From Nitrosovibrio sp. Nv4 (GTDB lineage: Bacteria; Pseudomonadota; Alphaproteobacteria; Acetobacterales; Acetobacteraceae): a stretch of 64,000 nucleotides of DNA. The stretch lies in NCBI GenBank assembly GCA_943330455.2, contig CALQHT020000003.1, forward strand, positions 310 through 64,309, written 5' to 3'. A program made the translations under genes and the position numbers. Below are positions 1 to 64,000 of this stretch, piece after piece. Below the pieces are notes generated by a model. It had not been told where the DNA came from, did not search any database, and worked only from the letters and a program-made list of their open reading frames with translations. Each line of letters starts with the position of its first letter. Positions within the stretch are counted from its first letter, which is position 1.

Positions 1-371
1 TCCAGCCTGGCACACGGGATTTGACCATCTCCGATCGCCCCGGTCTCGCCTTCGCGGGTGTGACGGTCGGGCCTTGGTTCCGCCGCGCGAACACGCCCGC
101 GTATCGCGCGCCTTGCACGGTCCATTCCGCTCGGGCGCGATCAAACCAATCACGAAATTTGCAGAATATTCCTGGGAGCAACTCAGATGCCACGGTACGG
201 CGCCATACGCCTCGATAACGCCCGAGCGCTGAAATTCTTTTCATGAATCATCAACCGCGGCGCGTGTTGTAACTATCCGGCAACTCCCGCCGTGCTTATT
301 TCTCTTTGCATGAGTTCGAACCGACCGGGACGGGCCATCGCTGGTAACAACCTACAAAGCGGGAGCTTAAC

Positions 372-542
372 ATGATCACCTTCATCAAGACCTGGCTGGA
401 ACTGAAGACCGATCGCCGCGCCGTGACGGCCCTCGAATATGGCCTGATCGCCGGCTTGATCGTCGCCACCGTGGCCGCCGGCTTCACCGTTCTCGGCGGC
501 GACCTGGCGAACAAGTTCAACTCGATGGCGAACAACCTGTAA
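372..542 (+). CDS. flp: Flp/Fap type IVb pilin (56 aa, below the ORF-track cutoff)
   Basis: Hand translation MITFIKTWLELKTDRRAVTALEYGLIAGLIVATVAAGFTVLGGDLANKFNSMANNL*; Flp motif A|VTALEYGLI, hydrophobic helix, GGGAG RBS, directly upstream of cpaA. Confidence 0.95.
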   Translation: MITFIKTWLELKTDRRAVTALEYGLIAGLIVATVAAGFTVLGGDLANKFNSMANNL

Positions 543-564
543 GGCTTCCGCCAAACAGGTGGCA

Positions 565-612
565 TGATCGTCGCGCTCGGCAAGCCTTGGGGCTCGTCGC
601 GGCCGACGATCA
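565..612 (+). promoter_or_regulatory. Stem-loop between pilin and prepilin peptidase (possible attenuator or mRNA stabiliser)
   Basis: 9-bp inverted repeat TGATCGTCG (565-573) / CGACGATCA (604-612); function is inferred only. Confidence 0.3.
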
Positions 613-648
613 GGCGCCAACCCATTCCGACACTGATTGAGGTTTGCG

Positions 649-1155
649 ATGCCGGCCGATTGGACATCGCTTTTTCATTTTGGACTTATTTTGCTGGCTG
701 GCGCGCTGATGTTGATCGCGGCCGGTCATGATGTCGTTGCGCGGACTATACCCAACAAGGTGCCGCTGCTTCTCGCCCTGACGGGCGTCCTCCTTCGATA
801 CATCGACAAGTCCCTGCTTATGGGGCTGGCGTGCGGAGCGACGGTGTTCGTTCTGGCGGCCATCTGCTGGCGGCGTGGCTGGCTGGGTGGCGGCGACGTC
901 AAGCTGCTGGGCGCAGTGGCGATCGCCATCCCGCCGGTACACACGGCCACGTTCATGCTGGTCATGTCGATGACCGGATTCTTTATCGCCATCGCCTTTC
1001 TGATCGGCCGCTCCCTCGGTGTCCCGCCCGGCAAGCCACGCCCGGCGGGTTTCGCCGCCCGCGCCTGGCGGGTGGAACGGTGGCGTCTCGGCCGCGGTGG
1101 CCCATTGCCCTACGCCTGCGCGATTGCCGCCGGCGGATTGTTCGTCCTCTTTTGA
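649..1155 (+). CDS. cpaA: Prepilin peptidase, A24 family (CpaA/TadV)
   Basis: Hydrophobic protein with HDVVARTIPN, GGGDVKL and LPYACAI motifs; ATG at 649 follows GAGG. Confidence 0.92.
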   Translation: MPADWTSLFHFGLILLAGALMLIAAGHDVVARTIPNKVPLLLALTGVLLRYIDKSLLMGLACGATVFVLAAICWRRGWLGGGDVKLLGAVAIAIPPVHTATFMLVMSMTGFFIAIAFLIGRSLGVPPGKPRPAGFAARAWRVERWRLGRGGPLPYACAIAAGGLFVLF

Positions 1156-1167
1156 AGGGAGCGCCCG

Positions 1168-2001
1168 ATGCTCTTCCGCGTCATGTTTTTCGTCCTGATG
1201 GCATTGGGCCTGACTGGATTTGGTACCGCGGCCTGGGTCATGTCCCGACCGCCCGCGCCCCCGGCCGTGGTGGAGGCGCCGGCGCCCAAGAAATTGGTCG
1301 TGGTGGCGGCGCGCGCGATCCATGCCGGCAGCCTGCTGAAACCGGAAGACCTGATCGCGAAAGAGGTCGCCATCGCGTTGGAAAATGGTGAGATCGTCGT
1401 CGAGTCCCCCGACGCGCACCGTGCCCTGATCGGCGCCATGATGCGTCGTGGCATGGGGCCGGGCGAGATAATGCGTTCGGCCGACGTGACCAAGCCTGGT
1501 GAACACGGGTTCCTCGCGGCGGTGTTGGAGCCTGGCAAGCGGGCGGTCACCATCGGCGTCGATGCGACCAGCGGGTCCGCCGGTCTGATCTGGCCGGGTG
1601 ACCGCGTGGATGTGATTTTGACCGTGTCCTCCACCGATCCCACGGTGCGCCCGGGCCGGCGCGTGGCCGCGGAAACCGTGCTGCCGAACGCACGCGTCAT
1701 CGCGATCGATCAGCAACTGGTGCAGGGCGCGGCGCCGACCAGCGGCGACCCGCACAGCCGTACCGTGACGTTGGAAGTGCTGCCGGGTGAGGCGGAGCGC
1801 GTCTCGGTTGCCATGCGTTTGGGTCGACTGTCGTTGTCCTTGCGGTCCGCGGGGGTTGTGAACGCAGGGGCCGATACGCGCGATAAGACGACCTGGGCCT
1901 TGGACGTCTCGTCTGCTGTTGGTAATGATGCCGCCCCAGCCGTCGATAACGTGGTGCGGATCTTCCGTGGCGCTGGCGAGACCAGGGAGTTCAAGTTCTG
2001 A
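1168..2001 (+). CDS. cpaB: Flp pilus assembly protein CpaB/RcpC
   Basis: N-terminal TM, SAF-like domain, PGKRAVTI..GLIWPGDRVDV motif; operon position. Confidence 0.93.
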   Translation: MLFRVMFFVLMALGLTGFGTAAWVMSRPPAPPAVVEAPAPKKLVVVAARAIHAGSLLKPEDLIAKEVAIALENGEIVVESPDAHRALIGAMMRRGMGPGEIMRSADVTKPGEHGFLAAVLEPGKRAVTIGVDATSGSAGLIWPGDRVDVILTVSSTDPTVRPGRRVAAETVLPNARVIAIDQQLVQGAAPTSGDPHSRTVTLEVLPGEAERVSVAMRLGRLSLSLRSAGVVNAGADTRDKTTWALDVSSAVGNDAAPAVDNVVRIFRGAGETREFKF

Positions 2002-3401
2002 TGCGACGGGTTATGATGCGTCCGGCGTTGCGTATGCTGACCGGCCTTGTCCGGATCGTTGCTGTCATCCTCGCCGTCGTGACTCTGGCAGATCCCGCGC
2101 TGGCCCAAGGGGGTGGACAAGGGTCAGCCATGTCCCTGGAATCCGGCACCGGGCGGGTGATGTCGCTGGCCGACCCGGCCGCGAATATCTTCGTTGCCGA
2201 TCCTAAAGTCGCCGAGGTCCGACCGGCCAGCGCCACCAGCCTGTTTGTGTTCGGTATCGCGCCGGGTCACACCACGGTGGCCGCGATGGATGCGGCCGGG
2301 CGGGTGATCGCGCAATACGAAGTCACCGTGCAGCCGTCCGGATTTGGCGCGCGGGAGGCCCAGGCCTCGATCGGGCGTCTGGTGCCTGGCAGCCGGGTGC
2401 AGGTTCGTGCCCAGGCGCGCGGTCTGCTGCTGACCGGTGCCGTCGCCAGCCCCGCCGATGCGGCTCAGGCCGTGGCGATCGCGCGGGGTTACGCCGGTGA
2501 GGCGATGGGTGTGAACAACGAGCTCACGGTGGAAGCACCGATCCAGGTCACCCTGCATGTCCGCATCGCCGAGATGTCGCGCCAGGTGGTGCGGAATCTG
2601 GGCATCAACTGGTCGGCCCTGTCCACGATCGGCAGCATCGCCGGCACGCCCGCCCTGTTGCTGAACGCCAACAACAACCTGCTGAACTGCGGCGGTGGCG
2701 CCGGCATCATCGGAGTTTGCCCTGGTGCCAATTTCAACGGCGTGATCGATGCCCTGGCGCGCGACAATCTGGCCCAGGTGCTGGCCGAACCCAACCTGAC
2801 GGTCATGAGCGGGCAGGCCGCCAGCTTCCAGGTCGGCGGCGAGTATCCCATTCCGGTCAGCCAGAAGAACGGCGAAGTCACCATCGCCTACAAGAATTAC
2901 GGTGTGATGCTGACCTTCGTGCCGACCGTGTTCAACAACGGCCGGATCAACCTGCACGTGAAGCCGGAGGTCAGCGAGACCAACAACCAGAACAGCGTTC
3001 AGTTGGTCGGTGGCAACTCCGTCCTGAACGTGCCGTCGCTGACCGTGCGACGGGCTGAAACCACAGTGGAACTCGGCAGCGGGCAAAGTTTCTCGATCGC
3101 GGGCCTGTTGCAGCAGCAGACGGCGGATACCGGCAGCGGCCTGCCGGGCCTGGGTGACACGCCGATCCTGGGCGCGCTGTTCCGCCGCAGCGGTTTGGAT
3201 CGGACCGAGAAGGAGTTGGTGATCGTCGTGACCCCCTACATTGTCCGTCCGGTCAGCAATCCGTCGCAGCTTTCCTTGCCGACGGACGGCTATACGCCGC
3301 CTCCGGATATCGAGCGGCTGCTGTTCATGCGGCAGGTCTCCGAGCGTCAGGCGCCGGTGCCGGTTCGCATTCCGGGCGCCGCCGGGTTTGTTGTGCAATG
3401 A
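2001..3401 (+). CDS. cpaC: Tad pilus secretin CpaC/RcpA
   Basis: Signal peptide, VADPKVAEV N-domain, BON-like region, LAEPNLTVMSGQAASFQVGGEYP and ETTVELGSGQSFSIAGLL secretin motifs. Confidence 0.95.
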   Translation: MRRVMMRPALRMLTGLVRIVAVILAVVTLADPALAQGGGQGSAMSLESGTGRVMSLADPAANIFVADPKVAEVRPASATSLFVFGIAPGHTTVAAMDAAGRVIAQYEVTVQPSGFGAREAQASIGRLVPGSRVQVRAQARGLLLTGAVASPADAAQAVAIARGYAGEAMGVNNELTVEAPIQVTLHVRIAEMSRQVVRNLGINWSALSTIGSIAGTPALLLNANNNLLNCGGGAGIIGVCPGANFNGVIDALARDNLAQVLAEPNLTVMSGQAASFQVGGEYPIPVSQKNGEVTIAYKNYGVMLTFVPTVFNNGRINLHVKPEVSETNNQNSVQLVGGNSVLNVPSLTVRRAETTVELGSGQSFSIAGLLQQQTADTGSGLPGLGDTPILGALFRRSGLDRTEKELVIVVTPYIVRPVSNPSQLSLPTDGYTPPPDIERLLFMRQVSERQAPVPVRIPGAAGFVVQ

Positions 3402-4036
3402 AGCGCCACGGCAAAAGGGCGATGGGTATGTTCGACCTCGGGATATCATACCAACCGGCCGAAACGGCGACCGGTGCACCGTCTCTCCCCTCGTCATTGA
3501 CGGGATCGACCCGGCAACCCACGCTTGAACGGCAAGGCACGGGTCGCCCGGTCACGCGCGCCAATGACGGTGATGGGACGCCTCTGGGGCATTGTTTCGG
3601 CCGCATGGCTTCAGACGCGTCCGATGACAGGATGGGCCGCTCGGCCAACGCCACCGCAACTGACATCCCAACCACCAACGCGGCTCCCGCGGCCCTGCGC
3701 ATCGGCCGAGCGGTGTTGGCGATGGCGAGCGTGGTCGTCCTGGTCGGGTGCATGGATCGTGACCCGTATCGCCGCACCGATGTGTGGCGTCCGACCGGCG
3801 CGAATTCCAGCAACATCGCCGCTCAGGTGGCCAACCCGAATGACCTGATCCGTGGTCAGAGCGGCGGTCGCGCCGTCACGGGCGCTCAGGTGCTGGCGGT
3901 CGATCGCATCGTGACCGACCAGGCGCGTCCGCTGAACCCGTCGGCGCCGGCGGGCGGAGCGGGTGGTGGCGGTGGCGGAAGTGGTGGCGGCGGCGGATCC
4001 GGTGTCGGTGCCGCGGCGGCCGGGGCCACGCAGTAG
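3398..4036 (+). CDS. Small Tad-associated lipoprotein (CpaD/pilotin-like position); true start uncertain (3398, 3605 or 3632)
   Basis: Lipobox-like VLVGC followed by NIAAQVANPNDLIRG; Gly-rich tail; lies between cpaC and cpaE; the 5' part of the ORF runs through a dispersed repeat. Confidence 0.65.
   Translation: MKRHGKRAMGMFDLGISYQPAETATGAPSLPSSLTGSTRQPTLERQGTGRPVTRANDGDGTPLGHCFGRMASDASDDRMGRSANATATDIPTTNAAPAALRIGRAVLAMASVVVLVGCMDRDPYRRTDVWRPTGANSSNIAAQVANPNDLIRGQSGGRAVTGAQVLAVDRIVTDQARPLNPSAPAGGAGGGGGGSGGGGGSGVGAAAAGATQ
3492..3603 (+). repeat. 112-bp palindromic dispersed repeat, copy A (REP/RPE-like)
   Basis: Ungapped alignment to 47529-47640, 87/112 identical by hand count; inverted ends CGTCATTG...CAATGACG. 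Confidence 0.85.
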
Positions 4037-4070
4037 CGTCCATATCGGAACGGTAAGGAAGCCAATACCA

Positions 4071-5345
4071 ATGCCCGTCGATGGAGTCGTTCTCGGCCCA
4101 GGTGCCACGCAAGGCGTGGATGGTCCGGCCGTTCGACACGACCGGCCGTCGCTGATGGCGTTCGTGACCGACGCGAAATCGGAAGAGGCCCTGCGAGACG
4201 GGCTCGCCGATGTGGTTAGCGGCGACCTGGATATCCGTCGCTCCGGCATCCGGGCCGCGATCGCGGTCATGCAGAAGCAGGCGACGCCACTGACCCTGAT
4301 CGTCGATGTCAGCGGCGAGGATCAGCCGCTGCGCGCACTCGGCGAATTGTCGAACGTTGTAGAGCCGGATGTTTGCGTCCTGGTGGTCGGTGAGATCGAG
4401 CATCTGGACTTCTACCGGGAAGTCACGCGCGGTCTGGGTGCGACGGAATACCTGGCCAAGCCGCTGACCCGCGACAAGGTGGCGCGCCATTTCGGCGTCA
4501 GCCTGCGCGGTGGCGTGGCCACCACGGCCGAGGAGATTCTCAGCGGCCGGGCGGTTTCGATCACCGGGGTGCGCGGCGGCGTTGGCGCGACGACGATCGC
4601 GGTCAATCTCGGCTGGCATCTGGGGGTGACGATGCGCCGCCACACGGTGCTGTTCGATCCTGACATTCACCTGGGTTCGGCCGCCTTTTTGCTGAACACC
4701 CAGCCAGGCCCAGGTCTGCGCATGGCCCTGGAAGCGCCGGAGCGTATCGACGCCCTGCTGGCCGAACGCGCGGCCCAGCCGGTGAACGACCGGCTGCATG
4801 TCCTTGCCGGGGAGGAAATGGTTTCTCTGGGGGCCAATCATGCCCCGGGGGCGGCATCCAGCCTGCTCGACTCACTGCGCCGGCGGTTCAATTTCATCGT
4901 TGCCGACGTGCCATTCGGGCCCGTCGCTTTGTATCGCGATCTGCTCGATCTGGTGGACCAGCGGGTGCTGGTGATGGACCCGTCCTTGGCGTCGGTCCGC
5001 GATACGGTGCGTCTTTTGGCATTGCAGAAGGGCCTGGGACAGGAACAGCGGGCCATCGTCGTGCTCAATCGGATCGGCATTCCGGGGGGTCTGACCCGCC
5101 GCCAGATCGAGGATGCGTTGAAGATGAAAGTCGACGTCGCCATTCCCGATTTGCCACGCCAGATCGCCAACGCAGCCACCATGGGGGAACCGGCCATCGG
5201 CGCCAGCACGACGTTTCGCACCGCCATCACCGATATCGCTCGCCAGGTCGGATCGGTCCGCCTGCTCGATACCGGGGACGATACAGGTAAGGCCGTCAAC
5301 GGCGGCCGGTCGAGCATTTGGCGTAAAGTCAGGGGGCGTGGATGA
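4071..5345 (+). CDS. cpaE: Pilus assembly protein CpaE/TadZ (receiver-like plus MinD/ParA-like)
   Basis: Deviant P-loop TGVRGGVGATT, DPDIHLG; ATG 4071 after AAGGAAG; overlaps the cpaF start. Confidence 0.88.
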   Translation: MPVDGVVLGPGATQGVDGPAVRHDRPSLMAFVTDAKSEEALRDGLADVVSGDLDIRRSGIRAAIAVMQKQATPLTLIVDVSGEDQPLRALGELSNVVEPDVCVLVVGEIEHLDFYREVTRGLGATEYLAKPLTRDKVARHFGVSLRGGVATTAEEILSGRAVSITGVRGGVGATTIAVNLGWHLGVTMRRHTVLFDPDIHLGSAAFLLNTQPGPGLRMALEAPERIDALLAERAAQPVNDRLHVLAGEEMVSLGANHAPGAASSLLDSLRRRFNFIVADVPFGPVALYRDLLDLVDQRVLVMDPSLASVRDTVRLLALQKGLGQEQRAIVVLNRIGIPGGLTRRQIEDALKMKVDVAIPDLPRQIANAATMGEPAIGASTTFRTAITDIARQVGSVRLLDTGDDTGKAVNGGRSSIWRKVRGRG

Positions 5346-6727
5346 GCGCGAGTTTCGTTCCGGCGTTCGGTCGCCGTACCACTGGGACCCAGCCGAGGTC
5401 GGACCGTGTCATCCCGGAAGCGCCAAAGCAGGACGATCTTCCCCCGGCGCTGGCGCCGCTGCACAACGCCGAGATCACCGAATTGCGGGAGGCGTGCCTG
5501 TCGCGCCTGGACCCCAACGTCGTGTCGCTGATGACGTCCGATCGCCTGACGATCGATGTGGAGCGGCTGATCTCGGAAATCGCGACCGAACGGCGGGTCC
5601 AGTTGAACGCTCGGGAACAGCGCGCGCTGGCCGGGGAACTGGTGCACGACATTCTCGGCCTGGGACCGCTGGAGCCGCTGCTGGAAGACGACTCGATCGC
5701 CGACATCATGGTGAACGGGCCGGACAAGACGTTCATCGAGCGGCACGGCAAGGTCGTGCTGTCCAATGTGCGGTTCCGCGACACCCAGCATCTGATCAAT
5801 ATCTGCCAGCGGATCGCCGCCGATATCGGCCGGCGGGTCGATGAATCGAGCCCGATGGTTGATGCGCGTCTGAAGGACGGATCGCGCGTCAACATCGTGT
5901 TTCCGCCTTTGGCGCTCGACGGCCCCTATATGTCGATCCGGAAATTCGGCCGCAAGGCGATCGACTTCGCGCAACTGGTGCAATGGAAGGCGCTGACCCT
6001 GCAGGTCGCCAAGATTCTGGAAATCTGCTCCCAGGCGCGGCTGAACGTGGTGATTTCCGGCGGCACCGGGTCCGGCAAGACGACGATGATGAATGCCATG
6101 TCGCGCATGATTCATCCCAGTGAGCGGGTCGTCACCGTCGAGGACGCCGCGGAACTGCAATTCCAGCAACCGCATGTGGTGCGCCTGGAAACCAGGCCGT
6201 CCAGCCTGGAAGGCCGCGGCGAAATCACCCAGCGCGACCTGGTCCGCAACGCGCTGCGTAGGCGGCCCGACCGCATCATCATCGGCGAAGTCCGCGGTGC
6301 CGAGGCGTTCGACATGTTGCAGGCCATGAACACCGGCCATGACGGCAGCATGTCGACCATCCACTCCAACACCACCCGCGACGCGCTGACCCGTATCGAG
6401 AACATGGTGCAGATGGGCAACATGGGGCTGCCCTCGAAGGCCATCCGCACCCAGATGGTGGGCGCCATCGACATCATCATCCAGATCGAACGCCATCGCG
6501 ACGGCGGCCGCCGGGTCACGCAGGTGACCGAGGTGTGCGGGATGGAAGGCGAGATCATCACCTTGAACGACATTTTCCAGTTTGAGATGCTGGGCGAAGG
6601 TCCGGACGGCAAGCTGTTCGGGCGGTACAAGGTCAGCCGCGTGCCGCCGTCGTTCCAGCGGCGTCTGACGGATTTCGGACTGGAGCGCGCCTGGAAGGCC
6701 GCGATCGACATGGATCTCGCCGCGTGA
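5342..6727 (+). CDS. cpaF: Tad pilus ATPase CpaF/TadA
   Basis: Walker [30 protein letters not shown]. Confidence 0.97.
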
Positions 6728-7695
6728 TCTTCGGCTCCGTTCCCTTGTTGTTGCTGGTCGGCTCCGCCCTGTCGCTGTTGGGCCTGGCGATCAGCGGCAT
6801 CATGGTTTCGCGGGCGCAGCAGCGCGAGGCGCGCCGACGCGTGCGCTTCGATGCCGTGATGGGCCGTCACCAGCGCGGGACCGAGGCCGAACTGGTGACG
6901 TTCCTGCAGCCATCGCGCAACGGCCCCAAAAGCCTGATGGCCACGATCGGCTGGATTTTCGGCTTCCAACTGGACAAGACGGCGCTGTATCCGGCGAAAT
7001 GGTGGGTGGTCGTGATCGTCACCCTGATCATCGCGCGCGGGGTCCAATGGGTGAGCGGGGAGGTGTTGGGCGATATCGCGATCGTGACCCTGCCGATTGC
7101 GTGGATCTTCTTCAGCCGCCGCTATTTCAATTGGTTCGAAAACCGCCGCCGCACCCTGTTGCTGGGCCAGTTCCCCGACGCGTTGTCGATGATCGTTCGC
7201 TCCATTCGCGTCGGGATCCCGGTGATGGAGGCGATCCGCATTGTCGCCCGCGAAACCCCGGCACCGTCGGCCGATGAGTTCACACATCTGCTGGATCAGG
7301 TCGCCATCGGTTCGTCGCTGGAAGACGCGGTGGCCGACCTGGCGCGCCGGTCCGGCCTGGCCGAGTATCGGTTCTTCGCCACCACATTGGCATTGCAGAA
7401 CTCGACCGGCGGCACCTTGAGCGACACGTTGGACGGGCTGGCCGACGTCATCCGCAAGCGCGCGGCGTTGAAATCCCGGGCGAAGGCGCTGACCTCGGAA
7501 GCGCGGGCCAGCGCGATGATCCTGACCGCGCTGCCCTTCGGGACCGGCGGGCTGATGTATGTGGTCAATCCGCCCTATATGATGCTGCTGTTCCAGCACC
7601 CCACGGGAAAGACGCTGCTGATCAGCGCCATCATTTCCCTGAGCCTCGGGGTGATGACCATCCGCACGATTATTCAGAAGAGCCTGCCGTCATGA
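6724..7695 (+). CDS. tadB: Tad inner-membrane platform protein TadB
   Basis: T2SSF-like [26 protein letters not shown]; GTGA overlap with cpaF. Confidence 0.92.
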
Positions 7696-7722
7696 GCCGG
7701 GATCGCGGGCCGGGAGCGCACC

Positions 7723-8664
7723 ATGTCAGGTAACGCCCTGCTGCTGTTCGGCGGCATCCTGCTGATCCTGATGTTACTGTCGGGATTTCTGCTGATGCAT
7801 GACATCAAGCGGGAGGAATCGCTCGCCCGCCGCGTCAAGATCATCCATGGGGAGGCCGTGCCGACCGGTATGGCGACGCCGGATGCCGAGGCGGTTCTGG
7901 ACGGGGCAAAAAACGTGGTCGCCAAGGTCGGCCAGGCCATTCTGCGCACCGGGTTGATTTCCCCTCGGACTCGCGACGAGTTGGAGAAAACCCTGGCGGC
8001 TTCGGCTTTGGGAGGGCCACAGGGGGTCGGCATCTTTATCGGGTGCAAGCTTCTGCTGCTCGTTGCCTTGCCGTTTGTTGCCTGGCTGATGTTGCGCGGC
8101 GGCGACTGGCCCGAAATCATGCGCATGATCCTGCCGGCGGGCGCGGGTGTCCTGGGCTTGTTGCTGCCGGATTGGCTGGTCCATCGTTACCGGCAAGGTT
8201 ACCTGGACCGGCTCGAAAACGGGCTGCCCGACGCGCTGGACATGATGGTGATCTGCGCGCAGGCCGGCATGGGTCTCGGGCCGATGGTCATTCGGGTGGC
8301 CGAGGAACTCGGGGTCGCCTATCGCGAGATCGCGTTCGAGTTCGCCACCACAGCCAGCGAATTGCAGGTCCTGAGCGATAGCCGCATCGCGCTGGACAAC
8401 ATGGGTCTGCGGACCGAACTGGATAGTTTCAAGCGCCTGTCAATGTCGCTGATCCAGACGGTGCAGTACGGCACGCCGCTGTCGGATGCGTTGCGCGGCC
8501 TGTCGATCGAGATGCGTCAGGAAATGCTGACGCGTTATGAGACCAAGGCGGCTCGTTTGCCGGTTTTGCTGACCTTGCCGACGATTGTGTTTATTCTGCC
8601 GACAGTCTTCCTAATCGCGGGCGGTCCTGCCATCATCCAGGTCATGAAAGCATTTGCAAATTGA
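7723..8664 (+). CDS. tadC: Tad inner-membrane platform protein TadC
   Basis: GLPDALDMMVICAQAG, QYGTPLSDALR, AARLPVLLTLP. Confidence 0.93.
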   Translation: MSGNALLLFGGILLILMLLSGFLLMHDIKREESLARRVKIIHGEAVPTGMATPDAEAVLDGAKNVVAKVGQAILRTGLISPRTRDELEKTLAASALGGPQGVGIFIGCKLLLLVALPFVAWLMLRGGDWPEIMRMILPAGAGVLGLLLPDWLVHRYRQGYLDRLENGLPDALDMMVICAQAGMGLGPMVIRVAEELGVAYREIAFEFATTASELQVLSDSRIALDNMGLRTELDSFKRLSMSLIQTVQYGTPLSDALRGLSIEMRQEMLTRYETKAARLPVLLTLPTIVFILPTVFLIAGGPAIIQVMKAFAN

Positions 8665-8716
8665 TGTCCGAGATCGGTCGTGGTTCATTCACGCAGGCGA
8701 ACCTGAGTCAGCACAC

Positions 8717-9982
8717 GTGAAAATTCGCATTCTTGCCTTGGTCCTGGGATTGGCCGGTTGTGCCGATTCCGGAAGTTCCAACCTGACATTCGGAACGCCC
8801 GGCTTGAGCGTTGCCGATGCGGCCTTGCGTGGCGGCTCCCCCCAGGTGGCCTTGCAGGTGACGGTCGGCATTCTGGCCCGCAGCCCGGACAACGTCGAAG
8901 CCCTGGCGGTGCGTGGCGATGCATTGACCATGCTGGGACAATTCGATGACGCCGCGGCCAGTTTCAGCCGAGCGTTGCAGCGGGACAGGTCGTCGGTTCG
9001 GGCGAAGACGGGGTTGGGGCGGTTGCGCCTTGCCACCAATCCGGCCGAGGCGGAGATCCTGTTCCTCGAAGTGCTGCAATCGAACCCGCGCGACACCACG
9101 GCGCTGAACAATCTGGGCATCGCGCGGGATCTGCAAGGGCGGCATCAGGACGCGCAACTGGTCTATCGGCAGGCGCTGGGTATCAATCCGGATATGGCGG
9201 CGGGCCAGATCAATCTGGCGCTGTCTTTTGCCATGAGCGGGCAGGGCGCGAATGCGATCCGGCTGATCCAGCCTTTGGCCTCGTCTCCCAACGCCTCGAT
9301 GAAGGTCCGGCACGACTATGCCGCGGTGCTGGCGATGTCGGGACGGCGGGAGGAAGCCGAACGCATCCTGAGCGTCGATCTTTCAGCGGCGGAAGTGCGC
9401 CAGGTGATGGCCGAATTCGACCAGGCCGCGCGTCGGGGTAACACTGAACCGGGAATGGCCGCGCCACCGCCGCCGACCAATCCGGTGGTTCCGGCCGCAT
9501 CCAGGTCACGCGGTGGAACGCCGAACACGTCCTTCATTCTGCCGCCGGCAACCCTCGCGTCGGCGCCCTTCGCCGCGACGGCACCCGCGATCGAAACGCC
9601 GGCCGGCAATGAGCCGGCCGTTCTGCCCGCGGTGGTATCACCGGCCGCCGCGAATGCACAGCCGGTGGAGCAGCCGGTTGCAGCGACCGAGCCGTCTCGG
9701 ACTCTCGTTGCCGCGCCGGAGCCCGCGATATCCGCGGATCGCGTGACGGTGCGGATATCCGCCCTGCCGTCGCGGGACGCCGCCGATGCGGAATGGGCGC
9801 GGTTGCGCGGTCAGTGGGTAACGGATACCGCGGGTTTGGACCATACGGTGGCGACCTATAAACGGTCGGGTCGCACCTATTGGAGTTTGCGGGTGACCGG
9901 CGTCGGATCGACGCAGCAGGCCGCATCGTTGTGCGGTACGTCAGTGACTGCCGCGGCGGAGTGCTCGATCCTGTCCCGCTGA
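8717..9982 (+). CDS. tadD: TadD-like TPR lipoprotein with Pro/Ala-rich linker and C-terminal SPOR-like domain
   Basis: GTG start gives MKIRILALVLGLAGC (lipobox); TPRs with ALNNLGIARDLQG and NLALSFAMSG; C-terminal YWSLRV..AASLC..C pattern. Confidence 0.8.
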   Translation: MKIRILALVLGLAGCADSGSSNLTFGTPGLSVADAALRGGSPQVALQVTVGILARSPDNVEALAVRGDALTMLGQFDDAAASFSRALQRDRSSVRAKTGLGRLRLATNPAEAEILFLEVLQSNPRDTTALNNLGIARDLQGRHQDAQLVYRQALGINPDMAAGQINLALSFAMSGQGANAIRLIQPLASSPNASMKVRHDYAAVLAMSGRREEAERILSVDLSAAEVRQVMAEFDQAARRGNTEPGMAAPPPPTNPVVPAASRSRGGTPNTSFILPPATLASAPFAATAPAIETPAGNEPAVLPAVVSPAAANAQPVEQPVAATEPSRTLVAAPEPAISADRVTVRISALPSRDAADAEWARLRGQWVTDTAGLDHTVATYKRSGRTYWSLRVTGVGSTQQAASLCGTSVTAAAECSILSR

Positions 9983-9986
9983 GCCG

Positions 9987-10005
9987 TCCCGCCCAGGGGG
10001 TGGGA
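9987..10005. terminator. Small hairpin between the convergent tadD and sigma-factor genes
   Basis: TCCCGCCC / GGGTGGGA stem (one G-U pair); no clear U-tract. Confidence 0.3.
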
Positions 10006-11052
10006 TTATCCGGCTGCCTTGGCGATTTTGACCGGCCCGCGTGATCGATTTGCCGCCATGGCCGTGCGCCTGCGTTGCGTGTCCGGTTCGGTATTGCCCG
10101 GATTGATTGTCTGAGCGGCGGTGCGCAATGGGCCGGAATCGTCGAGCGGATTGGTGAAACCCTGATTAGCGAGAGCCGTCGTGATCTTGCGCCGGCCGCT
10201 CGCTTCAAGCTGATGGATACGCTCCCGGCTGACACCATAGGTCACTGACAATGCTTCCAGAGATGTGACATCGCCGCTGGCGGGGAGGCATCTGGCGAGA
10301 AAAATCGCGCGTTCCCGGTCGCCCAGAATTTCCTCGGCCAGGGCCATGATCCGCTTGCGGGCCTTGGCATGATCCATGCGCAGGATCACGTCGTCTTCCG
10401 ACACCGCGGTGTTATCGGGGAGCATGTCCTGAAGCGAGCGGCCGTGCGGTCCATCGTCACGCGATGCAGTCAGGCTCAGCATACCACCGTGCAGCAACCG
10501 CAGGCTGTATGCCACATCGGAGGACGCCATGCCAATACGTTGGCCTATACGATCGTGCAGAGCGGACTCGGTCGGCTCCACGCCTTCGCGCAGGCAGGCG
10601 TTGCGCGCATCGGCCACCAGCCGGACGCTCATCTGCACAAGTTGGCGATGGGCGTTCGATTCCGGTAAACGCACCAGGGTGGTATTGCGCCGGACATAGT
10701 CCTTGATGAAATACCGGATCCATCCGGTCGCGTAGGCTGCCAGACGGTTGTCGCAGCGGTCGAGGTCGAAGCCTTCGATCGCGCGGTGCAAACCCAGATG
10801 GCCGGCCCCGACCAGATCCAGAAACTCCAGTCCCGATCTGCGGTATTGTGACGCGACGGAGACCACGAGCTTGCTGTGGGATTCCCAAAGTTCGGTCAGC
10901 GCCTGGTGGCGCGCGGTTGCGGTTTGGCCATTGCGCAGTTGCAGGAGAAGCACGCGCTCCCGCTCCGCGGTCAGATTCGTGCGGTCCATGTGGTGGCGGA
11001 CAGCCCGATTGACCAAATGGGCGTTATCCCCCATCGCCACCTTCGCCCCCAT
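10006..11052 (-). CDS. Sigma-70 family RNA polymerase sigma factor, RpoH (sigma-32)-like, divergent
   Basis: Region 2 (DLVGAGHLGL..AIEGFD..YATGWIR) and region 4 HTH (SLEALSVTYGVSRERIHQLE). Confidence 0.85.
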   Translation of the reverse strand: MGAKVAMGDNAHLVNRAVRHHMDRTNLTAERERVLLLQLRNGQTATARHQALTELWESHSKLVVSVASQYRRSGLEFLDLVGAGHLGLHRAIEGFDLDRCDNRLAAYATGWIRYFIKDYVRRNTTLVRLPESNAHRQLVQMSVRLVADARNACLREGVEPTESALHDRIGQRIGMASSDVAYSLRLLHGGMLSLTASRDDGPHGRSLQDMLPDNTAVSEDDVILRMDHAKARKRIMALAEEILGDRERAIFLARCLPASGDVTSLEALSVTYGVSRERIHQLEASGRRKITTALANQGFTNPLDDSGPLRTAAQTINPGNTEPDTQRRRTAMAANRSRGPVKIAKAAG

Positions 11053-11233
11053 GTTCCATCCAGCCTTGCGTCACGAGAAGCATTTCCCATAATGCTCTCT
11101 TAGGTTGTATTCATTAATCGTCGGGCAACGGCCCAATCGACCAGTATGCACTCATGCCGTTCATCGTTTGGTCATGTTCGTTGCAACCAGTTACAAAGAT
11201 ACAATCGGTACAACCGGGACGGCAAGGGTCGTT

Positions 11234-11580
11234 GAGTCAAATTCCCGTGGTTTCCGCGCTAATTCCATAATGACTTGTGGGTTACGCAACGAGTCTCGCG
11301 GACGAGCGCTTCGGATGCGGTGGTTCGGCTGTCGTGTTGCGGGAGAGATATAGACAGAATCTGGGGTTTTAGAATCCAGGGCAGCCTTGGTCGGGCACGA
11401 TGATCGCAAGGATGTCGAGTTCGTTAATGTTTCGGAAGGAAGGCGAGTCACGCCTGATTCACACCATTCACGGGACCCGGTCACGCGGGCTGCACGGCTG
11501 CCCGGTTCCGTGTTTTCTCTGGTGATCGATGGACAAGCCGGAGCAGCCGAGCGGACAACGGAACTGTAATGCGACGATTC
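11234..11580. promoter_or_regulatory. Cluster of 7 GANTC (CcrM-type) sites in a divergent intergenic region
   Basis: GANTC at 11234, 11291, 11357, 11372, 11445, 11456 and 11576 (hand count). Confidence 0.55.
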
Positions 11581-11794
11581 ATTCCGTATTATTTCAAACA
11601 TCACATTCCGTCCCCCAATGCTCGGCATACGATCGAATGTCGGCAGACAACAACCTGGCCGAACCTTTGCGGAAAGGTGACAGGGGGGTGCGACGGCATT
11701 AGGCTCGTGGGGGTTGGTACAGTCGTACGCCGCAACAGACATCGCGTTCCTCGCATCCAGCCCTGGGCGAACGCGCACAAACGGGAGGATGCCA

Positions 11795-12415
11795 ATGATC
11801 ATCGAGGTCCGGACCTATCAATTGCGTCCGACGACCGTGGCCGAGGCGGAAAAGCGCTTCGGCGCGGCCCTGCCGATCCGGGAAAAACATTCCCGCCTGG
11901 GCGCCTTCTGGCACTCCGAAATCGGCCCCCTGAACCAGATCATCCATGTCTGGCCGTATGAGAGCTTCGAGCATCGCGATGCGGTGCGTGCCGCCGCGGC
12001 GAAGGAGGAGGCCTGGCCGCCGCCGATCCGTGAATTCATTGTCTCCATGCAGAGCGAGATATTCGTGCCCGCCCCGTTCTCCCCGAAACTGGAGCCGATG
12101 GACGTCGGACCGATCTTCGAAATCCGATCCTACACGTTGGCGCCGGGCGCCATCCCCAACATGATCGAGCGTTGGTCCGCCAAAATTGACGAACGCGTGA
12201 AACTATCGCCGTTGGTGGGCGCCTGGTACTCGGAATTCGGCGCGCTGAACAAATGGGTGCATATCTGGGCGTATCGTGATGCCGCCGAACGCCAGCGCAT
12301 CCGGGCGGATGCGGTCGCACGGGGCCTGTGGCCACCGGGAGGTGCCGCGTCCGGTATCGTCATCAAGCAGGAGAACACGGTGGTGATGCCGTCGTCGTTC
12401 TCCCCGATCCGTTGA
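11795..12415 (+). CDS. NIPSNAP family protein (two tandem domains)
   Basis: EVRTYQL..FWHSEIGPLNQIIHVW, repeated as EIRSYTL..WYSEFGALNKWVHIW; GGAGG RBS. Confidence 0.92.
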   Translation: MIIEVRTYQLRPTTVAEAEKRFGAALPIREKHSRLGAFWHSEIGPLNQIIHVWPYESFEHRDAVRAAAAKEEAWPPPIREFIVSMQSEIFVPAPFSPKLEPMDVGPIFEIRSYTLAPGAIPNMIERWSAKIDERVKLSPLVGAWYSEFGALNKWVHIWAYRDAAERQRIRADAVARGLWPPGGAASGIVIKQENTVVMPSSFSPIR

Positions 12416-12507
12416 TCGCCTGCCGGTGGATTTTCCCACCGGCGCTTGATCGGGTGGACCCAACCGCCGGCCGGACTGGCGTTCCGGCTGATTCAAGGAG
12501 CACGCGC

Positions 12508-13491
12508 ATGGCTCATCTGGTCGCCGGTTTCGGTTCTTCGCACAGCCCGATGTTGGCTGCTCGGGTGGAAGATTGGCAGCAGGGCGCGTTCTTGCGGCGA
12601 GACATGGCACGCCAGTTGGTCGATTTCGACGGCGTGTCTTGTCGCTATGAAGACGTGCTGGCGCGTGCTCCCGCGGATGCGGCGGCGCTGATCGCGGCGG
12701 ACGCGCTGGCCCAACGCCATGCACAGGCGCAGGCCGCGATCCTTCGGTTGCGCGACGATATCGCCAGCATGAAACTGGACGCGCTGATTGTCGTCGGGGA
12801 CGATCAGGAGGAGCTGTTCGATCACACGAACATGCCGGCGATCGGTCTCTATCATGGCGACACCATCCGCAATGCTCGCCGCGCACCGGCGACGGACCCG
12901 CTGGATGTGGCGATGATGCGGCTGCGGGAAGACGAGCGCGATGTCGAATATCCCTGCGACGCCGACCTTGCGCGCCATTTGATCGGCGCCCTGGGGGAGG
13001 ATGGCTTCGACCTGTCGGTGATGCGCGGCCTGCCGCCGGATCGGGCCGAGGGGCACGCCTATTCCTGGGTGCATCGTTTCTGCATGGGGGCCGATCCGAT
13101 CCCGATCGTGCCGGTGTTCCTGAATGCCTATTATCCGCCGAATCAACCATCCCCCGCGCGCTGCCACGGCCTGGGAGAGGCGCTGGCGCGTGGCATCGCG
13201 TCCTGCCCCGGCGATCGGCGGATCGGGATCTTCGCCTCGGGCGGGTTGTCGCATTTCGTGGTCGACGCGCCGTTCGATCACGCAGTCATCGACGCACTGC
13301 GCCGCAAGGACGCGGCGTTCCTGCGGACCGCGCCGCTGCATAAGTTGCAGTCCGGCAGCTCGGAAATCCGCAACTGGATCTGTCTGGGGGGCGCGGTTTC
13401 CAGCCTCGATATGGCGTGGGTGACCTATGTGCCTGGCTATCGGACGCCGGCGCTGACCGGGACGGGCCTTTGTTTTGCCAGTTTCCATTAG
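12508..13491 (+). CDS. Class III (LigB/DesZ-like) extradiol ring-cleavage dioxygenase
   Basis: GSSHSPML, IVVGDDQEELF, SGGLSHF, GSSEIRNW motifs. Confidence 0.85.
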   Translation: MAHLVAGFGSSHSPMLAARVEDWQQGAFLRRDMARQLVDFDGVSCRYEDVLARAPADAAALIAADALAQRHAQAQAAILRLRDDIASMKLDALIVVGDDQEELFDHTNMPAIGLYHGDTIRNARRAPATDPLDVAMMRLREDERDVEYPCDADLARHLIGALGEDGFDLSVMRGLPPDRAEGHAYSWVHRFCMGADPIPIVPVFLNAYYPPNQPSPARCHGLGEALARGIASCPGDRRIGIFASGGLSHFVVDAPFDHAVIDALRRKDAAFLRTAPLHKLQSGSSEIRNWICLGGAVSSLDMAWVTYVPGYRTPALTGTGLCFASFH

Positions 13492-13523
13492 GGGGTGGCA
13501 GTTGGGGGAGGGGAGAGGGCATC

Positions 13524-13748
13524 GGGGCTCCGCCCCGGACCCCGCGAGGGGCTTTGCCCCCTCGACCCCCACCAAGGCTGGGCCTTGGATGCCAACTATT
13601 GGGTCGGGGACGAATGGGGGCCGACACGGACGTTGAAACGCCATGGTCGGCCCTCATACGTCCCCGACCCAACTGATCGCGGTCCAGGGGCCGTAGCCCC
13701 TGGTGGGATCGAAGGGCAAAGCCCTCGCGGGGTTTGGGGCAGAGCCCC
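13524..13748. mobile_element. 225-bp nested-palindrome MITE/REP-like element
   Basis: Outer arms GGGGCTCCGCCCCGGACCCCGCGAGGGGCTTTGCCCC matched by the reverse complement of the right end; inner 27-bp inverted repeat with 2 mismatches; no transposase, no evident TSD. Confidence 0.75.
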
Positions 13749-13854
13749 AAGGCTTTCTTTGCGCCATCCCAGGAGCGCGAGCCGGCGGTTTGTCGGGTGA
13801 TTGGGCGGCTGTTACAGTCTGCTCAACGCGATCATCCTTAAGGGAGACTCATCC

Positions 13855-14997
13855 ATGAAAGTCGGCACCGCTCTCAGCATTCTCGCCCAGCCCGATCGTC
13901 CGGATGTGGCGCTTTACAACGAGCATATGTCGATGGGCGATCTCGCCGAACCGCTGGGTTTCGACTCGCTGTTCGCGTTGGAGCACCATTTCACCGGCTA
14001 TTCGATGTCGCCGGCGCCGCTGCAACTGCTGTCCTATTACGCTGGCCGCACCAGCAAGATCACCCTGGGCACCTGCGTGATCGTGCTGCCCTGGCATGAT
14101 CCGATCCGGGTCGCGGAACAGATTGCCCTGCTGGACATCATGAGCGGCGGGCGCACCCTGATGGGCTTCGGCCGCGGGGCGGCGACGGTGGAATACGAGG
14201 GTTTCCGGATTCCGATGGGGGAGGCCCGCGGCCGCTTCGTGGAGTCCGCGCAGCTTGTCATGAAGGCACTCAGCAACGAGACTTTCGATTGGCAGGGCGA
14301 ATTCTACCAGATTCCGAAAATGTCGATCCGTCCGCGGCCGATTTCCCACCCGGAGCGGCGGTTCTACGCATCCTCGGTCAGCCCGGAATCGGCGGAGATC
14401 ATGGCGCGCCTTGGTTTCGGCATGTTGGTTGTGATGCAGAACGAATGGGCGAAGGCAGCCGAAGACATCCATCGCTACCGGGAGATCACGCGCAGTGTCG
14501 GTCACACGCCTCGCCCGCCGATCGTGCTGACCAACGTCGCGTGTGCGCCAACCCGAGAGGAGGCGTTGGGTTGGGCGCGCCAGTATCTGGGAGAGAAATG
14601 GGATTCGATCGACAACCACTATCATTTCTCAGACGGGCATCTGGCCAACGTAAAGGGTTATGAGTCGTACGGCAAGCTGGCCAAGACCTATACCAAGATG
14701 AAGGAAGAGTCCTTCAGGTCCAAGGCAACCGATTTCTATGTCAGCATTCAGATCGCCGGCACGCCGGATGACTGCATCCAGCAGATCGCCGAGTTGCGGC
14801 GGCTGACCGGTATGGATCACCTGGTCACGGAGTTTTCGTTCGGTAGCATGCCGCACCACCTGGCGGAACTGAACATGCGGCTGTTCGCGGAAAAGGTCAT
14901 GCCGGTCCTGCAACGGGATGCCGCATTCCAGGGGGAGATCAATCCGTTCGAGGGCAAGAGCGAGGCGAGCGACGAACGTCTGTTTGCTCCGGCCTGA
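13855..14997 (+). CDS. Luciferase-like (LLM class) flavin-dependent monooxygenase
   Basis: GFDSLFALEHHF, HDPIRVAEQIALLDIMSGGR, MGFGRG; GGGAG RBS. Confidence 0.93.
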   Translation: MKVGTALSILAQPDRPDVALYNEHMSMGDLAEPLGFDSLFALEHHFTGYSMSPAPLQLLSYYAGRTSKITLGTCVIVLPWHDPIRVAEQIALLDIMSGGRTLMGFGRGAATVEYEGFRIPMGEARGRFVESAQLVMKALSNETFDWQGEFYQIPKMSIRPRPISHPERRFYASSVSPESAEIMARLGFGMLVVMQNEWAKAAEDIHRYREITRSVGHTPRPPIVLTNVACAPTREEALGWARQYLGEKWDSIDNHYHFSDGHLANVKGYESYGKLAKTYTKMKEESFRSKATDFYVSIQIAGTPDDCIQQIAELRRLTGMDHLVTEFSFGSMPHHLAELNMRLFAEKVMPVLQRDAAFQGEINPFEGKSEASDERLFAPA

Positions 14998-15873
14998 TCG
15001 GTCCGGCTACGAACCGGACCGGGCGCTGGCGGCGTGGACAGGGTCCGCGCCGCCTCGACGGTGGACTCGGGGGCTGGCGGGTGGGTCGCCTCGATGGTTG
15101 GGGTGGAAGTAGGCTTGGCCGGATCGCGGGTTGCCCCATTGGTGTTTGGGAACGCCGAGCGGCGGGGCGGAGCGGTTGTTCGGGACGCGGGGATTTTGCG
15201 GTGAGACGGGCATGTTGCCCTGAAACGGGCGGACTGCTTATATTTTGGGCATATGGGTTCAAATGGTTAACCGCCGGGTTACGAAACGAATACCCAGGTT
15301 TTCCGCATGGTATTGCAACGGAACCCCCCGTTATTCGCCGGAAACTGTAACGGACGCCGGACCCGCCGGTCTTCATGCAAACTCTTAAGACGGAGCGATT
15401 CGGCCCGCTGTTTCAAGGCGGTAACGGCGGTTCCTGACGTGCGGTCTTAACCGAAGCGCTGTGCGGAAATCCGGCGGCAGGGGGAGTCGCAAAAAAAAGA
15501 TGCCGCTCGTTAACCATTGCCCACTTTGTGTACAAACAACGCTCGATCAATGATTTGCGGCGTGTTTCTCAAGCGCGGGCGGAGGCAGTCGGCAAATCAC
15601 TTGCCACGGAGCGATGGGATAGAGTAGAACGTTTGTCGAACACGCGACGCGAGTGGTGAACCCTCTGGGACTGTCAAATGAGCGGACCTTCATCCCATGC
15701 CGCGATGCCCGCCGTGACGATACCGCGTCCCGCGGCGCGGGATCATGCCTGACCTGTCGGAGATGGATGAATGCCACCACGGATAGGCGGATCGGGCGCA
15801 AGAGACGCGCTCTTATCACGATCTGGGTTGGGGCCGGATGGTACTCGGCAGCGACGCTGGCCCGCGACAGAGT

Positions 15874-16015
15874 CTTCGCGAACTTCGTGCCTCCGCGGTG
15901 GAAAATCCCGGGCCCTTGGCACGTAAGGGCCTGTCCAGCTTGGTGATCCCGGACAGGCATGGTGTCTTGGGTGACGTCCGCGATTTTCCACCACGAAGGC
16001 ACGAAGGTCACGAAG
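15874..16015. repeat. 34-bp inverted-repeat pair built of CACGAAG units
   Basis: CTTCGCGAACTTCGTGCCTCCGCGGTGGAAAATC (15874-15907) vs the reverse complement of 15982-16015, 4 mismatches. Confidence 0.8.
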
Positions 16016-16374
16016 AAGCGCGGGGATATTGGCAAGGCGGTTGGACATGGTCTCGGCACTGCCGGAACCCATTTTCCCCCTACATATAATGCAATGTCCC
16101 GCGTTCGCCGCGATCGGACTTCATCGGAGGGGCCGCGGTGTCGGGCGATGACGGCGGGTTCCGTGGTTCGGTTGCGTAGGGGCGAGCGTGGCAGAGCGCG
16201 CATGGCTGACTTGCCCGCATCGGTCCGGAGATTGCGATTGCGGTGGGACGTGTTGCGTTGCGAAGCAGAGCGCCATAGTTTTGCCGTAAGCCCATTCCCC
16301 GCGGCCCGATCAGTGCCGGTGGGGGATGGCGGGATCGGCGGTGATCGCCCGCCAGCACAACCGAGGACACGCGC

Positions 16375-17682
16375 ATGACCGCCACCCCCAATCGAACCGT
16401 GACCATCTCCGTCGAAGGATCAAACAAGACCTCCAAGCTGCCGCTGCTGTCCGGCACGGTCGGCCCGGATGTGTTCGATATCCGCAGGCTTTACAATGAT
16501 CTGGGTATCTTCACCTTCGACCCCGGCTATGGCGCGACGGCGTCCTGCGACAGCAAGATCACCTATATCGATGGCGATGAGGGCGTGCTGCTGTATCGCG
16601 GCTACCCGATCGAACAGCTCGCCGAGAAGTCCAACTTCCTGGAAGTCTGCTACCTGCTGCTGAACGGGGAACTCCCGAACGCCGAACAGGGCAAGGATTT
16701 CGAACTCGGTGTGATGCGTCACACCATGCTGCATGAGCAGATCCGCGCCTTCTACAACGGGTTCCGCCGCGATGCGCACCCGATGGCGGTGATGTGCGGC
16801 GTTGTCGGCGCGCTATCCGCTTTCTACCACGACAGCCTGGACATTCATGATCCGGAAAGCCGCCGCATCAGCGCCTTCCGCCTGGTCGCCAAGGTGCCGA
16901 CGATCGCGGCCTGGGCCTATAAATACTCGGTCGGGCAGCCGTTCATTTATCCTCGCAACGACATGACCTATGCGGAGAATTTCCTGCATATGTTCCATGC
17001 CGTGCCGGCGGAGGAATACAAGGTCAACCCGGTCCTCTCCAAGGCGATGGACCTGATCATGATCCTGCACGCGGATCATGAGCAGAACGCGTCCACCAGC
17101 ACGGTGCGTCTGGCCGGGTCCACCGGCGCCAACCCGTTTGCCTGCATCGCGGCCGGCATCGCCAGCCTGTGGGGCCCGTCGCATGGCGGCGCCAATGAGG
17201 CGGTGCTGAAAATGCTGGCCGAGATCGGCCATGTCCGCAACATCAAGGCCTTCCTGGCCGACGTGAAGGACAAGGACAACCACACGAAACTCATGGGCTT
17301 CGGCCATCGCGTCTACAAGAACTACGATCCGCGCGCGAAGCTGATCCAGAAGGCCTGCCACGACGTGCTGGGCGAGCTCGGGATCAAGGGCGATCCGCTG
17401 CTGGATCTGGCGATGGAGCTGGAGAAGATTGCCCTCAGCGACCCGTATTTCGTCGACCGCAAGCTGTACCCGAACGTCGATTTCTACTCGGGCATCATCC
17501 TGAAGGCGATGGGCTTCCCGACCAGCATGTTCACCGCGCTGTTCGCGGTGTCTCGCACGGTCGGCTGGGTCAGCCAGTGGCAGGAAATGATGGAAGACCC
17601 GCAGCAGCGGATTGGCCGTCCGCGCCAGATCTACACCGGCGCGCCGCAGCGGGATTACGTGCCGACCGCCAAGCGCGGCTGA
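16375..17682 (+). CDS. gltA: Citrate synthase (type II)
   Basis: [53 protein letters not shown]. Confidence 0.98.
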
Positions 17683-17694
17683 TCCGGAGAAAGC

Positions 17695-17799
17695 CTAGAG
17701 CATGATCACGCTGAGCGGAACGTCACAGCGTGTGAATCATGCGATCAAACAAGGAGCTAGAGCGGTTTTTCGATTCCAGTCAGGGTGAAACCGCTCTAG
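17695..17799. repeat. 105-bp double-hairpin CTAG-bounded repeat (Bru-RS/RIME-like)
   Basis: CTAGAGCATGATCAC..GTGAATCATGC followed by CTAGAGCGGTTT..AAACCGCTCTAG; lies between the convergent gltA and tsaC. Confidence 0.7.
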
Positions 17800-18788
17800 C
17801 CGCGGGATGGAATGTCATCTCGCGGCGCGGCCGACCGCCGAAGTCGATCGTTGATCGCCATGCCCAGCCCGTGATGCGGGATGGGCATCGTGGCTATGCG
17901 GGCCAGGCCCAACCGCTGCCCTTCGCCATCCAACCAGCGCAAACCCTCGAACAAGCGTGATGCGGCCTGCCGGAGATCACCTGCTTCCGACAGGTTGAAC
18001 ACGGTGCCGGCTCCTGCCAGGGGTTGGCCGAACGCCAGCAACGCCTCCTCCTCCGACACGGTCCGGGCCTCCAGGCGTACCGGCAGGGATGGGGCATAAT
18101 GCGACGCCATCATGCCGGGAGACCGGAGGCCGATTGGCGTGTCCGACATCGGCGGAGGCCGACCGACCGCGCCGATTTCAGCCTCGATGGCTTCCACCGT
18201 GACACCACCGGGCCGCAGCAGGACGGGGTTTGGCCCGCTCAGGTCCAGAACGGTCGATTCGACGCCGACGGCACAGGGACCGCCGACAAGGATTGCCGCT
18301 ATCCGGCCGGAAAGACCGTCCAGAACATGGGCCACCGTCGTCGGGCTGACCAGGCCGGACCGGTTGGCGGACGGGGCGGCGACCGGCCGCCCGACCGCTC
18401 GCAACAAGGACAAGGCGGTCTCATGCGCCGGCACCCGCAGCGCCAACGTGTCCAACCCAGCCGAGGCCAGCAGCGCCACCGGACAGTTCGGCCGTCGTTT
18501 CAGGACGAATGTCAGTGGGCCTGGCCAGAATGCGCGCGCCAGCCGGATGGCCCGCTCGTCTGCCTCGCCATCGGCAAAGGCCGTGTCCGCGTCGGGATAG
18601 TGGCAGATCAGCGGATTGAACCGAGGCCTCCCCTTCGCCTCGAAAATTGCGGAAACTGCTTGCGCGTTGGTCGCGTCGGCACCCAGCCCGTAGACCGTCT
18701 CGGTGGCAAACGCGACCAGCTCCCCGGCGCGCAGCAGGGCGGCGGCCCGGGCAATGCCGGCCTCGGTTTCTTCCAGCAACTCGGTCAT
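17796..18788 (-). CDS. tsaC: L-threonylcarbamoyladenylate synthase (SUA5-type)
   Basis: ATETVYGLGADA, KGRPRFNPLICH, AAPSANRSG, C-terminal SUA5 domain with SHYAP. Confidence 0.95.
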   Translation of the reverse strand: MTELLEETEAGIARAAALLRAGELVAFATETVYGLGADATNAQAVSAIFEAKGRPRFNPLICHYPDADTAFADGEADERAIRLARAFWPGPLTFVLKRRPNCPVALLASAGLDTLALRVPAHETALSLLRAVGRPVAAPSANRSGLVSPTTVAHVLDGLSGRIAAILVGGPCAVGVESTVLDLSGPNPVLLRPGGVTVEAIEAEIGAVGRPPPMSDTPIGLRSPGMMASHYAPSLPVRLEARTVSEEEALLAFGQPLAGAGTVFNLSEAGDLRQAASRLFEGLRWLDGEGQRLGLARIATMPIPHHGLGMAINDRLRRSAAPRDDIPSRG

Positions 18789-18907
18789 GGCGCGTTCCCT
18801 TAGCCCAGGGGCCCCCGCTGGGCAAAGGCGGTTCGGCAAAGCTGGCATGGCAAAGCCGCGAGCCCTGCGGTACAGTCCCGGCAACAGAATCTGGGACATC
18901 GCTTACC

Positions 18908-20365
18908 ATGCTCGATATCTCCTTTGCCGCCCCTGCCTTGCCGACATCCGGTGCCCTCGTGCTGCTGATCGGAGAGGGCGAAACCCCGTCCGGCATCTGG
19001 CAGCGGGCGGATGAGGCCACCCAGGGCGCCATCACCCGTGCCTTCGAAGCGGCCGAGTTCAAGGGCGGCAAGGGCAAATCCTGCATGATCCTGGCACCCG
19101 GCGGGGGCCTGTCTCGGGTGCTGGCCATCGGTCTCGGCAAGCCGGCCGACATCAAGCCCCAGGGCCTGGAGGACGCGGGTGGGTCGATCGTCGCGGCGCT
19201 GTCCCGAGAAACCGCCGCCACGGTCGCCGCCGGATCGGCCGCCGCCGCTTCCGTGGCTCTTGGTGCCGCATTGCGGGGCTACCGGTTCGACCGCTACCGC
19301 ACGAAGGAGAAGGCAGAGGACAAGCCGAAACTCGCAAGCCTCACCTTCCTGACCGAGGACACGGCCGGCGCCACCACCGCCTGGGCCACCGGCAAGGCGG
19401 TTGCGGAGGGCGTTTTCCTGACCCGCGATCTGGTCAGCGAGCCCCCCAATGTCCTGCACCCCGCGGAAATGGCCCAACGCTGCCAAGCACTGACGTCGCT
19501 CGGCCTGAAAGTCACCGTCCTCGGCCCCAAGGAAATGGCCGAACTCGGATTTGGCGCGCTTCTGGGAGTCTCCCAGGGCAGCATCAACGAGCCGCGGATG
19601 GTCGTGATGGAATGGTCCGGCAATGGCGGCAAGGACAAACCGGTCGCCTTCGTCGGCAAGGGCGTCACCTTCGACACCGGCGGTATCAGCATCAAGCCGG
19701 CCGGCGGCATGGAGGACATGAAGTGGGATATGGCCGGCGCCGGGACGGTCATCGGCCTGATGGCCGCGCTCGCCGGTCGCAAGGCGAAGGTCGATGCGGT
19801 GGGCCTGGTCGGGCTGGTCGAGAACATGCCGTCCGGCACCGCGCAACGGCCGGGCGACGTGGTCAAAAGCTACTCCGGCCAGACGATCGAGGTCATCAAC
19901 ACCGACGCCGAGGGGCGGCTGGTCCTGGCGGACGTGCTTTGGTACGCGCAGGAAAAATTCGATCCGAAATTCATGGTCGATCTGGCGACCTTGACCGGCG
20001 CCATCATCATCGGTCTCGGCCATGAATACGCAGGCATGTTCAGCAACGACGACGCCCTGACTGAGAAACTGGCCGCCGCCGGCAAGGCGACCGGCGAGAA
20101 ACTGTGGCGCATGCCGCTGGACGATGCCTACGACAAGCAGATCAAATCCGACATCGCGGACATGAAGAATGTCGGCGGCCGGCCGGGCGGATCGATCACG
20201 GCGGCGCAGTTCATCCAGCGGTTCGTCAACGGCAAGCCCTGGGCGCATCTCGATATCGCCGGCATGGCCTGGAGCAGCAAGGACACCGCCTGCATCCCCA
20301 AGGGCGCAACGGCGTTCGGCGTGCGGCTGCTCGACCGTCTGGTCTCGGATCACTACGAGGCCTGA
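18908..20365 (+). CDS. pepA: Leucyl aminopeptidase (M17)
   Basis: VGKGVTFDTGGISIKP, MKWDMAGA, NTDAEGRL. Confidence 0.97.
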   Translation: MLDISFAAPALPTSGALVLLIGEGETPSGIWQRADEATQGAITRAFEAAEFKGGKGKSCMILAPGGGLSRVLAIGLGKPADIKPQGLEDAGGSIVAALSRETAATVAAGSAAAASVALGAALRGYRFDRYRTKEKAEDKPKLASLTFLTEDTAGATTAWATGKAVAEGVFLTRDLVSEPPNVLHPAEMAQRCQALTSLGLKVTVLGPKEMAELGFGALLGVSQGSINEPRMVVMEWSGNGGKDKPVAFVGKGVTFDTGGISIKPAGGMEDMKWDMAGAGTVIGLMAALAGRKAKVDAVGLVGLVENMPSGTAQRPGDVVKSYSGQTIEVINTDAEGRLVLADVLWYAQEKFDPKFMVDLATLTGAIIIGLGHEYAGMFSNDDALTEKLAAAGKATGEKLWRMPLDDAYDKQIKSDIADMKNVGGRPGGSITAAQFIQRFVNGKPWAHLDIAGMAWSSKDTACIPKGATAFGVRLLDRLVSDHYEA

Positions 20366-20805
20366 TGGCCGCGATCGGCTTCTACCACCTGACCCGCACC
20401 ACCTTGATCCAGGCACTGCCCCGTTTGCTGGGGCGAACCCTGGAAACGGGGGAGCGAGCGGTCGTCATGTGCCCCTCCGCCGCCATGGTGGCAGATTTGG
20501 ACAAAGGACTGTGGGAGGCGTCCGAACCGGACTGGCTGCCGCACGGGTCTGACGCGGACAGCGACGCCGACCTGCAGCCAGTCTGGATCGCAACCGACGA
20601 TCAGGCCCCAAACGGCGCACGCTTCCTGTTCCTCGTCGGCGGTGCCGCGAGTGGCCGTCTGGACGCATTCCAACGCGTGTTCGATCTGTTCGACGGCAAC
20701 GACCCGGACGCGGTCGCCGCGGCCAGATCCCGCTGGACCGCCGCGAAGGCGGCCGGACACGAACTGACCTATTGGAAGCAAGGGCCGCGTGGCTGGGAGA
20801 AATAG
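20365..20805 (+). CDS. holC: DNA polymerase III chi subunit
   Basis: IGFYHLTR, WLPHG, RVFDLFDG, YWKQGPRGW; TGATG overlap with pepA, the usual pairing. Confidence 0.93.
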   Translation: MAAIGFYHLTRTTLIQALPRLLGRTLETGERAVVMCPSAAMVADLDKGLWEASEPDWLPHGSDADSDADLQPVWIATDDQAPNGARFLFLVGGAASGRLDAFQRVFDLFDGNDPDAVAAARSRWTAAKAAGHELTYWKQGPRGWEK

Positions 20806-21020
20806 CCGCTCCAGGCATTCCTGCCGGGGCAGCATGGAGATTCACCCCTGAAAACGGGAACATACGGGTTCGCGAGAATGGTGGGATCGACAGTGATCAT
20901 GGTGGAAACGACGTTCTCCGACCCGTCAGCCGGCAGGCCGCCTGAACAAGGGCGGCAAACCGGAGGAGACGCAATGCACCGGCACGCGGCCAGCCGGGTC
21001 GGGACCGCGGGACCCCGCCC

Positions 21021-21890
21021 ATGGGGCTAGAAGACCTCGTCTATCTATCGCTGCGCCTCCTGCTCGCCTGCCTTTCGTCCCTCAGCGCCATCGTCACCTT
21101 TACCTACGCTTGGCAATGCGACGCGGGCGGCGCGCGACGCAGGATCGCCGCCGCGGGCGGCGTCCTGCTCACGGTGGGCGCCGTGCTGTCGGTGTCCGAT
21201 GCCATCGTCAACGCGTTCATCCTGCGGAACGAGCCGATCCCGGCGGTAAGCTGGGTGTGGCTGTTCGCCTTCGATCTGCTGCTGCCACTATGGGCGTTCC
21301 TGCTGGTCGGCGCATGGCGCCAGAGGGATCGTGCCGAAGCCGAACTCGCGCGTCTTGCGGTAACCGACCTGCTGACCGGCCTGCTCAACCGCCGCGGCTT
21401 CTTCGAGCACGCCACCGGCGCAATCGCCCAGGCTCGGCGCGCCCGCCTGCCGGTCGCGGTGGCCATGTTCGACATCGACCGGTTCAAACTGATCAACGAC
21501 GGCTATGGACACGATGCCGGCGACGCGGTGCTGCGCCAGGTCGCGGCCGCCTTGTCCGCCGATCAACGCGCGGGGGACGTCCTGGGCCGTTTCGGCGGGG
21601 AGGAATTCGTCCTGCTGACCCCCGGCAGCGACGCCTCGCAGGCCGCCATCACCGTCGAACGGCTGCGAGCCGCCGTGCGATCGGCGGTCCTGCACCCCGC
21701 CGGGGAGACCGCCTCCGTCACCATGAGCGCCGGTATCGCCACCCTGCCGGATCAGGGGGAAATCGTGAGCTCGATCAACACCGCGTTGATCGCCGCGGAT
21801 ACCGGCCTCTATGAGGCGAAGCGCGCCGGTCGCGACCGAGCCGTGATCGCGGCGGGCAACCCGGAACCATTGGCGATCTCCAACGCCTGA
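21021..21890 (+). CDS. Membrane-anchored diguanylate cyclase (GGDEF)
   Basis: Three hydrophobic segments, then DLLTGLLNRRGF, DIDRFKLINDGYGHDAGD, RFGGEEF. Confidence 0.93.
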   Translation: MGLEDLVYLSLRLLLACLSSLSAIVTFTYAWQCDAGGARRRIAAAGGVLLTVGAVLSVSDAIVNAFILRNEPIPAVSWVWLFAFDLLLPLWAFLLVGAWRQRDRAEAELARLAVTDLLTGLLNRRGFFEHATGAIAQARRARLPVAVAMFDIDRFKLINDGYGHDAGDAVLRQVAAALSADQRAGDVLGRFGGEEFVLLTPGSDASQAAITVERLRAAVRSAVLHPAGETASVTMSAGIATLPDQGEIVSSINTALIAADTGLYEAKRAGRDRAVIAAGNPEPLAISNA

Positions 21891-21919
21891 CCGACCCGGC
21901 CGACAGCCAGGGACCGAGG

Positions 21920-22840
21920 CTACGCCCCCGGCAGGTCGATCCGATAGAACGTAAGCGCATTGCCGGCAAACAACCGCCGCCGATCCTCCGGCGCATATCC
22001 GACCGTCACGTCCTTGAACTGGGTGTAGATCCAGTCCCAGCTCGCTTTCACCCCGTCCACCGGGTGGTTCGAGGCCAGCATGGACCGCCAGATTCCGAAA
22101 ATCCCGATGGCTTCCCGGATGATCGATCCGTTTACCTTCAAGGTCCACGGCTGATCTTTCACGGTCAGGCCAGACACCTTGCACCAGACATTCGGGCAGG
22201 AGGCCAGCGCCTCCATTCCCCGACGCCAGACCGCAAGCTGTTCGCGCGACCGATCCAGCGGATAGCCCGTGTGGTTCAGCACCACCCGCAGACCCGGATG
22301 TTCGCGGCAGACCTCCGCCGCCTCTTCCAGGTGATACCAGGGCACCCGCAGGTCCCAGGACAGATCGTATTTCTCCAGCAGAGCCAGGCCCTGGCGCCAT
22401 TTCGGGTCTTGCAGGCTGCGCGGCTGGCCACGCACGCTGTCGTTCGGACCCGAGGCGATCACCGGCTTGGTCCGGATGCCGCGCACCAGGGGAAAGGTCT
22501 TCTGCTTGGCCAGGATTTCCTCGGCGTCGGGCGTGTCGACCCAGGCATGCGCGACGATCGCGTTGGGGAAACCATATTGGGCGTTGATAGCCGTCAGCCA
22601 CTCGGTTTCCGCCACTTGCTGGGTGCGATCGCACTCCGCCTCGACATGCACCGTGGCCACGACCTTGTGCAGGGCGGTGTCGCGCCGATACTCCGGCGGC
22701 AGATAGGATCGCCGGAACCGGGAATAATCGCCGAAATGGGACCGATGCTCCACCGAGGTCAGCCAGGGATAGCGGATCGGGCCGTCCAGGTCCCACAAAT
22801 GGTGGTGCGCATCGACGATAGGCAGGTCGTCATCCGTCAT
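21920..22840 (-). CDS. Amidohydrolase family protein (Amidohydro_2, LigI-like)
   Basis: IVDAHHHLW, VHVEA, VVLNHTG, WCKVSGL, ASNHPVD. Confidence 0.9.
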   Translation of the reverse strand: MTDDDLPIVDAHHHLWDLDGPIRYPWLTSVEHRSHFGDYSRFRRSYLPPEYRRDTALHKVVATVHVEAECDRTQQVAETEWLTAINAQYGFPNAIVAHAWVDTPDAEEILAKQKTFPLVRGIRTKPVIASGPNDSVRGQPRSLQDPKWRQGLALLEKYDLSWDLRVPWYHLEEAAEVCREHPGLRVVLNHTGYPLDRSREQLAVWRRGMEALASCPNVWCKVSGLTVKDQPWTLKVNGSIIREAIGIFGIWRSMLASNHPVDGVKASWDWIYTQFKDVTVGYAPEDRRRLFAGNALTFYRIDLPGA

Positions 22841-23022
22841 GAACCAACTCGCATCCTTCAAATCGCCCGCTGGCTTGGGTGTCTGTCCGTATCCCGGCCA
22901 GCGATGTCCGGGGGAGGACAATCCACCGCTTCGGCCTCTCGCGCAACGGAGCCACCGCGAAGCGGCGCGGGGACGATCTGATGTTCGCGGGTGCAATCAA
23001 CACGCCGTCCCGTCCGGAATGC

Positions 23023-23092
23023 GCCCAATGGGATGCGCCCAATGGGATGCGCCCAATGGGATGCACCCAGTGGGATGCACCCAGTGGGATCC
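23023..23092. repeat. Tandem array, 5 x 14 bp (RCCCARTGGGATGC)
   Basis: Three GCCCAATGGGATGC units, then ACCCAGTGGGATGC and ACCCAGTGGGATCC. Confidence 0.95.
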
Positions 23093-23293
23093 ACCCGGCG
23101 AACCTGGACCTGACGATGGCGAGCCAGGACCGGCGCGAGTCCACGATGGCAGCCATCGGCCTCCCAACACCGTTCCGGTTTGCTTGGAACAGGCGGGGCA
23201 TCCACCAACGAACCAGGACGGCGCTCCCGGCATGGCAGACCCCCCGTTGGCCGCCCTCTCGCAACCGACCAAATCTCTGCTTATTCTGATGCC

Positions 23294-24112
23294 ATGAACC
23301 TCGATTTCAGCGAAGACGAGATCCGTCGCTATTCCCGCCACATCCTGTTGCAGGAAGTCGGCGGCATCGGTCAGGCCAAGCTAAAGGCCGCCCGCGTGCT
23401 TCTGCTTGGCGCTGGTGGTCTTGGCTCGCCGCTGATTCTGTATCTGGCCGCGGCCGGAATCGGCACGATCGGCGTGGTCGATGACGACCATGTCGAGCTG
23501 TCAAATCTCCAACGCCAGATTGCCCACACCACCGACCGGATCGGCGTCGCCAAGGCGACCTCCGCCGCCCAGGCCGCCACCGCGATCAATCCAGAGGTGC
23601 GGATCGAACCGCATATCACCCGCCTGACGACGGACAACGCGCTGGACCTGATCGGACGCTACGACCTTGTCTGCGACGGGACCGACAATTTCGCCACCCG
23701 ATTCCTGATCGCCGATGCCTGCGCCCTGGCGAAACGCACGTTGGTGTCCGCAGCCGTGCTGCGGTTCGAGGGGCAGTTGTCGGTGTTCAAACCGCATGAA
23801 GGCGGCCCCTGCTACCGCTGCCTCTACCCGGAGCCACCGCCCGATGGCGTCGTTCCAAGCTGCGGAGAGGCCGGGGTGTTGGGCGCGGTGACCGGCGTGA
23901 TGGGGACGTTGCAGGCGACCGAAGTCCTGAAGGAGATCATGGGAATCGGCGACTCCATGTCCGGCAAGTTGCTGGTCTGGGATGCGCTGGCGTCGCGGTT
24001 CCGCACGGTGAAACTTCGCCCCGACCCGCGTTGCGCGCTGTGCGGCCCCGATGCGACGATCAAGGATCTGTCCGCGCATGTCGGCGCGGCGGGACCCGTC
24101 TGTGCCGTCTGA
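23294..24112 (+). CDS. moeB: HesA/MoeB/ThiF family adenylyltransferase
   Basis: RYSRHILL, GAGGLGS, DHVELSNLQRQ, CYRC and CALC zinc pairs; physiological partner not determined. Confidence 0.85.
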   Translation: MNLDFSEDEIRRYSRHILLQEVGGIGQAKLKAARVLLLGAGGLGSPLILYLAAAGIGTIGVVDDDHVELSNLQRQIAHTTDRIGVAKATSAAQAATAINPEVRIEPHITRLTTDNALDLIGRYDLVCDGTDNFATRFLIADACALAKRTLVSAAVLRFEGQLSVFKPHEGGPCYRCLYPEPPPDGVVPSCGEAGVLGAVTGVMGTLQATEVLKEIMGIGDSMSGKLLVWDALASRFRTVKLRPDPRCALCGPDATIKDLSAHVGAAGPVCAV

Positions 24113-24485
24113 AAAGCGCCTGGGCGTGCTGCTGCTGTCCGGCGCGCATGATCGGGCGCATTACGCTTTCGTCGTGGCATCCGGTGCGGCGGCACTCGGG
24201 CGAACGGTGACCCTGTTCGTGACGAACCAAGGCTGCCACGCGCTGTTCCAAGACTGGTCCGGCCTGGACAAAGCCGACCGTGATGCGCGCGTCATTGCGT
24301 CCGGGGTGGCCGGTCTGGCCGATCTGCGGGAGGCCTGCGTCGAACTGGGCGTCCGCCTGATCGCCTGCGAAGCCGGACTGCGTGCCGAGGCCCTGGATGC
24401 CACCCGTTTGTTGCCTCAGGTGGAGGTTGCCGGGATCGCCACCTTCCTGTCCGCGGTCGGTGACGGGCAGATAGTAACAATCTGA
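24102..24485 (+). CDS. DsrE/DsrF-like (peroxiredoxin-like) protein
   Basis: ASGAAALG..VTLFVTNQG, GVRLIACEAG, GIATFL; overlaps the moeB stop. Confidence 0.75.
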   Translation: MPSEKRLGVLLLSGAHDRAHYAFVVASGAAALGRTVTLFVTNQGCHALFQDWSGLDKADRDARVIASGVAGLADLREACVELGVRLIACEAGLRAEALDATRLLPQVEVAGIATFLSAVGDGQIVTI

Positions 24486-24538
24486 CGGGCACTCGTTCGG
24501 TTTGCGGTCACTCGGCACTTGACCCGCCCCGCGCGGGC

Positions 24539-25375
24539 TTGCACCCATTGCGCATGGGATTCCTTGCCTCGTTCGGCCTGTGCCGTCTTCTGCTGTCCGT
24601 ATGCGTGGTCATCGGTGCGACGTCGGCGTTTGCGCAATCGGGTTTGGCCCAATCGGGGACCCCTCAGACGGGCACATTGCAGCAGCCCGCCAAGCCCCAG
24701 GTCGACAAACCGGCAACCCCGCCGGTCGCCGCGCCGCGTCAGCCCGTGGTTCGCCAGGGGGGGACGGCAAGCACCGGACCCGCTCCCACCGCCGCGCCCA
24801 CCCCGCCCGCGCCCCGGCCGGCTTCTCCCAGAGCGGCCGCCGAAGCATTGCCGTTGCCGCCGCCGCCCCCACCGCCTCCCCCTGAGGCCGGGACGGTATC
24901 GTCAACGGGTGACGGTGCCGTTCCGCTCGCCCCAGGCGACAAGAAGGAGCAATCGACCGGCAAGGTGCCCCGGTTCGCCGCCCTGCGAACGGACGAAGTC
25001 AACCTGAGGCGAGGGCCGGGCACGCGCTATCCCATAGAATGGGTCTATCGGCGGCGTGACCTGCCGGTGGAAATCGAGCGGGAATTTGAGGTGTGGCGTC
25101 TGGTGCGAGACCATGAAGGCACCCGAGGCTGGATCCACCAGGCGACTCTGACGGGCAGGCGGACCTTCCTGATCACCAACCCCGAGGCGTCCGTCCGCAA
25201 GGATCCGAAGGACACGGCTCAGGCGGTGGCGATCCTGAAATTGGGCGTGATCGGTCGGGTCCGGTCCTGCGACGCTGGTTCCGACTGGTGTCAGATCCAG
25301 GCTGGTTCGTATCGCGGGTATCTGCGGCGGAACCAGATCTGGGGCGTGTTGCCCGGTGAGGTCGTGGCTCCCTAA
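24539..25375 (+). CDS. Exported protein with Pro-rich linker and two bacterial SH3 domains
   Basis: VPRFAALRTDEVNLRRGPG..GWIH; second SH3 ending GYLRRNQIWGV; start uncertain (24539 or 24554). Confidence 0.85.
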   Translation: MHPLRMGFLASFGLCRLLLSVCVVIGATSAFAQSGLAQSGTPQTGTLQQPAKPQVDKPATPPVAAPRQPVVRQGGTASTGPAPTAAPTPPAPRPASPRAAAEALPLPPPPPPPPPEAGTVSSTGDGAVPLAPGDKKEQSTGKVPRFAALRTDEVNLRRGPGTRYPIEWVYRRRDLPVEIEREFEVWRLVRDHEGTRGWIHQATLTGRRTFLITNPEASVRKDPKDTAQAVAILKLGVIGRVRSCDAGSDWCQIQAGSYRGYLRRNQIWGVLPGEVVAP

Positions 25376-25425
25376 GGCGGATTGGTCATGGATCGGCCCT
25401 GATCAGCGCGACAGCGCCCAACGCC

Positions 25426-25475
25426 GTGACCGCCAACCCACGCCTCGACGGCGGGGAGCGGGTTGCCAGGTCAAG
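25426..25475 (+). repeat. Partial copy (inner hairpin) of the 112-bp repeat, copy C
   Basis: TGACCGCCAACCCACGCC..GCGGGTTGCCAGGTCAAG aligns to the core of 47529-47640; outer arms diverged. Confidence 0.65.
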
Positions 25476-25747
25476 AAGCAACTAATGCCGCAAACAGTGG
25501 TCAGCGGGCTCGCGCCGCTGAGACCGGGGGATCGGTGTAACGTCCCAGCCCAACCACGCCGGTCCGGCGAATTTCAACAGATCATGCTTGTCGGGAACCC
25601 GGGCTATTCCAGCGTTGCCGAGTGCCAGGACCATCGGATAGCGTCCTCACAATATGGGCGGATCAGCCGTCCATCTGGGAAACCTGGTCAAGGCCTTCTT
25701 TCGGCCGGCCATCCCGGACCAACGCCACGAAAAACCGAGGAAAACGC

Positions 25748-26293
25748 ATGGCCCACGTTCCTGTCTTGAAGTCTCCCGACGAATTGACCGGCGAGGCGCG
25801 CCGCATCGCGGAAAAGATCGTCGATACCCGCAAATCGCTGGAAGGCCCCTTCTCCGTCTGGATGCACGCGCCGGAATGGGCCGAGCGGGTGGCGCATCTG
25901 GGGACGATGGTGCGGTGGGAAGGGACGCTGGAACTGCGCATTCGCACGCTCGCCGCCCTGGTCGTTGGCCGCCACTTCCAGGCCCAATATGTGTGGGGCA
26001 TTCAGGGGGTGATCGGCGCTGAACGGAATGTTCCCCGCTCGACGATCGACGCGATTCGAGACGAGCGCTCCGAGGGTATTCCGCCCGAGGATCTGCAGAT
26101 CGTCGACTTCACCCGGCAATTGCTGCGCAAGAACCGCATCGATAAACCGCTGGCGGAGGCGGTCATGGCGCGCCTGGGGGCCGATCAGTATGTGCAGTTG
26201 ACCACCTGCATTGGTTACTACGCGATGCTGGCGATGACGGTGAACGGGGTCGAGCTGGAGCCGAACCCCAAACACGAAGCCCTGACGGTCTGA
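25748..26293 (+). CDS. Carboxymuconolactone decarboxylase/AhpD-like protein
   Basis: GPFSVWMHAPE, RTLAALVVGRHFQAQYVW, TTCIGYYAML. Confidence 0.82.
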   Translation: MAHVPVLKSPDELTGEARRIAEKIVDTRKSLEGPFSVWMHAPEWAERVAHLGTMVRWEGTLELRIRTLAALVVGRHFQAQYVWGIQGVIGAERNVPRSTIDAIRDERSEGIPPEDLQIVDFTRQLLRKNRIDKPLAEAVMARLGADQYVQLTTCIGYYAMLAMTVNGVELEPNPKHEALTV

Positions 26294-26299
26294 CGGACG

Positions 26300-26326
26300 A
26301 AGCCCGGGCTGAACGGCCCGGGGTTT
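26300..26326 (+). terminator. Possible intrinsic terminator hairpin
   Basis: AAGCCCGGGC-loop-GCCCGGGGTTT after the CMD gene; short U-tract. Confidence 0.35.
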
Positions 26327-26485
26327 GCCGGAATCTGTCTGGTTTGAGCCACGCCGCACTACCGGTTCTTCAAGCACAGGGTTGTAACGTTGCTCAGCGT
26401 CCGCCCGGAGTGGTGTTGCCGTCGGGCGGACCTGCCGTTCGGGGCACGATCCCGGATGCCTGCCGCCCGACGCCCGAGATCGACC

Positions 26486-27253
26486 TCACATCGCCGTCAT
26501 GCCGCCGTCCACGAACAGCAGGGCGCCGGTGATATAGGAAGCGTCATCGGAGGCCAGAAACAGGATCGCCGCCGCGACCTCCTCGGCTCGGCCCGGTCGC
26601 TTCATCATAGTGCCCTGCGCGGCCTTGGCGTTGTACTGCTCAATGGTCTCGCCCGCCGCTTCCAGGCGACGCGCATGGAACGGGGTGAAGATCGGGCCAG
26701 GGCCGACGGCGTTCACCCGAATGCCTTCAGCCGAATGGTCGGCGGCGAGCCCCCGCGTCAGGCCCGCGACCGCTGCCTTGGTGGTGTCGTATTGCAGGTT
26801 GCCGCCGCCAGCGACAACAGACCGTACCGAGGCGGTGTTGACGATGGCCCCGCCTCCGCCGCGGCGCATCAGCGGAACCGCCGCCTTGGCACAGAAGGCG
26901 TAGCTCATGAGGTTGACGCTGAGGATTTCGTTCCAGCTTGCCGCGCTCGCTACGTCGATCTTCTCGTATTTGCGGATGCCGGCATTATTCACGAGGATAT
27001 CGAGGCGCCCGAATTTCTCCGCGGCACCGTTGACGAAGTCGACGCATGCGGCCTCGGTCCCAACATCAGCCTGCGTGAAGGCGACCTTGGCACCGGCGGC
27101 CAGGAGTTCGGCTGCCACGCGCTGGCCGCGCTCGCCGTCGCGATCGCAGAATGCCACGCTTGCGCCCTCGGCGACGAAACGCCTGACCGTCGCCTCGCCG
27201 ATACCCGATGCCCCGCCCGTCACCGCCGCGATCTTGCCGTCTAGCCGTCCCAT
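26486..27253 (-). CDS. Short-chain dehydrogenase/reductase
   Basis: TGGASGIG, NNAG, YDTTK, VDGG. Confidence 0.95.
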   Translation of the reverse strand: MGRLDGKIAAVTGGASGIGEATVRRFVAEGASVAFCDRDGERGQRVAAELLAAGAKVAFTQADVGTEAACVDFVNGAAEKFGRLDILVNNAGIRKYEKIDVASAASWNEILSVNLMSYAFCAKAAVPLMRRGGGGAIVNTASVRSVVAGGGNLQYDTTKAAVAGLTRGLAADHSAEGIRVNAVGPGPIFTPFHARRLEAAGETIEQYNAKAAQGTMMKRPGRAEEVAAAILFLASDDASYITGALLFVDGGMTAM

Positions 27254-27408
27254 GTTCCCCACCTTTCACTGCTTTACGAAGCACGCACCCAGGACACGTC
27301 GTATCAATCCGCGGGCGCGGCCCGATTTGTCCCGCCAGCGTGTCGGACCTTGCAGTCGCGCGCAATAGCGCCACCCTGGGCCGGGCGGGACGTGCGGACC
27401 CGGCCCGC

Positions 27409-30400
27409 CTAGCCGCCTGAGCGAGCGCGCAACGCCCCGGTGCGCGTCGTGTCAACGCCCGCCCCATCCGCGCTCAACACAACCCCATAATCCCGCTCCG
27501 CCGCCGCTCGGCTGACCACGCCGTCCCGCACATCGCGCAGGACCAGGTCAGGCGCGCGGGTGAGCGGATCACCCCAGCCACCGCCGCCGGGCGTCAGGCC
27601 GATGATTCTGGCCGGGGTCAAATGGCGCACGCCGTATTTCGGCGGGATGAAGCGGTCACCGCCCTCGGGTTCGATCCATTGCTCCCCCACCGCGCCGAAG
27701 CTGCCGCCTTCCACGCCATAGCCTGACGGCGTGTCCAGGCCCTCGGCACGGAACGACCAGGTGCAGGGCACCAGGATGTCGGCCTCGTAGTGCATGCCGC
27801 TGCCGCCTCGGTGCAGACCCGGGCCGCCAGCGTCCTGCCGCATTTCCCACCGCCGGTAGCGCACCGGGAACAATTGTTCGTGGAATTCCAGGTTCGGCAG
27901 GTCGAGACCACCCAGCGAGTTCAGGTGGCCCATCTGCGGAAACCCATCGCGTTCGGCCGTGGCGCCGGGCGAACCCATCGCGTGCCACTGATACATCACC
28001 CATGAACCGCCGTCCGGATTGCGCGCGGTGATATGGTTGTGCGTGGTCTTGGACCAGCCGGCGCAGGCCCGGTCCGGCGCCGCGCTGGCCAGCGCGCGCC
28101 ACACCGCATGGATGATCTCATGCGCCACGAACACGGTGTTCATCGTCATCGGCGCGGGCGGGCGCGCGTTCACGACGCTGCCTTCCGGCGCGATGATCGT
28201 GACGCAACGATAGGTCCCCTCATTCCGAGGGATCGACGTGTCGAAGAACGACGACAGCGCCATGTAGACGGCGGACCAGGTGTTGGCGACGGATGAGTTC
28301 TTGAACCCCTTCATCTGCGGACTGCTGCCGGTGAAATCGACCGTCAGCCGATCGCCTTGCACCGTCATCCGCACTTTCACCGCCACGTCCACCTTGCTGA
28401 AGCAGTCGTTGTCGGTGTGGTCCTCGCCGAGATACACGCCGTCGGGCAGCGCCCCGATCTCCTGGCGCATGCGTGCGTCGGCGTGGTCCAGGACGCCGGC
28501 CAGATGCTCGAAATAGGACTCCACGCCGAGTTCCCCCACCAACGCCGCCACCCGGCGAGCGCCGACTTCCGTGGAGCCGAGCATGGCGCGCAGATCGCCG
28601 TCGAGCAGGTCGGCGGTGCGGGAATTGATCAGCAGCAGCTTCCACAGATCGTCCCGCACGGTGCCTCGGTCGATCAGCTTCAGGACCGGCAGGCGGATGC
28701 CCTCGTGCCAGATCTCGGTGGCTTCGGGGTTGTAGGTGCCGGCCAGCCCGCCGCCGATGTCGGACTGGTGCGCGCGGTTGCAGCAGAACCCGGCCAGCCG
28801 GTCGGTGCCGACCAGGAAGATCGGTCGAGCGATCACCCAGTCCGGCAGGTGGTTGCCGCCGGCGACATACGGGTCGGACAGCACGAAAACGTCATCAGGG
28901 AAGATGCGGCCGGCGAAATCGCGCAGCAGGGCGCGCACGGCGAACCCGCCACCGCCGGTATGGATGGGGATGCCGTCCGCGTTGGCGATCAGCGTGCCCT
29001 CGGGATCGGTGATGTAGCAGGAGAAATCGTGGCTCTGGCTGAAGATCGGGCTGCGCGCGGTGCGGGTCATCACCCAGCCCATATGCTTGCTGACCTGGTC
29101 CAGGCGCTTCTGCATCAGAGCCAGGATGACGGGGTCGCGGGCGCCTTTTTCCGCCGTCGGCGCCGAGGCGACAGGTTGCTGGGCCGCGGCCACCTCGATC
29201 ATGAAGTTCCCGGCGCGGTCCACCAGCAAAACATCGTCCGGCCCCAGCAATACCGTGGTGGTCTGCTCCTCGATCACCGCGGGGCCGATCACGCGGGCGC
29301 CGATGGCCAGATGCCGTCCGTCATACACGCGCGTGTCCAGCCAGCCCTGGCCCTCGTGCCATACCGGTCGCGTCGCGGCGGTGGGCGCTTCAGCCGTTAC
29401 CCCAACGGGCGCCTCGACTGGAGCATCCGCCAGCCGAACCTTCGGCGTGCCGGTGACGCAGCGCGCGGCAACGTGCAGCGCCGCGGCGATGATCGCCCCG
29501 CCTGGCTGCACATGGCCATACAGACGCTGGTATTCGGCCTCGAACGCGCCACGCGTGGCAGCCGGGTCGAAGCCGCCATCGTCCAGCCGCACGCGCACCG
29601 ACCAGAGCTGGCCGCTGTAGTGCAGGTCGATCGACCGTTCCAGGGCAACCTGGTCCGGGGAGAAACCTTCCGCGCCCATCGCCGCGACCGCCTGGGCCGA
29701 GAGACGCGCCAGTTCGGCGTCGATATGCGCCGGGACCAGGGCATCCAGCGTGCCGCTGACGAAGCATTGGAAGTCCTGACGCACATCCGCGTGCAACATG
29801 CCGATGGCGCACAGCGCGCCGGCATCACGCGGCACGTAGACGCGCTGGCAGCCCAGGCCGCGCGCCACGCTGGTGCCGTGCATCGGCCCGGCGCCGCCGG
29901 CGGCGACCAGGGTGAAGTCGCGGGGCGCGTAGCCGCGCTCGATGGAGATGTACTCCACCGCGTGCAGCAGATTCTGTTCCAGCAGCGCGATGATCCCGGC
30001 CGCCGCCGCCTCCACCGTCAGCCCCAGCGGATCGGCCGCGCGCGTGCGGATCGCGTCCCGCGCCGCTGGCTCCGACAGCACCAGGCCGGACTCGGCATAG
30101 GCACCCGGGCGCAATCGGCCGAGCACGAGCTGGGCGTCGGTTACTGTCGGTTCGGTTCCCCCGAGGCCGTAGCAGGCCGGGCCGGGATTGGCGCCGGCGC
30201 CTTGCGGCCCCACGAACAGCAGCCCCGCCGGGTCCACTCCCGCGATCGTTCCGCCACCAGCACCGATCGTGTGGATGTCGATCCCCGGCGTGGAGACGTG
30301 ATAGCCGGCGATCATCAGATCGTCCTTCATCGCCACGTCGCCGTGCGACATCAGCATCACATCGCAGGACGTACCCCCGATCTCCATGGAGATCAGGTTG

Positions 30401-31305
30401 CCGGCCTGGCCAGTGTCGATCGCCGACTGATCGATGGCGGCGCGGTAGTAGTTCAGTGCGCCCACCGCGGCGGCCGGCCCGCTCAGCAGCAGGTTCACGG
30501 GCCGCGGCGCCACCTGTTCCACCGAGATGACACCGCCATTCGATTGCACCAGCAGCAGCGGCCGGCCCAGGCCCAGCGTGCGCAATTCCCGATCCAGATT
30601 GCGGAGATATGGCACGATGCCTGGCAGCAGCGCGGCATTCACCACCGCGGTGGAAGTGCGCTCATATTCCCCCATCATCGGCGACAGGGCTGCGGATGTG
30701 CTGACCCAGGCATCGGGCGCCCGTGCGCGGACATGCTCCGCCACGGTCTGCTCGTGCGTGTCGTTGAGGAAGCTGTTGAAGAAGCCGACCGCCACCGCCT
30801 CGACCCCCGCTGCCTGGAAATCCGCCAGTGCCGCGTCGATATCGGCGGCGCTCAGGGGCGCGAGTTCGGTGCCGTCCTTGTCGATACGCCCGCCAATACC
30901 GCGCCGCAGATGGCGTGGCACCAGCACCGGGGCATAGGGGCTGCGGTGGTTCCACTGGTCCTCTCGCAGGCCGCGGCGGATTTCCAGCGAATCCCGGAAG
31001 CCTTCGGTCGTCAGCAGGCCGACGCGCGCGCCCTTGCCTTCGAGCATCCGGTTGGTGGCGACGGTGGAGCCGTGCACGAACAGCACGCAATTCCGCAGCA
31101 GGTCCGTGACGGTGGTGGCCAGCATGTCGGCCGCGCGCCGCAGCGCCGCCAGCACGCCCTGGCTGGGGTCGGACGGCACGGAGGGCACCTTGGCCACCAC
31201 GCTGCGCCCGGCGGCGTCCGTCAGCACCAGGTCGGTGAATGTTCCGCCGACATCCACCCCGATCCGCCAAGGTGCCGCAAGTCCGCCCACTACCGTCGTG
31301 CCCAT
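27409..31305 (-). CDS. Fused hydantoinase/oxoprolinase (HyuA-like plus HyuB-like, 1298 aa)
   Basis: DVGGTFTD, LLSGPAAAVG, EIGGTSCD, FSQSHDFSC, GGNHLPD, TPGGGGWGDP in one ORF. Confidence 0.92.
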   Translation of the reverse strand: MGTTVVGGLAAPWRIGVDVGGTFTDLVLTDAAGRSVVAKVPSVPSDPSQGVLAALRRAADMLATTVTDLLRNCVLFVHGSTVATNRMLEGKGARVGLLTTEGFRDSLEIRRGLREDQWNHRSPYAPVLVPRHLRRGIGGRIDKDGTELAPLSAADIDAALADFQAAGVEAVAVGFFNSFLNDTHEQTVAEHVRARAPDAWVSTSAALSPMMGEYERTSTAVVNAALLPGIVPYLRNLDRELRTLGLGRPLLLVQSNGGVISVEQVAPRPVNLLLSGPAAAVGALNYYRAAIDQSAIDTGQAGNLISMEIGGTSCDVMLMSHGDVAMKDDLMIAGYHVSTPGIDIHTIGAGGGTIAGVDPAGLLFVGPQGAGANPGPACYGLGGTEPTVTDAQLVLGRLRPGAYAESGLVLSEPAARDAIRTRAADPLGLTVEAAAAGIIALLEQNLLHAVEYISIERGYAPRDFTLVAAGGAGPMHGTSVARGLGCQRVYVPRDAGALCAIGMLHADVRQDFQCFVSGTLDALVPAHIDAELARLSAQAVAAMGAEGFSPDQVALERSIDLHYSGQLWSVRVRLDDGGFDPAATRGAFEAEYQRLYGHVQPGGAIIAAALHVAARCVTGTPKVRLADAPVEAPVGVTAEAPTAATRPVWHEGQGWLDTRVYDGRHLAIGARVIGPAVIEEQTTTVLLGPDDVLLVDRAGNFMIEVAAAQQPVASAPTAEKGARDPVILALMQKRLDQVSKHMGWVMTRTARSPIFSQSHDFSCYITDPEGTLIANADGIPIHTGGGGFAVRALLRDFAGRIFPDDVFVLSDPYVAGGNHLPDWVIARPIFLVGTDRLAGFCCNRAHQSDIGGGLAGTYNPEATEIWHEGIRLPVLKLIDRGTVRDDLWKLLLINSRTADLLDGDLRAMLGSTEVGARRVAALVGELGVESYFEHLAGVLDHADARMRQEIGALPDGVYLGEDHTDNDCFSKVDVAVKVRMTVQGDRLTVDFTGSSPQMKGFKNSSVANTWSAVYMALSSFFDTSIPRNEGTYRCVTIIAPEGSVVNARPPAPMTMNTVFVAHEIIHAVWRALASAAPDRACAGWSKTTHNHITARNPDGGSWVMYQWHAMGSPGATAERDGFPQMGHLNSLGGLDLPNLEFHEQLFPVRYRRWEMRQDAGGPGLHRGGSGMHYEADILVPCTWSFRAEGLDTPSGYGVEGGSFGAVGEQWIEPEGGDRFIPPKYGVRHLTPARIIGLTPGGGGWGDPLTRAPDLVLRDVRDGVVSRAAAERDYGVVLSADGAGVDTTRTGALRARSGG

Positions 31306-31411
31306 GTCCGTCCTACGCCCCCGATTCGCATTCGCCGGACAGATTCCCCCAACGCGGCGTAAAATGCCAGTTGCACCCCGTCTTTCCGCCGCTTTCAGGT
31401 AGAATGTTCAC

Positions 31412-32713
31412 TTATCGCGCCCCTTGGACCGGCAATGCCACTCGCTGGGGCCGCGCGGCCTCTCCAAATGCGGCGCCAAGAAGCACCATCCCGGGCCAGA
31501 ACAGATAGGCCAGGATCTCCAGGTTCTCCCCGAAACTGTAGAACACCAACATGACGCAAACCGACAAGCCGAGCCGTCCGAGTGCCGAAACCTGCGACAA
31601 GAGAACCATTTCGACCATCGTCCAGGCGATCGGCAAAGCCAGGGCAAGCAGCCCCACGATGCCCTTCACGAACAACAACCCGAACCAGGTATGGTGGCTG
31701 CCGATGGGCATGAACTCCACATGGTGCGGCCCGCGATGGACAATCCCGTGGCCCCAGATCGGCGCTTCGTCCCACCAGCGGTCGATCGCGATCCGGCCCA
31801 GGGCTTCTCGCACCCGGGTCGAATCCGCTCGCGCCGAACGGAACGCCTGGATGGCACTTGCGACGGCATCGATGATGGGACCCGCGACGATCCCGGCGAT
31901 TGCCGCGCCGGCCGCGCCGACCGCCAGCAGGGCCGGCCGCGCCAACCGTGCCGCCGTCCACAAGAGCGGCGGATAGATCGCCAGGAACAACATCGCCATT
32001 CGAGACTTGGTCATCAGGCAAATGGTCACCGCCGCGATGAAACCCAGCCAGCGGAAGCGACGATCGCTTTCGAAGAACGCCAGGATGAAGATCAGGTTGC
32101 CCAACATACCGGCCGCGGGCGCCCAGGGAGTCACGAACTGCCAGCGGCTCGCTCCGTTGGAAGGATCGACGATGTAAAGATAAACCGAGAAGAATTCTGG
32201 CCCCGGCCCGCCGATGATCTGCAATGGCGACACGTACAGCTTCGGCGGCAAGTGCAGCAGTGCCGCGAGCACCAGGAAGGGCACCAGCGCCAATGTTTGC
32301 ACCGCGAACCACCCGACGGCTCGGATGACCAGCTTCGGCCTGATCCGCAAACAGGCGCCGGCCAGTGGGAACAGAGCCAGCAAGGCCCAGCCCTTCAACC
32401 AGCCGATGGACGATTTCAAGGTCTGACCGAAGCCGAGATCCTCGCCGATATGCGCGATCAGCAGCGCCACCAGCATCGCACCCATGCCGAACAGCCATAC
32501 CCAAACGCCAAGCGGCACGGGCGCCGGCTGTGGTGTATTCGGCCGCCAGGCGGAAGCGTAGCAGCGCCAGAAGTAAATCCCGATCAGCGACATCGCCAGC
32601 ACCGGTCCGACGACATAGAGCGCGCCGAGCAGGTAGAATCCCCAGGTTCCGACGAGAGCGCCGAAGATCAGACGCTCTTCAAGATTTTCCGGAGCAACTT
32701 TAACCGAAGCCAT
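31412..32713 (-). CDS. O-antigen ligase/polymerase-like membrane protein (Wzy-like)
   Basis: About 10 TM segments, TKSRMA, PIWGHG and GSHHTWFGLLF Wzy_C-type motifs; within the EPS cluster. Confidence 0.78.
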   Translation of the reverse strand: MASVKVAPENLEERLIFGALVGTWGFYLLGALYVVGPVLAMSLIGIYFWRCYASAWRPNTPQPAPVPLGVWVWLFGMGAMLVALLIAHIGEDLGFGQTLKSSIGWLKGWALLALFPLAGACLRIRPKLVIRAVGWFAVQTLALVPFLVLAALLHLPPKLYVSPLQIIGGPGPEFFSVYLYIVDPSNGASRWQFVTPWAPAAGMLGNLIFILAFFESDRRFRWLGFIAAVTICLMTKSRMAMLFLAIYPPLLWTAARLARPALLAVGAAGAAIAGIVAGPIIDAVASAIQAFRSARADSTRVREALGRIAIDRWWDEAPIWGHGIVHRGPHHVEFMPIGSHHTWFGLLFVKGIVGLLALALPIAWTMVEMVLLSQVSALGRLGLSVCVMLVFYSFGENLEILAYLFWPGMVLLGAAFGEAARPQRVALPVQGAR

Positions 32714-34119
32714 GCGAGCCCCAATGCAATAAAGATAAGTACAGTTGCCGCCATTCCCCCAGCCACCGCCAGTATCGGCAGCGGTCCGCTCGGCCGCGTC
32801 GGCATCGCCGGTGCTTCGAGTGTCTGGACCATGGGATAGGAAGCGAAGAAGTCGGCCTTGCTGGTATCGATCCGCGCCAGGGCGGTGGAAAACACCGCCT
32901 CCGCGACCTGCACGTCGCGCTTCAGGTCGTCCAGCCGGGACGCATGCGGTGCCAGGGACAGCACCCGCGCTTGCTCGACCGTGATCTGCGCGGTCAACTG
33001 GCTGTGCATCGCCGCCATCGCCTGGGTATCGGCGATCTGACCGATCAGGCGCTCAAACAGGCGTGCGCGCTCCTCCCTGACGGCGATGTCCCGCAGTTTC
33101 AGAACATCCGCCCGCTTCAGGCCGGTCAGTTCCAGCGCGCGGGATGCCAGGCGAGCGGTCGTGCTCGCGCCTTCGGCCTGGAGGTCAACGACGCGGGGAT
33201 TGTTCTGGCCGCGGGTGCCGGTCAGGGTCGCCAGTTCGGCATCGATCTTCGCCGATTGCTCGACCAATGCCTGAAACAGAGGATCGGCCCGCAAGGTCAT
33301 CGCGACGGTGGCCAGTTCGACCGTGGTCCCCAACAGACGGGTCAGTTCGGCGACACCCGCGCGCATATGCGCCAGCTTGGCCTCCACGTCGCGCACCTGG
33401 TCACGCAGCCGTTCGACCGAGGCGACGATGGTGCCGTACTGATCCAGCGAGATCAGCCCGGTCGAGGCCTCATGGTCGATCAGTCGTTGGCGGGTTTCGT
33501 TCAGCCGCGTCTTGTAGCCGACCAGCATCGTCCGATAGGCGGTATCGCGCGCGGCGATCTCGTCCGTCCGCAACGCGTCCAGCACTTGCAGAAACGCGGC
33601 GCGCAACGCTTCGGCCCGGGTTGCCGCCCGCTCCGGGGCTCGACCGACAATCTTGATCGAGATCAGCTTCGTCTGGTCGCTGAGTTCCACTTTCGGCACC
33701 GGGAAGCCTTCCAGCGACTCCCCCGCCAATTCCGCGGCGGTCTGGCGCACCCGCTCGCTGATGATCATCTTGCGGTAGTTTTCGGTCGGGCTCAGTTCCG
33801 GACTGGCGAATGCACCGGCGGACGTCGTGCTGGCCTGCCCGAGCCGTTCCAGATTGAGGCTGCTGCCAGCCCCGGTTCCGGGCAGGATCAACGTAAAGGC
33901 CGACGTGTAGCTCGGTGGCGTGAGCTTCAGATAGGCGCCGGCCATGCCCCAAACGGTCGCGATGCCAAGCCCGGCGGCAAGCAGATACCGCCGCCGCCGG
34001 CTTTCCATCTTCCCGCCCCGGGTCAACCGGCGCATCAGTGGCAGAGGCCGCCGGGGGGACGCTTCGGTCCCCTCCGCGACGACCGCCGGATCGTAGGTAA
34101 CGTCAAGGTTCGGGTTCAT
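32668..34119 (-). CDS. Polysaccharide chain-length determinant (GumC/Wzz-like, no kinase domain)
   Basis: Two TMs flanking a long coiled coil, GQNNPRVVDL motif; ends shortly after the second TM. Confidence 0.8.
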   Translation of the reverse strand: MNPNLDVTYDPAVVAEGTEASPRRPLPLMRRLTRGGKMESRRRRYLLAAGLGIATVWGMAGAYLKLTPPSYTSAFTLILPGTGAGSSLNLERLGQASTTSAGAFASPELSPTENYRKMIISERVRQTAAELAGESLEGFPVPKVELSDQTKLISIKIVGRAPERAATRAEALRAAFLQVLDALRTDEIAARDTAYRTMLVGYKTRLNETRQRLIDHEASTGLISLDQYGTIVASVERLRDQVRDVEAKLAHMRAGVAELTRLLGTTVELATVAMTLRADPLFQALVEQSAKIDAELATLTGTRGQNNPRVVDLQAEGASTTARLASRALELTGLKRADVLKLRDIAVREERARLFERLIGQIADTQAMAAMHSQLTAQITVEQARVLSLAPHASRLDDLKRDVQVAEAVFSTALARIDTSKADFFASYPMVQTLEAPAMPTRPSGPLPILAVAGGMAATVLIFIALGLAWLRLKLLRKILKSV

Positions 34120-34126
34120 GGCATCC

Positions 34127-35341
34127 TCACGGGATGAAGACGCGTGCGACGGTCCCGGAGATGGCGATATCTCCGATGGTCCGCATGACATCGCGCAGAT
34201 TGGTGAAGGCAGAGTCGTAACAAGCGACCGCATCGCCCGGCAGCATCACCGGATTGAACCCGTCGCGATCCGAGCGGCGGACCAACCCCTCGATCCGGCG
34301 CTCGATCACCTCGCTCTCCCCGGAAATCGGGTTGACGGAGATCAGCACCGCCCAGCGATCGGCGTTGGTGGATTGGGTGCCACCGACGCAGTTGGCGGAG
34401 ATCAGCGCCTGCAGGAAGCGGGTGCCATAGGGCAGGCTGGTCTGGTCGCGACCGACCGCGGATGACGCATTGCTGCTGGCCGGGGTGGTCAGGTTGGACA
34501 GGAACACCCGCACGCCGGCTGGCGTGATCGGAGAGGGGCGGGCGAGTTTGGCCTGGAAGCAGCCGCGGGATGGGACCTCGACCCGATCGCCATCGACCAG
34601 CAGAACATCGTTCACCGGCTGTCCATCCAGCATCCCGCTGAGATCGACCACTTGCCGTGTGCCCGCATGTACGACCACCACACGACGAATATCGGCATCT
34701 GGCCTGACGCCCGCGGCGTTTGACAGGGCGACACTCAAGGAACGGCCGATCGCGTGATCGCCCGTCGCGGCCTGGCGCACGGTATCGGTTTCGTTCGGCG
34801 CGCGCTGGTTGATGATCACCTGGCCGGGCTGGAACACGGCGCCGGAGACGCTGACCCGCACCGCCGCGCGATCCAGCAGCCGCATGGTGACGCGAGCGAA
34901 GCCGGGCCGATAATGGCCACGCGCGACCAGCCTCTGGGCCAATTCGGCTTCGGCCTGCTGCACCGTGATCCCGGCGACCGACAGCTTGCCGACCACGTCC
35001 AGCGACAGCGTGCCGTCGCTGTCCACCTTGTAGGAGCCGGAGGGCGCGTCATCGCCGGGCAGGCTGATCCGCACCAGATCGCCGGGGGACAGCGACATCT
35101 GCGCGGATACCGGCGCCGCGAAGCCGCTGGCATCGGCTGGGCTGTCGGTGCATCGCATGGCGTTCCAGCGCTCGGGGCTGGGTTTGCCGGCCGCGGGGCG
35201 AGCGGGCATGTCGCGCCGCTCCGCCATGTAACCTTCGTCGGTGTTGACGTCCGACGCATTCGTGGGCCGGTCCCAGGCCGGACTGCAAGCGGCCAGGGCC
35301 GTACTCAGGAGCAGGCCGGCCATCAATCCACGTTTGGTCAT
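34127..35341 (-). CDS. Polysaccharide export lipoprotein (Wza-like, Poly_export plus SLBB)
   Basis: Lipobox LAAC, LSPGDLVRI, YKVDSDGTLSL, VSVSGAVFQPG. Confidence 0.87.
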   Translation of the reverse strand: MTKRGLMAGLLLSTALAACSPAWDRPTNASDVNTDEGYMAERRDMPARPAAGKPSPERWNAMRCTDSPADASGFAAPVSAQMSLSPGDLVRISLPGDDAPSGSYKVDSDGTLSLDVVGKLSVAGITVQQAEAELAQRLVARGHYRPGFARVTMRLLDRAAVRVSVSGAVFQPGQVIINQRAPNETDTVRQAATGDHAIGRSLSVALSNAAGVRPDADIRRVVVVHAGTRQVVDLSGMLDGQPVNDVLLVDGDRVEVPSRGCFQAKLARPSPITPAGVRVFLSNLTTPASSNASSAVGRDQTSLPYGTRFLQALISANCVGGTQSTNADRWAVLISVNPISGESEVIERRIEGLVRRSDRDGFNPVMLPGDAVACYDSAFTNLRDVMRTIGDIAISGTVARVFIP

Positions 35342-35405
35342 TGTGGTCGTCTTCCTTGCGATGATCGTGTCGAGCGGCAATCGGCCACTTCCTGTCGATC
35401 TGTTT

Positions 35406-35420
35406 GCAAGGTCGCGGCCA
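35406..35420 (-). promoter_or_regulatory. Candidate sigma54 (-24/-12) promoter upstream of the wza-gumC-wzy operon
   Basis: Minus strand TGGCCGCGACCTTGC(A): GG-N10-GC with TTGC, 65 bp before the wza ATG. Confidence 0.6.
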
Positions 35421-35458
35421 CGATGCCGCAAAACGCGAATCGTCTTCAGAACAGGATG

Positions 35459-36751
35459 TTACGGTGTCACCTCCGATTGGGCCTCCCAAATTGCGGCATG
35501 GCGGGAGTCGCGAAACGGGAGGGTTTTGCGTTTTGGGATTCGCATTTTCGGACGGTCGAGTCTGGGTGGGGATGCCGATTCCGGCGAAACGGCCACCATG
35601 GCACGCAGCAACGGCGGATCGTCCCAAGGTATATCCAGCGCCATGTCGCTGTGTCCGATGCTCTCGGGGTCGCGCTGCCATTCCTGCGGGAACAGCGCGA
35701 TGGTCTCGGAACCGGCGGCGAGACCGGGGGACGCCGTGTCGCCGCGCATGCCATCCGCCAGGGCGTGGCACAGATCGACCCCAACCCGGGGTCCCAGATG
35801 GCACACCTGGATCGGCCGCGGGTTGCACTCCAACAGATAGGCGGCGCCGGTCCCTGTCTCGATCATGAAGTCGAAGCCGATGAAGCCGGTCGCGCCCAGC
35901 GCCTCGATCATCGCCGCCGACGCCTTCGCCATTGCCGCATCCGCCCCGATCCAGACAACGCTGCTCGGTCCCGTGGTGGAGGTGGTTTGTTGAGCGACAC
36001 CGGCAAATCCAGCGAGCATCCGACCGGACACGGCGACGGCGCAAAACATGGCGGGGGTTCCCTCGATCGCCCGTTGAACGCCGATTTCGGTATCGGTCGG
36101 GTACCAGTCGCGATGCAGCAGCCGTTTCAGACCCTTGCGCAGCATCCGGAAGCCGGCGGGTTTGGTCGCCGTCATGGCGGTCGCCACCGCCGCCCGGTCC
36201 TGGCACAGACTGACCCCTTGTCCTGCCCAACCGAAGGATTCCTTGACGTAGACCGGAAACCCGATGCGCTCGGCGGCTTCGATGGCCGCGTCCGAGGAGG
36301 CGACCGACATGCCCTCGGGAACCAGGACGCCGATTTGCCGAGCGAGTGCCTGGGTCCGGCTTTTCAAGAGCATTGCGTCCAACTGCGTGGGATCGCCAAG
36401 GGAAGCGACGACCGTGTCGCGCTCGCCTTGGGTCAGTCGGCTGTGCCCGCCGGAGCCGGTCCGACGTACCAACGCATGCAGACAGGCTACGGTCCGTTCA
36501 TCCGCGGGCACGATAAGGTCCGGGCGCCATTCCCGCATGGCCTGCACCAGCCGTCGCTCGAAGCTGCGAGACGACCGGACATCCGGCAGCGGGAAGTGGC
36601 GATCCAGGAAGCGGGTCTGGGCCAGCGCGTTATCGCTGGGGCACAGGGCCGCGACCTGGAACCCGGCTTGGGACAACGCCTTTGGCAGTCGAGACGGACC
36701 CCACCGGCCCGATTCAAACGCGATCATCAGAATATTCATTGCAGGCTCCAT
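35459..36751 (-). CDS. ATP-grasp domain ligase
   Basis: GFPVYVKESFGWAGQG, GFIGFDFM, LLECNPR. Confidence 0.85.
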   Translation of the reverse strand: MEPAMNILMIAFESGRWGPSRLPKALSQAGFQVAALCPSDNALAQTRFLDRHFPLPDVRSSRSFERRLVQAMREWRPDLIVPADERTVACLHALVRRTGSGGHSRLTQGERDTVVASLGDPTQLDAMLLKSRTQALARQIGVLVPEGMSVASSDAAIEAAERIGFPVYVKESFGWAGQGVSLCQDRAAVATAMTATKPAGFRMLRKGLKRLLHRDWYPTDTEIGVQRAIEGTPAMFCAVAVSGRMLAGFAGVAQQTTSTTGPSSVVWIGADAAMAKASAAMIEALGATGFIGFDFMIETGTGAAYLLECNPRPIQVCHLGPRVGVDLCHALADGMRGDTASPGLAAGSETIALFPQEWQRDPESIGHSDMALDIPWDDPPLLRAMVAVSPESASPPRLDRPKMRIPKRKTLPFRDSRHAAIWEAQSEVTP

Positions 36752-36772
36752 GGCATTTGGGAGTGGGCGGGT

Positions 36773-37702
36773 TCAGGTCAATCCGACCTGGCGCAGGAAG
36801 GCGACCGAGCGTGGCCAGGACTCCGCAATGGCGGCGGCGTTGCCGGCCGGCGTGCCGCCTTCCTCAACGGGTCCGATGAATGGGGGTGGTTCGGCGATGC
36901 CGTGGCCGGCGTCCGGATAGGTCAGGTGCAGATGCGGATAGGCGAAGCGATGCAGCGCCAATCGGCGCATGACACTCTCACATCCGAAACGGGCGGTGGT
37001 GCCGGCCAGTCCGGTATCCGCATCGCCGGAAACCAGCATGATGGGGCCTCGGATGTTCTCCACCGGGATCCCGCGCGTCTCCTCGAAGCTCCATCGCGTG
37101 GGGTCGGCCCACATCGTCGGAGGCAGCGACGCCACCACAACCGGCTGGCCGCGCCACGTCCATGCGGCCGCGGCGGTTGGATCGGTGAAATTGTTCGGCT
37201 TGCCATGTTCCAGGCCGACATAGCAGCGCGGCGCATAGGCCAGCACGGCGCCGACCGATGGGGTGAGCGACGCGAGCAACAGCGCGAGTTCCCCACCCCG
37301 AGACCACCCACGCAGAGCGACTAGGCCATTGCCGGATCGGGCCCGCACCCATTCCACGGCGTCCTCGACATAGTCCAAGGGCAGGAGACGGAGCCTTTCC
37401 GGGCGACCCGCGACCCCATGCGTGGCGAGGGCCAAGGCAGGAAAACCCTCCGCGGCCAAGGCTTGTGCAGGCGCCTCGGCCAGGCCGCCCATCGCGCCGG
37501 TCAGGCAAACCACAGCCGGACGATCGGTCGGGTGGTTCGGCAGGAACAGCGTCCCAACCATACCGCGTTCCAGGATGGGCACCCGGGTGACCAGGCACGG
37601 TTGCTGAGCGGCGCGGGCTCGCCTGGTCAGAAGACCCATGATCGGGCCGGCGATCGCGGCGCGACGGGTCAAGCTGCAAGCCGAGCTTGGGTGCTGGGTC
37701 AT
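36773..37702 (-). CDS. BAAT/acyl-CoA thioesterase-like alpha/beta hydrolase with possible Tat signal
   Basis: Nucleophile elbow GWSRGG, LVSGDAD, YPDAGHG; N-terminal TRRAAI..ARA. Confidence 0.78.
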   Translation of the reverse strand: MTQHPSSACSLTRRAAIAGPIMGLLTRRARAAQQPCLVTRVPILERGMVGTLFLPNHPTDRPAVVCLTGAMGGLAEAPAQALAAEGFPALALATHGVAGRPERLRLLPLDYVEDAVEWVRARSGNGLVALRGWSRGGELALLLASLTPSVGAVLAYAPRCYVGLEHGKPNNFTDPTAAAAWTWRGQPVVVASLPPTMWADPTRWSFEETRGIPVENIRGPIMLVSGDADTGLAGTTARFGCESVMRRLALHRFAYPHLHLTYPDAGHGIAEPPPFIGPVEEGGTPAGNAAAIAESWPRSVAFLRQVGLT

Positions 37703-37706
37703 GGGA

Positions 37707-40229
37707 TCACATCCCCGCCGGTTGTGCGGGACGGCGGACGATGTCTGCCCAGGATGTCTTGATGGAGTTCTTCAAGGACCGACGCAGATGTGGCGGAATT
37801 TGTTCGCGCAACTGGTCCTTCACACACCGCAGTTCCGCGCACATCGTGGCATAGCCCAGCAGCATCGCGCCACGGCGGGTGTTGGCAATCCGGTAGCTGG
37901 TCGCGACCACCTGTCCGTTCGCCCAGCCCTGCTTGTAAGCCTCCTCACCGATGCGGAAATCGTATTCCAGACCGCGTTCGTGGCACCATTTCAGACAGTC
38001 GGCGAGGATGATCTGCCCGGGTGAATAGGCCGCATAGGCCGGGTCATAAACGGTGACAAACCCCTCGTAGCGCGTGCCGTCGAGCACCCCGAGCTTCGTG
38101 GCAATCGTGACCCCATCCAGTCGAAGGGCGAACATCGCAAGGGTGCCGGTATCAGAGCGTGCCCGGGCCAGCGTCTGGAAGAAGTCGCGATACTCCGGCG
38201 TTCCCAGATACTCGTTGGCGACGTTCTTGGCCGTCATCCAATCCCGTTTGCGGGCCAACGTCCAATCGATCAGTTCGGCGAACACCGTCGGATCCTCGAT
38301 CCGGTCCAACGAGATCGTGCCCAGTTCGGCCAGACGGCGGCGGCGGCGGCCGAAGCCCTTGCGCAGGCTGGGGGCCAGAGTCTGCCAGTAGGCGTCCCAG
38401 GTCGGCGCGTTTTCCCACGACGTGAAGGGGGCCGGCATGCCGTGCGCGATACGTTGAACGGGATCGGCGGCGAGGAGCGTTTGCATTGGGCTGCCGTCGC
38501 GGACGAAGGGAAGCGCGATGACATCGGCACCGGTATGCCGCCGCACATGATCCCATGCCTGCCGCACATGTTCGGCTGCGTCGGGCCCGGCCTCCACCAG
38601 GAGCGAGTCGTATTCCGAGCTTTCCGAGCCCAGCGTGGTGACGGTGGTGCGGGTCCAGCCGCTTTGGATCGTCAGGGGCCAGATCAATACGACGCGGCCG
38701 TTCTCTCGCAACGTGACGATATGCAGGCGCCGACCGAGCGGTTGGCCGGTGGTCTGCCAGCCGGCGAGGCACCAGGCAAAGCCCTGTGCCGCGAAGGCGT
38801 TCGGCACGCGATGCCACAGCGCGTCCCATTCGGACCGCAGCGCCAGCAACCCTGCGAGATCGGTGGTCACGGTGAACCGGGCGTCCCGCGTTGCGTCTCT
38901 GGCAGAGTCGGAGTCCGGGATGGTGTCGGCGTGTTCCGGGGCGATGAAGGATCGGGGCGCATACCGGCAATAGGCGATCAGCATCGTGGCTTGCACCGCC
39001 AGCACCGCGATGGCGACACCGAGGATGCCGATCTGGGTGGCGACCGTCAGGGCGACGATCAGCACCGCCGTCAGGGCCACCTGCCACCGCAGCTCGATAT
39101 CGGGACGACCGACCGCCTTCAGAAGCTGAGAGCAGGTGGCGGCAAACGGCCGGGGCAGGGCTGACAGGCAGACGATCATCAGCACCGGGACCGCCTGGGT
39201 CCATTGCGCACCGAACACGATCGGCACGTAGATCGGGGCCAGGATCACCTGCAGCAGGACCAGCGGCACAACGATCGATCCGAGGGAACGAAGGCTCTGC
39301 CGGTAGCGGGCGGCCAACCGGGTGCGATCGGCGCGAACTTCGCAAAGATGCGGATAGACCGCGACACTCAATCCGTTGGTCAGGCCCAGCGCGATGCCCA
39401 GGCCGGCATTGAAGGCGAAGTAGTAGATGCCCAACGCCTCGACGCCGAGGAAGTAGCCGACCAACAGATTGTCGATATTCGCCTGGATCGTGGTCATCAA
39501 CTCCACGCCAAGGACGCTGCGGCTGAAACGTGCAATGTCGCGCCAACCGGTCAACAAGTCTCCCGCGCCATTCGGTCGGGTTGGCCGCCAGGCATGGCCG
39601 TAGCGGGTGACCACGACCCAGATCGGGGCGACCAGCAGCTTGGGCAGCACGATCGCCCACATCCCGAAGCCGCAAAGCGCCAGGATCGCGGTCAGGATGT
39701 TGTCGGCCGTCACTTGCAGCCCGCCGGCGAGCGCGATCCGGCCCAACTGGCCCTCGCGCTGCATGAAGGCACATTGGATGTTGCAGAGCGGCGTCGCGAG
39801 GTAGATCAGACCCATCAGGGCAATGGGCAGCGCCAATTCCGGCTTGCCGTAGAGCCAGGCGATCGGCTGGGCGATCAGCCCCTGCACGATCAGCAGCAAG
39901 ATGCAGACGATCCAGGTCAGCCAGTAGGCCGTCTGGGCAACCCGTTCGACTTCGTCGGGGCCTGCCTGCACGACCTTGGCGGAGATACCGTTGCGCGTGA
40001 ACAACGCGACCAGTTCGTAAATCGTCAGGACGATGGCGGCCATGCCGTAGTCATCGGGCAGCAACAGGCGGCTCAGGAAAACCGTTGTCGCCAGACGCGA
40101 TACGCGGATGCCGATCTGCGCGCCGCCCATCCAACCCAGGTTGCGGGTGAACGGATTGGCCAAGCGGGTGCGGAGGCGTCCGAAATGGACTTGCTCCAGG
40201 CAGTCACGGAAAAGGGCGGTGGTGGTCAT
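37707..40229 (-). CDS. Fusion: Wzx oligosaccharide flippase plus CelD/BcsL-type GNAT acyltransferase
   Basis: First ~425 aa multi-TM (LLPDDYGMAA, GIYYFAFNAG, LKAVGRP); last ~380 aa soluble (LRKGFGRRRRRL, YAAYSPGQIIL, YDFRIGEEAYK); single open frame. Confidence 0.85.
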   Translation of the reverse strand: MTTTALFRDCLEQVHFGRLRTRLANPFTRNLGWMGGAQIGIRVSRLATTVFLSRLLLPDDYGMAAIVLTIYELVALFTRNGISAKVVQAGPDEVERVAQTAYWLTWIVCILLLIVQGLIAQPIAWLYGKPELALPIALMGLIYLATPLCNIQCAFMQREGQLGRIALAGGLQVTADNILTAILALCGFGMWAIVLPKLLVAPIWVVVTRYGHAWRPTRPNGAGDLLTGWRDIARFSRSVLGVELMTTIQANIDNLLVGYFLGVEALGIYYFAFNAGLGIALGLTNGLSVAVYPHLCEVRADRTRLAARYRQSLRSLGSIVVPLVLLQVILAPIYVPIVFGAQWTQAVPVLMIVCLSALPRPFAATCSQLLKAVGRPDIELRWQVALTAVLIVALTVATQIGILGVAIAVLAVQATMLIAYCRYAPRSFIAPEHADTIPDSDSARDATRDARFTVTTDLAGLLALRSEWDALWHRVPNAFAAQGFAWCLAGWQTTGQPLGRRLHIVTLRENGRVVLIWPLTIQSGWTRTTVTTLGSESSEYDSLLVEAGPDAAEHVRQAWDHVRRHTGADVIALPFVRDGSPMQTLLAADPVQRIAHGMPAPFTSWENAPTWDAYWQTLAPSLRKGFGRRRRRLAELGTISLDRIEDPTVFAELIDWTLARKRDWMTAKNVANEYLGTPEYRDFFQTLARARSDTGTLAMFALRLDGVTIATKLGVLDGTRYEGFVTVYDPAYAAYSPGQIILADCLKWCHERGLEYDFRIGEEAYKQGWANGQVVATSYRIANTRRGAMLLGYATMCAELRCVKDQLREQIPPHLRRSLKNSIKTSWADIVRRPAQPAGM

Positions 40230-40235
40230 TGTGCC

Positions 40236-41330
40236 TTAACCGATCGGTGCGGGTTGCGCGGGAAGAGCGTGCGAGACGGTGGCGATCCGCGCCTGGGCCC
40301 GCGCCGATCGGGTCGCTACGTCTCGCAGCAGCGCGAGCCACCCGCCGATCGTCGCGTCCATTGCGCCGCGGACCGAGCCGCGCGCGGCGGCGCCCATCGC
40401 CACCAAGTCGTGGCCCGCGAGCCCGTGGATCGCAGCGGCGATCGATCCCGGCTCGCTCGGCTTGAACAGCATGCCCCAGGCGGAATCGACCTGCTCGATC
40501 AGGCCGTCGACGGAGGCCACCAGGATCGGCCGACCCGCGGCGCGTGCCTCGGCCGCGACCAACCCGAACGCCTCCCAGCGGGAAGGAACGACGACGGCAT
40601 CGATCCCGGCCAGGAAATCGGCTGGAGCATCGGTCGGGCCGGCGATGGACACATGGTCCAGACCGGCGGCGGCGGCACGCAGTGCGACCTCGTTCGGGCC
40701 ATAGCCGGCGAGTACCAAGGTGGCGACGGACGCGGGAACGCTGTGCATCGCCGCGACCAACAGGTCGAAGCCTTTTTGCGGCGCATACCGGCCATAGGCG
40801 CCCAGGCGCAGAGGGCCGGTTCGGCGGGCCAAATCCGGCACGTTCACGAAGGGCGCCGGGTTGCACGCATTCGGGATGACAGCCAACCGCTCGGGCGGGA
40901 CAAGTTGTGCGTCCCTCAGCCAGGCGGCCTGTCCTTGGGACACGGCCACCACGCGGTCGGCCAGGCGATAGGCGAGGCGCAGCATCGTCCGAAACCGGGC
41001 GCGATGCGGCACGCGCAACCGCTCATAGGCTTGGGTGTAGGAGTGCTCCACCAGCACCAGGATGCGGCCTTGGGTCCGAAGCCGCAGCGCCAGGAGGAAA
41101 GGCAGTTTCGACCAGTTCGGAGTGAAGTGAACGACGACGATCTCGGCGTTCGGCAGATCGGGCAGGAGCCGGTTCGTCGCCACCCGCAGCACATCGTGGG
41201 TAAAGCCATCACCAAGGTTCGGCAGGTAGTCCGCCAGCACGCGGGTCACGCCGCCAATCCCGGCATCGTCGATCAGATGCAGCACCTGGGTCATGATCTG
41301 GTTCTTTGCGTTGAAGTGTCGAAATGGCAT
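40236..41330 (-). CDS. Glycosyltransferase family 4
   Basis: GGVTRV, RYAPQKGFDLL, PSRWEAFGLVAAEA; start may be 41294. Confidence 0.92.
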   Translation of the reverse strand: MPFRHFNAKNQIMTQVLHLIDDAGIGGVTRVLADYLPNLGDGFTHDVLRVATNRLLPDLPNAEIVVVHFTPNWSKLPFLLALRLRTQGRILVLVEHSYTQAYERLRVPHRARFRTMLRLAYRLADRVVAVSQGQAAWLRDAQLVPPERLAVIPNACNPAPFVNVPDLARRTGPLRLGAYGRYAPQKGFDLLVAAMHSVPASVATLVLAGYGPNEVALRAAAAGLDHVSIAGPTDAPADFLAGIDAVVVPSRWEAFGLVAAEARAAGRPILVASVDGLIEQVDSAWGMLFKPSEPGSIAAAIHGLAGHDLVAMGAAARGSVRGAMDATIGGWLALLRDVATRSARAQARIATVSHALPAQPAPIG

Positions 41331-41354
41331 TGGGGTGCCGGGGCGACCGAAGGA

Positions 41355-42443
41355 TCAGGCTGACGGGACGCCGGCGGCCCTGGTCACGGCCGCGAACGGC
41401 GCTTCCGGCATCAGGCGGAGCAAGGCGCAGGCGGCCAAGGTGGTCAGCGTCTTCACCGGCTCTCGCACCAGCAGCGCGGGGCACAGGCGCAAGCCTTCCC
41501 ACGCCATCTGAAAGGCCAGGCCACGGTCGCGCATCTGGAAGCACCGGCGCGCGAGGTAGCGCAGTTCTCTGGCGCGGGCCTCGCGACCGTGGGCGGCGAT
41601 GAAATCCGGGGCGTAGGCGGCAATCTTGTCGTAGACGCGCTCCCAGCTTGCCAACTGGCGGATCACATCGGCGGACAGACCGCCGGCGTTGACCCGATAG
41701 CGGGTCAATTCCCCGGGCACTCCGGCGAAGCCCCAATCGGTGGTCAGCGCGATCCGCACCCAGCACTCCACGTCTTCCGACTGGCGCAGGGTCTCGTCGA
41801 AATACCAGACGCGATCCGGCGTGCCGTCAGTCAGAGACGCCAAACCGTTGATTGTGCGCTGCCCTTCACGCGATGCGCCGCGTCCATTGGGTTCGGCCGA
41901 GCCACTGGCGGTCGGGCGAAGGGCGGCTTGCTCCAGGGTCGCCTTGCGAAACACCGGGATCGAGCCATTGCGGATCACCTGACCGCAGAACACGTTGCGC
42001 GCGGTCACCGCGCCAAGCAGCGGGCGTTGACGGATCCCTACCGGCCGATCGGCCTCGTCGATCAGTTCGGCGCCCGCATAGCAAACCCCGACATCCGGAT
42101 TGGCGCGCAGCAAGGCCACATGGGTGGCAAGTTTGTCCGGTGCGAACATGTCGTCGGAGTCCAGCAGGGCGACGAACTCCCCGCGTGCCGCCGCGATCCC
42201 GGTGTTGCGGGCACCGGCCAGACCGCGATTGGCCTGATGCAGGATGCGGGTCCGGTGGTCGGCCATTGCCTCGCACAACGCGACGCTGCGATCGCTGCCA
42301 CCGTCGTCGACGATGATGAGTTCGAAATCCTGGAAGCTCTGCGCATAGACCGACCGGATCGCCTGCACGACGAAACGCTCGACATTGTAGACGGGCATGA
42401 TCACGCTGACGGCGGGCGCTTCGGTGGTTTGGACGTCGTTCAT
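41355..42443 (-). CDS. Glycosyltransferase family 2 (with internal insertion)
   Basis: VSVIMPVYN, VDDGGSD, ARNTG, LDSDD, SEDVECW. Confidence 0.92.
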   Translation of the reverse strand: MNDVQTTEAPAVSVIMPVYNVERFVVQAIRSVYAQSFQDFELIIVDDGGSDRSVALCEAMADHRTRILHQANRGLAGARNTGIAAARGEFVALLDSDDMFAPDKLATHVALLRANPDVGVCYAGAELIDEADRPVGIRQRPLLGAVTARNVFCGQVIRNGSIPVFRKATLEQAALRPTASGSAEPNGRGASREGQRTINGLASLTDGTPDRVWYFDETLRQSEDVECWVRIALTTDWGFAGVPGELTRYRVNAGGLSADVIRQLASWERVYDKIAAYAPDFIAAHGREARARELRYLARRCFQMRDRGLAFQMAWEGLRLCPALLVREPVKTLTTLAACALLRLMPEAPFAAVTRAAGVPSA

Positions 42444-42459
42444 GGCTGGGTCTCCGATG

Positions 42460-43431
42460 TCAGCGGGAAATCGTGGCGCGGACGACGCCGGCGGGCAGGG
42501 TGGCGCAGGCCAGGGCACCGGCCGCGGTCATCAGGGAGCGGCGCAGGCCGCCGGCGATCAGGGCGATCGGGCTGTAACGCAGCGCCAGCAACATGTGGTT
42601 CAGCGCCTCGCTCGAACCCTGGCCGGTGCGCAGTGCCCGTCGCGCCAGGTAACGATGGAACAGCGCCCGTGCCCCGGGTTCGGCGGCGCCAATCTTGGCC
42701 CGAGCGTAACCACGGGCGCGTTCGATCATCGCCTCCCAGCCCGCCTGCATCGCGCCGAGATCGGCCGACAAGCCAGCGGCGGACATCCGATAGTCCACCA
42801 GCGCAGCGTCGATACCGCGGATTTCCCAGGCCGTGATCGCGAGCACCCGCACCAGCCATTCCTGGTCCTCGGCGTGCTTCATCGTCAGGTCGAAACCGCC
42901 AACGCTATCGAGCACCGACCGTCGCGCGACGATGTTGGAGGTGGTGCAGACCGGGTTTTCACCCAGCACATGCGACAGGGTCAGCCGATCGACATGGGCG
43001 GACATGCGACCGGGCTGCGCCATCGCGGCGTCATAGAAGCGGGTGCGCGCAAATGACACGCCAAGGCATGGTTCCATGGCGAAACGGGTGCGGTGGCGTG
43101 CCAGCAGGTCGTCGGCCCAACGGTCGTCGCTGTCGAGAAACGCGACCAATGTCCCGATCCCATCCGCGGCGCCGTGATTGCGGGCGGCGGCGGGACCCTT
43201 GTTCTCCTGCACCAGGATGCGAACCCGGGGATCTCCAGCCGCGGCGGCCAGCGCCACGGCGGCGGAATCGTCGGGAGAACCGTCATCGACGATCAGCAGT
43301 TCAAAGGACGGTTCGGTTTGGGTCAGGACGCTCCGAACCGCGACACCAATGGTCTCCCGGGCGCGGAAGCAGGGCATGACGACGGTAAAAAGCGGAGTGG
43401 GATCCGGATGGAGGGCCGGGACAGGGAGCAT
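42460..43431 (-). CDS. Glycosyltransferase family 2
   Basis: VVMPCF, VDDGSPD, ARNHG, FLDSDD, AEDQEW. Confidence 0.92.
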   Translation of the reverse strand: MLPVPALHPDPTPLFTVVMPCFRARETIGVAVRSVLTQTEPSFELLIVDDGSPDDSAAVALAAAAGDPRVRILVQENKGPAAARNHGAADGIGTLVAFLDSDDRWADDLLARHRTRFAMEPCLGVSFARTRFYDAAMAQPGRMSAHVDRLTLSHVLGENPVCTTSNIVARRSVLDSVGGFDLTMKHAEDQEWLVRVLAITAWEIRGIDAALVDYRMSAAGLSADLGAMQAGWEAMIERARGYARAKIGAAEPGARALFHRYLARRALRTGQGSSEALNHMLLALRYSPIALIAGGLRRSLMTAAGALACATLPAGVVRATISR

Positions 43432-43469
43432 GGCGAGACCTCACATAACGTTGTGTCCCCGCCATCCTT

Positions 43470-43484
43470 TCAAATGCCGCGCCA
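43470..43484 (-). promoter_or_regulatory. Weaker sigma54-like promoter upstream of the GT2 operon
   Basis: Minus strand TGGCGCGGCATTTGA: correct spacing, GA instead of GC at -12, about 40 bp before the ATG at 43431. Confidence 0.4.
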
Positions 43485-43741
43485 CGGCCCCGGATGCTCA
43501 ATATCCTGTGTTTTTTCAGATGGTTGATGGTGCCGGTCGGTTCGGCGGCAGGAAAATGCCAACCCAAAACCGTCCGAATTTGGGAAACCGCCGCATTGCG
43601 GGAGACCAACTCTCCCATTTTGCGAGATCAATGCGGGACGGTTCACACCCGCTCGCAGATAAAATAGGCGAATTCAATTAGTTAACCAGAAGGCACAGAA
43701 CCTGCGGAGGTCCCGGCATCACCGATTGCCCGGAGGCCACC

Positions 43742-45166
43742 ATGTTTATCCAATCGCCACCCAACGTTCGTGCTCTCGCCTCGAACGCGTCCTGGATCCC
43801 GACAAAGCCGCCAACCGAGGAGCTATTCGGCCTCGCGGTGTCCAACTCCTCGGTTGCCGACATGCTCGACTGGCTATGTGCGCGTCTGGATCGGGGCGAG
43901 CCGACCCGCGTGGCGTTTCTGAACGCGCATTGTGTGAACCTGGCCGCGGCGGACGCAAAGTATCAAGCCGCCCTCAGCAGCGCCGATGTAGTGTTGCCGG
44001 ATGGTTCGGGGATCGCGCTGGCTGTCCGGTTGAAGGGATTGCGGCTTCTGGCCAATCTGAACGGGACAGACCTGATCCCACGGTTGGGCGCGCGCCTCGC
44101 CGCTTCGGGCCGGTCGGTCTTTCTGGTCGGCGGCCGCCCCGGTGTCGCCGCCAACGCGGCGGCGGTGCTGGCCAAAACCTGCCCGGGCCTTCGCATCGCC
44201 GGTACTCACCACGGCTATTTCGCGCCGGAGGAGGAAGATGCCGTCATCGAGGCCATCAACATGTCCGGCGCCGACGTGGTTCTGGCCGCGTTCGGCGTGC
44301 CGCGCCAGGACGTCTGGCTGGAGAAAGTTGCCCCGCGCCTGACCGCGACCTTGAGCTTCGGCGTCGGCGGCCTGTTCGATTTCCTGTCCGGTCGCATTCC
44401 GCGTGCCCCACGCGCGCTGCGGGCGGCTGGATTGGAATGGACCTATCGTCTCTATCAAGAGCCGGCCCGGATGTGGCGCCGCTATATCCTGGGCAACCCG
44501 GAGTTCGTGGGGCGAGCAGTGGCGGGTGCGTTCCCTTGGGTGGGACGGGCGTGCGAGAAGGTTGACCTTACGCTGAAGCGCGGCCTTGACGTTGTGGGTT
44601 CGGCGGTCGGGCTGGTGCTTCTGGCCCCGCTGTTCCTGGGCGTGTCGATCGCGATCCGTGTGACCTCGCCGGGTCCGGCACTGCTGCGCCAGACGCGGAT
44701 CGGCCAGGACGGTGTGCCGTTCACCTTGTTCAAGTTCCGTTCGATGTATCGGGACGCGGAGGCCAGGCGGGCGGAACTGGAGAAGCAGAACGAGCATGGC
44801 GCGGACGGGGTGACGTTCAAGCTGCGCCGCGACCCGAGGATCACGCCGATCGGTCGCCTGCTGCGGCGCAGCTCGATCGACGAGTTGCCGCAATTGCTGA
44901 ACGTGCTGCTGGGCCAGATGTCGCTGGTCGGTCCGCGCCCGCCACTGCCGGATGAGGTCGCGCGCTATCGTCCGGAGGAGCGGCGTCGTTTGGCCGGCAA
45001 GCCGGGCCTGACCTGCGTGTGGCAAGTCAGCGGCCGCGCCGACCTGCCGTTCGCCCGCCAGGTGGAACTCGACGTCGATTACCTGGCGCGGCGCAACATC
45101 TTCCGCGATCTGGCAATCCTGCTGCGCACCGTGCCGGCGGTGCTCACCGCGCGCGGCGCCTATTGA
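43742..45166 (+). CDS. Fusion: WecB/TagA/CpsF glycosyltransferase plus bacterial sugar (priming) transferase
   Basis: NAHCVN, LPDGSG, NLNGTDL, GVPRQD, GGLFDF; then LKRGLDV, FKFRSM, SSIDELPQLLNV, SLVGPRP, KPGLT. Confidence 0.92.
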   Translation: MFIQSPPNVRALASNASWIPTKPPTEELFGLAVSNSSVADMLDWLCARLDRGEPTRVAFLNAHCVNLAAADAKYQAALSSADVVLPDGSGIALAVRLKGLRLLANLNGTDLIPRLGARLAASGRSVFLVGGRPGVAANAAAVLAKTCPGLRIAGTHHGYFAPEEEDAVIEAINMSGADVVLAAFGVPRQDVWLEKVAPRLTATLSFGVGGLFDFLSGRIPRAPRALRAAGLEWTYRLYQEPARMWRRYILGNPEFVGRAVAGAFPWVGRACEKVDLTLKRGLDVVGSAVGLVLLAPLFLGVSIAIRVTSPGPALLRQTRIGQDGVPFTLFKFRSMYRDAEARRAELEKQNEHGADGVTFKLRRDPRITPIGRLLRRSSIDELPQLLNVLLGQMSLVGPRPPLPDEVARYRPEERRRLAGKPGLTCVWQVSGRADLPFARQVELDVDYLARRNIFRDLAILLRTVPAVLTARGAY

Positions 45167-45310
45167 ACCCACGCGATTGCCGAATGGCTGATGACAGCTT
45201 GCACGGTAGTCGGTCTATTAGCGCCTCGCCCTGGCGCCGATGCGCAAACCCGCGTTCGGCGCCCAGGATCGGAGCCCGTTTGGATGCAGCCAGTCGCGCG
45301 GAGCGATGCC

Positions 45311-46024
45311 ATGGACGATCCCGGACCGCGACGTGTCTTGCTGGCTGTCGACGGCGCCACGGTCGCGGTCCTGACCCGCGTTCTGTTTGAGCGTTTGGGA
45401 TATGAGGTATCGCGGATCCGGTGCGACGCGACCGCCATCGATGCCGTATCGGGGACCCGGTTCAATCTCGCGGCCATCGAGGCCGCTGCGGATGGGGCGG
45501 AAGCGGTGGCCGCGGCCTGTGCCAGCGGTTTCGCTTCTGGACCCGTTCCCGTGTTGTCGCTCGCGGCGCCGGGATCGGTCATCCATTGTGCCGCGGCGAG
45601 TGTCACGCTGCCCCTGACCGTGGCCGCCTTGCGAGCGGCCGTGGGAGAATGTCAGCGCCAAAGCGATACCGAGGCGGGAACCGGCATCGACATGAAAGCG
45701 ATCGAGGAACTCTGGGGAGGGACCGACAGTCCCGCGTTTCTGGCGGTCGCCAGGATGTTCCTCACCGAGCTGGACCGGCGGCTCGATCAACTGGCCACGG
45801 CGCTGGCCGCGGTCCGTCGCGGCGATGTCGAACTTCACGCCCATGCGATCAAGGGCGCTGCCGGCAGCGTCGGGGCGACGGCAATCAGCTCCGCCGCCGC
45901 CAGGCTGGAGTCCCATGTCAATGGTGACGACACCGAACTGCGCGCCCGGTTCGACGCGCTGACGGCAGCGGCGCAGCGCGGAGCTTCGGCGCTGCGGGCG
46001 ATCGTCGACCGGCCAGCGACCTGA
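45311..46024 (+). CDS. Pseudo-receiver plus Hpt phosphotransfer protein (LuxU-like role)
   Basis: C-terminal Hpt LHAHAIKGAAGSVGA; N-terminal receiver-like fold lacking the acceptor Asp; start uncertain (45191 or 45311). Confidence 0.8.
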   Translation: MDDPGPRRVLLAVDGATVAVLTRVLFERLGYEVSRIRCDATAIDAVSGTRFNLAAIEAAADGAEAVAAACASGFASGPVPVLSLAAPGSVIHCAAASVTLPLTVAALRAAVGECQRQSDTEAGTGIDMKAIEELWGGTDSPAFLAVARMFLTELDRRLDQLATALAAVRRGDVELHAHAIKGAAGSVGATAISSAAARLESHVNGDDTELRARFDALTAAAQRGASALRAIVDRPAT

Positions 46025-46032
46025 GCACGGTC

Positions 46033-47457
46033 ATGGCAGAACAACGCAACATCCTGATCGTCGAGGACAGCCCGACCCTGGCAATGGCCTGGCGGATGCA
46101 ATTGGAGCCCGGCGGCTACAACATCATCGTGGCCGAGGACGGCAAGGCGGCCTACGCGATCCTGCGTGCCCAACCGATCGACTGCATGCTGCTGGACCTG
46201 AAGCTGCCCGACATGGATGGCATCGACATCCTGGAGGAAGTGAAGACCTGGCCAACACCGCCGGCGGTCGTGGTGGTGACCGCCAACGCCTCCCTTGCCA
46301 CCGCCGTCCGGGCCGTGCGCGGGGGTGCGTTCGACTATCTGGTAAAGCCTTTTGCCGCCAACCGCCTGACCACGACGGTCGAGAACGCGCTGAGCACCAT
46401 CGACCTGCGGCGGGAAGTGGCGATCCTGCGGCGTACGGTCGAGCGCGCCGAATTTGCCAACATGATCGGCCGTTCCATGCCGATGCAGGCGGTCTATCGT
46501 ACCATCGAGGCGGCGGCTCAGAGCACCGCGAGCGTGTTCGTCACCGGTGAGTCGGGCACCGGCAAGGAACTCGCGGCCGAGGCATTGCACCAACTCAGTC
46601 CCCGCAAGTCGCGCCCGTTCGTCGCGCTGAACTGCGGCGCCATTCCCAACGATCTGCTGGAGAGTGTGATCTTCGGTCACGTCAAAGGGGCATTCACCGG
46701 GGCTACGGCGGACCAGGAAGGGGCCGCCGCCCGCGCCGACGGCGGCACGTTGTTCCTGGACGAAATCGGGCAAATGCACCCGCTGTTGCAGACCAAGCTG
46801 CTGCGTTTCATCCAGACCAGCAGTTATGAGCGGGTTGGCGATCCGCGCACCCGGCGCGCGGATATCCGCTTCATCGCCGCGACCAACCGCAATCCGGCCG
46901 AGGCGGTGCGGGCGGGAAACCTGCGGGAGGATCTGTTCTACCGGTTGAATGTGGTGCCCATCCGCATGCCTCCCCTGCGCGACCGGGGCGAGGACATCGT
47001 CTTGATCGCGCGCCGCTTCCTGACCCAATTCTCTACCGCGGAACAACGCCACTTCAAGAACTTCGCCCCCGAAGTCGAAGCTCGGCTGCAAGCCTATTCG
47101 TGGCCCGGCAATGTGCGCCAATTGCAGAATGTCGTGCGCAACATCGTCGTGCTGCACGACGCCAAGACCGTCACCTTGGATATGCTGCCCGCGTTGGAGG
47201 AGCCGACCGCGCTACCGGTTGAAATGTCCAGGGAGCCTTCCGCCGTTTCGCCTGGATCGGCCGCACCCGTCGAACTGGTCGGCGTCGTGGGGCTGCCCAC
47301 CCGACCGGAGGATATCGAAAAACTGGCGATTTCCGAACGCCGTTACATCGAAAATGCCATCGCGGTTTGCGGCGGCAATCTGCAACTCGCGGCGCGACGC
47401 CTGGGTGTCAGCCCGTCCACCATCTACCGCAAGAAGGAGGCCTGGCAGGCTGGATAA
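46033..47457 (+). CDS. Sigma54-dependent response regulator, LuxO/SypG-like (REC-AAA+-HTH)
   Basis: LLDLKLPD receiver, TGESGTGKE, GAFTGA, FLDEIG, C-terminal LGVSPSTIYRKKEAW resembling LuxO. Confidence 0.93.
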   Translation: MAEQRNILIVEDSPTLAMAWRMQLEPGGYNIIVAEDGKAAYAILRAQPIDCMLLDLKLPDMDGIDILEEVKTWPTPPAVVVVTANASLATAVRAVRGGAFDYLVKPFAANRLTTTVENALSTIDLRREVAILRRTVERAEFANMIGRSMPMQAVYRTIEAAAQSTASVFVTGESGTGKELAAEALHQLSPRKSRPFVALNCGAIPNDLLESVIFGHVKGAFTGATADQEGAAARADGGTLFLDEIGQMHPLLQTKLLRFIQTSSYERVGDPRTRRADIRFIAATNRNPAEAVRAGNLREDLFYRLNVVPIRMPPLRDRGEDIVLIARRFLTQFSTAEQRHFKNFAPEVEARLQAYSWPGNVRQLQNVVRNIVVLHDAKTVTLDMLPALEEPTALPVEMSREPSAVSPGSAAPVELVGVVGLPTRPEDIEKLAISERRYIENAIAVCGGNLQLAARRLGVSPSTIYRKKEAWQAG

Positions 47458-47528
47458 TGCCAGTTTGTGACAGGGGCGACGCTCTTGCGGCTGCGAACCA
47501 AACTTGTGCGATCGAGTACGCGCCTCAC

Positions 47529-47640
47529 CGTCATTGCGGGGCTTGACCCGGCAACCCACGCTTCAGCAGCAGGGGGCGGGTTGCCGGATCAAGGCCCGCA
47601 ATGGCGATGAGGTGACGCTTATGGGTCATTGTTTCGGCCG
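47529..47640 (+). repeat. 112-bp palindromic dispersed repeat, copy B
   Basis: CGTCATTGCGGGGCTTGACCCGGCAACCC..GGGTTGCCGGATCAAGGCCCGCAATGGCG; intergenic between convergent genes. Confidence 0.88.
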
Positions 47641-47658
47641 GCTGAGCGCTGCGTTGCT

Positions 47659-50600
47659 TCACCCCGACAACGCGTCGCGGATGTTGCCGCCGATGCGCTC
47701 GCAGATCTCCGATACATGCGCCAACGCGCGTTCGGCGGTCTCCCGATCGGCAGCGCCGGCCAGATCGGTGGTCGGCTCAGTCAGGACATCCAGCCCGACC
47801 GTCTCGGCCGCACTGCGCAACGCGGCGGATTCTCGCGCGACACCACCCCAGGCCTCCGCGTCAACAGCCGCACGAATCGCGGCGATGCGTTCGGTCGCTT
47901 CGGTGGCGAAGGTCTCCAACAATTCCCGCGCGGTGGCTGGGTCGAAATCGCGCGCGAGCCGCTTGAATGCTTTCGCCGCCTCGGTTGCTTCCGCATCCCC
48001 GTCCTGGGTGGAACGTGACGACCGGAGTTTGCCGGCGATCGCCCGATTGATGATCCGGGCCAGTTCCTCATTCAGGATCGGTTTGCCCAGGAATGCGTCC
48101 ATCCCGGCCGCGATGCAATCCAGTTCGTGTTGGCGGAAGACATTGGCGGTGACAGCGACGATCGGTATTTCCGCCTGCGGGCCGCCCATCGCTCGGATCG
48201 ACCGGGTCGCTTCCAGCCCATCCATTTCCGGCATCATGACATCCATCAGCACCAGATCGTAAGGCACGGTACGAACGGCGTCGATTGCCTCCTGACCGCT
48301 GCCAACGGTGTCCGCCCGGTGCCCCATTCTTTCGAGCCGGGATGTGACGACGAGCTGGTTGGTGGCGTTGTCCTCGGCGACGAGGATCCGCAGACGCCGC
48401 GTGGCAGGGGGAGCCGGTGCCGCAACTGGCATCGCCTCGATTGGATGGATCGCACGCGGTTGTCGGCGCCGATCGGTTTCCAACAGGACATCGAAGTGGA
48501 AAGCGGAACCTTGGCCTTCGCGACTTTCGACGCGGATGGTGCCGCCCATCAGTGCGATCAGGCGCGCGGAGATCGCCAGTCCGAGCCCGGTGCCGCCGAA
48601 CCGCCGGGAGATGGAGCTGTCCGCCTGGGAAAACTGGCGAAACAGCGTGTCCTGCAATTCGGGCGGGATACCAATGCCGGTATCCCGCACCACGAAACCC
48701 AGGCGGGTCTGGCGATCGTCGATGCCCAGCACGGTGACTTCGATCGTAACGCTGCCGATATCGGTGAATTTCAGCCCGTTGCCGACCAGATTGATCAACA
48801 CCTGCCGCAAACGTCCAGGGTCCCCCAGCAGGCGCTGGGGCACGTCGGGAGCGATAATACCCCGAAGCTCCAGCCCCTTCTCGGCGGATTTCACACGCAT
48901 CAGTTCGACGACGCTGTCGACGACCTGGACGACGTCGAACGAAATCGTCTCGAACTCAAGATGGCCGGCTTCGAGCTTCGAGAAATCGAGGATGTCGTTG
49001 ATGATTCGCAGCAGATCCAGCGCGGCGTCGCGGAGCGTTTCCGCGAAGCGGCGCTGCACCGCTGGTAACTCCCCATCCAGCATCAGTCCCGCCATCCCGA
49101 GGATCCCGTTCATCGGCGTCCGGATTTCGTGACTCATCGTGCTCAGAAACTCGGTCTTCGCTCGGCTGGCGGCCTCGGCGGCATCGCGGGCCGCGCTGAT
49201 TTCCTGTTCATCGCGCTTTCGGGCTGAGATATCCCGAAGATAGGCGGTGAAGACAGCGCGGTGTTCCAACTGCGTGGCCGTTATCGCGACCTCTGCGGGA
49301 AACTCCGTGCCATCCGCGCGCAGGGCCCGCAACTCGATCCGGTTGTTCAACACCGGACCGTGGCCGGTGCGCAGATAAGTCCGCATGCCCTCGATATGCG
49401 CGTCCCGCAGATCATACGGGATCAGCACATCCTGAATCTTGCGGCCGATGACGTCGGCGACGGCGTGGCCGAAGATCTGTTCCGCGGCCCTGTTGAACTC
49501 CAGGATCACGCTGTCGGCATCGATGGTGATGACCGCGTCGAGTGACGACTGCAGGATGGCGCTCTTGAGGGATTCGGACTCGCGCAGTTGGACTTCGGTC
49601 TCCTTCTCCGCTGTAACGTCGATGAGCTGCCATAGCCGGCCGAATTTCCGGCCTTCGACCATGATCGGAATGAAATCGCGTAGGATGATATGGCCGTCGC
49701 GCAGTATAACCTGCTCCCGCAACACGGGTTGTTCAGCCGCGATGATTTGCCGAATTCGGGCCATCGTCGTCTCTGGGTCGGCATGGGCCGCCAGGATATG
49801 CGACATGATTTCCACAGAGTTGGTGCCACGCAGGTCCTCCGGCGCCTGATTCAACCCGAACAGCACGCAGAATTCAGTGTTGACGAATTCCACGCGGTCA
49901 TCTGCCGTGACCACCAGAACGCCCGAACGCATGGAAGCCAGAATGGTGTAGAAACGGTCGAGCGTTGCCTGCAAGGCAGCCTCGGCGGCCTTGCGTCCGG
50001 TGATGTCGGTGAAGGTCCGGACCGAACTGCCGTTTGGCAGTGCCTGGGTGCGTACCTCCAGGGCGACGCCGTTCGGACGCACCCGTTCATAGGTTTGTGG
50101 GCCGAGACCACCGCGCGCTGCCAGCGCGCCGACATGGGCATTGGGTCCGTCGTCAGGACCGAACTCCTGCTGCGAAAGCTGCCATTGGAGGATGTCCTGG
50201 AACCGGACCCCAGGACGCGCCAACGCGGGCGGTAGTGCCAACAACGCGGCCGCCCGTTCGTTCATGACCGGAACGTCGCCGGTTTCGTCGACCATGAGGA
50301 TGCCCTGGCTCATGTTTTCGAGCGTGGCGGTCAACATGGCCTGGGAGCGCAGCAGCTTGCGCTGCTGGCGCACCAACATGACGCCTACAAGAAGAATCAC
50401 CGCGGAAAGAACCACGCCACCGAACATGTGTTGGCGGCGATCGCGGTTGAAATTGGCAAACGCTTCCGTTCGGGAAAGGCCGACGATGACGGCCAAGTCG
50501 TATTTCTCAAGTCTCCAATAGCTGTTGATCCGCTGGATCCCGTCATCGACGCCATACGCGGTGAAATGTCCGAACCCTGGCCCCGCGCGTAACTGCCGCA

Positions 50601-51291
50601 TCGTCGCCTCGTCCAGGGCGGTTCCGATTGTGTTGATGACATTGGGCGCGCGGGAGCGGACGAAGCCGTCTTTCAGCCCAACAAGGATGATGGTGCCGTC
50701 GCCGATATCGAGCGATTTATAGAAGCGCGACAGGTAGTTGGCGTCGAGCGACATGACCAGGACGCCGGCCTGACGGGAATCCGGGCCGAAAACCTTGCGA
50801 GTGAACTGGATCGTCCATTTTTTCGACACCCGACCGAGCACCGGCTTGCTGATGAACAGGTCGTCCTGCGCGGTATCCAACTGCACGCGGATATGCTCCC
50901 GATCGGAGAGGTCCACGCGCCCCGCACTCGGTAGGTTGCCCGCCACCATGATGCCGGCCAGGTCGGTCATGGCCGATTGCACGGTGGGACTGTCGGGATC
51001 CTGCTGCGGCGGAAAGAGGCGTGCCAGGTCGAAGTCGGTTGGATGGCGAGCATAGGCCGCACGCAGGAGCTTGAGGGTTTGGTCGGTTCCCTCGATCATC
51101 CGGTTGATGTTCTCGCCGAAGCCCCGCGCCAGATTGCCGCTGTCCTGATAGGCGGCCTGCTCGACTTGATCCCGCTCCCGCGCCAGGTTCAGCAGTATGG
51201 CGACCCAGACCATGGATATCGCCCCTACGATCAGAATCGCCGGTTTGGTCCATCCCCCGGGTTTCTGGATCGGGTGCGCTTCTGCTGCCAT
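47659..51291 (-). CDS. Hybrid sensor histidine kinase (TM-Cache-TM, multiple PAS, HisKA, HATPase, REC, degenerate Hpt)
   Basis: MSHEIRTPMNG H-box, NLVGNGLKFT, DTGIGI, GGTGLGL, LVLMDVMMPEMDG; Hpt-like tail reads ESAALRSAA. Confidence 0.95.
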   Translation of the reverse strand: MAAEAHPIQKPGGWTKPAILIVGAISMVWVAILLNLARERDQVEQAAYQDSGNLARGFGENINRMIEGTDQTLKLLRAAYARHPTDFDLARLFPPQQDPDSPTVQSAMTDLAGIMVAGNLPSAGRVDLSDREHIRVQLDTAQDDLFISKPVLGRVSKKWTIQFTRKVFGPDSRQAGVLVMSLDANYLSRFYKSLDIGDGTIILVGLKDGFVRSRAPNVINTIGTALDEATMRQLRAGPGFGHFTAYGVDDGIQRINSYWRLEKYDLAVIVGLSRTEAFANFNRDRRQHMFGGVVLSAVILLVGVMLVRQQRKLLRSQAMLTATLENMSQGILMVDETGDVPVMNERAAALLALPPALARPGVRFQDILQWQLSQQEFGPDDGPNAHVGALAARGGLGPQTYERVRPNGVALEVRTQALPNGSSVRTFTDITGRKAAEAALQATLDRFYTILASMRSGVLVVTADDRVEFVNTEFCVLFGLNQAPEDLRGTNSVEIMSHILAAHADPETTMARIRQIIAAEQPVLREQVILRDGHIILRDFIPIMVEGRKFGRLWQLIDVTAEKETEVQLRESESLKSAILQSSLDAVITIDADSVILEFNRAAEQIFGHAVADVIGRKIQDVLIPYDLRDAHIEGMRTYLRTGHGPVLNNRIELRALRADGTEFPAEVAITATQLEHRAVFTAYLRDISARKRDEQEISAARDAAEAASRAKTEFLSTMSHEIRTPMNGILGMAGLMLDGELPAVQRRFAETLRDAALDLLRIINDILDFSKLEAGHLEFETISFDVVQVVDSVVELMRVKSAEKGLELRGIIAPDVPQRLLGDPGRLRQVLINLVGNGLKFTDIGSVTIEVTVLGIDDRQTRLGFVVRDTGIGIPPELQDTLFRQFSQADSSISRRFGGTGLGLAISARLIALMGGTIRVESREGQGSAFHFDVLLETDRRRQPRAIHPIEAMPVAAPAPPATRRLRILVAEDNATNQLVVTSRLERMGHRADTVGSGQEAIDAVRTVPYDLVLMDVMMPEMDGLEATRSIRAMGGPQAEIPIVAVTANVFRQHELDCIAAGMDAFLGKPILNEELARIINRAIAGKLRSSRSTQDGDAEATEAAKAFKRLARDFDPATARELLETFATEATERIAAIRAAVDAEAWGGVARESAALRSAAETVGLDVLTEPTTDLAGAADRETAERALAHVSEICERIGGNIRDALSG

Positions 51292-51525
51292 GCCGTCGTT
51301 CCTTCACATCCGGCTGGACAGCTCCCTGCCGACAAAAGCCGATTGTATCGCTCGGGGGAAGCTGCCCCGGTGTTCGCAGTCTAGCCCATCCGATTCACGG
51401 GGCAACCGCGGCAGCAAAGTATAACGTCGCCGCAACATAAATGGTTGTAGCCTGGTGGAGCGGGGATTATTTGGAAAAGATGCTGACACGGACCGCTGCG
51501 GCGTTCGAGCGATCCCCCAGATGCG

Positions 51526-51590
51526 AAGGCCCAATGGAAAGGCCCAATGGGAAGGTCCAGTGGGAAGGCCCAATGGGAAGGCCCAGTAGC
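51526..51590. repeat. Tandem array, 5 x 13 bp (AAGGCCCARTGGG)
   Basis: Units start at 51526, 51539, 51552, 51565 and 51578. Confidence 0.95.
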
Positions 51591-51644
51591 CCGGCGCGGG
51601 ATTCCCCGATAATGAACCGCCAACGACTTCGTGGAGCGAGACGC

Positions 51645-52817
51645 GTGTCCAAACCGATCCTGTTTACCCCGCTGCAAATCCGGGACGTCACCCTGAAGAA
51701 CCGCATTGTCCTGGCACCGATGCACCAATATGCGTCCAACCAGGGTTTTGCCACCGATTGGCACCTGATGAATGCCGGCAAGTTCGCCGCCGGTGGCTGC
51801 GGATTGGTCATGGTGGAATCGACCAAGGTGGAACGGCGCGGCTGCGGCACGGTCGGCGATCTCGGCCTGTGGAAAGACGAGTTCATTCCCGGCCTGAAGC
51901 GCATCACCGATTTCATCAAGGCCCAGGGCGCGGTTTCCGCCATCCAGATCGGCCACTCCGGCCGCAAGGCGCGCCTGACCCGGCCCTGGGAAGGCCAGCA
52001 GCCGCTCACCCCAGAATACCCCGAGATGTTCGACTGGGAGGGTTGGGAACTGGTCGCGCCAAGCGCAATCGCCCACAGCGACCGGATGCCCACGCCGCGG
52101 GCCTTCACGCGGGACGAAATCCCGACCGTGGTGTCTCATTGGGGTGAAGCCGCCGCCCGCGCCAACAAGGCCGGGTTCGAAGTCCTGGAAATCCACGGCG
52201 CGCATGGCTACCTGATCCACCAGTTCCTCTCCCCCGTCGCCAATCGCCGCAACGACGAATACGGTGGATCCGACTCCAACCGCATGCGCTTCGCCCTGGA
52301 AGTCGCCGAATGCGTCCGCGCCAATTGGCCGGCGGAAAAGCCCCTGTTCATGCGCCTGTCCTGTGAGGATGACGCCGGCTGGGGACCCGAACAGAGCGTC
52401 GCCCTGTCGCGGGAGTTGAAGACCAAAGGCGTGGACGTGATCGATTGCAGCTCCGGCGGTGTCATGGAACGCTCCCCCATGGACAGCGTCCGCGCCCGCA
52501 AATACGGCTACCAGGTGCCCTATGCCGAACAGATCCGGGCCGAGGCCGGCATCATGACCATGGCCGTCGGCCACATCGTCCACCCCGACCAGGCCGAGGC
52601 CATCCTGCAATCTGGCCAGGCCGACCTGATCGCGATCGCGCGGGAACTGCTCTACAATCCGAACTGGGCCTTGGACGCCGCGCAAAAACTGGGCGCCGAC
52701 CCGGATTTCACCTGCGTCCCCCCAGCCTACGGCTTCTGGCTCGGCAAGCGTGCCAAGTCGGCGTTCGAGGGTGTGCCCTCCACCTTCAAACGCGGCCTGA
52801 TGGCGGATGTGGAATAG
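51645..52817 (+). CDS. NADH:flavin oxidoreductase (Old Yellow Enzyme, YqjM-like)
   Basis: LKNRIVLAPMHQY, QIGHSGRKA, EIHGAHGYLIHQFLSP, NRRNDEYGGS. Confidence 0.95.
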   Translation: MSKPILFTPLQIRDVTLKNRIVLAPMHQYASNQGFATDWHLMNAGKFAAGGCGLVMVESTKVERRGCGTVGDLGLWKDEFIPGLKRITDFIKAQGAVSAIQIGHSGRKARLTRPWEGQQPLTPEYPEMFDWEGWELVAPSAIAHSDRMPTPRAFTRDEIPTVVSHWGEAAARANKAGFEVLEIHGAHGYLIHQFLSPVANRRNDEYGGSDSNRMRFALEVAECVRANWPAEKPLFMRLSCEDDAGWGPEQSVALSRELKTKGVDVIDCSSGGVMERSPMDSVRARKYGYQVPYAEQIRAEAGIMTMAVGHIVHPDQAEAILQSGQADLIAIARELLYNPNWALDAAQKLGADPDFTCVPPAYGFWLGKRAKSAFEGVPSTFKRGLMADVE

Positions 52818-52891
52818 GCTATCGCATTCAGCAAACCGGGATCGGGTCGCCGTGACGTGCGGCTTCCCACCGCCCTGGACTACGGAGCCTC

Positions 52892-53902
52892 ATGGCACAA
52901 GACCTTGAAACCGATGTCGCGATCATAGGGGCCGGCCCGGTCGGGCTGTTCGCGGTGTTCGAACTCGGCATGCTGCAACTGTCCAGCGTGCTGATCGACG
53001 CCTTGTCCGAAGTCGGCGGCCAATGCACCGCGCTGTATCCGGAAAAGCCGATCTACGACATTCCCGCCCTGCCAGCGATCGAGGCCGGGGCCCTCATCAC
53101 CAATCTCGAACGCCAGATATCGCCCTTCTCCACCCCCCGTCTGCTCGGTCGCCGCGTCGAAGCGCTGAGCGGCGGCCCGGGCGCCTTCGTGCTGACCACC
53201 GACCAAGGCGATATCGTGCGTGCCAAGGCGGTCATCATCGCGGCGGGCGCCGGAGCCTTCGGTCCCAATCGACCGCCGTTGGAGGGGTTGGAAGCCTACG
53301 AAGCCTCCGGCGCCGTGCAATATTTTGTGCGGCGGCGAGAGGATTTCCGTGGCAAGCGGGTCGTGATCGCCGGAGGAGGTGACTCAGCCGTGGATTGGGC
53401 GCTGGCGCTGAAAGACATCGCCCAGGTCGCCGTCGTGCATCGCCGCCCCAAATTCCGGGCGGCGCCGGAAAGCGCGGCTCAACTGGATGAAGCCGCCGCC
53501 AGTGGGGCCATAGAGATGGTGATCCCCTACCAACTCCACGGCTTGCAAGGCGCCGACGGGGTACTGAGCGCGGTCGAGGTCGCGACCCTGAAAGGCGAGG
53601 TCCGGGCATTGCCGGCCGACGTGCTGCTGCCATTCTTCGGCCTGTCGATGGATTTGGGACCGATCGCCGCATGGGGCCTGGACCGCGAAATGCACCACGT
53701 GAAGGTCGATCCCGCCACCTGCCAGACCAACCTGCCCGGCGTATTCGCGATCGGCGACGTCGCCACCTATCCCGGCAAACTGAAGCTGATTCTCCAGGGT
53801 TTCAGTGAGGCAGCCATGGCCGCGCACGCCATCTTTGGTGTGGTGCGGCCGGACCAGGCCCTGCATTTCGAGTATTCGACAACCAAGGGCGTGCCCACCT
53901 GA
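52892..53902 (+). CDS. Thioredoxin-reductase-type ferredoxin--NADP(+) reductase
   Basis: GAGPVG, LYPEKPIYDIP, GGGDSAVDWA, GDVATYPGKLKLI; no CxxC. Confidence 0.9.
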   Translation: MAQDLETDVAIIGAGPVGLFAVFELGMLQLSSVLIDALSEVGGQCTALYPEKPIYDIPALPAIEAGALITNLERQISPFSTPRLLGRRVEALSGGPGAFVLTTDQGDIVRAKAVIIAAGAGAFGPNRPPLEGLEAYEASGAVQYFVRRREDFRGKRVVIAGGGDSAVDWALALKDIAQVAVVHRRPKFRAAPESAAQLDEAAASGAIEMVIPYQLHGLQGADGVLSAVEVATLKGEVRALPADVLLPFFGLSMDLGPIAAWGLDREMHHVKVDPATCQTNLPGVFAIGDVATYPGKLKLILQGFSEAAMAAHAIFGVVRPDQALHFEYSTTKGVPT

Positions 53903-53997
53903 CCGGTTGCCCCGTCTTGCCGGCTTGTGGTCAGCGTGCTTGGAATCGCCGACGGTGTTAGCGTGACCATTGCGCGACCACGCGATCGGGGGAAACG

Positions 53998-55173
53998 ATG
54001 AAAATCAAGACGGTGGAGACACTGCAAGCCGACGCCGGCTGGCGGATGTTCTCGTTCCTGAAGGTGACCACCGATGACGGGATCATCGGCTGGTCGGAAT
54101 TCAACGAAAGTTTCGGCTCGGTCGGCCTATCGGACGTCATCAAGGGCCTGTCGCCGGCCCTGATCGGCCGCGACCCTCGCAAGTTCGAGCAGGTGACCCA
54201 GCATCTGCATGTGATGACCCGGCAATCGCGTGGCGGTCTGAACCAGCAGGCCATCGCGGCGATCGAGAATGCTCTGCTGGACGTCGCCGGCAAGGCCTAT
54301 GGAATCCCGGTCTATGCCCTGTTCGGCGGACCGATCCGCGATCGCATCCCGGTCTATTGGTCGCATTTCGCCACCTATCGGGTGCGCAGCGCCGCCATGA
54401 TGGGGGTGCCGGCGCTGCATTCCTACGACGACCTCGCCCGCCATGCGCAGGAGGTCCAGAAGCTGGGCTTCCGCGCGCTGAAGACCAACATCATCCCGTT
54501 CCAGGACGGCAAATTGTCCTCCTATGTCCCCGGTTTCGGGCGCACGCCTGGCTGGCCGGAGCTGAACTGGGACAACAAACTGACGCGCGGCGTGACCGAG
54601 CAGTTGTCCATCATCCGCCAGGCCGTCGGCCCCGACATGGGCATCCACCTCGATATCAACTTCAACTTCAAGACCGAGGGCTTCAAGCGCATCGCCGAAG
54701 CGGTGGCCGAGGCCAACCTGACCTGGCTGGAAATCGATACCCATGACGCGCCGGCTTTGGCCGAGATCAAGCGCGGGGCGCATTGTCCGATCGCGTCCTG
54801 CGAGACGCTGCATGGGCGGCGGGAATTCAAGCCGTTCTTCGACAATTACGCAACCGATGTGGCCATCGTCGATGTGATCTGGAACGGGCTGTTGGAGTCC
54901 TCGAAAATCGCCGCCATGGCCGACGTCTACGAAGTGAACGTCGCGCCGCACAATTTCTACGGCCATCTGTGCAGCGCGATCAGCGCCACGTTCAGCGCCA
55001 TCGTGCCGAATTTCCGGGTCATGGAAATCGACATCGACAGCGCTCCCTGGCGCGACGAATTCTATACGGTCGTCCCGACAATCGAGAACGGAGAGTTCGT
55101 CCTGCCCACCGGGCCTGGCTGGGGCATCGACGTGAACGAAAAGGCGGTCCGCGCTCGTCCGCCGAAAAACTGA
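53998..55173 (+). CDS. Mandelate racemase/muconate lactonizing enzyme family protein
   Basis: AAIENALLDVAGK, RALKTN, HLDINFN, APHNFYG. Confidence 0.92.
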   Translation: MKIKTVETLQADAGWRMFSFLKVTTDDGIIGWSEFNESFGSVGLSDVIKGLSPALIGRDPRKFEQVTQHLHVMTRQSRGGLNQQAIAAIENALLDVAGKAYGIPVYALFGGPIRDRIPVYWSHFATYRVRSAAMMGVPALHSYDDLARHAQEVQKLGFRALKTNIIPFQDGKLSSYVPGFGRTPGWPELNWDNKLTRGVTEQLSIIRQAVGPDMGIHLDINFNFKTEGFKRIAEAVAEANLTWLEIDTHDAPALAEIKRGAHCPIASCETLHGRREFKPFFDNYATDVAIVDVIWNGLLESSKIAAMADVYEVNVAPHNFYGHLCSAISATFSAIVPNFRVMEIDIDSAPWRDEFYTVVPTIENGEFVLPTGPGWGIDVNEKAVRARPPKN

Positions 55174-55205
55174 GATAGATCAAAATCCTAAGAGGAGACA
55201 GAGAC

Positions 55206-56252
55206 TTGGCAAAATTCAAAATCGCGACCCCGGCCGGGGCCAGTTTCACCGTCGCGGGCGGTGGCTATGATGACGAGATGGCACCGCTGGAAGGCATCGA
55301 CGCGGAAATCGTCGAAGGCCCGATCGATGAGGACGGATTCATCGCCTTCGCCCAGGACGCCGACGTGGTCTATGCCAAGGGCATACGCTTCAGCAAAAAG
55401 ATCGTGGACGGCCTGCCGGCGCGCTGCCGCGGGATCGTGCTGGGCAGCGTCGGGGTCGACAGCGTGGACGTGGTGGCGGCAACCGAGCGCGGCATTCCCG
55501 TCACCAACTGCCCCGACACGTTCATCGAGGAAGTCGCCGATCACGCCATGATGCTGCTGCTGGCGTCGCATCGCCGCACCTTGGAGCAGGACCGCATGGT
55601 CCGCGAGAACCGTTGGCGCGAAGGCCGCCCGGCGCTGCTGCAAATTCCTCGACTGATGGGCCAGACCCTGGGTCTGATCGCCTTCGGACACGTCGCGCGT
55701 GCCGTGGCCAAGCGCGCCAAGCCGTTCGGTCTGCGCGTCATCGCCTATGACCCGTTCATCGAGGAACTGGTGATGGTCGAGCATGGCGTGCTGCCCTGCT
55801 CGCTGGAAGAGGTGCTCAGCCAGTCTGACTTCGTGTCCATGCACGCCCCGGCGACGCCGGAAGCGGAGGGCATGTTGATGGAGAAGCATTTCCGCCAGAT
55901 GAAGAAGACCGCGGTGTTCATCAACACGGGTCGTGGCCCGACGGTGCAGGAAGCCGGCCTGATCAAGGCGTTGCAGGAAGGCTGGATCGCACATGCCGGC
56001 CTGGACGTGCTGGAAATCGAGCCTCCGGGCGACAACAACCCGATCCTGGGCATGCCGAACGTGACCCTGTCGGCCCACACGGCGTCGGCGTCTTCGCGGT
56101 TCGATCCGGCGCGCAAGCGTCATGTCGGGCGGGAACTGGCGCTGTTGCTGAACGGCAAATGGCCAATGAGCTGCGTTAATCCGGCGGTGCTGATGGATTC
56201 GAAACTGCGCCGCTGGCAGCCGATTTCGATGGAGCGCGGGCCAAACAGCTAG
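55206..56252 (+). CDS. D-isomer-specific 2-hydroxyacid dehydrogenase (CtBP-like)
   Basis: GVDSVD, EEVADH, GLIAFGHVA, INTGRG, GLDVLEIEP, SAHTAS; TTG start. Confidence 0.92.
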   Translation: MAKFKIATPAGASFTVAGGGYDDEMAPLEGIDAEIVEGPIDEDGFIAFAQDADVVYAKGIRFSKKIVDGLPARCRGIVLGSVGVDSVDVVAATERGIPVTNCPDTFIEEVADHAMMLLLASHRRTLEQDRMVRENRWREGRPALLQIPRLMGQTLGLIAFGHVARAVAKRAKPFGLRVIAYDPFIEELVMVEHGVLPCSLEEVLSQSDFVSMHAPATPEAEGMLMEKHFRQMKKTAVFINTGRGPTVQEAGLIKALQEGWIAHAGLDVLEIEPPGDNNPILGMPNVTLSAHTASASSRFDPARKRHVGRELALLLNGKWPMSCVNPAVLMDSKLRRWQPISMERGPNS

Positions 56253-56261
56253 GGTTACGAT

Positions 56262-56305
56262 GGGCCTGACTCTCCGCCTCGGTAACGGGACGGGGAGTCA
56301 GGCCC
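56262..56305 (+). terminator. Strong stem-loop after the dehydrogenase gene
   Basis: GGGCCTGACTCTCCG / CGGGGAGTCAGGCCC 15-bp stem; no U-tract, so possibly REP-like. Confidence 0.5.
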
Positions 56306-56444
56306 GCGTCATGGCGGAAAGTTCATCGCGAAAACCCGCGAGCATACCCGCCGCCCGATCCACACAGGTGTCCCACAACCGACACATGGTCTAGACTCCC
56401 GCTGACGAACCCGCTCCCGACGCGGGGGCGGGGAGCGACAACGT

Positions 56445-57968
56445 ATGAGTGCCACCACGGCCGAGGGCGGGCTGTTCAGTATCAGCGGCCGGCTCTGGTT
56501 GATCCTGCTGATGGTCCAACTGTCCAACATGCTGTTTGGCATGACCATCACCATCGCCAACGTGGTCCTGCCGCAGGTGCGCGGGACATTGTCGGCGACG
56601 CAGGATGAAATCTCCTGGGTGATCACGCTCAATCTCGTCGCCACGGCAGTGGCCACCCCGATGACCGGCTGGCTTGCGGCGCGTCTCGGTTGGCGCAACG
56701 TCATGCTGTGGTGCATCGGCGGCTTTACGGTGTCCTCGTTCCTGTGTGGTGTCGCCAACAGCCTGGAAACACTCGTCATCTACCGCGTCGGACAGGGCCT
56801 GTTCGGGGCGCCGATCGCACCAATGGGCCAGGCAATCCTGCTGGCGACCTTTCCACGCCACCTGCATGCCACCGCATTGGTGCTTTGGGGTGTCGGCGCG
56901 GTGTTTGGTCCGGTTCTGGGACCGGTCGTCGCCTCCCTGATGACCGAGGCCTATGACGACTGGCGTTCGGCCTTCTTCATCATCGTGCCGCCTGGCCTCT
57001 GTGCGTTGGTCTGCATCTGGTTCGCTCTGGCCGACCATAACGAAAGCAAGCCGACCTATTTCGACTGGACCGGCTTCATCACCTTGTCTTCCGCCATCCT
57101 GTGTGCGCAGTTGATCTTCGACCGGGGTCAGCGCCTGGATTGGTACGACTCCAACTTCATCGTCCTCCTGACCGTGCTGGGCATCGTCTCCCTCTACTGC
57201 TTCATCGTGCACTGTATGACCGCTCGGCGGCCATTCCTGGACCCAACCCTGTTGCTGGATCGAAATTTCGCGGTTGGCATCCTGATCGCGTTCGTGATGG
57301 GAATGCTGAGTTTTACGACCCTGGTTTTATACCCCAGCCTGCTGCACGACCTACGCGGCTACCCGGACAGTGCCATCGGTGTGCTGCTGGCGGCGCGCGG
57401 CCTGGGTAACTGGGTCGCCTTCCTGGTGATCGTTCGCATGACGCGCGTAGCGCCACGGCTTTCGATCGCCTTCGGCCTGGCCACACAGGCGTTCTCTGCC
57501 TACACCATGTCCCATTTCGACATCAATCTTACCGATTTCGACATCTTCTGGACCCATATGCTGCAAGGATTCGGCCAGAGCATCTCGTTCACGCCGATGA
57601 CGGTCATGGCTTTCGCGACCTTGCCGAAACACCAGATCACCGAAGGCAGCGGGGTCTTCACCCTGATGCGGAATTTCGGGTCGAGCCTGTTCATCTCGAT
57701 CACCGTGTTGACCTTGGTTCGCTCCACCAAGGTCAATTACGCGACATTGGTGGAGGGTATCTCGCCCTACAACAAGCTGATGCTGATGCCGAGCTGGCCG
57801 GATGCTTGGAGCATCCAGTCGACGGTGGGGCTGATGCGGCTGTCCGATGAGGTGCAGCGTCAGGCGGGCATGATCGGTTACATCAACTCATTCTATCTGA
57901 TGGCGTGCGTCGCGGCCGCCGCCATTCCGCTGGCATGTCTGATGCGGAAGGCGGCGGCGGAACGGTAG
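56445..57968 (+). CDS. DHA2 family MFS efflux transporter (EmrB/QacA-like)
   Basis: IANVVLP, WVITLNLVA, RVGQGLFG, GPVLGP; about 14 TMs. Confidence 0.92.
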   Translation: MSATTAEGGLFSISGRLWLILLMVQLSNMLFGMTITIANVVLPQVRGTLSATQDEISWVITLNLVATAVATPMTGWLAARLGWRNVMLWCIGGFTVSSFLCGVANSLETLVIYRVGQGLFGAPIAPMGQAILLATFPRHLHATALVLWGVGAVFGPVLGPVVASLMTEAYDDWRSAFFIIVPPGLCALVCIWFALADHNESKPTYFDWTGFITLSSAILCAQLIFDRGQRLDWYDSNFIVLLTVLGIVSLYCFIVHCMTARRPFLDPTLLLDRNFAVGILIAFVMGMLSFTTLVLYPSLLHDLRGYPDSAIGVLLAARGLGNWVAFLVIVRMTRVAPRLSIAFGLATQAFSAYTMSHFDINLTDFDIFWTHMLQGFGQSISFTPMTVMAFATLPKHQITEGSGVFTLMRNFGSSLFISITVLTLVRSTKVNYATLVEGISPYNKLMLMPSWPDAWSIQSTVGLMRLSDEVQRQAGMIGYINSFYLMACVAAAAIPLACLMRKAAAER

Positions 57969-57977
57969 GGCCGAAGA

Positions 57978-59087
57978 TCAGTAGACGACCACCGACCGGA
58001 TCGACTCGCCTTTCCGCATCAGTTCGAACCCGTCGTTGATCTGCTCGAACGGCAGGACATGGGTGATCAGGTCATCGATGTTGATCTTGCCATCCATGTA
58101 CCAGTCGACGATGCGCGGGACATCGGTCCGCCCACGCGCGCCGCCGAACGCGGTGCCCATCCAGGTGCGGCCTGTCACCAACTGGAACGGCCTGGTGGAG
58201 ATTTCCTGACCGGCGCCCGCCACGCCGATGATGATCGACTTGCCCCAACCGCGATGGGAGCATTCCAGCGCCTGGCGCATGACTTTGGTGTTGCCAATGC
58301 ACTCGAACGTGTAATCGGCGCCGCCCTTGGTCAGGTCCACCAGATAGGGCACCAGATCGCCCTCGACCTCGCTTGGGTTGACGAAATCCGTCATCCCGAA
58401 ACGCTCGGCCATGGGCTTGCGGCCTGGATTCAGGTCTACGCCGACGATCTGTTCGGCGCCCACCATCCGCAGGCCCTGGATCACGTTCAGTCCGATGCCG
58501 CCCAGGCCGAACACCACGCAGCGGGCGCCGGCTTCCACTTTCGCCGTGTTCATCACCGCGCCCAGGCCGGTGGTCACGCCGCAGCCGATGTAGCAGACCT
58601 TGTCGAACGGAGCGTCGGGGCGGATTTTCGCCAACGCGATCTCCGGCAGCACCGTGTAGTTGGCGAAGGTGGAGGTGCCCATGTAGTGGAACACCGGCTC
58701 CCCTTCGCAGGAGAACCGGCTCGTGCCATCCGGCATCAGCCCCTTGCCTTGCGTCGCGCGGATTGCCACGCACAGATTGGTCTTGCGGCTGAGGCAGTAT
58801 TCGCACTGCCGGCATTCCGGCGTGTAGAGCGGGATGACGTGATCGCCCTTCTTCAGGCTGCTCACATTCTTGCCGACATCGACGACGACGCCCGCGCCCT
58901 CATGCCCCAGGATGGCCGGGAACAGCCCTTCCGGGTCGGCGCCCGACAGCGTGTATTCGTCGGTGTGGCAGATACCGGTGGCCTTGATTTCCACCAGCAC
59001 TTCACCTTCCCGCGGGCCGTCCAGATCGACGGTCTCCAGGCTGAGCTTCTCTCCGGCCTTGCGGGCGACGGCGGCGCGAACTTTCAT
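57978..59087 (-). CDS. frmA: S-(hydroxymethyl)glutathione dehydrogenase / class III alcohol dehydrogenase
   Basis: GICHTD, GHEGAG, ECRQCEYC..NLC, GCGVTTG, RPFQLVTGR. Confidence 0.97.
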   Translation of the reverse strand: MKVRAAVARKAGEKLSLETVDLDGPREGEVLVEIKATGICHTDEYTLSGADPEGLFPAILGHEGAGVVVDVGKNVSSLKKGDHVIPLYTPECRQCEYCLSRKTNLCVAIRATQGKGLMPDGTSRFSCEGEPVFHYMGTSTFANYTVLPEIALAKIRPDAPFDKVCYIGCGVTTGLGAVMNTAKVEAGARCVVFGLGGIGLNVIQGLRMVGAEQIVGVDLNPGRKPMAERFGMTDFVNPSEVEGDLVPYLVDLTKGGADYTFECIGNTKVMRQALECSHRGWGKSIIIGVAGAGQEISTRPFQLVTGRTWMGTAFGGARGRTDVPRIVDWYMDGKINIDDLITHVLPFEQINDGFELMRKGESIRSVVVY

Positions 59088-59165
59088 CCATGGTCTCCGG
59101 TAACAGGGTAATCGAGATGGTGCGTGGGGAAGCGTCCCGGATCAAGCGGGATCGCCGAGGCCGGG

Positions 59166-59933
59166 TTATCGGACGAAGCGCAACCGCACGCCACCCAGCC
59201 AGACCTGACCGTCCGCGCCCACCAATCCACGTTCGGTCGCCACAGAGAGCGCACGATCCGGATCCGGCACCTGAATCGTCAGGCCGATCAGGCGCTCGAC
59301 CCCAGGCTCCGTGGCGGGCACGAACCGGATCGAGCCATGGGTCAGATGGATCGACGGCGTCGAACCGTCGGCAAGCGGCACATCCATGATCCGCGCCCAA
59401 TGCCCGGCGAGATCGAGCGGATCCGACGCCTCCATCTCCACCTCCCGCAGCAACGGCGGTTGGTTCGGCCGAACGAGGCTGGGCCAGTCGGGGCCGGCGG
59501 GATGGAACGGCCCCGTCAAATCCTCGCCTCCAAGCGTATGATTGAATTCCAGCATCGCTGCTCGGCAGTCCCTAGGGTGCAACTGCAGGCCGACATAGCC
59601 GTCATGCTGGATCGCATTGGCGATGCGCACACCCATCGCTTCGACATGGGCTTTGCGCGCATCGATGTCGTCGCAATCCAGGATCGCCATATAGCCGCCT
59701 CGCCCGGCCGAGCGTTCGATGAACCGGCCGGCCGCGGTGCCGTCCTGGGTCGGCGCGACCAGTTCCAGGATATCCGGCCCCAACGGGAACAACGCATTTT
59801 CCAACCCATAGGGCGCGACATTGGGATCGCGAAAGCACACCGAGGTGCCCAGAATCGCGACGATATCGTCTTCCACGGGTTGCAGGCGCGGAACCGCCAG
59901 ACAGATTTGCCGCAGCCGGAGGTAGGATTTCAT
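59166..59933 (-). CDS. VOC/glyoxalase-like protein
   Basis: LRLRQICL, GLENALFP, GGYMAIL, LQLHPRD. Confidence 0.8.
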   Translation of the reverse strand: MKSYLRLRQICLAVPRLQPVEDDIVAILGTSVCFRDPNVAPYGLENALFPLGPDILELVAPTQDGTAAGRFIERSAGRGGYMAILDCDDIDARKAHVEAMGVRIANAIQHDGYVGLQLHPRDCRAAMLEFNHTLGGEDLTGPFHPAGPDWPSLVRPNQPPLLREVEMEASDPLDLAGHWARIMDVPLADGSTPSIHLTHGSIRFVPATEPGVERLIGLTIQVPDPDRALSVATERGLVGADGQVWLGGVRLRFVR

Positions 59934-59964
59934 ACGAATTCTCCCTGAACCATATCGTCGTTGA

Positions 59965-61734
59965 TCAGTCACCACCCGCCGGAGCTGGCCCCGGGATCAC
60001 CCGCCCCGGCTTGTCGCCCTCACGCTGAAACACCAGAGCGCGATCGTGCAAGTCCGCGACCGACGGCCGGTGAGCAATCGACACCAGGGTCGCGTCCGGC
60101 AGCCGTTCGCGCAATGTGCGATACAGATGCGCCTCGGCCGAGGGGTCCAGGCTGGCGGTCGCCTCATCCAGGAAGATCCATGCCGGTTTGGCCAGCAGGG
60201 CCCGCGCCAACGCGACGCGCTGTTGTTCCCCCCCGGACAGGCTTTGGGCCCAGTTCTCGTCCCGATCGAGCTGATCGATCAGCCGCGGCAACCCGGCATC
60301 GCGCAACACCTGTTCGATTTCGGGACGAGGATACAGGTCGGGCGGATTCGGATAGGTCACCACATGGCGCAGGGACCCCAGCGGGATATAGGGGCGCTGC
60401 GGCAGGAAGAAGCTGTGCGGCGGCAGTTCGACCTGCCCGTGCCCGAACGGCCAGATGCCGGCGAGCGCCCTGAACAAGGTCGATTTCCCAGACCCGGATG
60501 CGCCGGTGATCACCACGGAATGGCCGGGCATCAGGGTCAGGTCGATGTTTTCGGCCAGGGTCGAGCCGTTCGGCAAACCCAAGGTCACACCCCGCATCCG
60601 CACGGTATTGTCGGCCGCAACCGCGCTCTCGAACGCCGAACCTTCCGTGGCGCGCGCTTCGGCCAAAGCGCGCTGGAAGGTCGCCAGACGTTCGACGATG
60701 GCGCGCCACAGGGCCAGATCCGAGTAGCTGGAAATGAACCAGGACAGCGCGTCCTGCACCTGGGAAAACGAGCCGGCGGTCTGCGTCAGCGCGCCCAGCG
60801 GGATCTGGCCACTGAAATAGCGCGGTGCCGCGATGATGAAGGGAAACACGACGGCTGCCTGCTCATAACCGGCGACGAACGCGTTCAGCGCCTTGTTGCG
60901 CCGCATGATGCCCCACCAGTTGCCGATCAGCGCCGCGAAACGATGACGCAGATTGGCACTCTCCTCGGCTTCGCCCCGGTACAGCGCGATGCCCTCGGTA
61001 TTCTCCCGCACCCTGACCAGCGCGTAGCGGAAATCCGCTTCCACGCGCTGCTGGCGGAAGCGCAAGGTGGCCAAGGGACGGCCGATCAGATGGGTCAGGA
61101 AGGTGCCGATCGACGCGTAGATCAGCACCAGCCACACCATGTAGCCGGGAATCGGGATACCGAAGACTTCAACCGTCCCGGACAGGCCCCAAAGGATGGT
61201 GATGAAACTGATCAACGTGACGATGTTGGCGAGGAAACTGATGCCCAAAGTCAGGTTGCTGTCGACGAAATCGCGCACATCCTCGGCGATGCGCTGATCG
61301 GGGTTGTCGGTGCCGAGATGGGCACGATCGCGAGACAGGGAGATGTGATAATAGGCCCGATCGGCCATCCAGTCGGCCAGGAAGCGTCGGGTCATCCAGT
61401 CACGCCAGCGGATTTGCAACCACTGTTTCAGATAGGTGAAATACACCGCGACCAGGATGTAAACCGCCGCGACCTCACAGAAGCCGGGCATGAACCCGCT
61501 CTCGGTCCACCGATACAGGTAAAGCAGTTCAAAGAACGCGTCCCAATCCTTGTTCTCCAAGGTGTTGAAGAACTCGCGGTTCCAGAAACTCAGCACCACG
61601 GACATGCCGACCAGCGACATCCGCAGCGCCAGGATCGCGACCAGCAGGCCCCAGGCGGACCATTTCTCCTCCGACCTGAAATAGGGGCGCGCAAGCCACC
61701 ACGCGTCTTTCAGAAAAGGGCCGAGACCGCGCAT
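59965..61734 (-). CDS. ABC transporter, fused permease plus ATPase (YddA/BacA-Rv1819c/ABCD-like)
   Basis: DNPDQRIAED, EADFRYAL EAA-like motif, GASGSGKS, LSGGEQQR, FLDEATA. Confidence 0.93.
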   Translation of the reverse strand: MRGLGPFLKDAWWLARPYFRSEEKWSAWGLLVAILALRMSLVGMSVVLSFWNREFFNTLENKDWDAFFELLYLYRWTESGFMPGFCEVAAVYILVAVYFTYLKQWLQIRWRDWMTRRFLADWMADRAYYHISLSRDRAHLGTDNPDQRIAEDVRDFVDSNLTLGISFLANIVTLISFITILWGLSGTVEVFGIPIPGYMVWLVLIYASIGTFLTHLIGRPLATLRFRQQRVEADFRYALVRVRENTEGIALYRGEAEESANLRHRFAALIGNWWGIMRRNKALNAFVAGYEQAAVVFPFIIAAPRYFSGQIPLGALTQTAGSFSQVQDALSWFISSYSDLALWRAIVERLATFQRALAEARATEGSAFESAVAADNTVRMRGVTLGLPNGSTLAENIDLTLMPGHSVVITGASGSGKSTLFRALAGIWPFGHGQVELPPHSFFLPQRPYIPLGSLRHVVTYPNPPDLYPRPEIEQVLRDAGLPRLIDQLDRDENWAQSLSGGEQQRVALARALLAKPAWIFLDEATASLDPSAEAHLYRTLRERLPDATLVSIAHRPSVADLHDRALVFQREGDKPGRVIPGPAPAGGD

Positions 61735-61741
61735 GCGATTA

Positions 61742-62224
61742 TCATCTTCCGCTGTTTGAACCGAGCCGCTGATCAAGCGTGGCGAGCCATGCCTGGAGCC
61801 GCCCTCGATTGGCACCCAGGTCGGAATAGCCGTAAACACTGCGCGAATACAGCAGGAGCGTGCTGGACTCCGGCCCCGTCGCCGCGACCTGCACCGTGAC
61901 CAGATCCGGGAAATTCAGCGTCGCGCTGCGGACCACATAATGGACCTGCCGTTGCTCGTCGTAAGCAGCCGCGAGGAAGACCAGCGGCTCCGCCTCTGCC
62001 ATCGCGCGCACCGACGCATAGAGTCGTTCCGCAGACAGTGGATAAATCGGCGTGACCAGGTCCGGCGTCGGCTTGAAATCCGCCGGTCCCGCGAGCGCCG
62101 TATTGGGGCTGGTCGGACGCGCGATCGTCGTCATGTCCATGATCGGTGGCACCGGCAGGCCTTGCGCGCCGATGGCCCCGCAGGCCGGCAGAAGCAAACC
62201 CAACAGCCATGCGAAGGGCGTCAT
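61742..62224 (-). CDS. DUF1499-like protein, probably exported or a lipoprotein
   Basis: LLLPAC signal, PNTALA, VVRSATLNFPDLV, SRSVYGYSDLGANRGR. Confidence 0.75.
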   Translation of the reverse strand: MTPFAWLLGLLLPACGAIGAQGLPVPPIMDMTTIARPTSPNTALAGPADFKPTPDLVTPIYPLSAERLYASVRAMAEAEPLVFLAAAYDEQRQVHYVVRSATLNFPDLVTVQVAATGPESSTLLLYSRSVYGYSDLGANRGRLQAWLATLDQRLGSNSGR

Positions 62225-63117
62225 CCCGGGAGACGCGTGAGTTTGCTGACCGCCCGATCGAATTGCGCCAGATAGATATTCTCCCGCGCATCCAGCCAGA
62301 TGCCGTGCACGTTGAACGCCCCCTTGTGCGGCTCATCCGGGCCAAAATGGGCGAGCTTCTGCCGGTTCATGGTCCAGACCGACACGCCATCGGCGCCGGC
62401 GACATAGATATGCTCCCGCCCGAACGCCAGGTCGCTTGGCAGGGAGAACCCGGTCCATTCCGCCAGGAAAGCCCCGTTTGGCGCGAAAATCTGGATGCGG
62501 TTGTTCTCCCGGTCGCACACATACAGCCGATCCTGCGCGTCCGCCGAAATGAAATGCACCAGCGCGAACTGCCCGGGACCGTTGCCTGGCTCCCCCCACG
62601 TGTTCAGCAGCGCGCCGGAGCGGGAGAAATGGTGCACGCGGCGATTGCCATATCCGTCCGACACGAACACCCCGTCATCGGAGGTGAACGCCACGCCGGT
62701 CGGCATGTTGAACGGCTTGCCATAGAAGGTCGGCTCCGCGACATGGGCCGTCCCGAGGGTCAGCAGCAATGTGCCATCCGGCTCGTGACAGGTCACGGTG
62801 TGCAAGCCCGTGTCGGTGATCCAGATCTTCCCGTAGCGGTCGATACTCAGCCCATGCACGAAATGGGAGAACTGCCCCTCTCCCCACGACGTCACAAACC
62901 CCCCATCCCCATCGAACACCATCACCGGATGCGACGACCGGCTGAGCACATAGACATCCCCGTTGGCCGCGACGGCGCCCTTCACGCTGGTGCGCGGTGG
63001 CCCTTTCAATCCCGCCTCGCCAAAGTTCCACCAGCGCGGCGGGCGAGCCCAATCCCGCCGGAATCCATAGCGGTAGGCGCCCTGGCCCAGGACGATGTCG
63101 GCGGTCTGATCTGGCAT
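62221..63117 (-). CDS. NHL-repeat beta-propeller, peptidyl-alpha-hydroxyglycine alpha-amidating lyase-like
   Basis: FNMPTGVAF, VSDGYGNRRV, WGEPGNGPGQF, VCDRENNRIQIF. Confidence 0.85.
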   Translation of the reverse strand: MPDQTADIVLGQGAYRYGFRRDWARPPRWWNFGEAGLKGPPRTSVKGAVAANGDVYVLSRSSHPVMVFDGDGGFVTSWGEGQFSHFVHGLSIDRYGKIWITDTGLHTVTCHEPDGTLLLTLGTAHVAEPTFYGKPFNMPTGVAFTSDDGVFVSDGYGNRRVHHFSRSGALLNTWGEPGNGPGQFALVHFISADAQDRLYVCDRENNRIQIFAPNGAFLAEWTGFSLPSDLAFGREHIYVAGADGVSVWTMNRQKLAHFGPDEPHKGAFNVHGIWLDARENIYLAQFDRAVSKLTRLPG

Positions 63118-63248
63118 GCTCGTGTCCCTTTCGGTCGAGGGTTCGGTCCGACAGAACCCGGTCCGGCTCTGGCGGCGGTGTTTGCCCGCGCGCCCTATCA
63201 TGGCACGTTCGGGCGACGGATACCGAACCATCTCAAGCGGAGGCAACC

Positions 63249-64000
63249 ATGCGGCTCAAGGACAAGATCGCGATCATCACCGGCGCGGCGTCAGGGATCG
63301 GGCATGCTACCGCCGGATTGTTCCTGGCCGAGGGGGCGCGGGTCCTGGGCGCCGACATCCAGGCGTTTCCGGCCGATTTGACCGGTCACGCGTATTTCCA
63401 CGGCATGGAAATCGACCTGACCGAGCAGGGCGCCGGGGCGGCGGTGTTCGATGCCTGCGACAAGGCGTTCGGAACGCCCGATATCCTGTTCAACAATGCG
63501 GGGATCGGTAATGCGCGCCCCATCCTGGACACCGACGACGCGATGCTTGCGCGTTTCATCGCGGTGAACCTGACCGCTCCATTCCGGTTGGCGCGAGAGG
63601 CTGTGCGGGTCATGCGCGGCCGTGGCGGCGTGATCATCAACACCGCCTCGATCTACGGGATACGCGGTGCGGCGTCGTCCTCGGCCTATGGTCCGACCAA
63701 GGCGGCGATGATCGGGATGACGCAGCAACTGGCGACCGAATATGGCCGCGATGGGATCCGTGTGAACGCGATCGCCCCGGGCCTGATCGTGACCCCGATG
63801 AACGCCGATCGGATCGCGAACAACGCGGCATTCCGGGATCAGATGGTGGGGCGGACTCCGCTGGGGCATCCCGGCACGCCCGACGATATCGCCCAGGCGT
63901 GCCTGTTCCTGGCGTCGGACGCCGCCCGGTTCATCAGTGGGGTCACACTGCCGGTGGATGGAGGATGGTCGGCCGCCGGCTACATGCCGCCCCAGGTCTG
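63249..64000 (+). CDS. Short-chain dehydrogenase/reductase (runs to the window edge; final TG is probably the start of TGA)
   Basis: Hand translation MRLKDKIAIITGAASGIG..NNAG..YGPTK..VDGGW; absent from the ORF track because it is open at the edge. Confidence 0.92.
   Translation, partial: MRLKDKIAIITGAASGIGHATAGLFLAEGARVLGADIQAFPADLTGHAYFHGMEIDLTEQGAGAAVFDACDKAFGTPDILFNNAGIGNARPILDTDDAMLARFIAVNLTAPFRLAREAVRVMRGRGGVIINTASIYGIRGAASSSAYGPTKAAMIGMTQQLATEYGRDGIRVNAIAPGLIVTPMNADRIANNAAFRDQMVGRTPLGHPGTPDDIAQACLFLASDAARFISGVTLPVDGGWSAAGYMPPQV

Follow-up and report, generated by a model that had tools for sequence, protein, structure and literature searches.

The regulatory systems closest to the locus described here come from vibrios. 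In the syp biofilm locus of Vibrio fischeri, hybrid kinases signal via an Hpt step to a LuxO-family activator encoded within the polysaccharide locus (SypF to SypG to the syp operons), and several sigma-54 promoters with an upstream enhancer lie ahead of the operons. The Vibrio LuxQ/LuxN/CqsS-LuxU-LuxO relay likewise runs from a hybrid kinase through a separate Hpt protein (LuxU, a 110-aa single domain encoded downstream) to a LuxO-family activator and sigma-54. SypG and LuxO are ~48% identical, and the published LuxO enhancer is TTGCAWWWTGCAA (PMC10162802). Two further systems are comparable in part. The ShkA-ShpA-TacA pathway of Caulobacter combines an alphaproteobacterial hybrid kinase, which includes a pseudo-receiver domain (PMC12632262), with a stand-alone Hpt protein and a sigma-54 activator; TacA targets stalk and cell-cycle genes rather than an adjacent polysaccharide locus. 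PEP-CTERM/exosortase EPS loci possess a dedicated sigma-54 response regulator (PrsK/PrsR) and lack an Hpt step.

Here, we analyze a 64-kb stretch of DNA (the window) from a freshwater alphaproteobacterium whose 6.5 Mb genome contains rpoN. With a probability of about 0.7, its polysaccharide locus is a Wzx/Wzy-type surface-polysaccharide cluster with its own sigma-54 switch. Judged from the genes, a sensor kinase, a phosphate-relay protein and a LuxO/SypG-type activator are very probably built into the cluster, enabling self-activation. By analogy, the regulatory logic appears to be that of syp, with a relay that is unusually split.

Comparison with known systems

Like syp, the locus encodes a LuxO-family REC-AAA+-HTH activator, predicted sigma-54 promoters with upstream enhancer sites, a Poly_export protein, a flippase, a Wzy-like protein, a Bac_transf enzyme and GT2/GT4 enzymes. 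Unlike syp, it includes a WecG-priming transferase fusion, lacks the SypA/SypE partner switch, resides in a freshwater alphaproteobacterium, and divides its relay between a kinase with a His-less Hpt domain and a separate pseudo-receiver-Hpt protein. The LuxO relay differs in gene order, as the Hpt gene here lies upstream and carries a pseudo-receiver, and in output, as the proposed targets are polysaccharide operons and the locus contains no Qrr or other Rfam RNA. Relative to Caulobacter, the pseudo-receiver is found in the Hpt protein rather than in the kinase. The chain-length and export proteins are weakly similar to the EpsF and EpsE models of PEP-CTERM/exosortase loci, but inspection of the locus revealed no exosortase gene.

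Gene content of the polysaccharide locus

Leftward minus-strand genes run from 43431 to 31412, beside a plus-strand priming-transferase/Hpt/activator unit and a convergent hybrid kinase (Table 1). Every gene named in a first-pass annotation of this DNA, the convergent kinase included, was recovered in place. Its count of three glycosyltransferases holds for the stand-alone enzymes and omits a fourth glycosyltransferase domain, which is joined to the priming transferase; its picture of regulators following the EPS genes is right as to adjacency, but the priming-transferase/Hpt/activator unit points away from the remaining cluster, in divergent orientation.

Table 1. Genes and predicted control elements of the locus (window coordinates).
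Feature	Position	Strand	Evidence
Wzy_C-family (polymerase or O-antigen-ligase-like) multi-pass membrane protein, 433 aa	31412..32713	-	homologues
Chain-length (PCP-like) protein without kinase domain, 521 aa	32668..34233	-	weak TIGR03017 EpsF, TIGR03007
Outer-membrane polysaccharide export lipoprotein (Poly_export + SLBB)	34127..35431	-	PF02563 at 1.4e-13, PF22461
Predicted sigma-54-type promoter of export, chain-length, Wzy unit, TGGCCGCGACCTTGCA	35405..35420	-	sequence; congener equivalents
ATP-grasp ligase, accessory	35459..36751	-	PF02786 + PF02222
Three candidate LuxO-box-like palindromes, TCCCAAATTGCGG, TTGCGTTTTGGGA, TCGCATTTTCGGA	35484..35552		motif match
BAAT_C/dienelactone-hydrolase-type alpha/beta hydrolase, accessory	36773..37702	-	PF08840 at 8.8e-14, PF01738
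Wzx (MOP) flippase + C-terminal GNAT Acetyltransf_6, 840 aa	37707..40229	-	PF13440, PF13480
GT4 glycosyltransferase	40236..41330	-	PF13692 + PF00534
GT2 glycosyltransferase	41355..42518	-	PF00535 at 6.5e-33
GT2 glycosyltransferase, first gene of leftward operon	42460..43431	-	PF00535 at 9e-28
Predicted sigma-54-like promoter of leftward glycosyltransferase/flippase operon, TGGCGCGGCATTTGAA	43470..43485	-	atypical -12 element
Two candidate LuxO-box-like palindromes, TCCGAATTTGGGA, TCCCATTTTGCGA, between divergent promoters	43573..43625		motif match
Predicted sigma-54-type promoter of priming-transferase/Hpt/activator operon, AGGCACAGAACCTGCG	43691..43706	+	scan, congener comparison
WecG/TagA-type glycosyltransferase + Bac_transf polyprenyl-phosphate sugar-phosphate (priming) transferase fusion	43742..45166	+	PF03808 at 8e-60, PF02397 at 4e-60
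Stand-alone relay protein, degenerate receiver + intact Hpt	45191..46024	+	PF01627 at 1.8e-13
LuxO/SypG-family sigma-54 activator, REC-AAA+-HTH_8	46033..47457	+	Pfam; NCBIfam LuxO; PDB 5EP0
Membrane hybrid histidine kinase	47659..51291	-	Pfam: TM, dCache, TM, PAS_7, PAS, HisKA, HATPase, REC, Hpt-like

The WecG-priming transferase fusion (TIGR03025 at 265 bits in NCBIfam) is the hallmark gene common to all related loci. The export lipoprotein shows a lipobox, LAAC, in its translation and probably starts near 35341 (MTKRGL...LSTALAAC); its predicted promoter falls within the long version of the ORF. The chain-length-like protein matches TIGR03017 EpsF at E 1.1e-12 and 47.5 bits, far under the cut-off of 422, and Pfam Wzz at just E 0.26, while its position is conserved in all related loci. 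The 433-aa membrane protein, with ~10 hydrophobic segments, has no direct match in Pfam or NCBIfam; many of its homologues at 50-99% identity carry a precomputed PF04932 Wzy_C assignment and bear the NCBI name O-antigen ligase domain protein. In related loci, its gene invariably comes after those for export and chain length, closing the trio.

The putative decoration genes (GNAT, hydrolase, ATP-grasp) are, on comparison of gene content, variable accessories that are missing from some orthologous clusters. In the Wzx-GNAT fusion, PF13440 matches residues 52-348 at 8.7e-53 and PF13480 residues 621-767 at 1e-28, and the flippase lacks the GNAT half in congeners G073 and G071 and in other lineages. 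The hydrolase is present in one of three full-length orthologous clusters (among congener clusters, in G069 only), and the ATP-grasp ligase has no match in the orthologous G071 cluster.

The activator belongs to the LuxO/SypG family

The activator carries D55 in its receiver and GESGTGKE and GAFTGA motifs in its AAA+ domain, and its sequence ends in SPSTIYRKKEAW. LuxO is its best NCBIfam model at 535 bits, which is under the equivalog cut-off of 800, followed by NtrC at 397 bits; the PrsR model reaches 371 bits, under both its own cut-off of 502.6 and the LuxO score. Among solved structures, LuxO (5EP0) is likewise best (405 bits, E 4.6e-120), with NtrC1 at 298 bits. The activator is 47-49% identical to Vibrio LuxO, a distance similar to that between SypG and LuxO; identity falls to 44-45% with syp-locus activators and to 38-40% with E. 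coli NtrC, ZraR and AtoC. The HTH recognition helix, SPSTIYRK, is probably shared with LuxO.

In phylogenetic trees, the activator groups with Vibrio LuxO and the syp-locus activators in a clade that has 100/100 support, and E. coli NtrC, ZraR and AtoC lie outside it, together with the host's other activators. The LuxO-like assignment of the first-pass annotation is thus borne out by models, structures and trees. The protein is no SypG orthologue: SypG-like proteins form a clade of their own (100% support). Activators of related polysaccharide loci form one subclade (SH-aLRT 98). TacA lies outside this subfamily, and the LuxO model finds no match at E 1e-135 in a Caulobacter control genome.

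A predicted relay divided between two proteins with complementary losses

The hybrid kinase retains H721 in HisKA and D1017 in its receiver, and alanine occupies the histidine position of its Hpt-like domain (A1156, codon 47824-47826); the site histidine is absent in 7/7 orthologues aligned. The relay protein shows the reverse pattern. Its receiver has glutamate in place of the aspartate (codon 45479-45481) and has lost the lysine, while its Hpt domain keeps the histidine (codon 45842-45844). Translation probably starts at 45311, giving 237 aa; versions in databases have lengths of 237 and 246 aa. A profile of nine orthologues matches receiver domains at 6-109 (E 2.5e-7) and Hpt proteins at 134-213 (E 2.6e-9), and in their alignment the receiver aspartate is missing in eight and the lysine in all nine. 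The LuxU model matches only at E 0.004, and the expected LuxU-like, single-domain Hpt gives way to a degenerate receiver joined to an Hpt domain. The His-less kinase Hpt domain and the Asp-less relay receiver are complementary losses, suggesting mutual dependence of both proteins.

Predicted sigma-54 promoters and LuxO-box-like sites

Support for sigma-54 control of the polysaccharide operons comes from three position-conserved -24/-12 elements, one ahead of each predicted transcription unit, and from locus-specific LuxO-box-like sites. Three congeners have equivalent elements upstream of the export gene (TGGCGCGGCCCTTGCT, TGGCACCCGTCTTGCT and TGGTACTGGTCTTGCG). Ahead of the priming-transferase operon, GGCAY-N5-NYGC lies 36-37 nt from the start codon in 6/6 congeners, and the intervening sequence diverges. 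The leftward operon is preceded by a TGGCNC-N5-(C/T/A)TTGAA block at the same place in 6/6 congeners, and by TGGGGC...TTGAA in one of two sister-genus genomes. Its -12 element, TTGA instead of the near-invariant TTGC, counts against a sigma-54 reading.

Candidate activator sites follow the 13-bp palindrome TYSCA-W3-TGSRA, a relaxed LuxO box that shares the 5-3-5 architecture of LuxO sites and is closer to the LuxO palindrome than to the published SypG enhancer. The export-side boxes sit inside the ATP-grasp gene, at its 3' end and 65-135 bp ahead of the export promoter, with a weaker fourth box at 35426-35438 and a like arrangement in orthologous loci. The pair between the divergent promoters is a candidate shared enhancer. 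All five matches in the window fall within these two control regions. As the pattern was defined on these loci, enrichment there is partly circular; the genome-wide scan and more distant loci provide less circular checks. Of 111 matches in the genome, the export-side cluster ranks first and the divergent intergenic cluster second, and the only other cluster is inside an ORF without a sigma-54 promoter, leaving the two locus control regions as the genome's only promoter-associated box clusters. Apart from L161, every related locus checked has boxes in its control regions, the corresponding intergenic region among them, and one related locus has perfect TTGCAAAATGCAA boxes.

Conservation of linkage across genomes

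An activator orthologue is present in 8 of 77 genomes of the genus, and polysaccharide genes and activator are kept together in six of these eight. Synteny extends over the whole cluster in G073 and G069; in G048 a short contig yields part of it, and in G070 and G071 its genes are spread over more than one contig. G004 lacks the polysaccharide cluster and G014 has only a Wzy-gene fragment, and both retain the relay; the regulator can therefore have other targets. A metagenome relative at 90% identity still groups the priming-transferase, Hpt, activator and kinase genes. The one metatranscriptome with related sequences yielded scattered fragments only, mostly 90-95% identical.

Linkage persists, under three other gene orders, in Rhodovarius crocodyli, in a further genus of Alphaproteobacteria and on several metagenome contigs. 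The shared core (WecG-priming fusion, Wzx, two GT2, GT4, export, chain-length and Wzy) adjoins a sigma-54 activator in 5/6 sampled outside contexts and in the sister genus, so that the EPS-activator linkage is conserved despite rearrangement both within the genus and beyond it. Sensors vary among related loci (dCache-PAS, PAS-PAS, GAF, or H-NOX with a kinase); the H-NOX protein and kinase beside the activator in locus L163 are reminiscent of the HnoX/HahK input of syp. The kinase directly adjoins the activator, in convergent orientation, in six genomes and the metagenome relative. G073 keeps the cluster and relay protein, and an orthologous kinase was not found there; Rhodovarius has no kinase beside the locus, and its locus, like that of contig L164, carries only a short Hpt gene with the activator. 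The kinase-to-Hpt pairing is therefore not universal.

Proposed mechanism and alternatives

We propose that the dCache and PAS domains of the kinase sense a periplasmic or cytoplasmic cue, whereupon the kinase would autophosphorylate H721 and transfer the phosphate to its own receiver at D1017. Because its Hpt-like domain lacks the histidine, the phosphate would next have to reach the Hpt histidine of the stand-alone pseudo-receiver-Hpt protein, and then D55 of the activator. The phosphorylated activator would bind the TYSCA-W3-TGSRA palindromes and open three sigma-54 promoters, those of the glycosyltransferase/flippase, export/chain-length/polymerase and priming-transferase/Hpt/activator operons, the last creating positive feedback. 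Were Hpt and activator reliant solely on their own sigma-54 promoter, a basal promoter would also be needed; none was identified.

The coupling of activator and polysaccharide genes could hold with the adjacent kinase not obligatory, the Hpt protein being fed by one or more hybrid kinases elsewhere and the neighbor acting as an interchangeable input or mainly as a phosphatase. The kinase-free arrangements of G073, Rhodovarius and L164 and the lineage-specific sensors favor this, as does V. fischeri, where several kinases feed the SypF Hpt domain (PMC12369376). We nevertheless consider it unlikely, given the recurrent convergent neighbor and the complementary losses that point to interdependent proteins. 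A rather improbable reading is that the pseudo-receiver-Hpt protein is a modulator (phosphate sink, scaffold or inhibitor), with H721 phosphorylating the activator directly and the kinase receiver serving as a competing sink. Pseudo-receivers frequently act via protein binding instead of phosphotransfer (PMC12632262), and the relay protein evolves fast, at 71-74% identity versus 84-90% for its neighbors. However, H-x-x-K-G is invariant in the nine aligned relay proteins, although the orthologues are only 35-41% identical overall (73% for the metagenome relative), which is hard to explain without phosphotransfer; moreover, related loci encode a canonical fused HisKA-REC-Hpt kinase immediately upstream of the activator, implying an ancestral route through Hpt.

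That adjacency is incidental seems very improbable; on this reading the activator would mainly control distant targets, for instance small RNAs like those of Vibrio, and other promoters would drive the polysaccharide genes. Orphan LuxO-like activators without neighboring polysaccharide genes do occur in the class, e.g., in Halocynthiibacter, and the relay persists in two congeners that lack the cluster. Against this stand the lack of Qrr or other Rfam RNA in the locus, the confinement of promoter-associated box clusters to it, the predicted promoters and boxes directly ahead of polysaccharide operons in related loci (boxes excepting L161), and an activator subclade that follows the polysaccharide core through rearrangements.

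The preferred reading thus remains a signal-to-polysaccharide switch as first proposed, and phylogeny, synteny and the predicted promoters and boxes support it at the sequence level. The polymer may serve in adhesion, biofilm or capsule formation. The first-pass description of an undescribed system applies to the family of loci but not to this genome alone: the locus is a member of a wider, uncharacterized alphaproteobacterial family that includes Rhodovarius crocodyli.

Gene content and genomic setting

The locus has a G+C content of ~65%, at which ORF lists are noisy, and profile scans yield a clean gene map in which every gene named by the first-pass annotation is recovered with small corrections. 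Pfam identifies the core of a Wzx/Wzy pathway, namely a priming phosphoglycosyl transferase (PF02397), a flippase (PF13440/PF01943) whose GNAT part is an Acetyltransf_6 domain, and an outer-membrane export protein (PF02563). The polymerase candidate, a 433-residue multi-pass membrane protein, has no match in loose-threshold Pfam and NCBIfam scans or in a PDB profile search; it has 2,538 relatives in the database, many of which carry PF04932 (Wzy_C) and some of which are named O-antigen ligase domain proteins by NCBI. The chain-length protein shows weak EpsF/Wzz similarity in profile scans. The Wzx/Wzy assignment first given to this locus therefore stands for priming, flipping and export, while the polymerase and chain-length proteins are candidates with weak or indirect profile support.

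The genome also contains rpoN. Pfam scans of the 14 locus genes (31412-51291) detect neither a STAS (SypA) nor a SypE-like domain. Mobile-element genes are absent around the locus within the window and composition is uniform; the sequence gives no visible indication of recent transfer, despite the patchy distribution of the locus.

Features of the polysaccharide locus and its surroundings (window coordinates)
Feature	Position	Strand	Description
Flanking gene	27409-31305		fused hydantoinase/oxoprolinase A-B; metabolic, unrelated to the locus
Leftward genes	43431 to 31412	-	GT2, GT2, GT4, Wzx-GNAT fusion, BAAT/DLH hydrolase, ATP-grasp, Poly_export/SLBB lipoprotein, chain-length-like protein, 433-aa membrane protein
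Internal promoter before the export gene	35405-35420	-	near-consensus TGGCCGCGACCTTGCA
Control region	35484-35552		LuxO-box-like palindromes
Leftward promoter	43470-43485	-	sigma-54-like
Control region	43573-43625		LuxO-box-like palindromes
Rightward promoter	43691-43706	+	sigma-54-type; AGGCACAGAACCTGCG
Rightward genes	from 43742	+	WecG-type glycosyltransferase-Bac_transf priming fusion, Hpt protein, REC-AAA+-HTH_8 activator
Relay protein	45191-46024	+	stand-alone pseudo-receiver-Hpt
Activator	46033-47457	+	LuxO/SypG-type
Inverted-repeat element	47529-47640		G+C-rich; takes up the space between the convergently transcribed activator and kinase genes
Hybrid histidine kinase	47659-51291	-	convergent, 1210 aa; dCache, PAS_7, PAS, HisKA, HATPase, REC, Hpt-like
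Flanking genes	51441-55173		Old-Yellow-Enzyme-type reductase (long ORF call from 51441 crosses the tandem array; real start probably ~51640), thioredoxin-reductase-like protein, enolase-superfamily protein
Tandem array	51526-51590		five 13-bp units (GGCCCARTGGGAA) between the kinase start (51291) and the Old-Yellow-Enzyme-type gene; spacing differs from the 13-bp activator box

The activator belongs to the LuxO/SypG clade

The activator has the REC, AAA+ and Fis-type HTH architecture of LuxO, with D55, GESGTGKE at residue 172 and GAFTGA at residue 219. Its best solved structural match is LuxO (5EP0, 405 bits, versus 298 for NtrC1), and its best NCBIfam model is LuxO NF041946 at 535.3 bits, ahead of NtrC (396.9) and PrsR (370.9). 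Running the LuxO model on 400 genomes of the phylum provided a reference set, in which true LuxO is marked by 852-867 bits in seven genomes of one Vibrio-type genus. Each of these seven genomes has a second gene matching the model at ~600 bits (545 in one), which in the four loci inspected always sits between Poly_export and GT4 genes, with a hybrid kinase just upstream in one; because this is the syp arrangement, we treat the second genes as SypG-like. Pairwise identity of the activator is 47-48.6% with LuxO, 44-45% with the SypG-like proteins and 38-40% with NtrC, ZraR and AtoC of E. coli. Since LuxO and SypG are themselves ~48% identical (PMC10162802), it is as near to LuxO as SypG is.

A maximum-likelihood tree places the activator, LuxO, the SypG-like proteins and further LuxO-like proteins in one clade (support 100/100), so the initial call of a LuxO-like rather than NtrC-type regulator is borne out by phylogeny. 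E. coli NtrC, ZraR and AtoC lie outside this clade, as do the other four full-length REC-type activators encoded in the window's genome, one of which (C5:44272) pairs with E. coli NtrC, and the LuxO-like proteins of Thermoanaerobaculia. Narrower identities fail on score or on position. The LuxO equivalog is rejected because 535.3 bits is below the curated cut-off of 800 and because the activator forms a separate alphaproteobacterial subclade rather than lying within the genuine LuxO clade. NtrC is likewise rejected, its score being below the 558.6 bits required by TIGR01818 and its place in the tree being elsewhere, and the PEP-CTERM-box response regulator PrsR falls short of its 502.6-bit threshold (TIGR02915) with a match confined to residues 7-385. 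Orthology to SypG is rejected as well, since the SypG-like Vibrio proteins, flanked by Poly_export and GT4 genes, form a 100% clade of their own apart from the activator. By these sequence comparisons, the activator is orthologous to neither LuxO nor SypG.

Linkage of the activator to polysaccharide genes

Activator orthologues with 70-76% identity occur in eight of the 77 genomes of the genus, and six of these eight carriers also encode the WecG-priming fusion. Where contigs permit, synteny is retained, in full in two congeners (G073 and G069) and in part in G048; in G070 and G071, contig ends interrupt the locus. A metagenome relative at 90% identity has kept its kinase, activator, Hpt and priming-transferase genes grouped. 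The hydrolase, the ATP-grasp gene and the flippase's GNAT half are accessories that vary between loci. Hpt, activator and kinase are retained in G004, which has no polysaccharide cluster, and in G014, which keeps a Wzy fragment only, with an in-frame stop; conversely, G073 has the cluster and no orthologous kinase. The G014 fragment (G014:C64:18443-18808) is a 122-residue remnant of a Wzy-like gene interrupted by an in-frame TGA. In G069, the activator (L100, the G069 locus, 14595-15967) matches in two frames split near residue 397, suggesting a frameshift or an assembly error. A second LuxO-like subfamily, 52-54% identical to the activator, is present in seven other genomes of the genus (G001, G041, G024, G068, G018, G017, G023). 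Its G001 copy (L107, G001:C2:68000-87900) lies inside a different polysaccharide cluster reminiscent of syp, with a multi-SLBB Poly_export protein, a GT2, a GlmS-like enzyme, a hexapeptide acetyltransferase and a GT1/4 enzyme. Distribution was assessed by whole-genome searches, as a word-index search with the relay protein found two clusters only and was too insensitive for this purpose.

The sister genus has the same core, in which GT4, GT2, GT2 and Wzx genes diverge from the WecG-priming fusion; after the fusion come the genes for a canonical PAS-HisKA-HATPase-REC-Hpt kinase and the activator, in that order. Farther afield, six long contigs carrying homologues of the Wzy-like protein were compared, and in five of them a sigma-54 activator adjoins this core. 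The neighbouring sensors vary: Rhodovarius crocodyli (Alphaproteobacteria, Acetobacterales), whose cluster proteins share 64-66% identity with the window's, and L164 have Hpt and activator genes convergent at the Wzy end, L160 has a PAS kinase with REC-Hpt, and L161 a GAF kinase with REC-Hpt. Judged by its identity to R. crocodyli, the window's genome, a lake-water MAG, is probably alphaproteobacterial. In L163 (14390-16663, GCA_947499045.1), genes for a UDP-glucose dehydrogenase-like protein, an H-NOX (HNOB) protein and a HisKA-HATPase-REC kinase come after the activator, whose own gene is in two pieces (369 aa and 97 aa). No activator was found near the core in L162. The activators of the outside loci are 50-71% identical to that of the window and, apart from the frameshifted L163 copy, fall with it in a single subclade (SH-aLRT 98). 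A shared activator subclade beside a conserved core indicates that the two have moved together through rearrangements and sensor swaps, and such co-travel, read from sequence, is a classic signature of functional coupling. The synteny search suggested in the first-pass annotation thus shows linkage to the exopolysaccharide genes to be conserved within the genus, in the sister genus and in five of the six outside contigs.

The linkage is not general to every LuxO-like gene, since that of Halocynthiibacter is an orphan with no polysaccharide or Hpt genes in its context, and neither kind of gene occurs in the Thermoanaerobaculia contexts. No orthologue of the WecG-priming fusion was found in a class-wide sample of 400 genomes; even sampling missed carriers, which were recovered through the contexts of Wzy-like homologues. 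A scan of named genomes with the activator, using back-translated peptide patterns that proved too specific, found no close orthologue, the best matches being in Rhodobacterales at 44-52% identity. The family of activator-linked polysaccharide loci is real but patchy.

Candidate promoters and activator boxes

Across six congeners, the intergenic region between the divergent operons contains two positionally conserved elements. The rightward promoter, GGCAY-N5-NYGC, lies 36-37 nt before the start codon of the priming transferase in all six, with diverged sequence between. The leftward promoter, TGGCNC-N5-(C/T/A)TTGAA, precedes the first GT2 gene by ~40 nt, also in all six; its -12 element is atypical in having GA, not GC, yet is invariant in the six congeners and is also found in one of two sister-genus genomes. 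The internal promoter has counterparts in all three congeners for which the region is available. A consensus scan (TGGC-N7-TTGC) of the window returns seven matches against 3.6 expected, which is not significantly enriched alone, so the promoter argument rests on positional conservation across species and not on match count. On this basis, three predicted sigma-54 promoters with positionally conserved -24/-12 elements stand before the locus operons.

Each promoter is preceded by copies of a 13-bp palindromic box, TYSCA-W3-TGSRA. When up to one mismatch is allowed, the 64-kb window contains five boxes, all within the two control regions. Genome-wide, the pattern has 111 matches in 6.48 Mb and only three places with at least two within 120 bp. 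These control regions rank first and second among the three; the remaining place, on contig C199, is within a low-G+C ORF that has no sigma-54 promoter and was attributed to chance. Because the pattern was derived from these loci, the enrichment is partly circular, and the genome-wide scan and distant loci are the fairer tests. Among the related loci checked, only L161 has no match in the equivalent region; all the others carry boxes there, and those of L163 include exact LuxO boxes (TTGCAAAATGCAA and TTGCAATATGCAA). The published LuxO enhancer is the 13-bp TTGCAWWWTGCAA, which the SypG enhancer overlaps at qrr1 (PMC10162802). The palindrome appears to be a relaxed form of this enhancer and is a candidate binding site for the activator. 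No Qrr or other credible Rfam RNA was detected in 30000-53000. One metatranscriptome, which matched 5% of sampled words, gave short pieces of the locus, mostly 90-95% identical and with no usable 5' ends.

A probable phosphorelay split between two proteins

The kinase retains H721 and, in a receiver of canonical type, D1017, T and K. Its Hpt-like domain at the C-terminus, which matches Pfam Hpt at 25.9 bits, carries alanine in place of the phosphoacceptor histidine. None of seven copies has histidine at this site, which reads RESAALRS, EAEALRG, EARALHA and similar, compared with the canonical AHSLKG. In the relay protein, the H-x-x-K-G motif is invariant (HAIKG in the window). Pfam makes no call on the N-terminal half of this protein, which aligns with the terminal REC-Hpt part of the kinase in the sister genus (E 5e-19), and a nine-sequence profile of the protein matches solved receiver domains (E 2.5e-7); on these two grounds we consider the half homologous to receivers. 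Of the nine orthologues, eight have glutamate or glycine in place of the receiver aspartate, and none retains the lysine. The aspartate survives only in the orthologue from G073, the genome without the kinase, a single coincidence that is only suggestive. An Hpt gene is thus present as first annotated, and its likeness to LuxU does not hold: the protein has a pseudo-receiver and 237-277 residues, matches the LuxU model at E 0.004 only, and is encoded upstream of the activator.

His-less Hpt domains and Asp-less receivers make up ~0.9% and ~2% of their kinds, respectively (PMC12632262), and the conserved occurrence of both in one relay across species is unusual. All four residues of a His-Asp-His-Asp relay are nonetheless present (H721, D1017, the HAIKG histidine and D55), and we read the two proteins as the outcome of a REC-Hpt module that was probably duplicated or split off, with complementary decay of its two copies. 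From this decay we infer that phosphate would pass in the order H1, D1, stand-alone H2, D2. In related loci, the Hpt step is either fused in a normal kinase or a bare Hpt protein of 115-181 residues. In the contig of the closest metagenome relative (L092), the relay protein (1105-1845) is 71-74% identical, compared with 90% for the priming transferase and activator and 84% for the kinase, indicating that it evolves much faster than its partners.

Relation to known systems and significance

The closest working analogue is the syp locus of V. fischeri, and LuxO and SypG are the closest protein relatives of the activator; in logic, the closest alphaproteobacterial analogue is ShkA-ShpA-TacA. As in syp, a sigma-54 activator gene is embedded in or abuts a polysaccharide locus, an arrangement conserved in congeners and other lineages, and candidate sigma-54 promoters precede the locus operons. 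Unlike syp, the locus lacks the SypA/SypE partner-switch genes, and unlike the LuxO system it has neither luxU immediately downstream nor a divergent qrr. The H-NOX protein and kinase of L163 parallel the nitric-oxide HnoX/HahK input of V. fischeri syp. In literature of incomplete coverage, we found no account of such a locus in Alphaproteobacteria.

Taken together, the locus encodes a real and coherent system, one that very probably regulates itself. In the proposed mechanism, the dCache/PAS kinase would sense a signal and drive the four-step relay, and the phosphorylated activator would bind the boxes and open the three sigma-54 promoters, of which the rightward one would drive the activator's own operon in positive feedback. 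The product would be a Wzx/Wzy-made surface polysaccharide with lineage-specific decoration, which may serve in biofilm, capsule or adhesion. A broader scenario, which we regard as speculative and somewhat unlikely, is that the kinase and relay protein hold duplicated REC-Hpt halves with complementary losses, the dead Hpt and dead receiver forming a private docking pair that insulates the relay. Under the same scenario, the three Hpt forms in one locus family (fused, pseudo-receiver plus Hpt, and bare) would show how LuxU-type stand-alone Hpt proteins arise, and, given that polysaccharide loci with embedded activators turn up repeatedly within the LuxO/SypG clade, the activator family may originally have controlled surface polysaccharide locally, Vibrio quorum sensing being a specialisation that came later.

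The locus does not represent a new principle of regulation and is a member of a wider, uncharacterised family. Through it, a LuxO/SypG-type sigma-54 switch studied almost only in Vibrionaceae is extended to a coherent family of alphaproteobacterial polysaccharide loci, whose carriers include the cultivable R. crocodyli and abundant lake bacteria, and for which three promoters and a 13-bp box offer concrete cis elements. Most noteworthy are the breadth of polysaccharide-linked LuxO-family activators and the split relay, a natural example of a phosphorelay divided by complementary domain decay that bears on the evolution of relay specificity and of stand-alone Hpt proteins.
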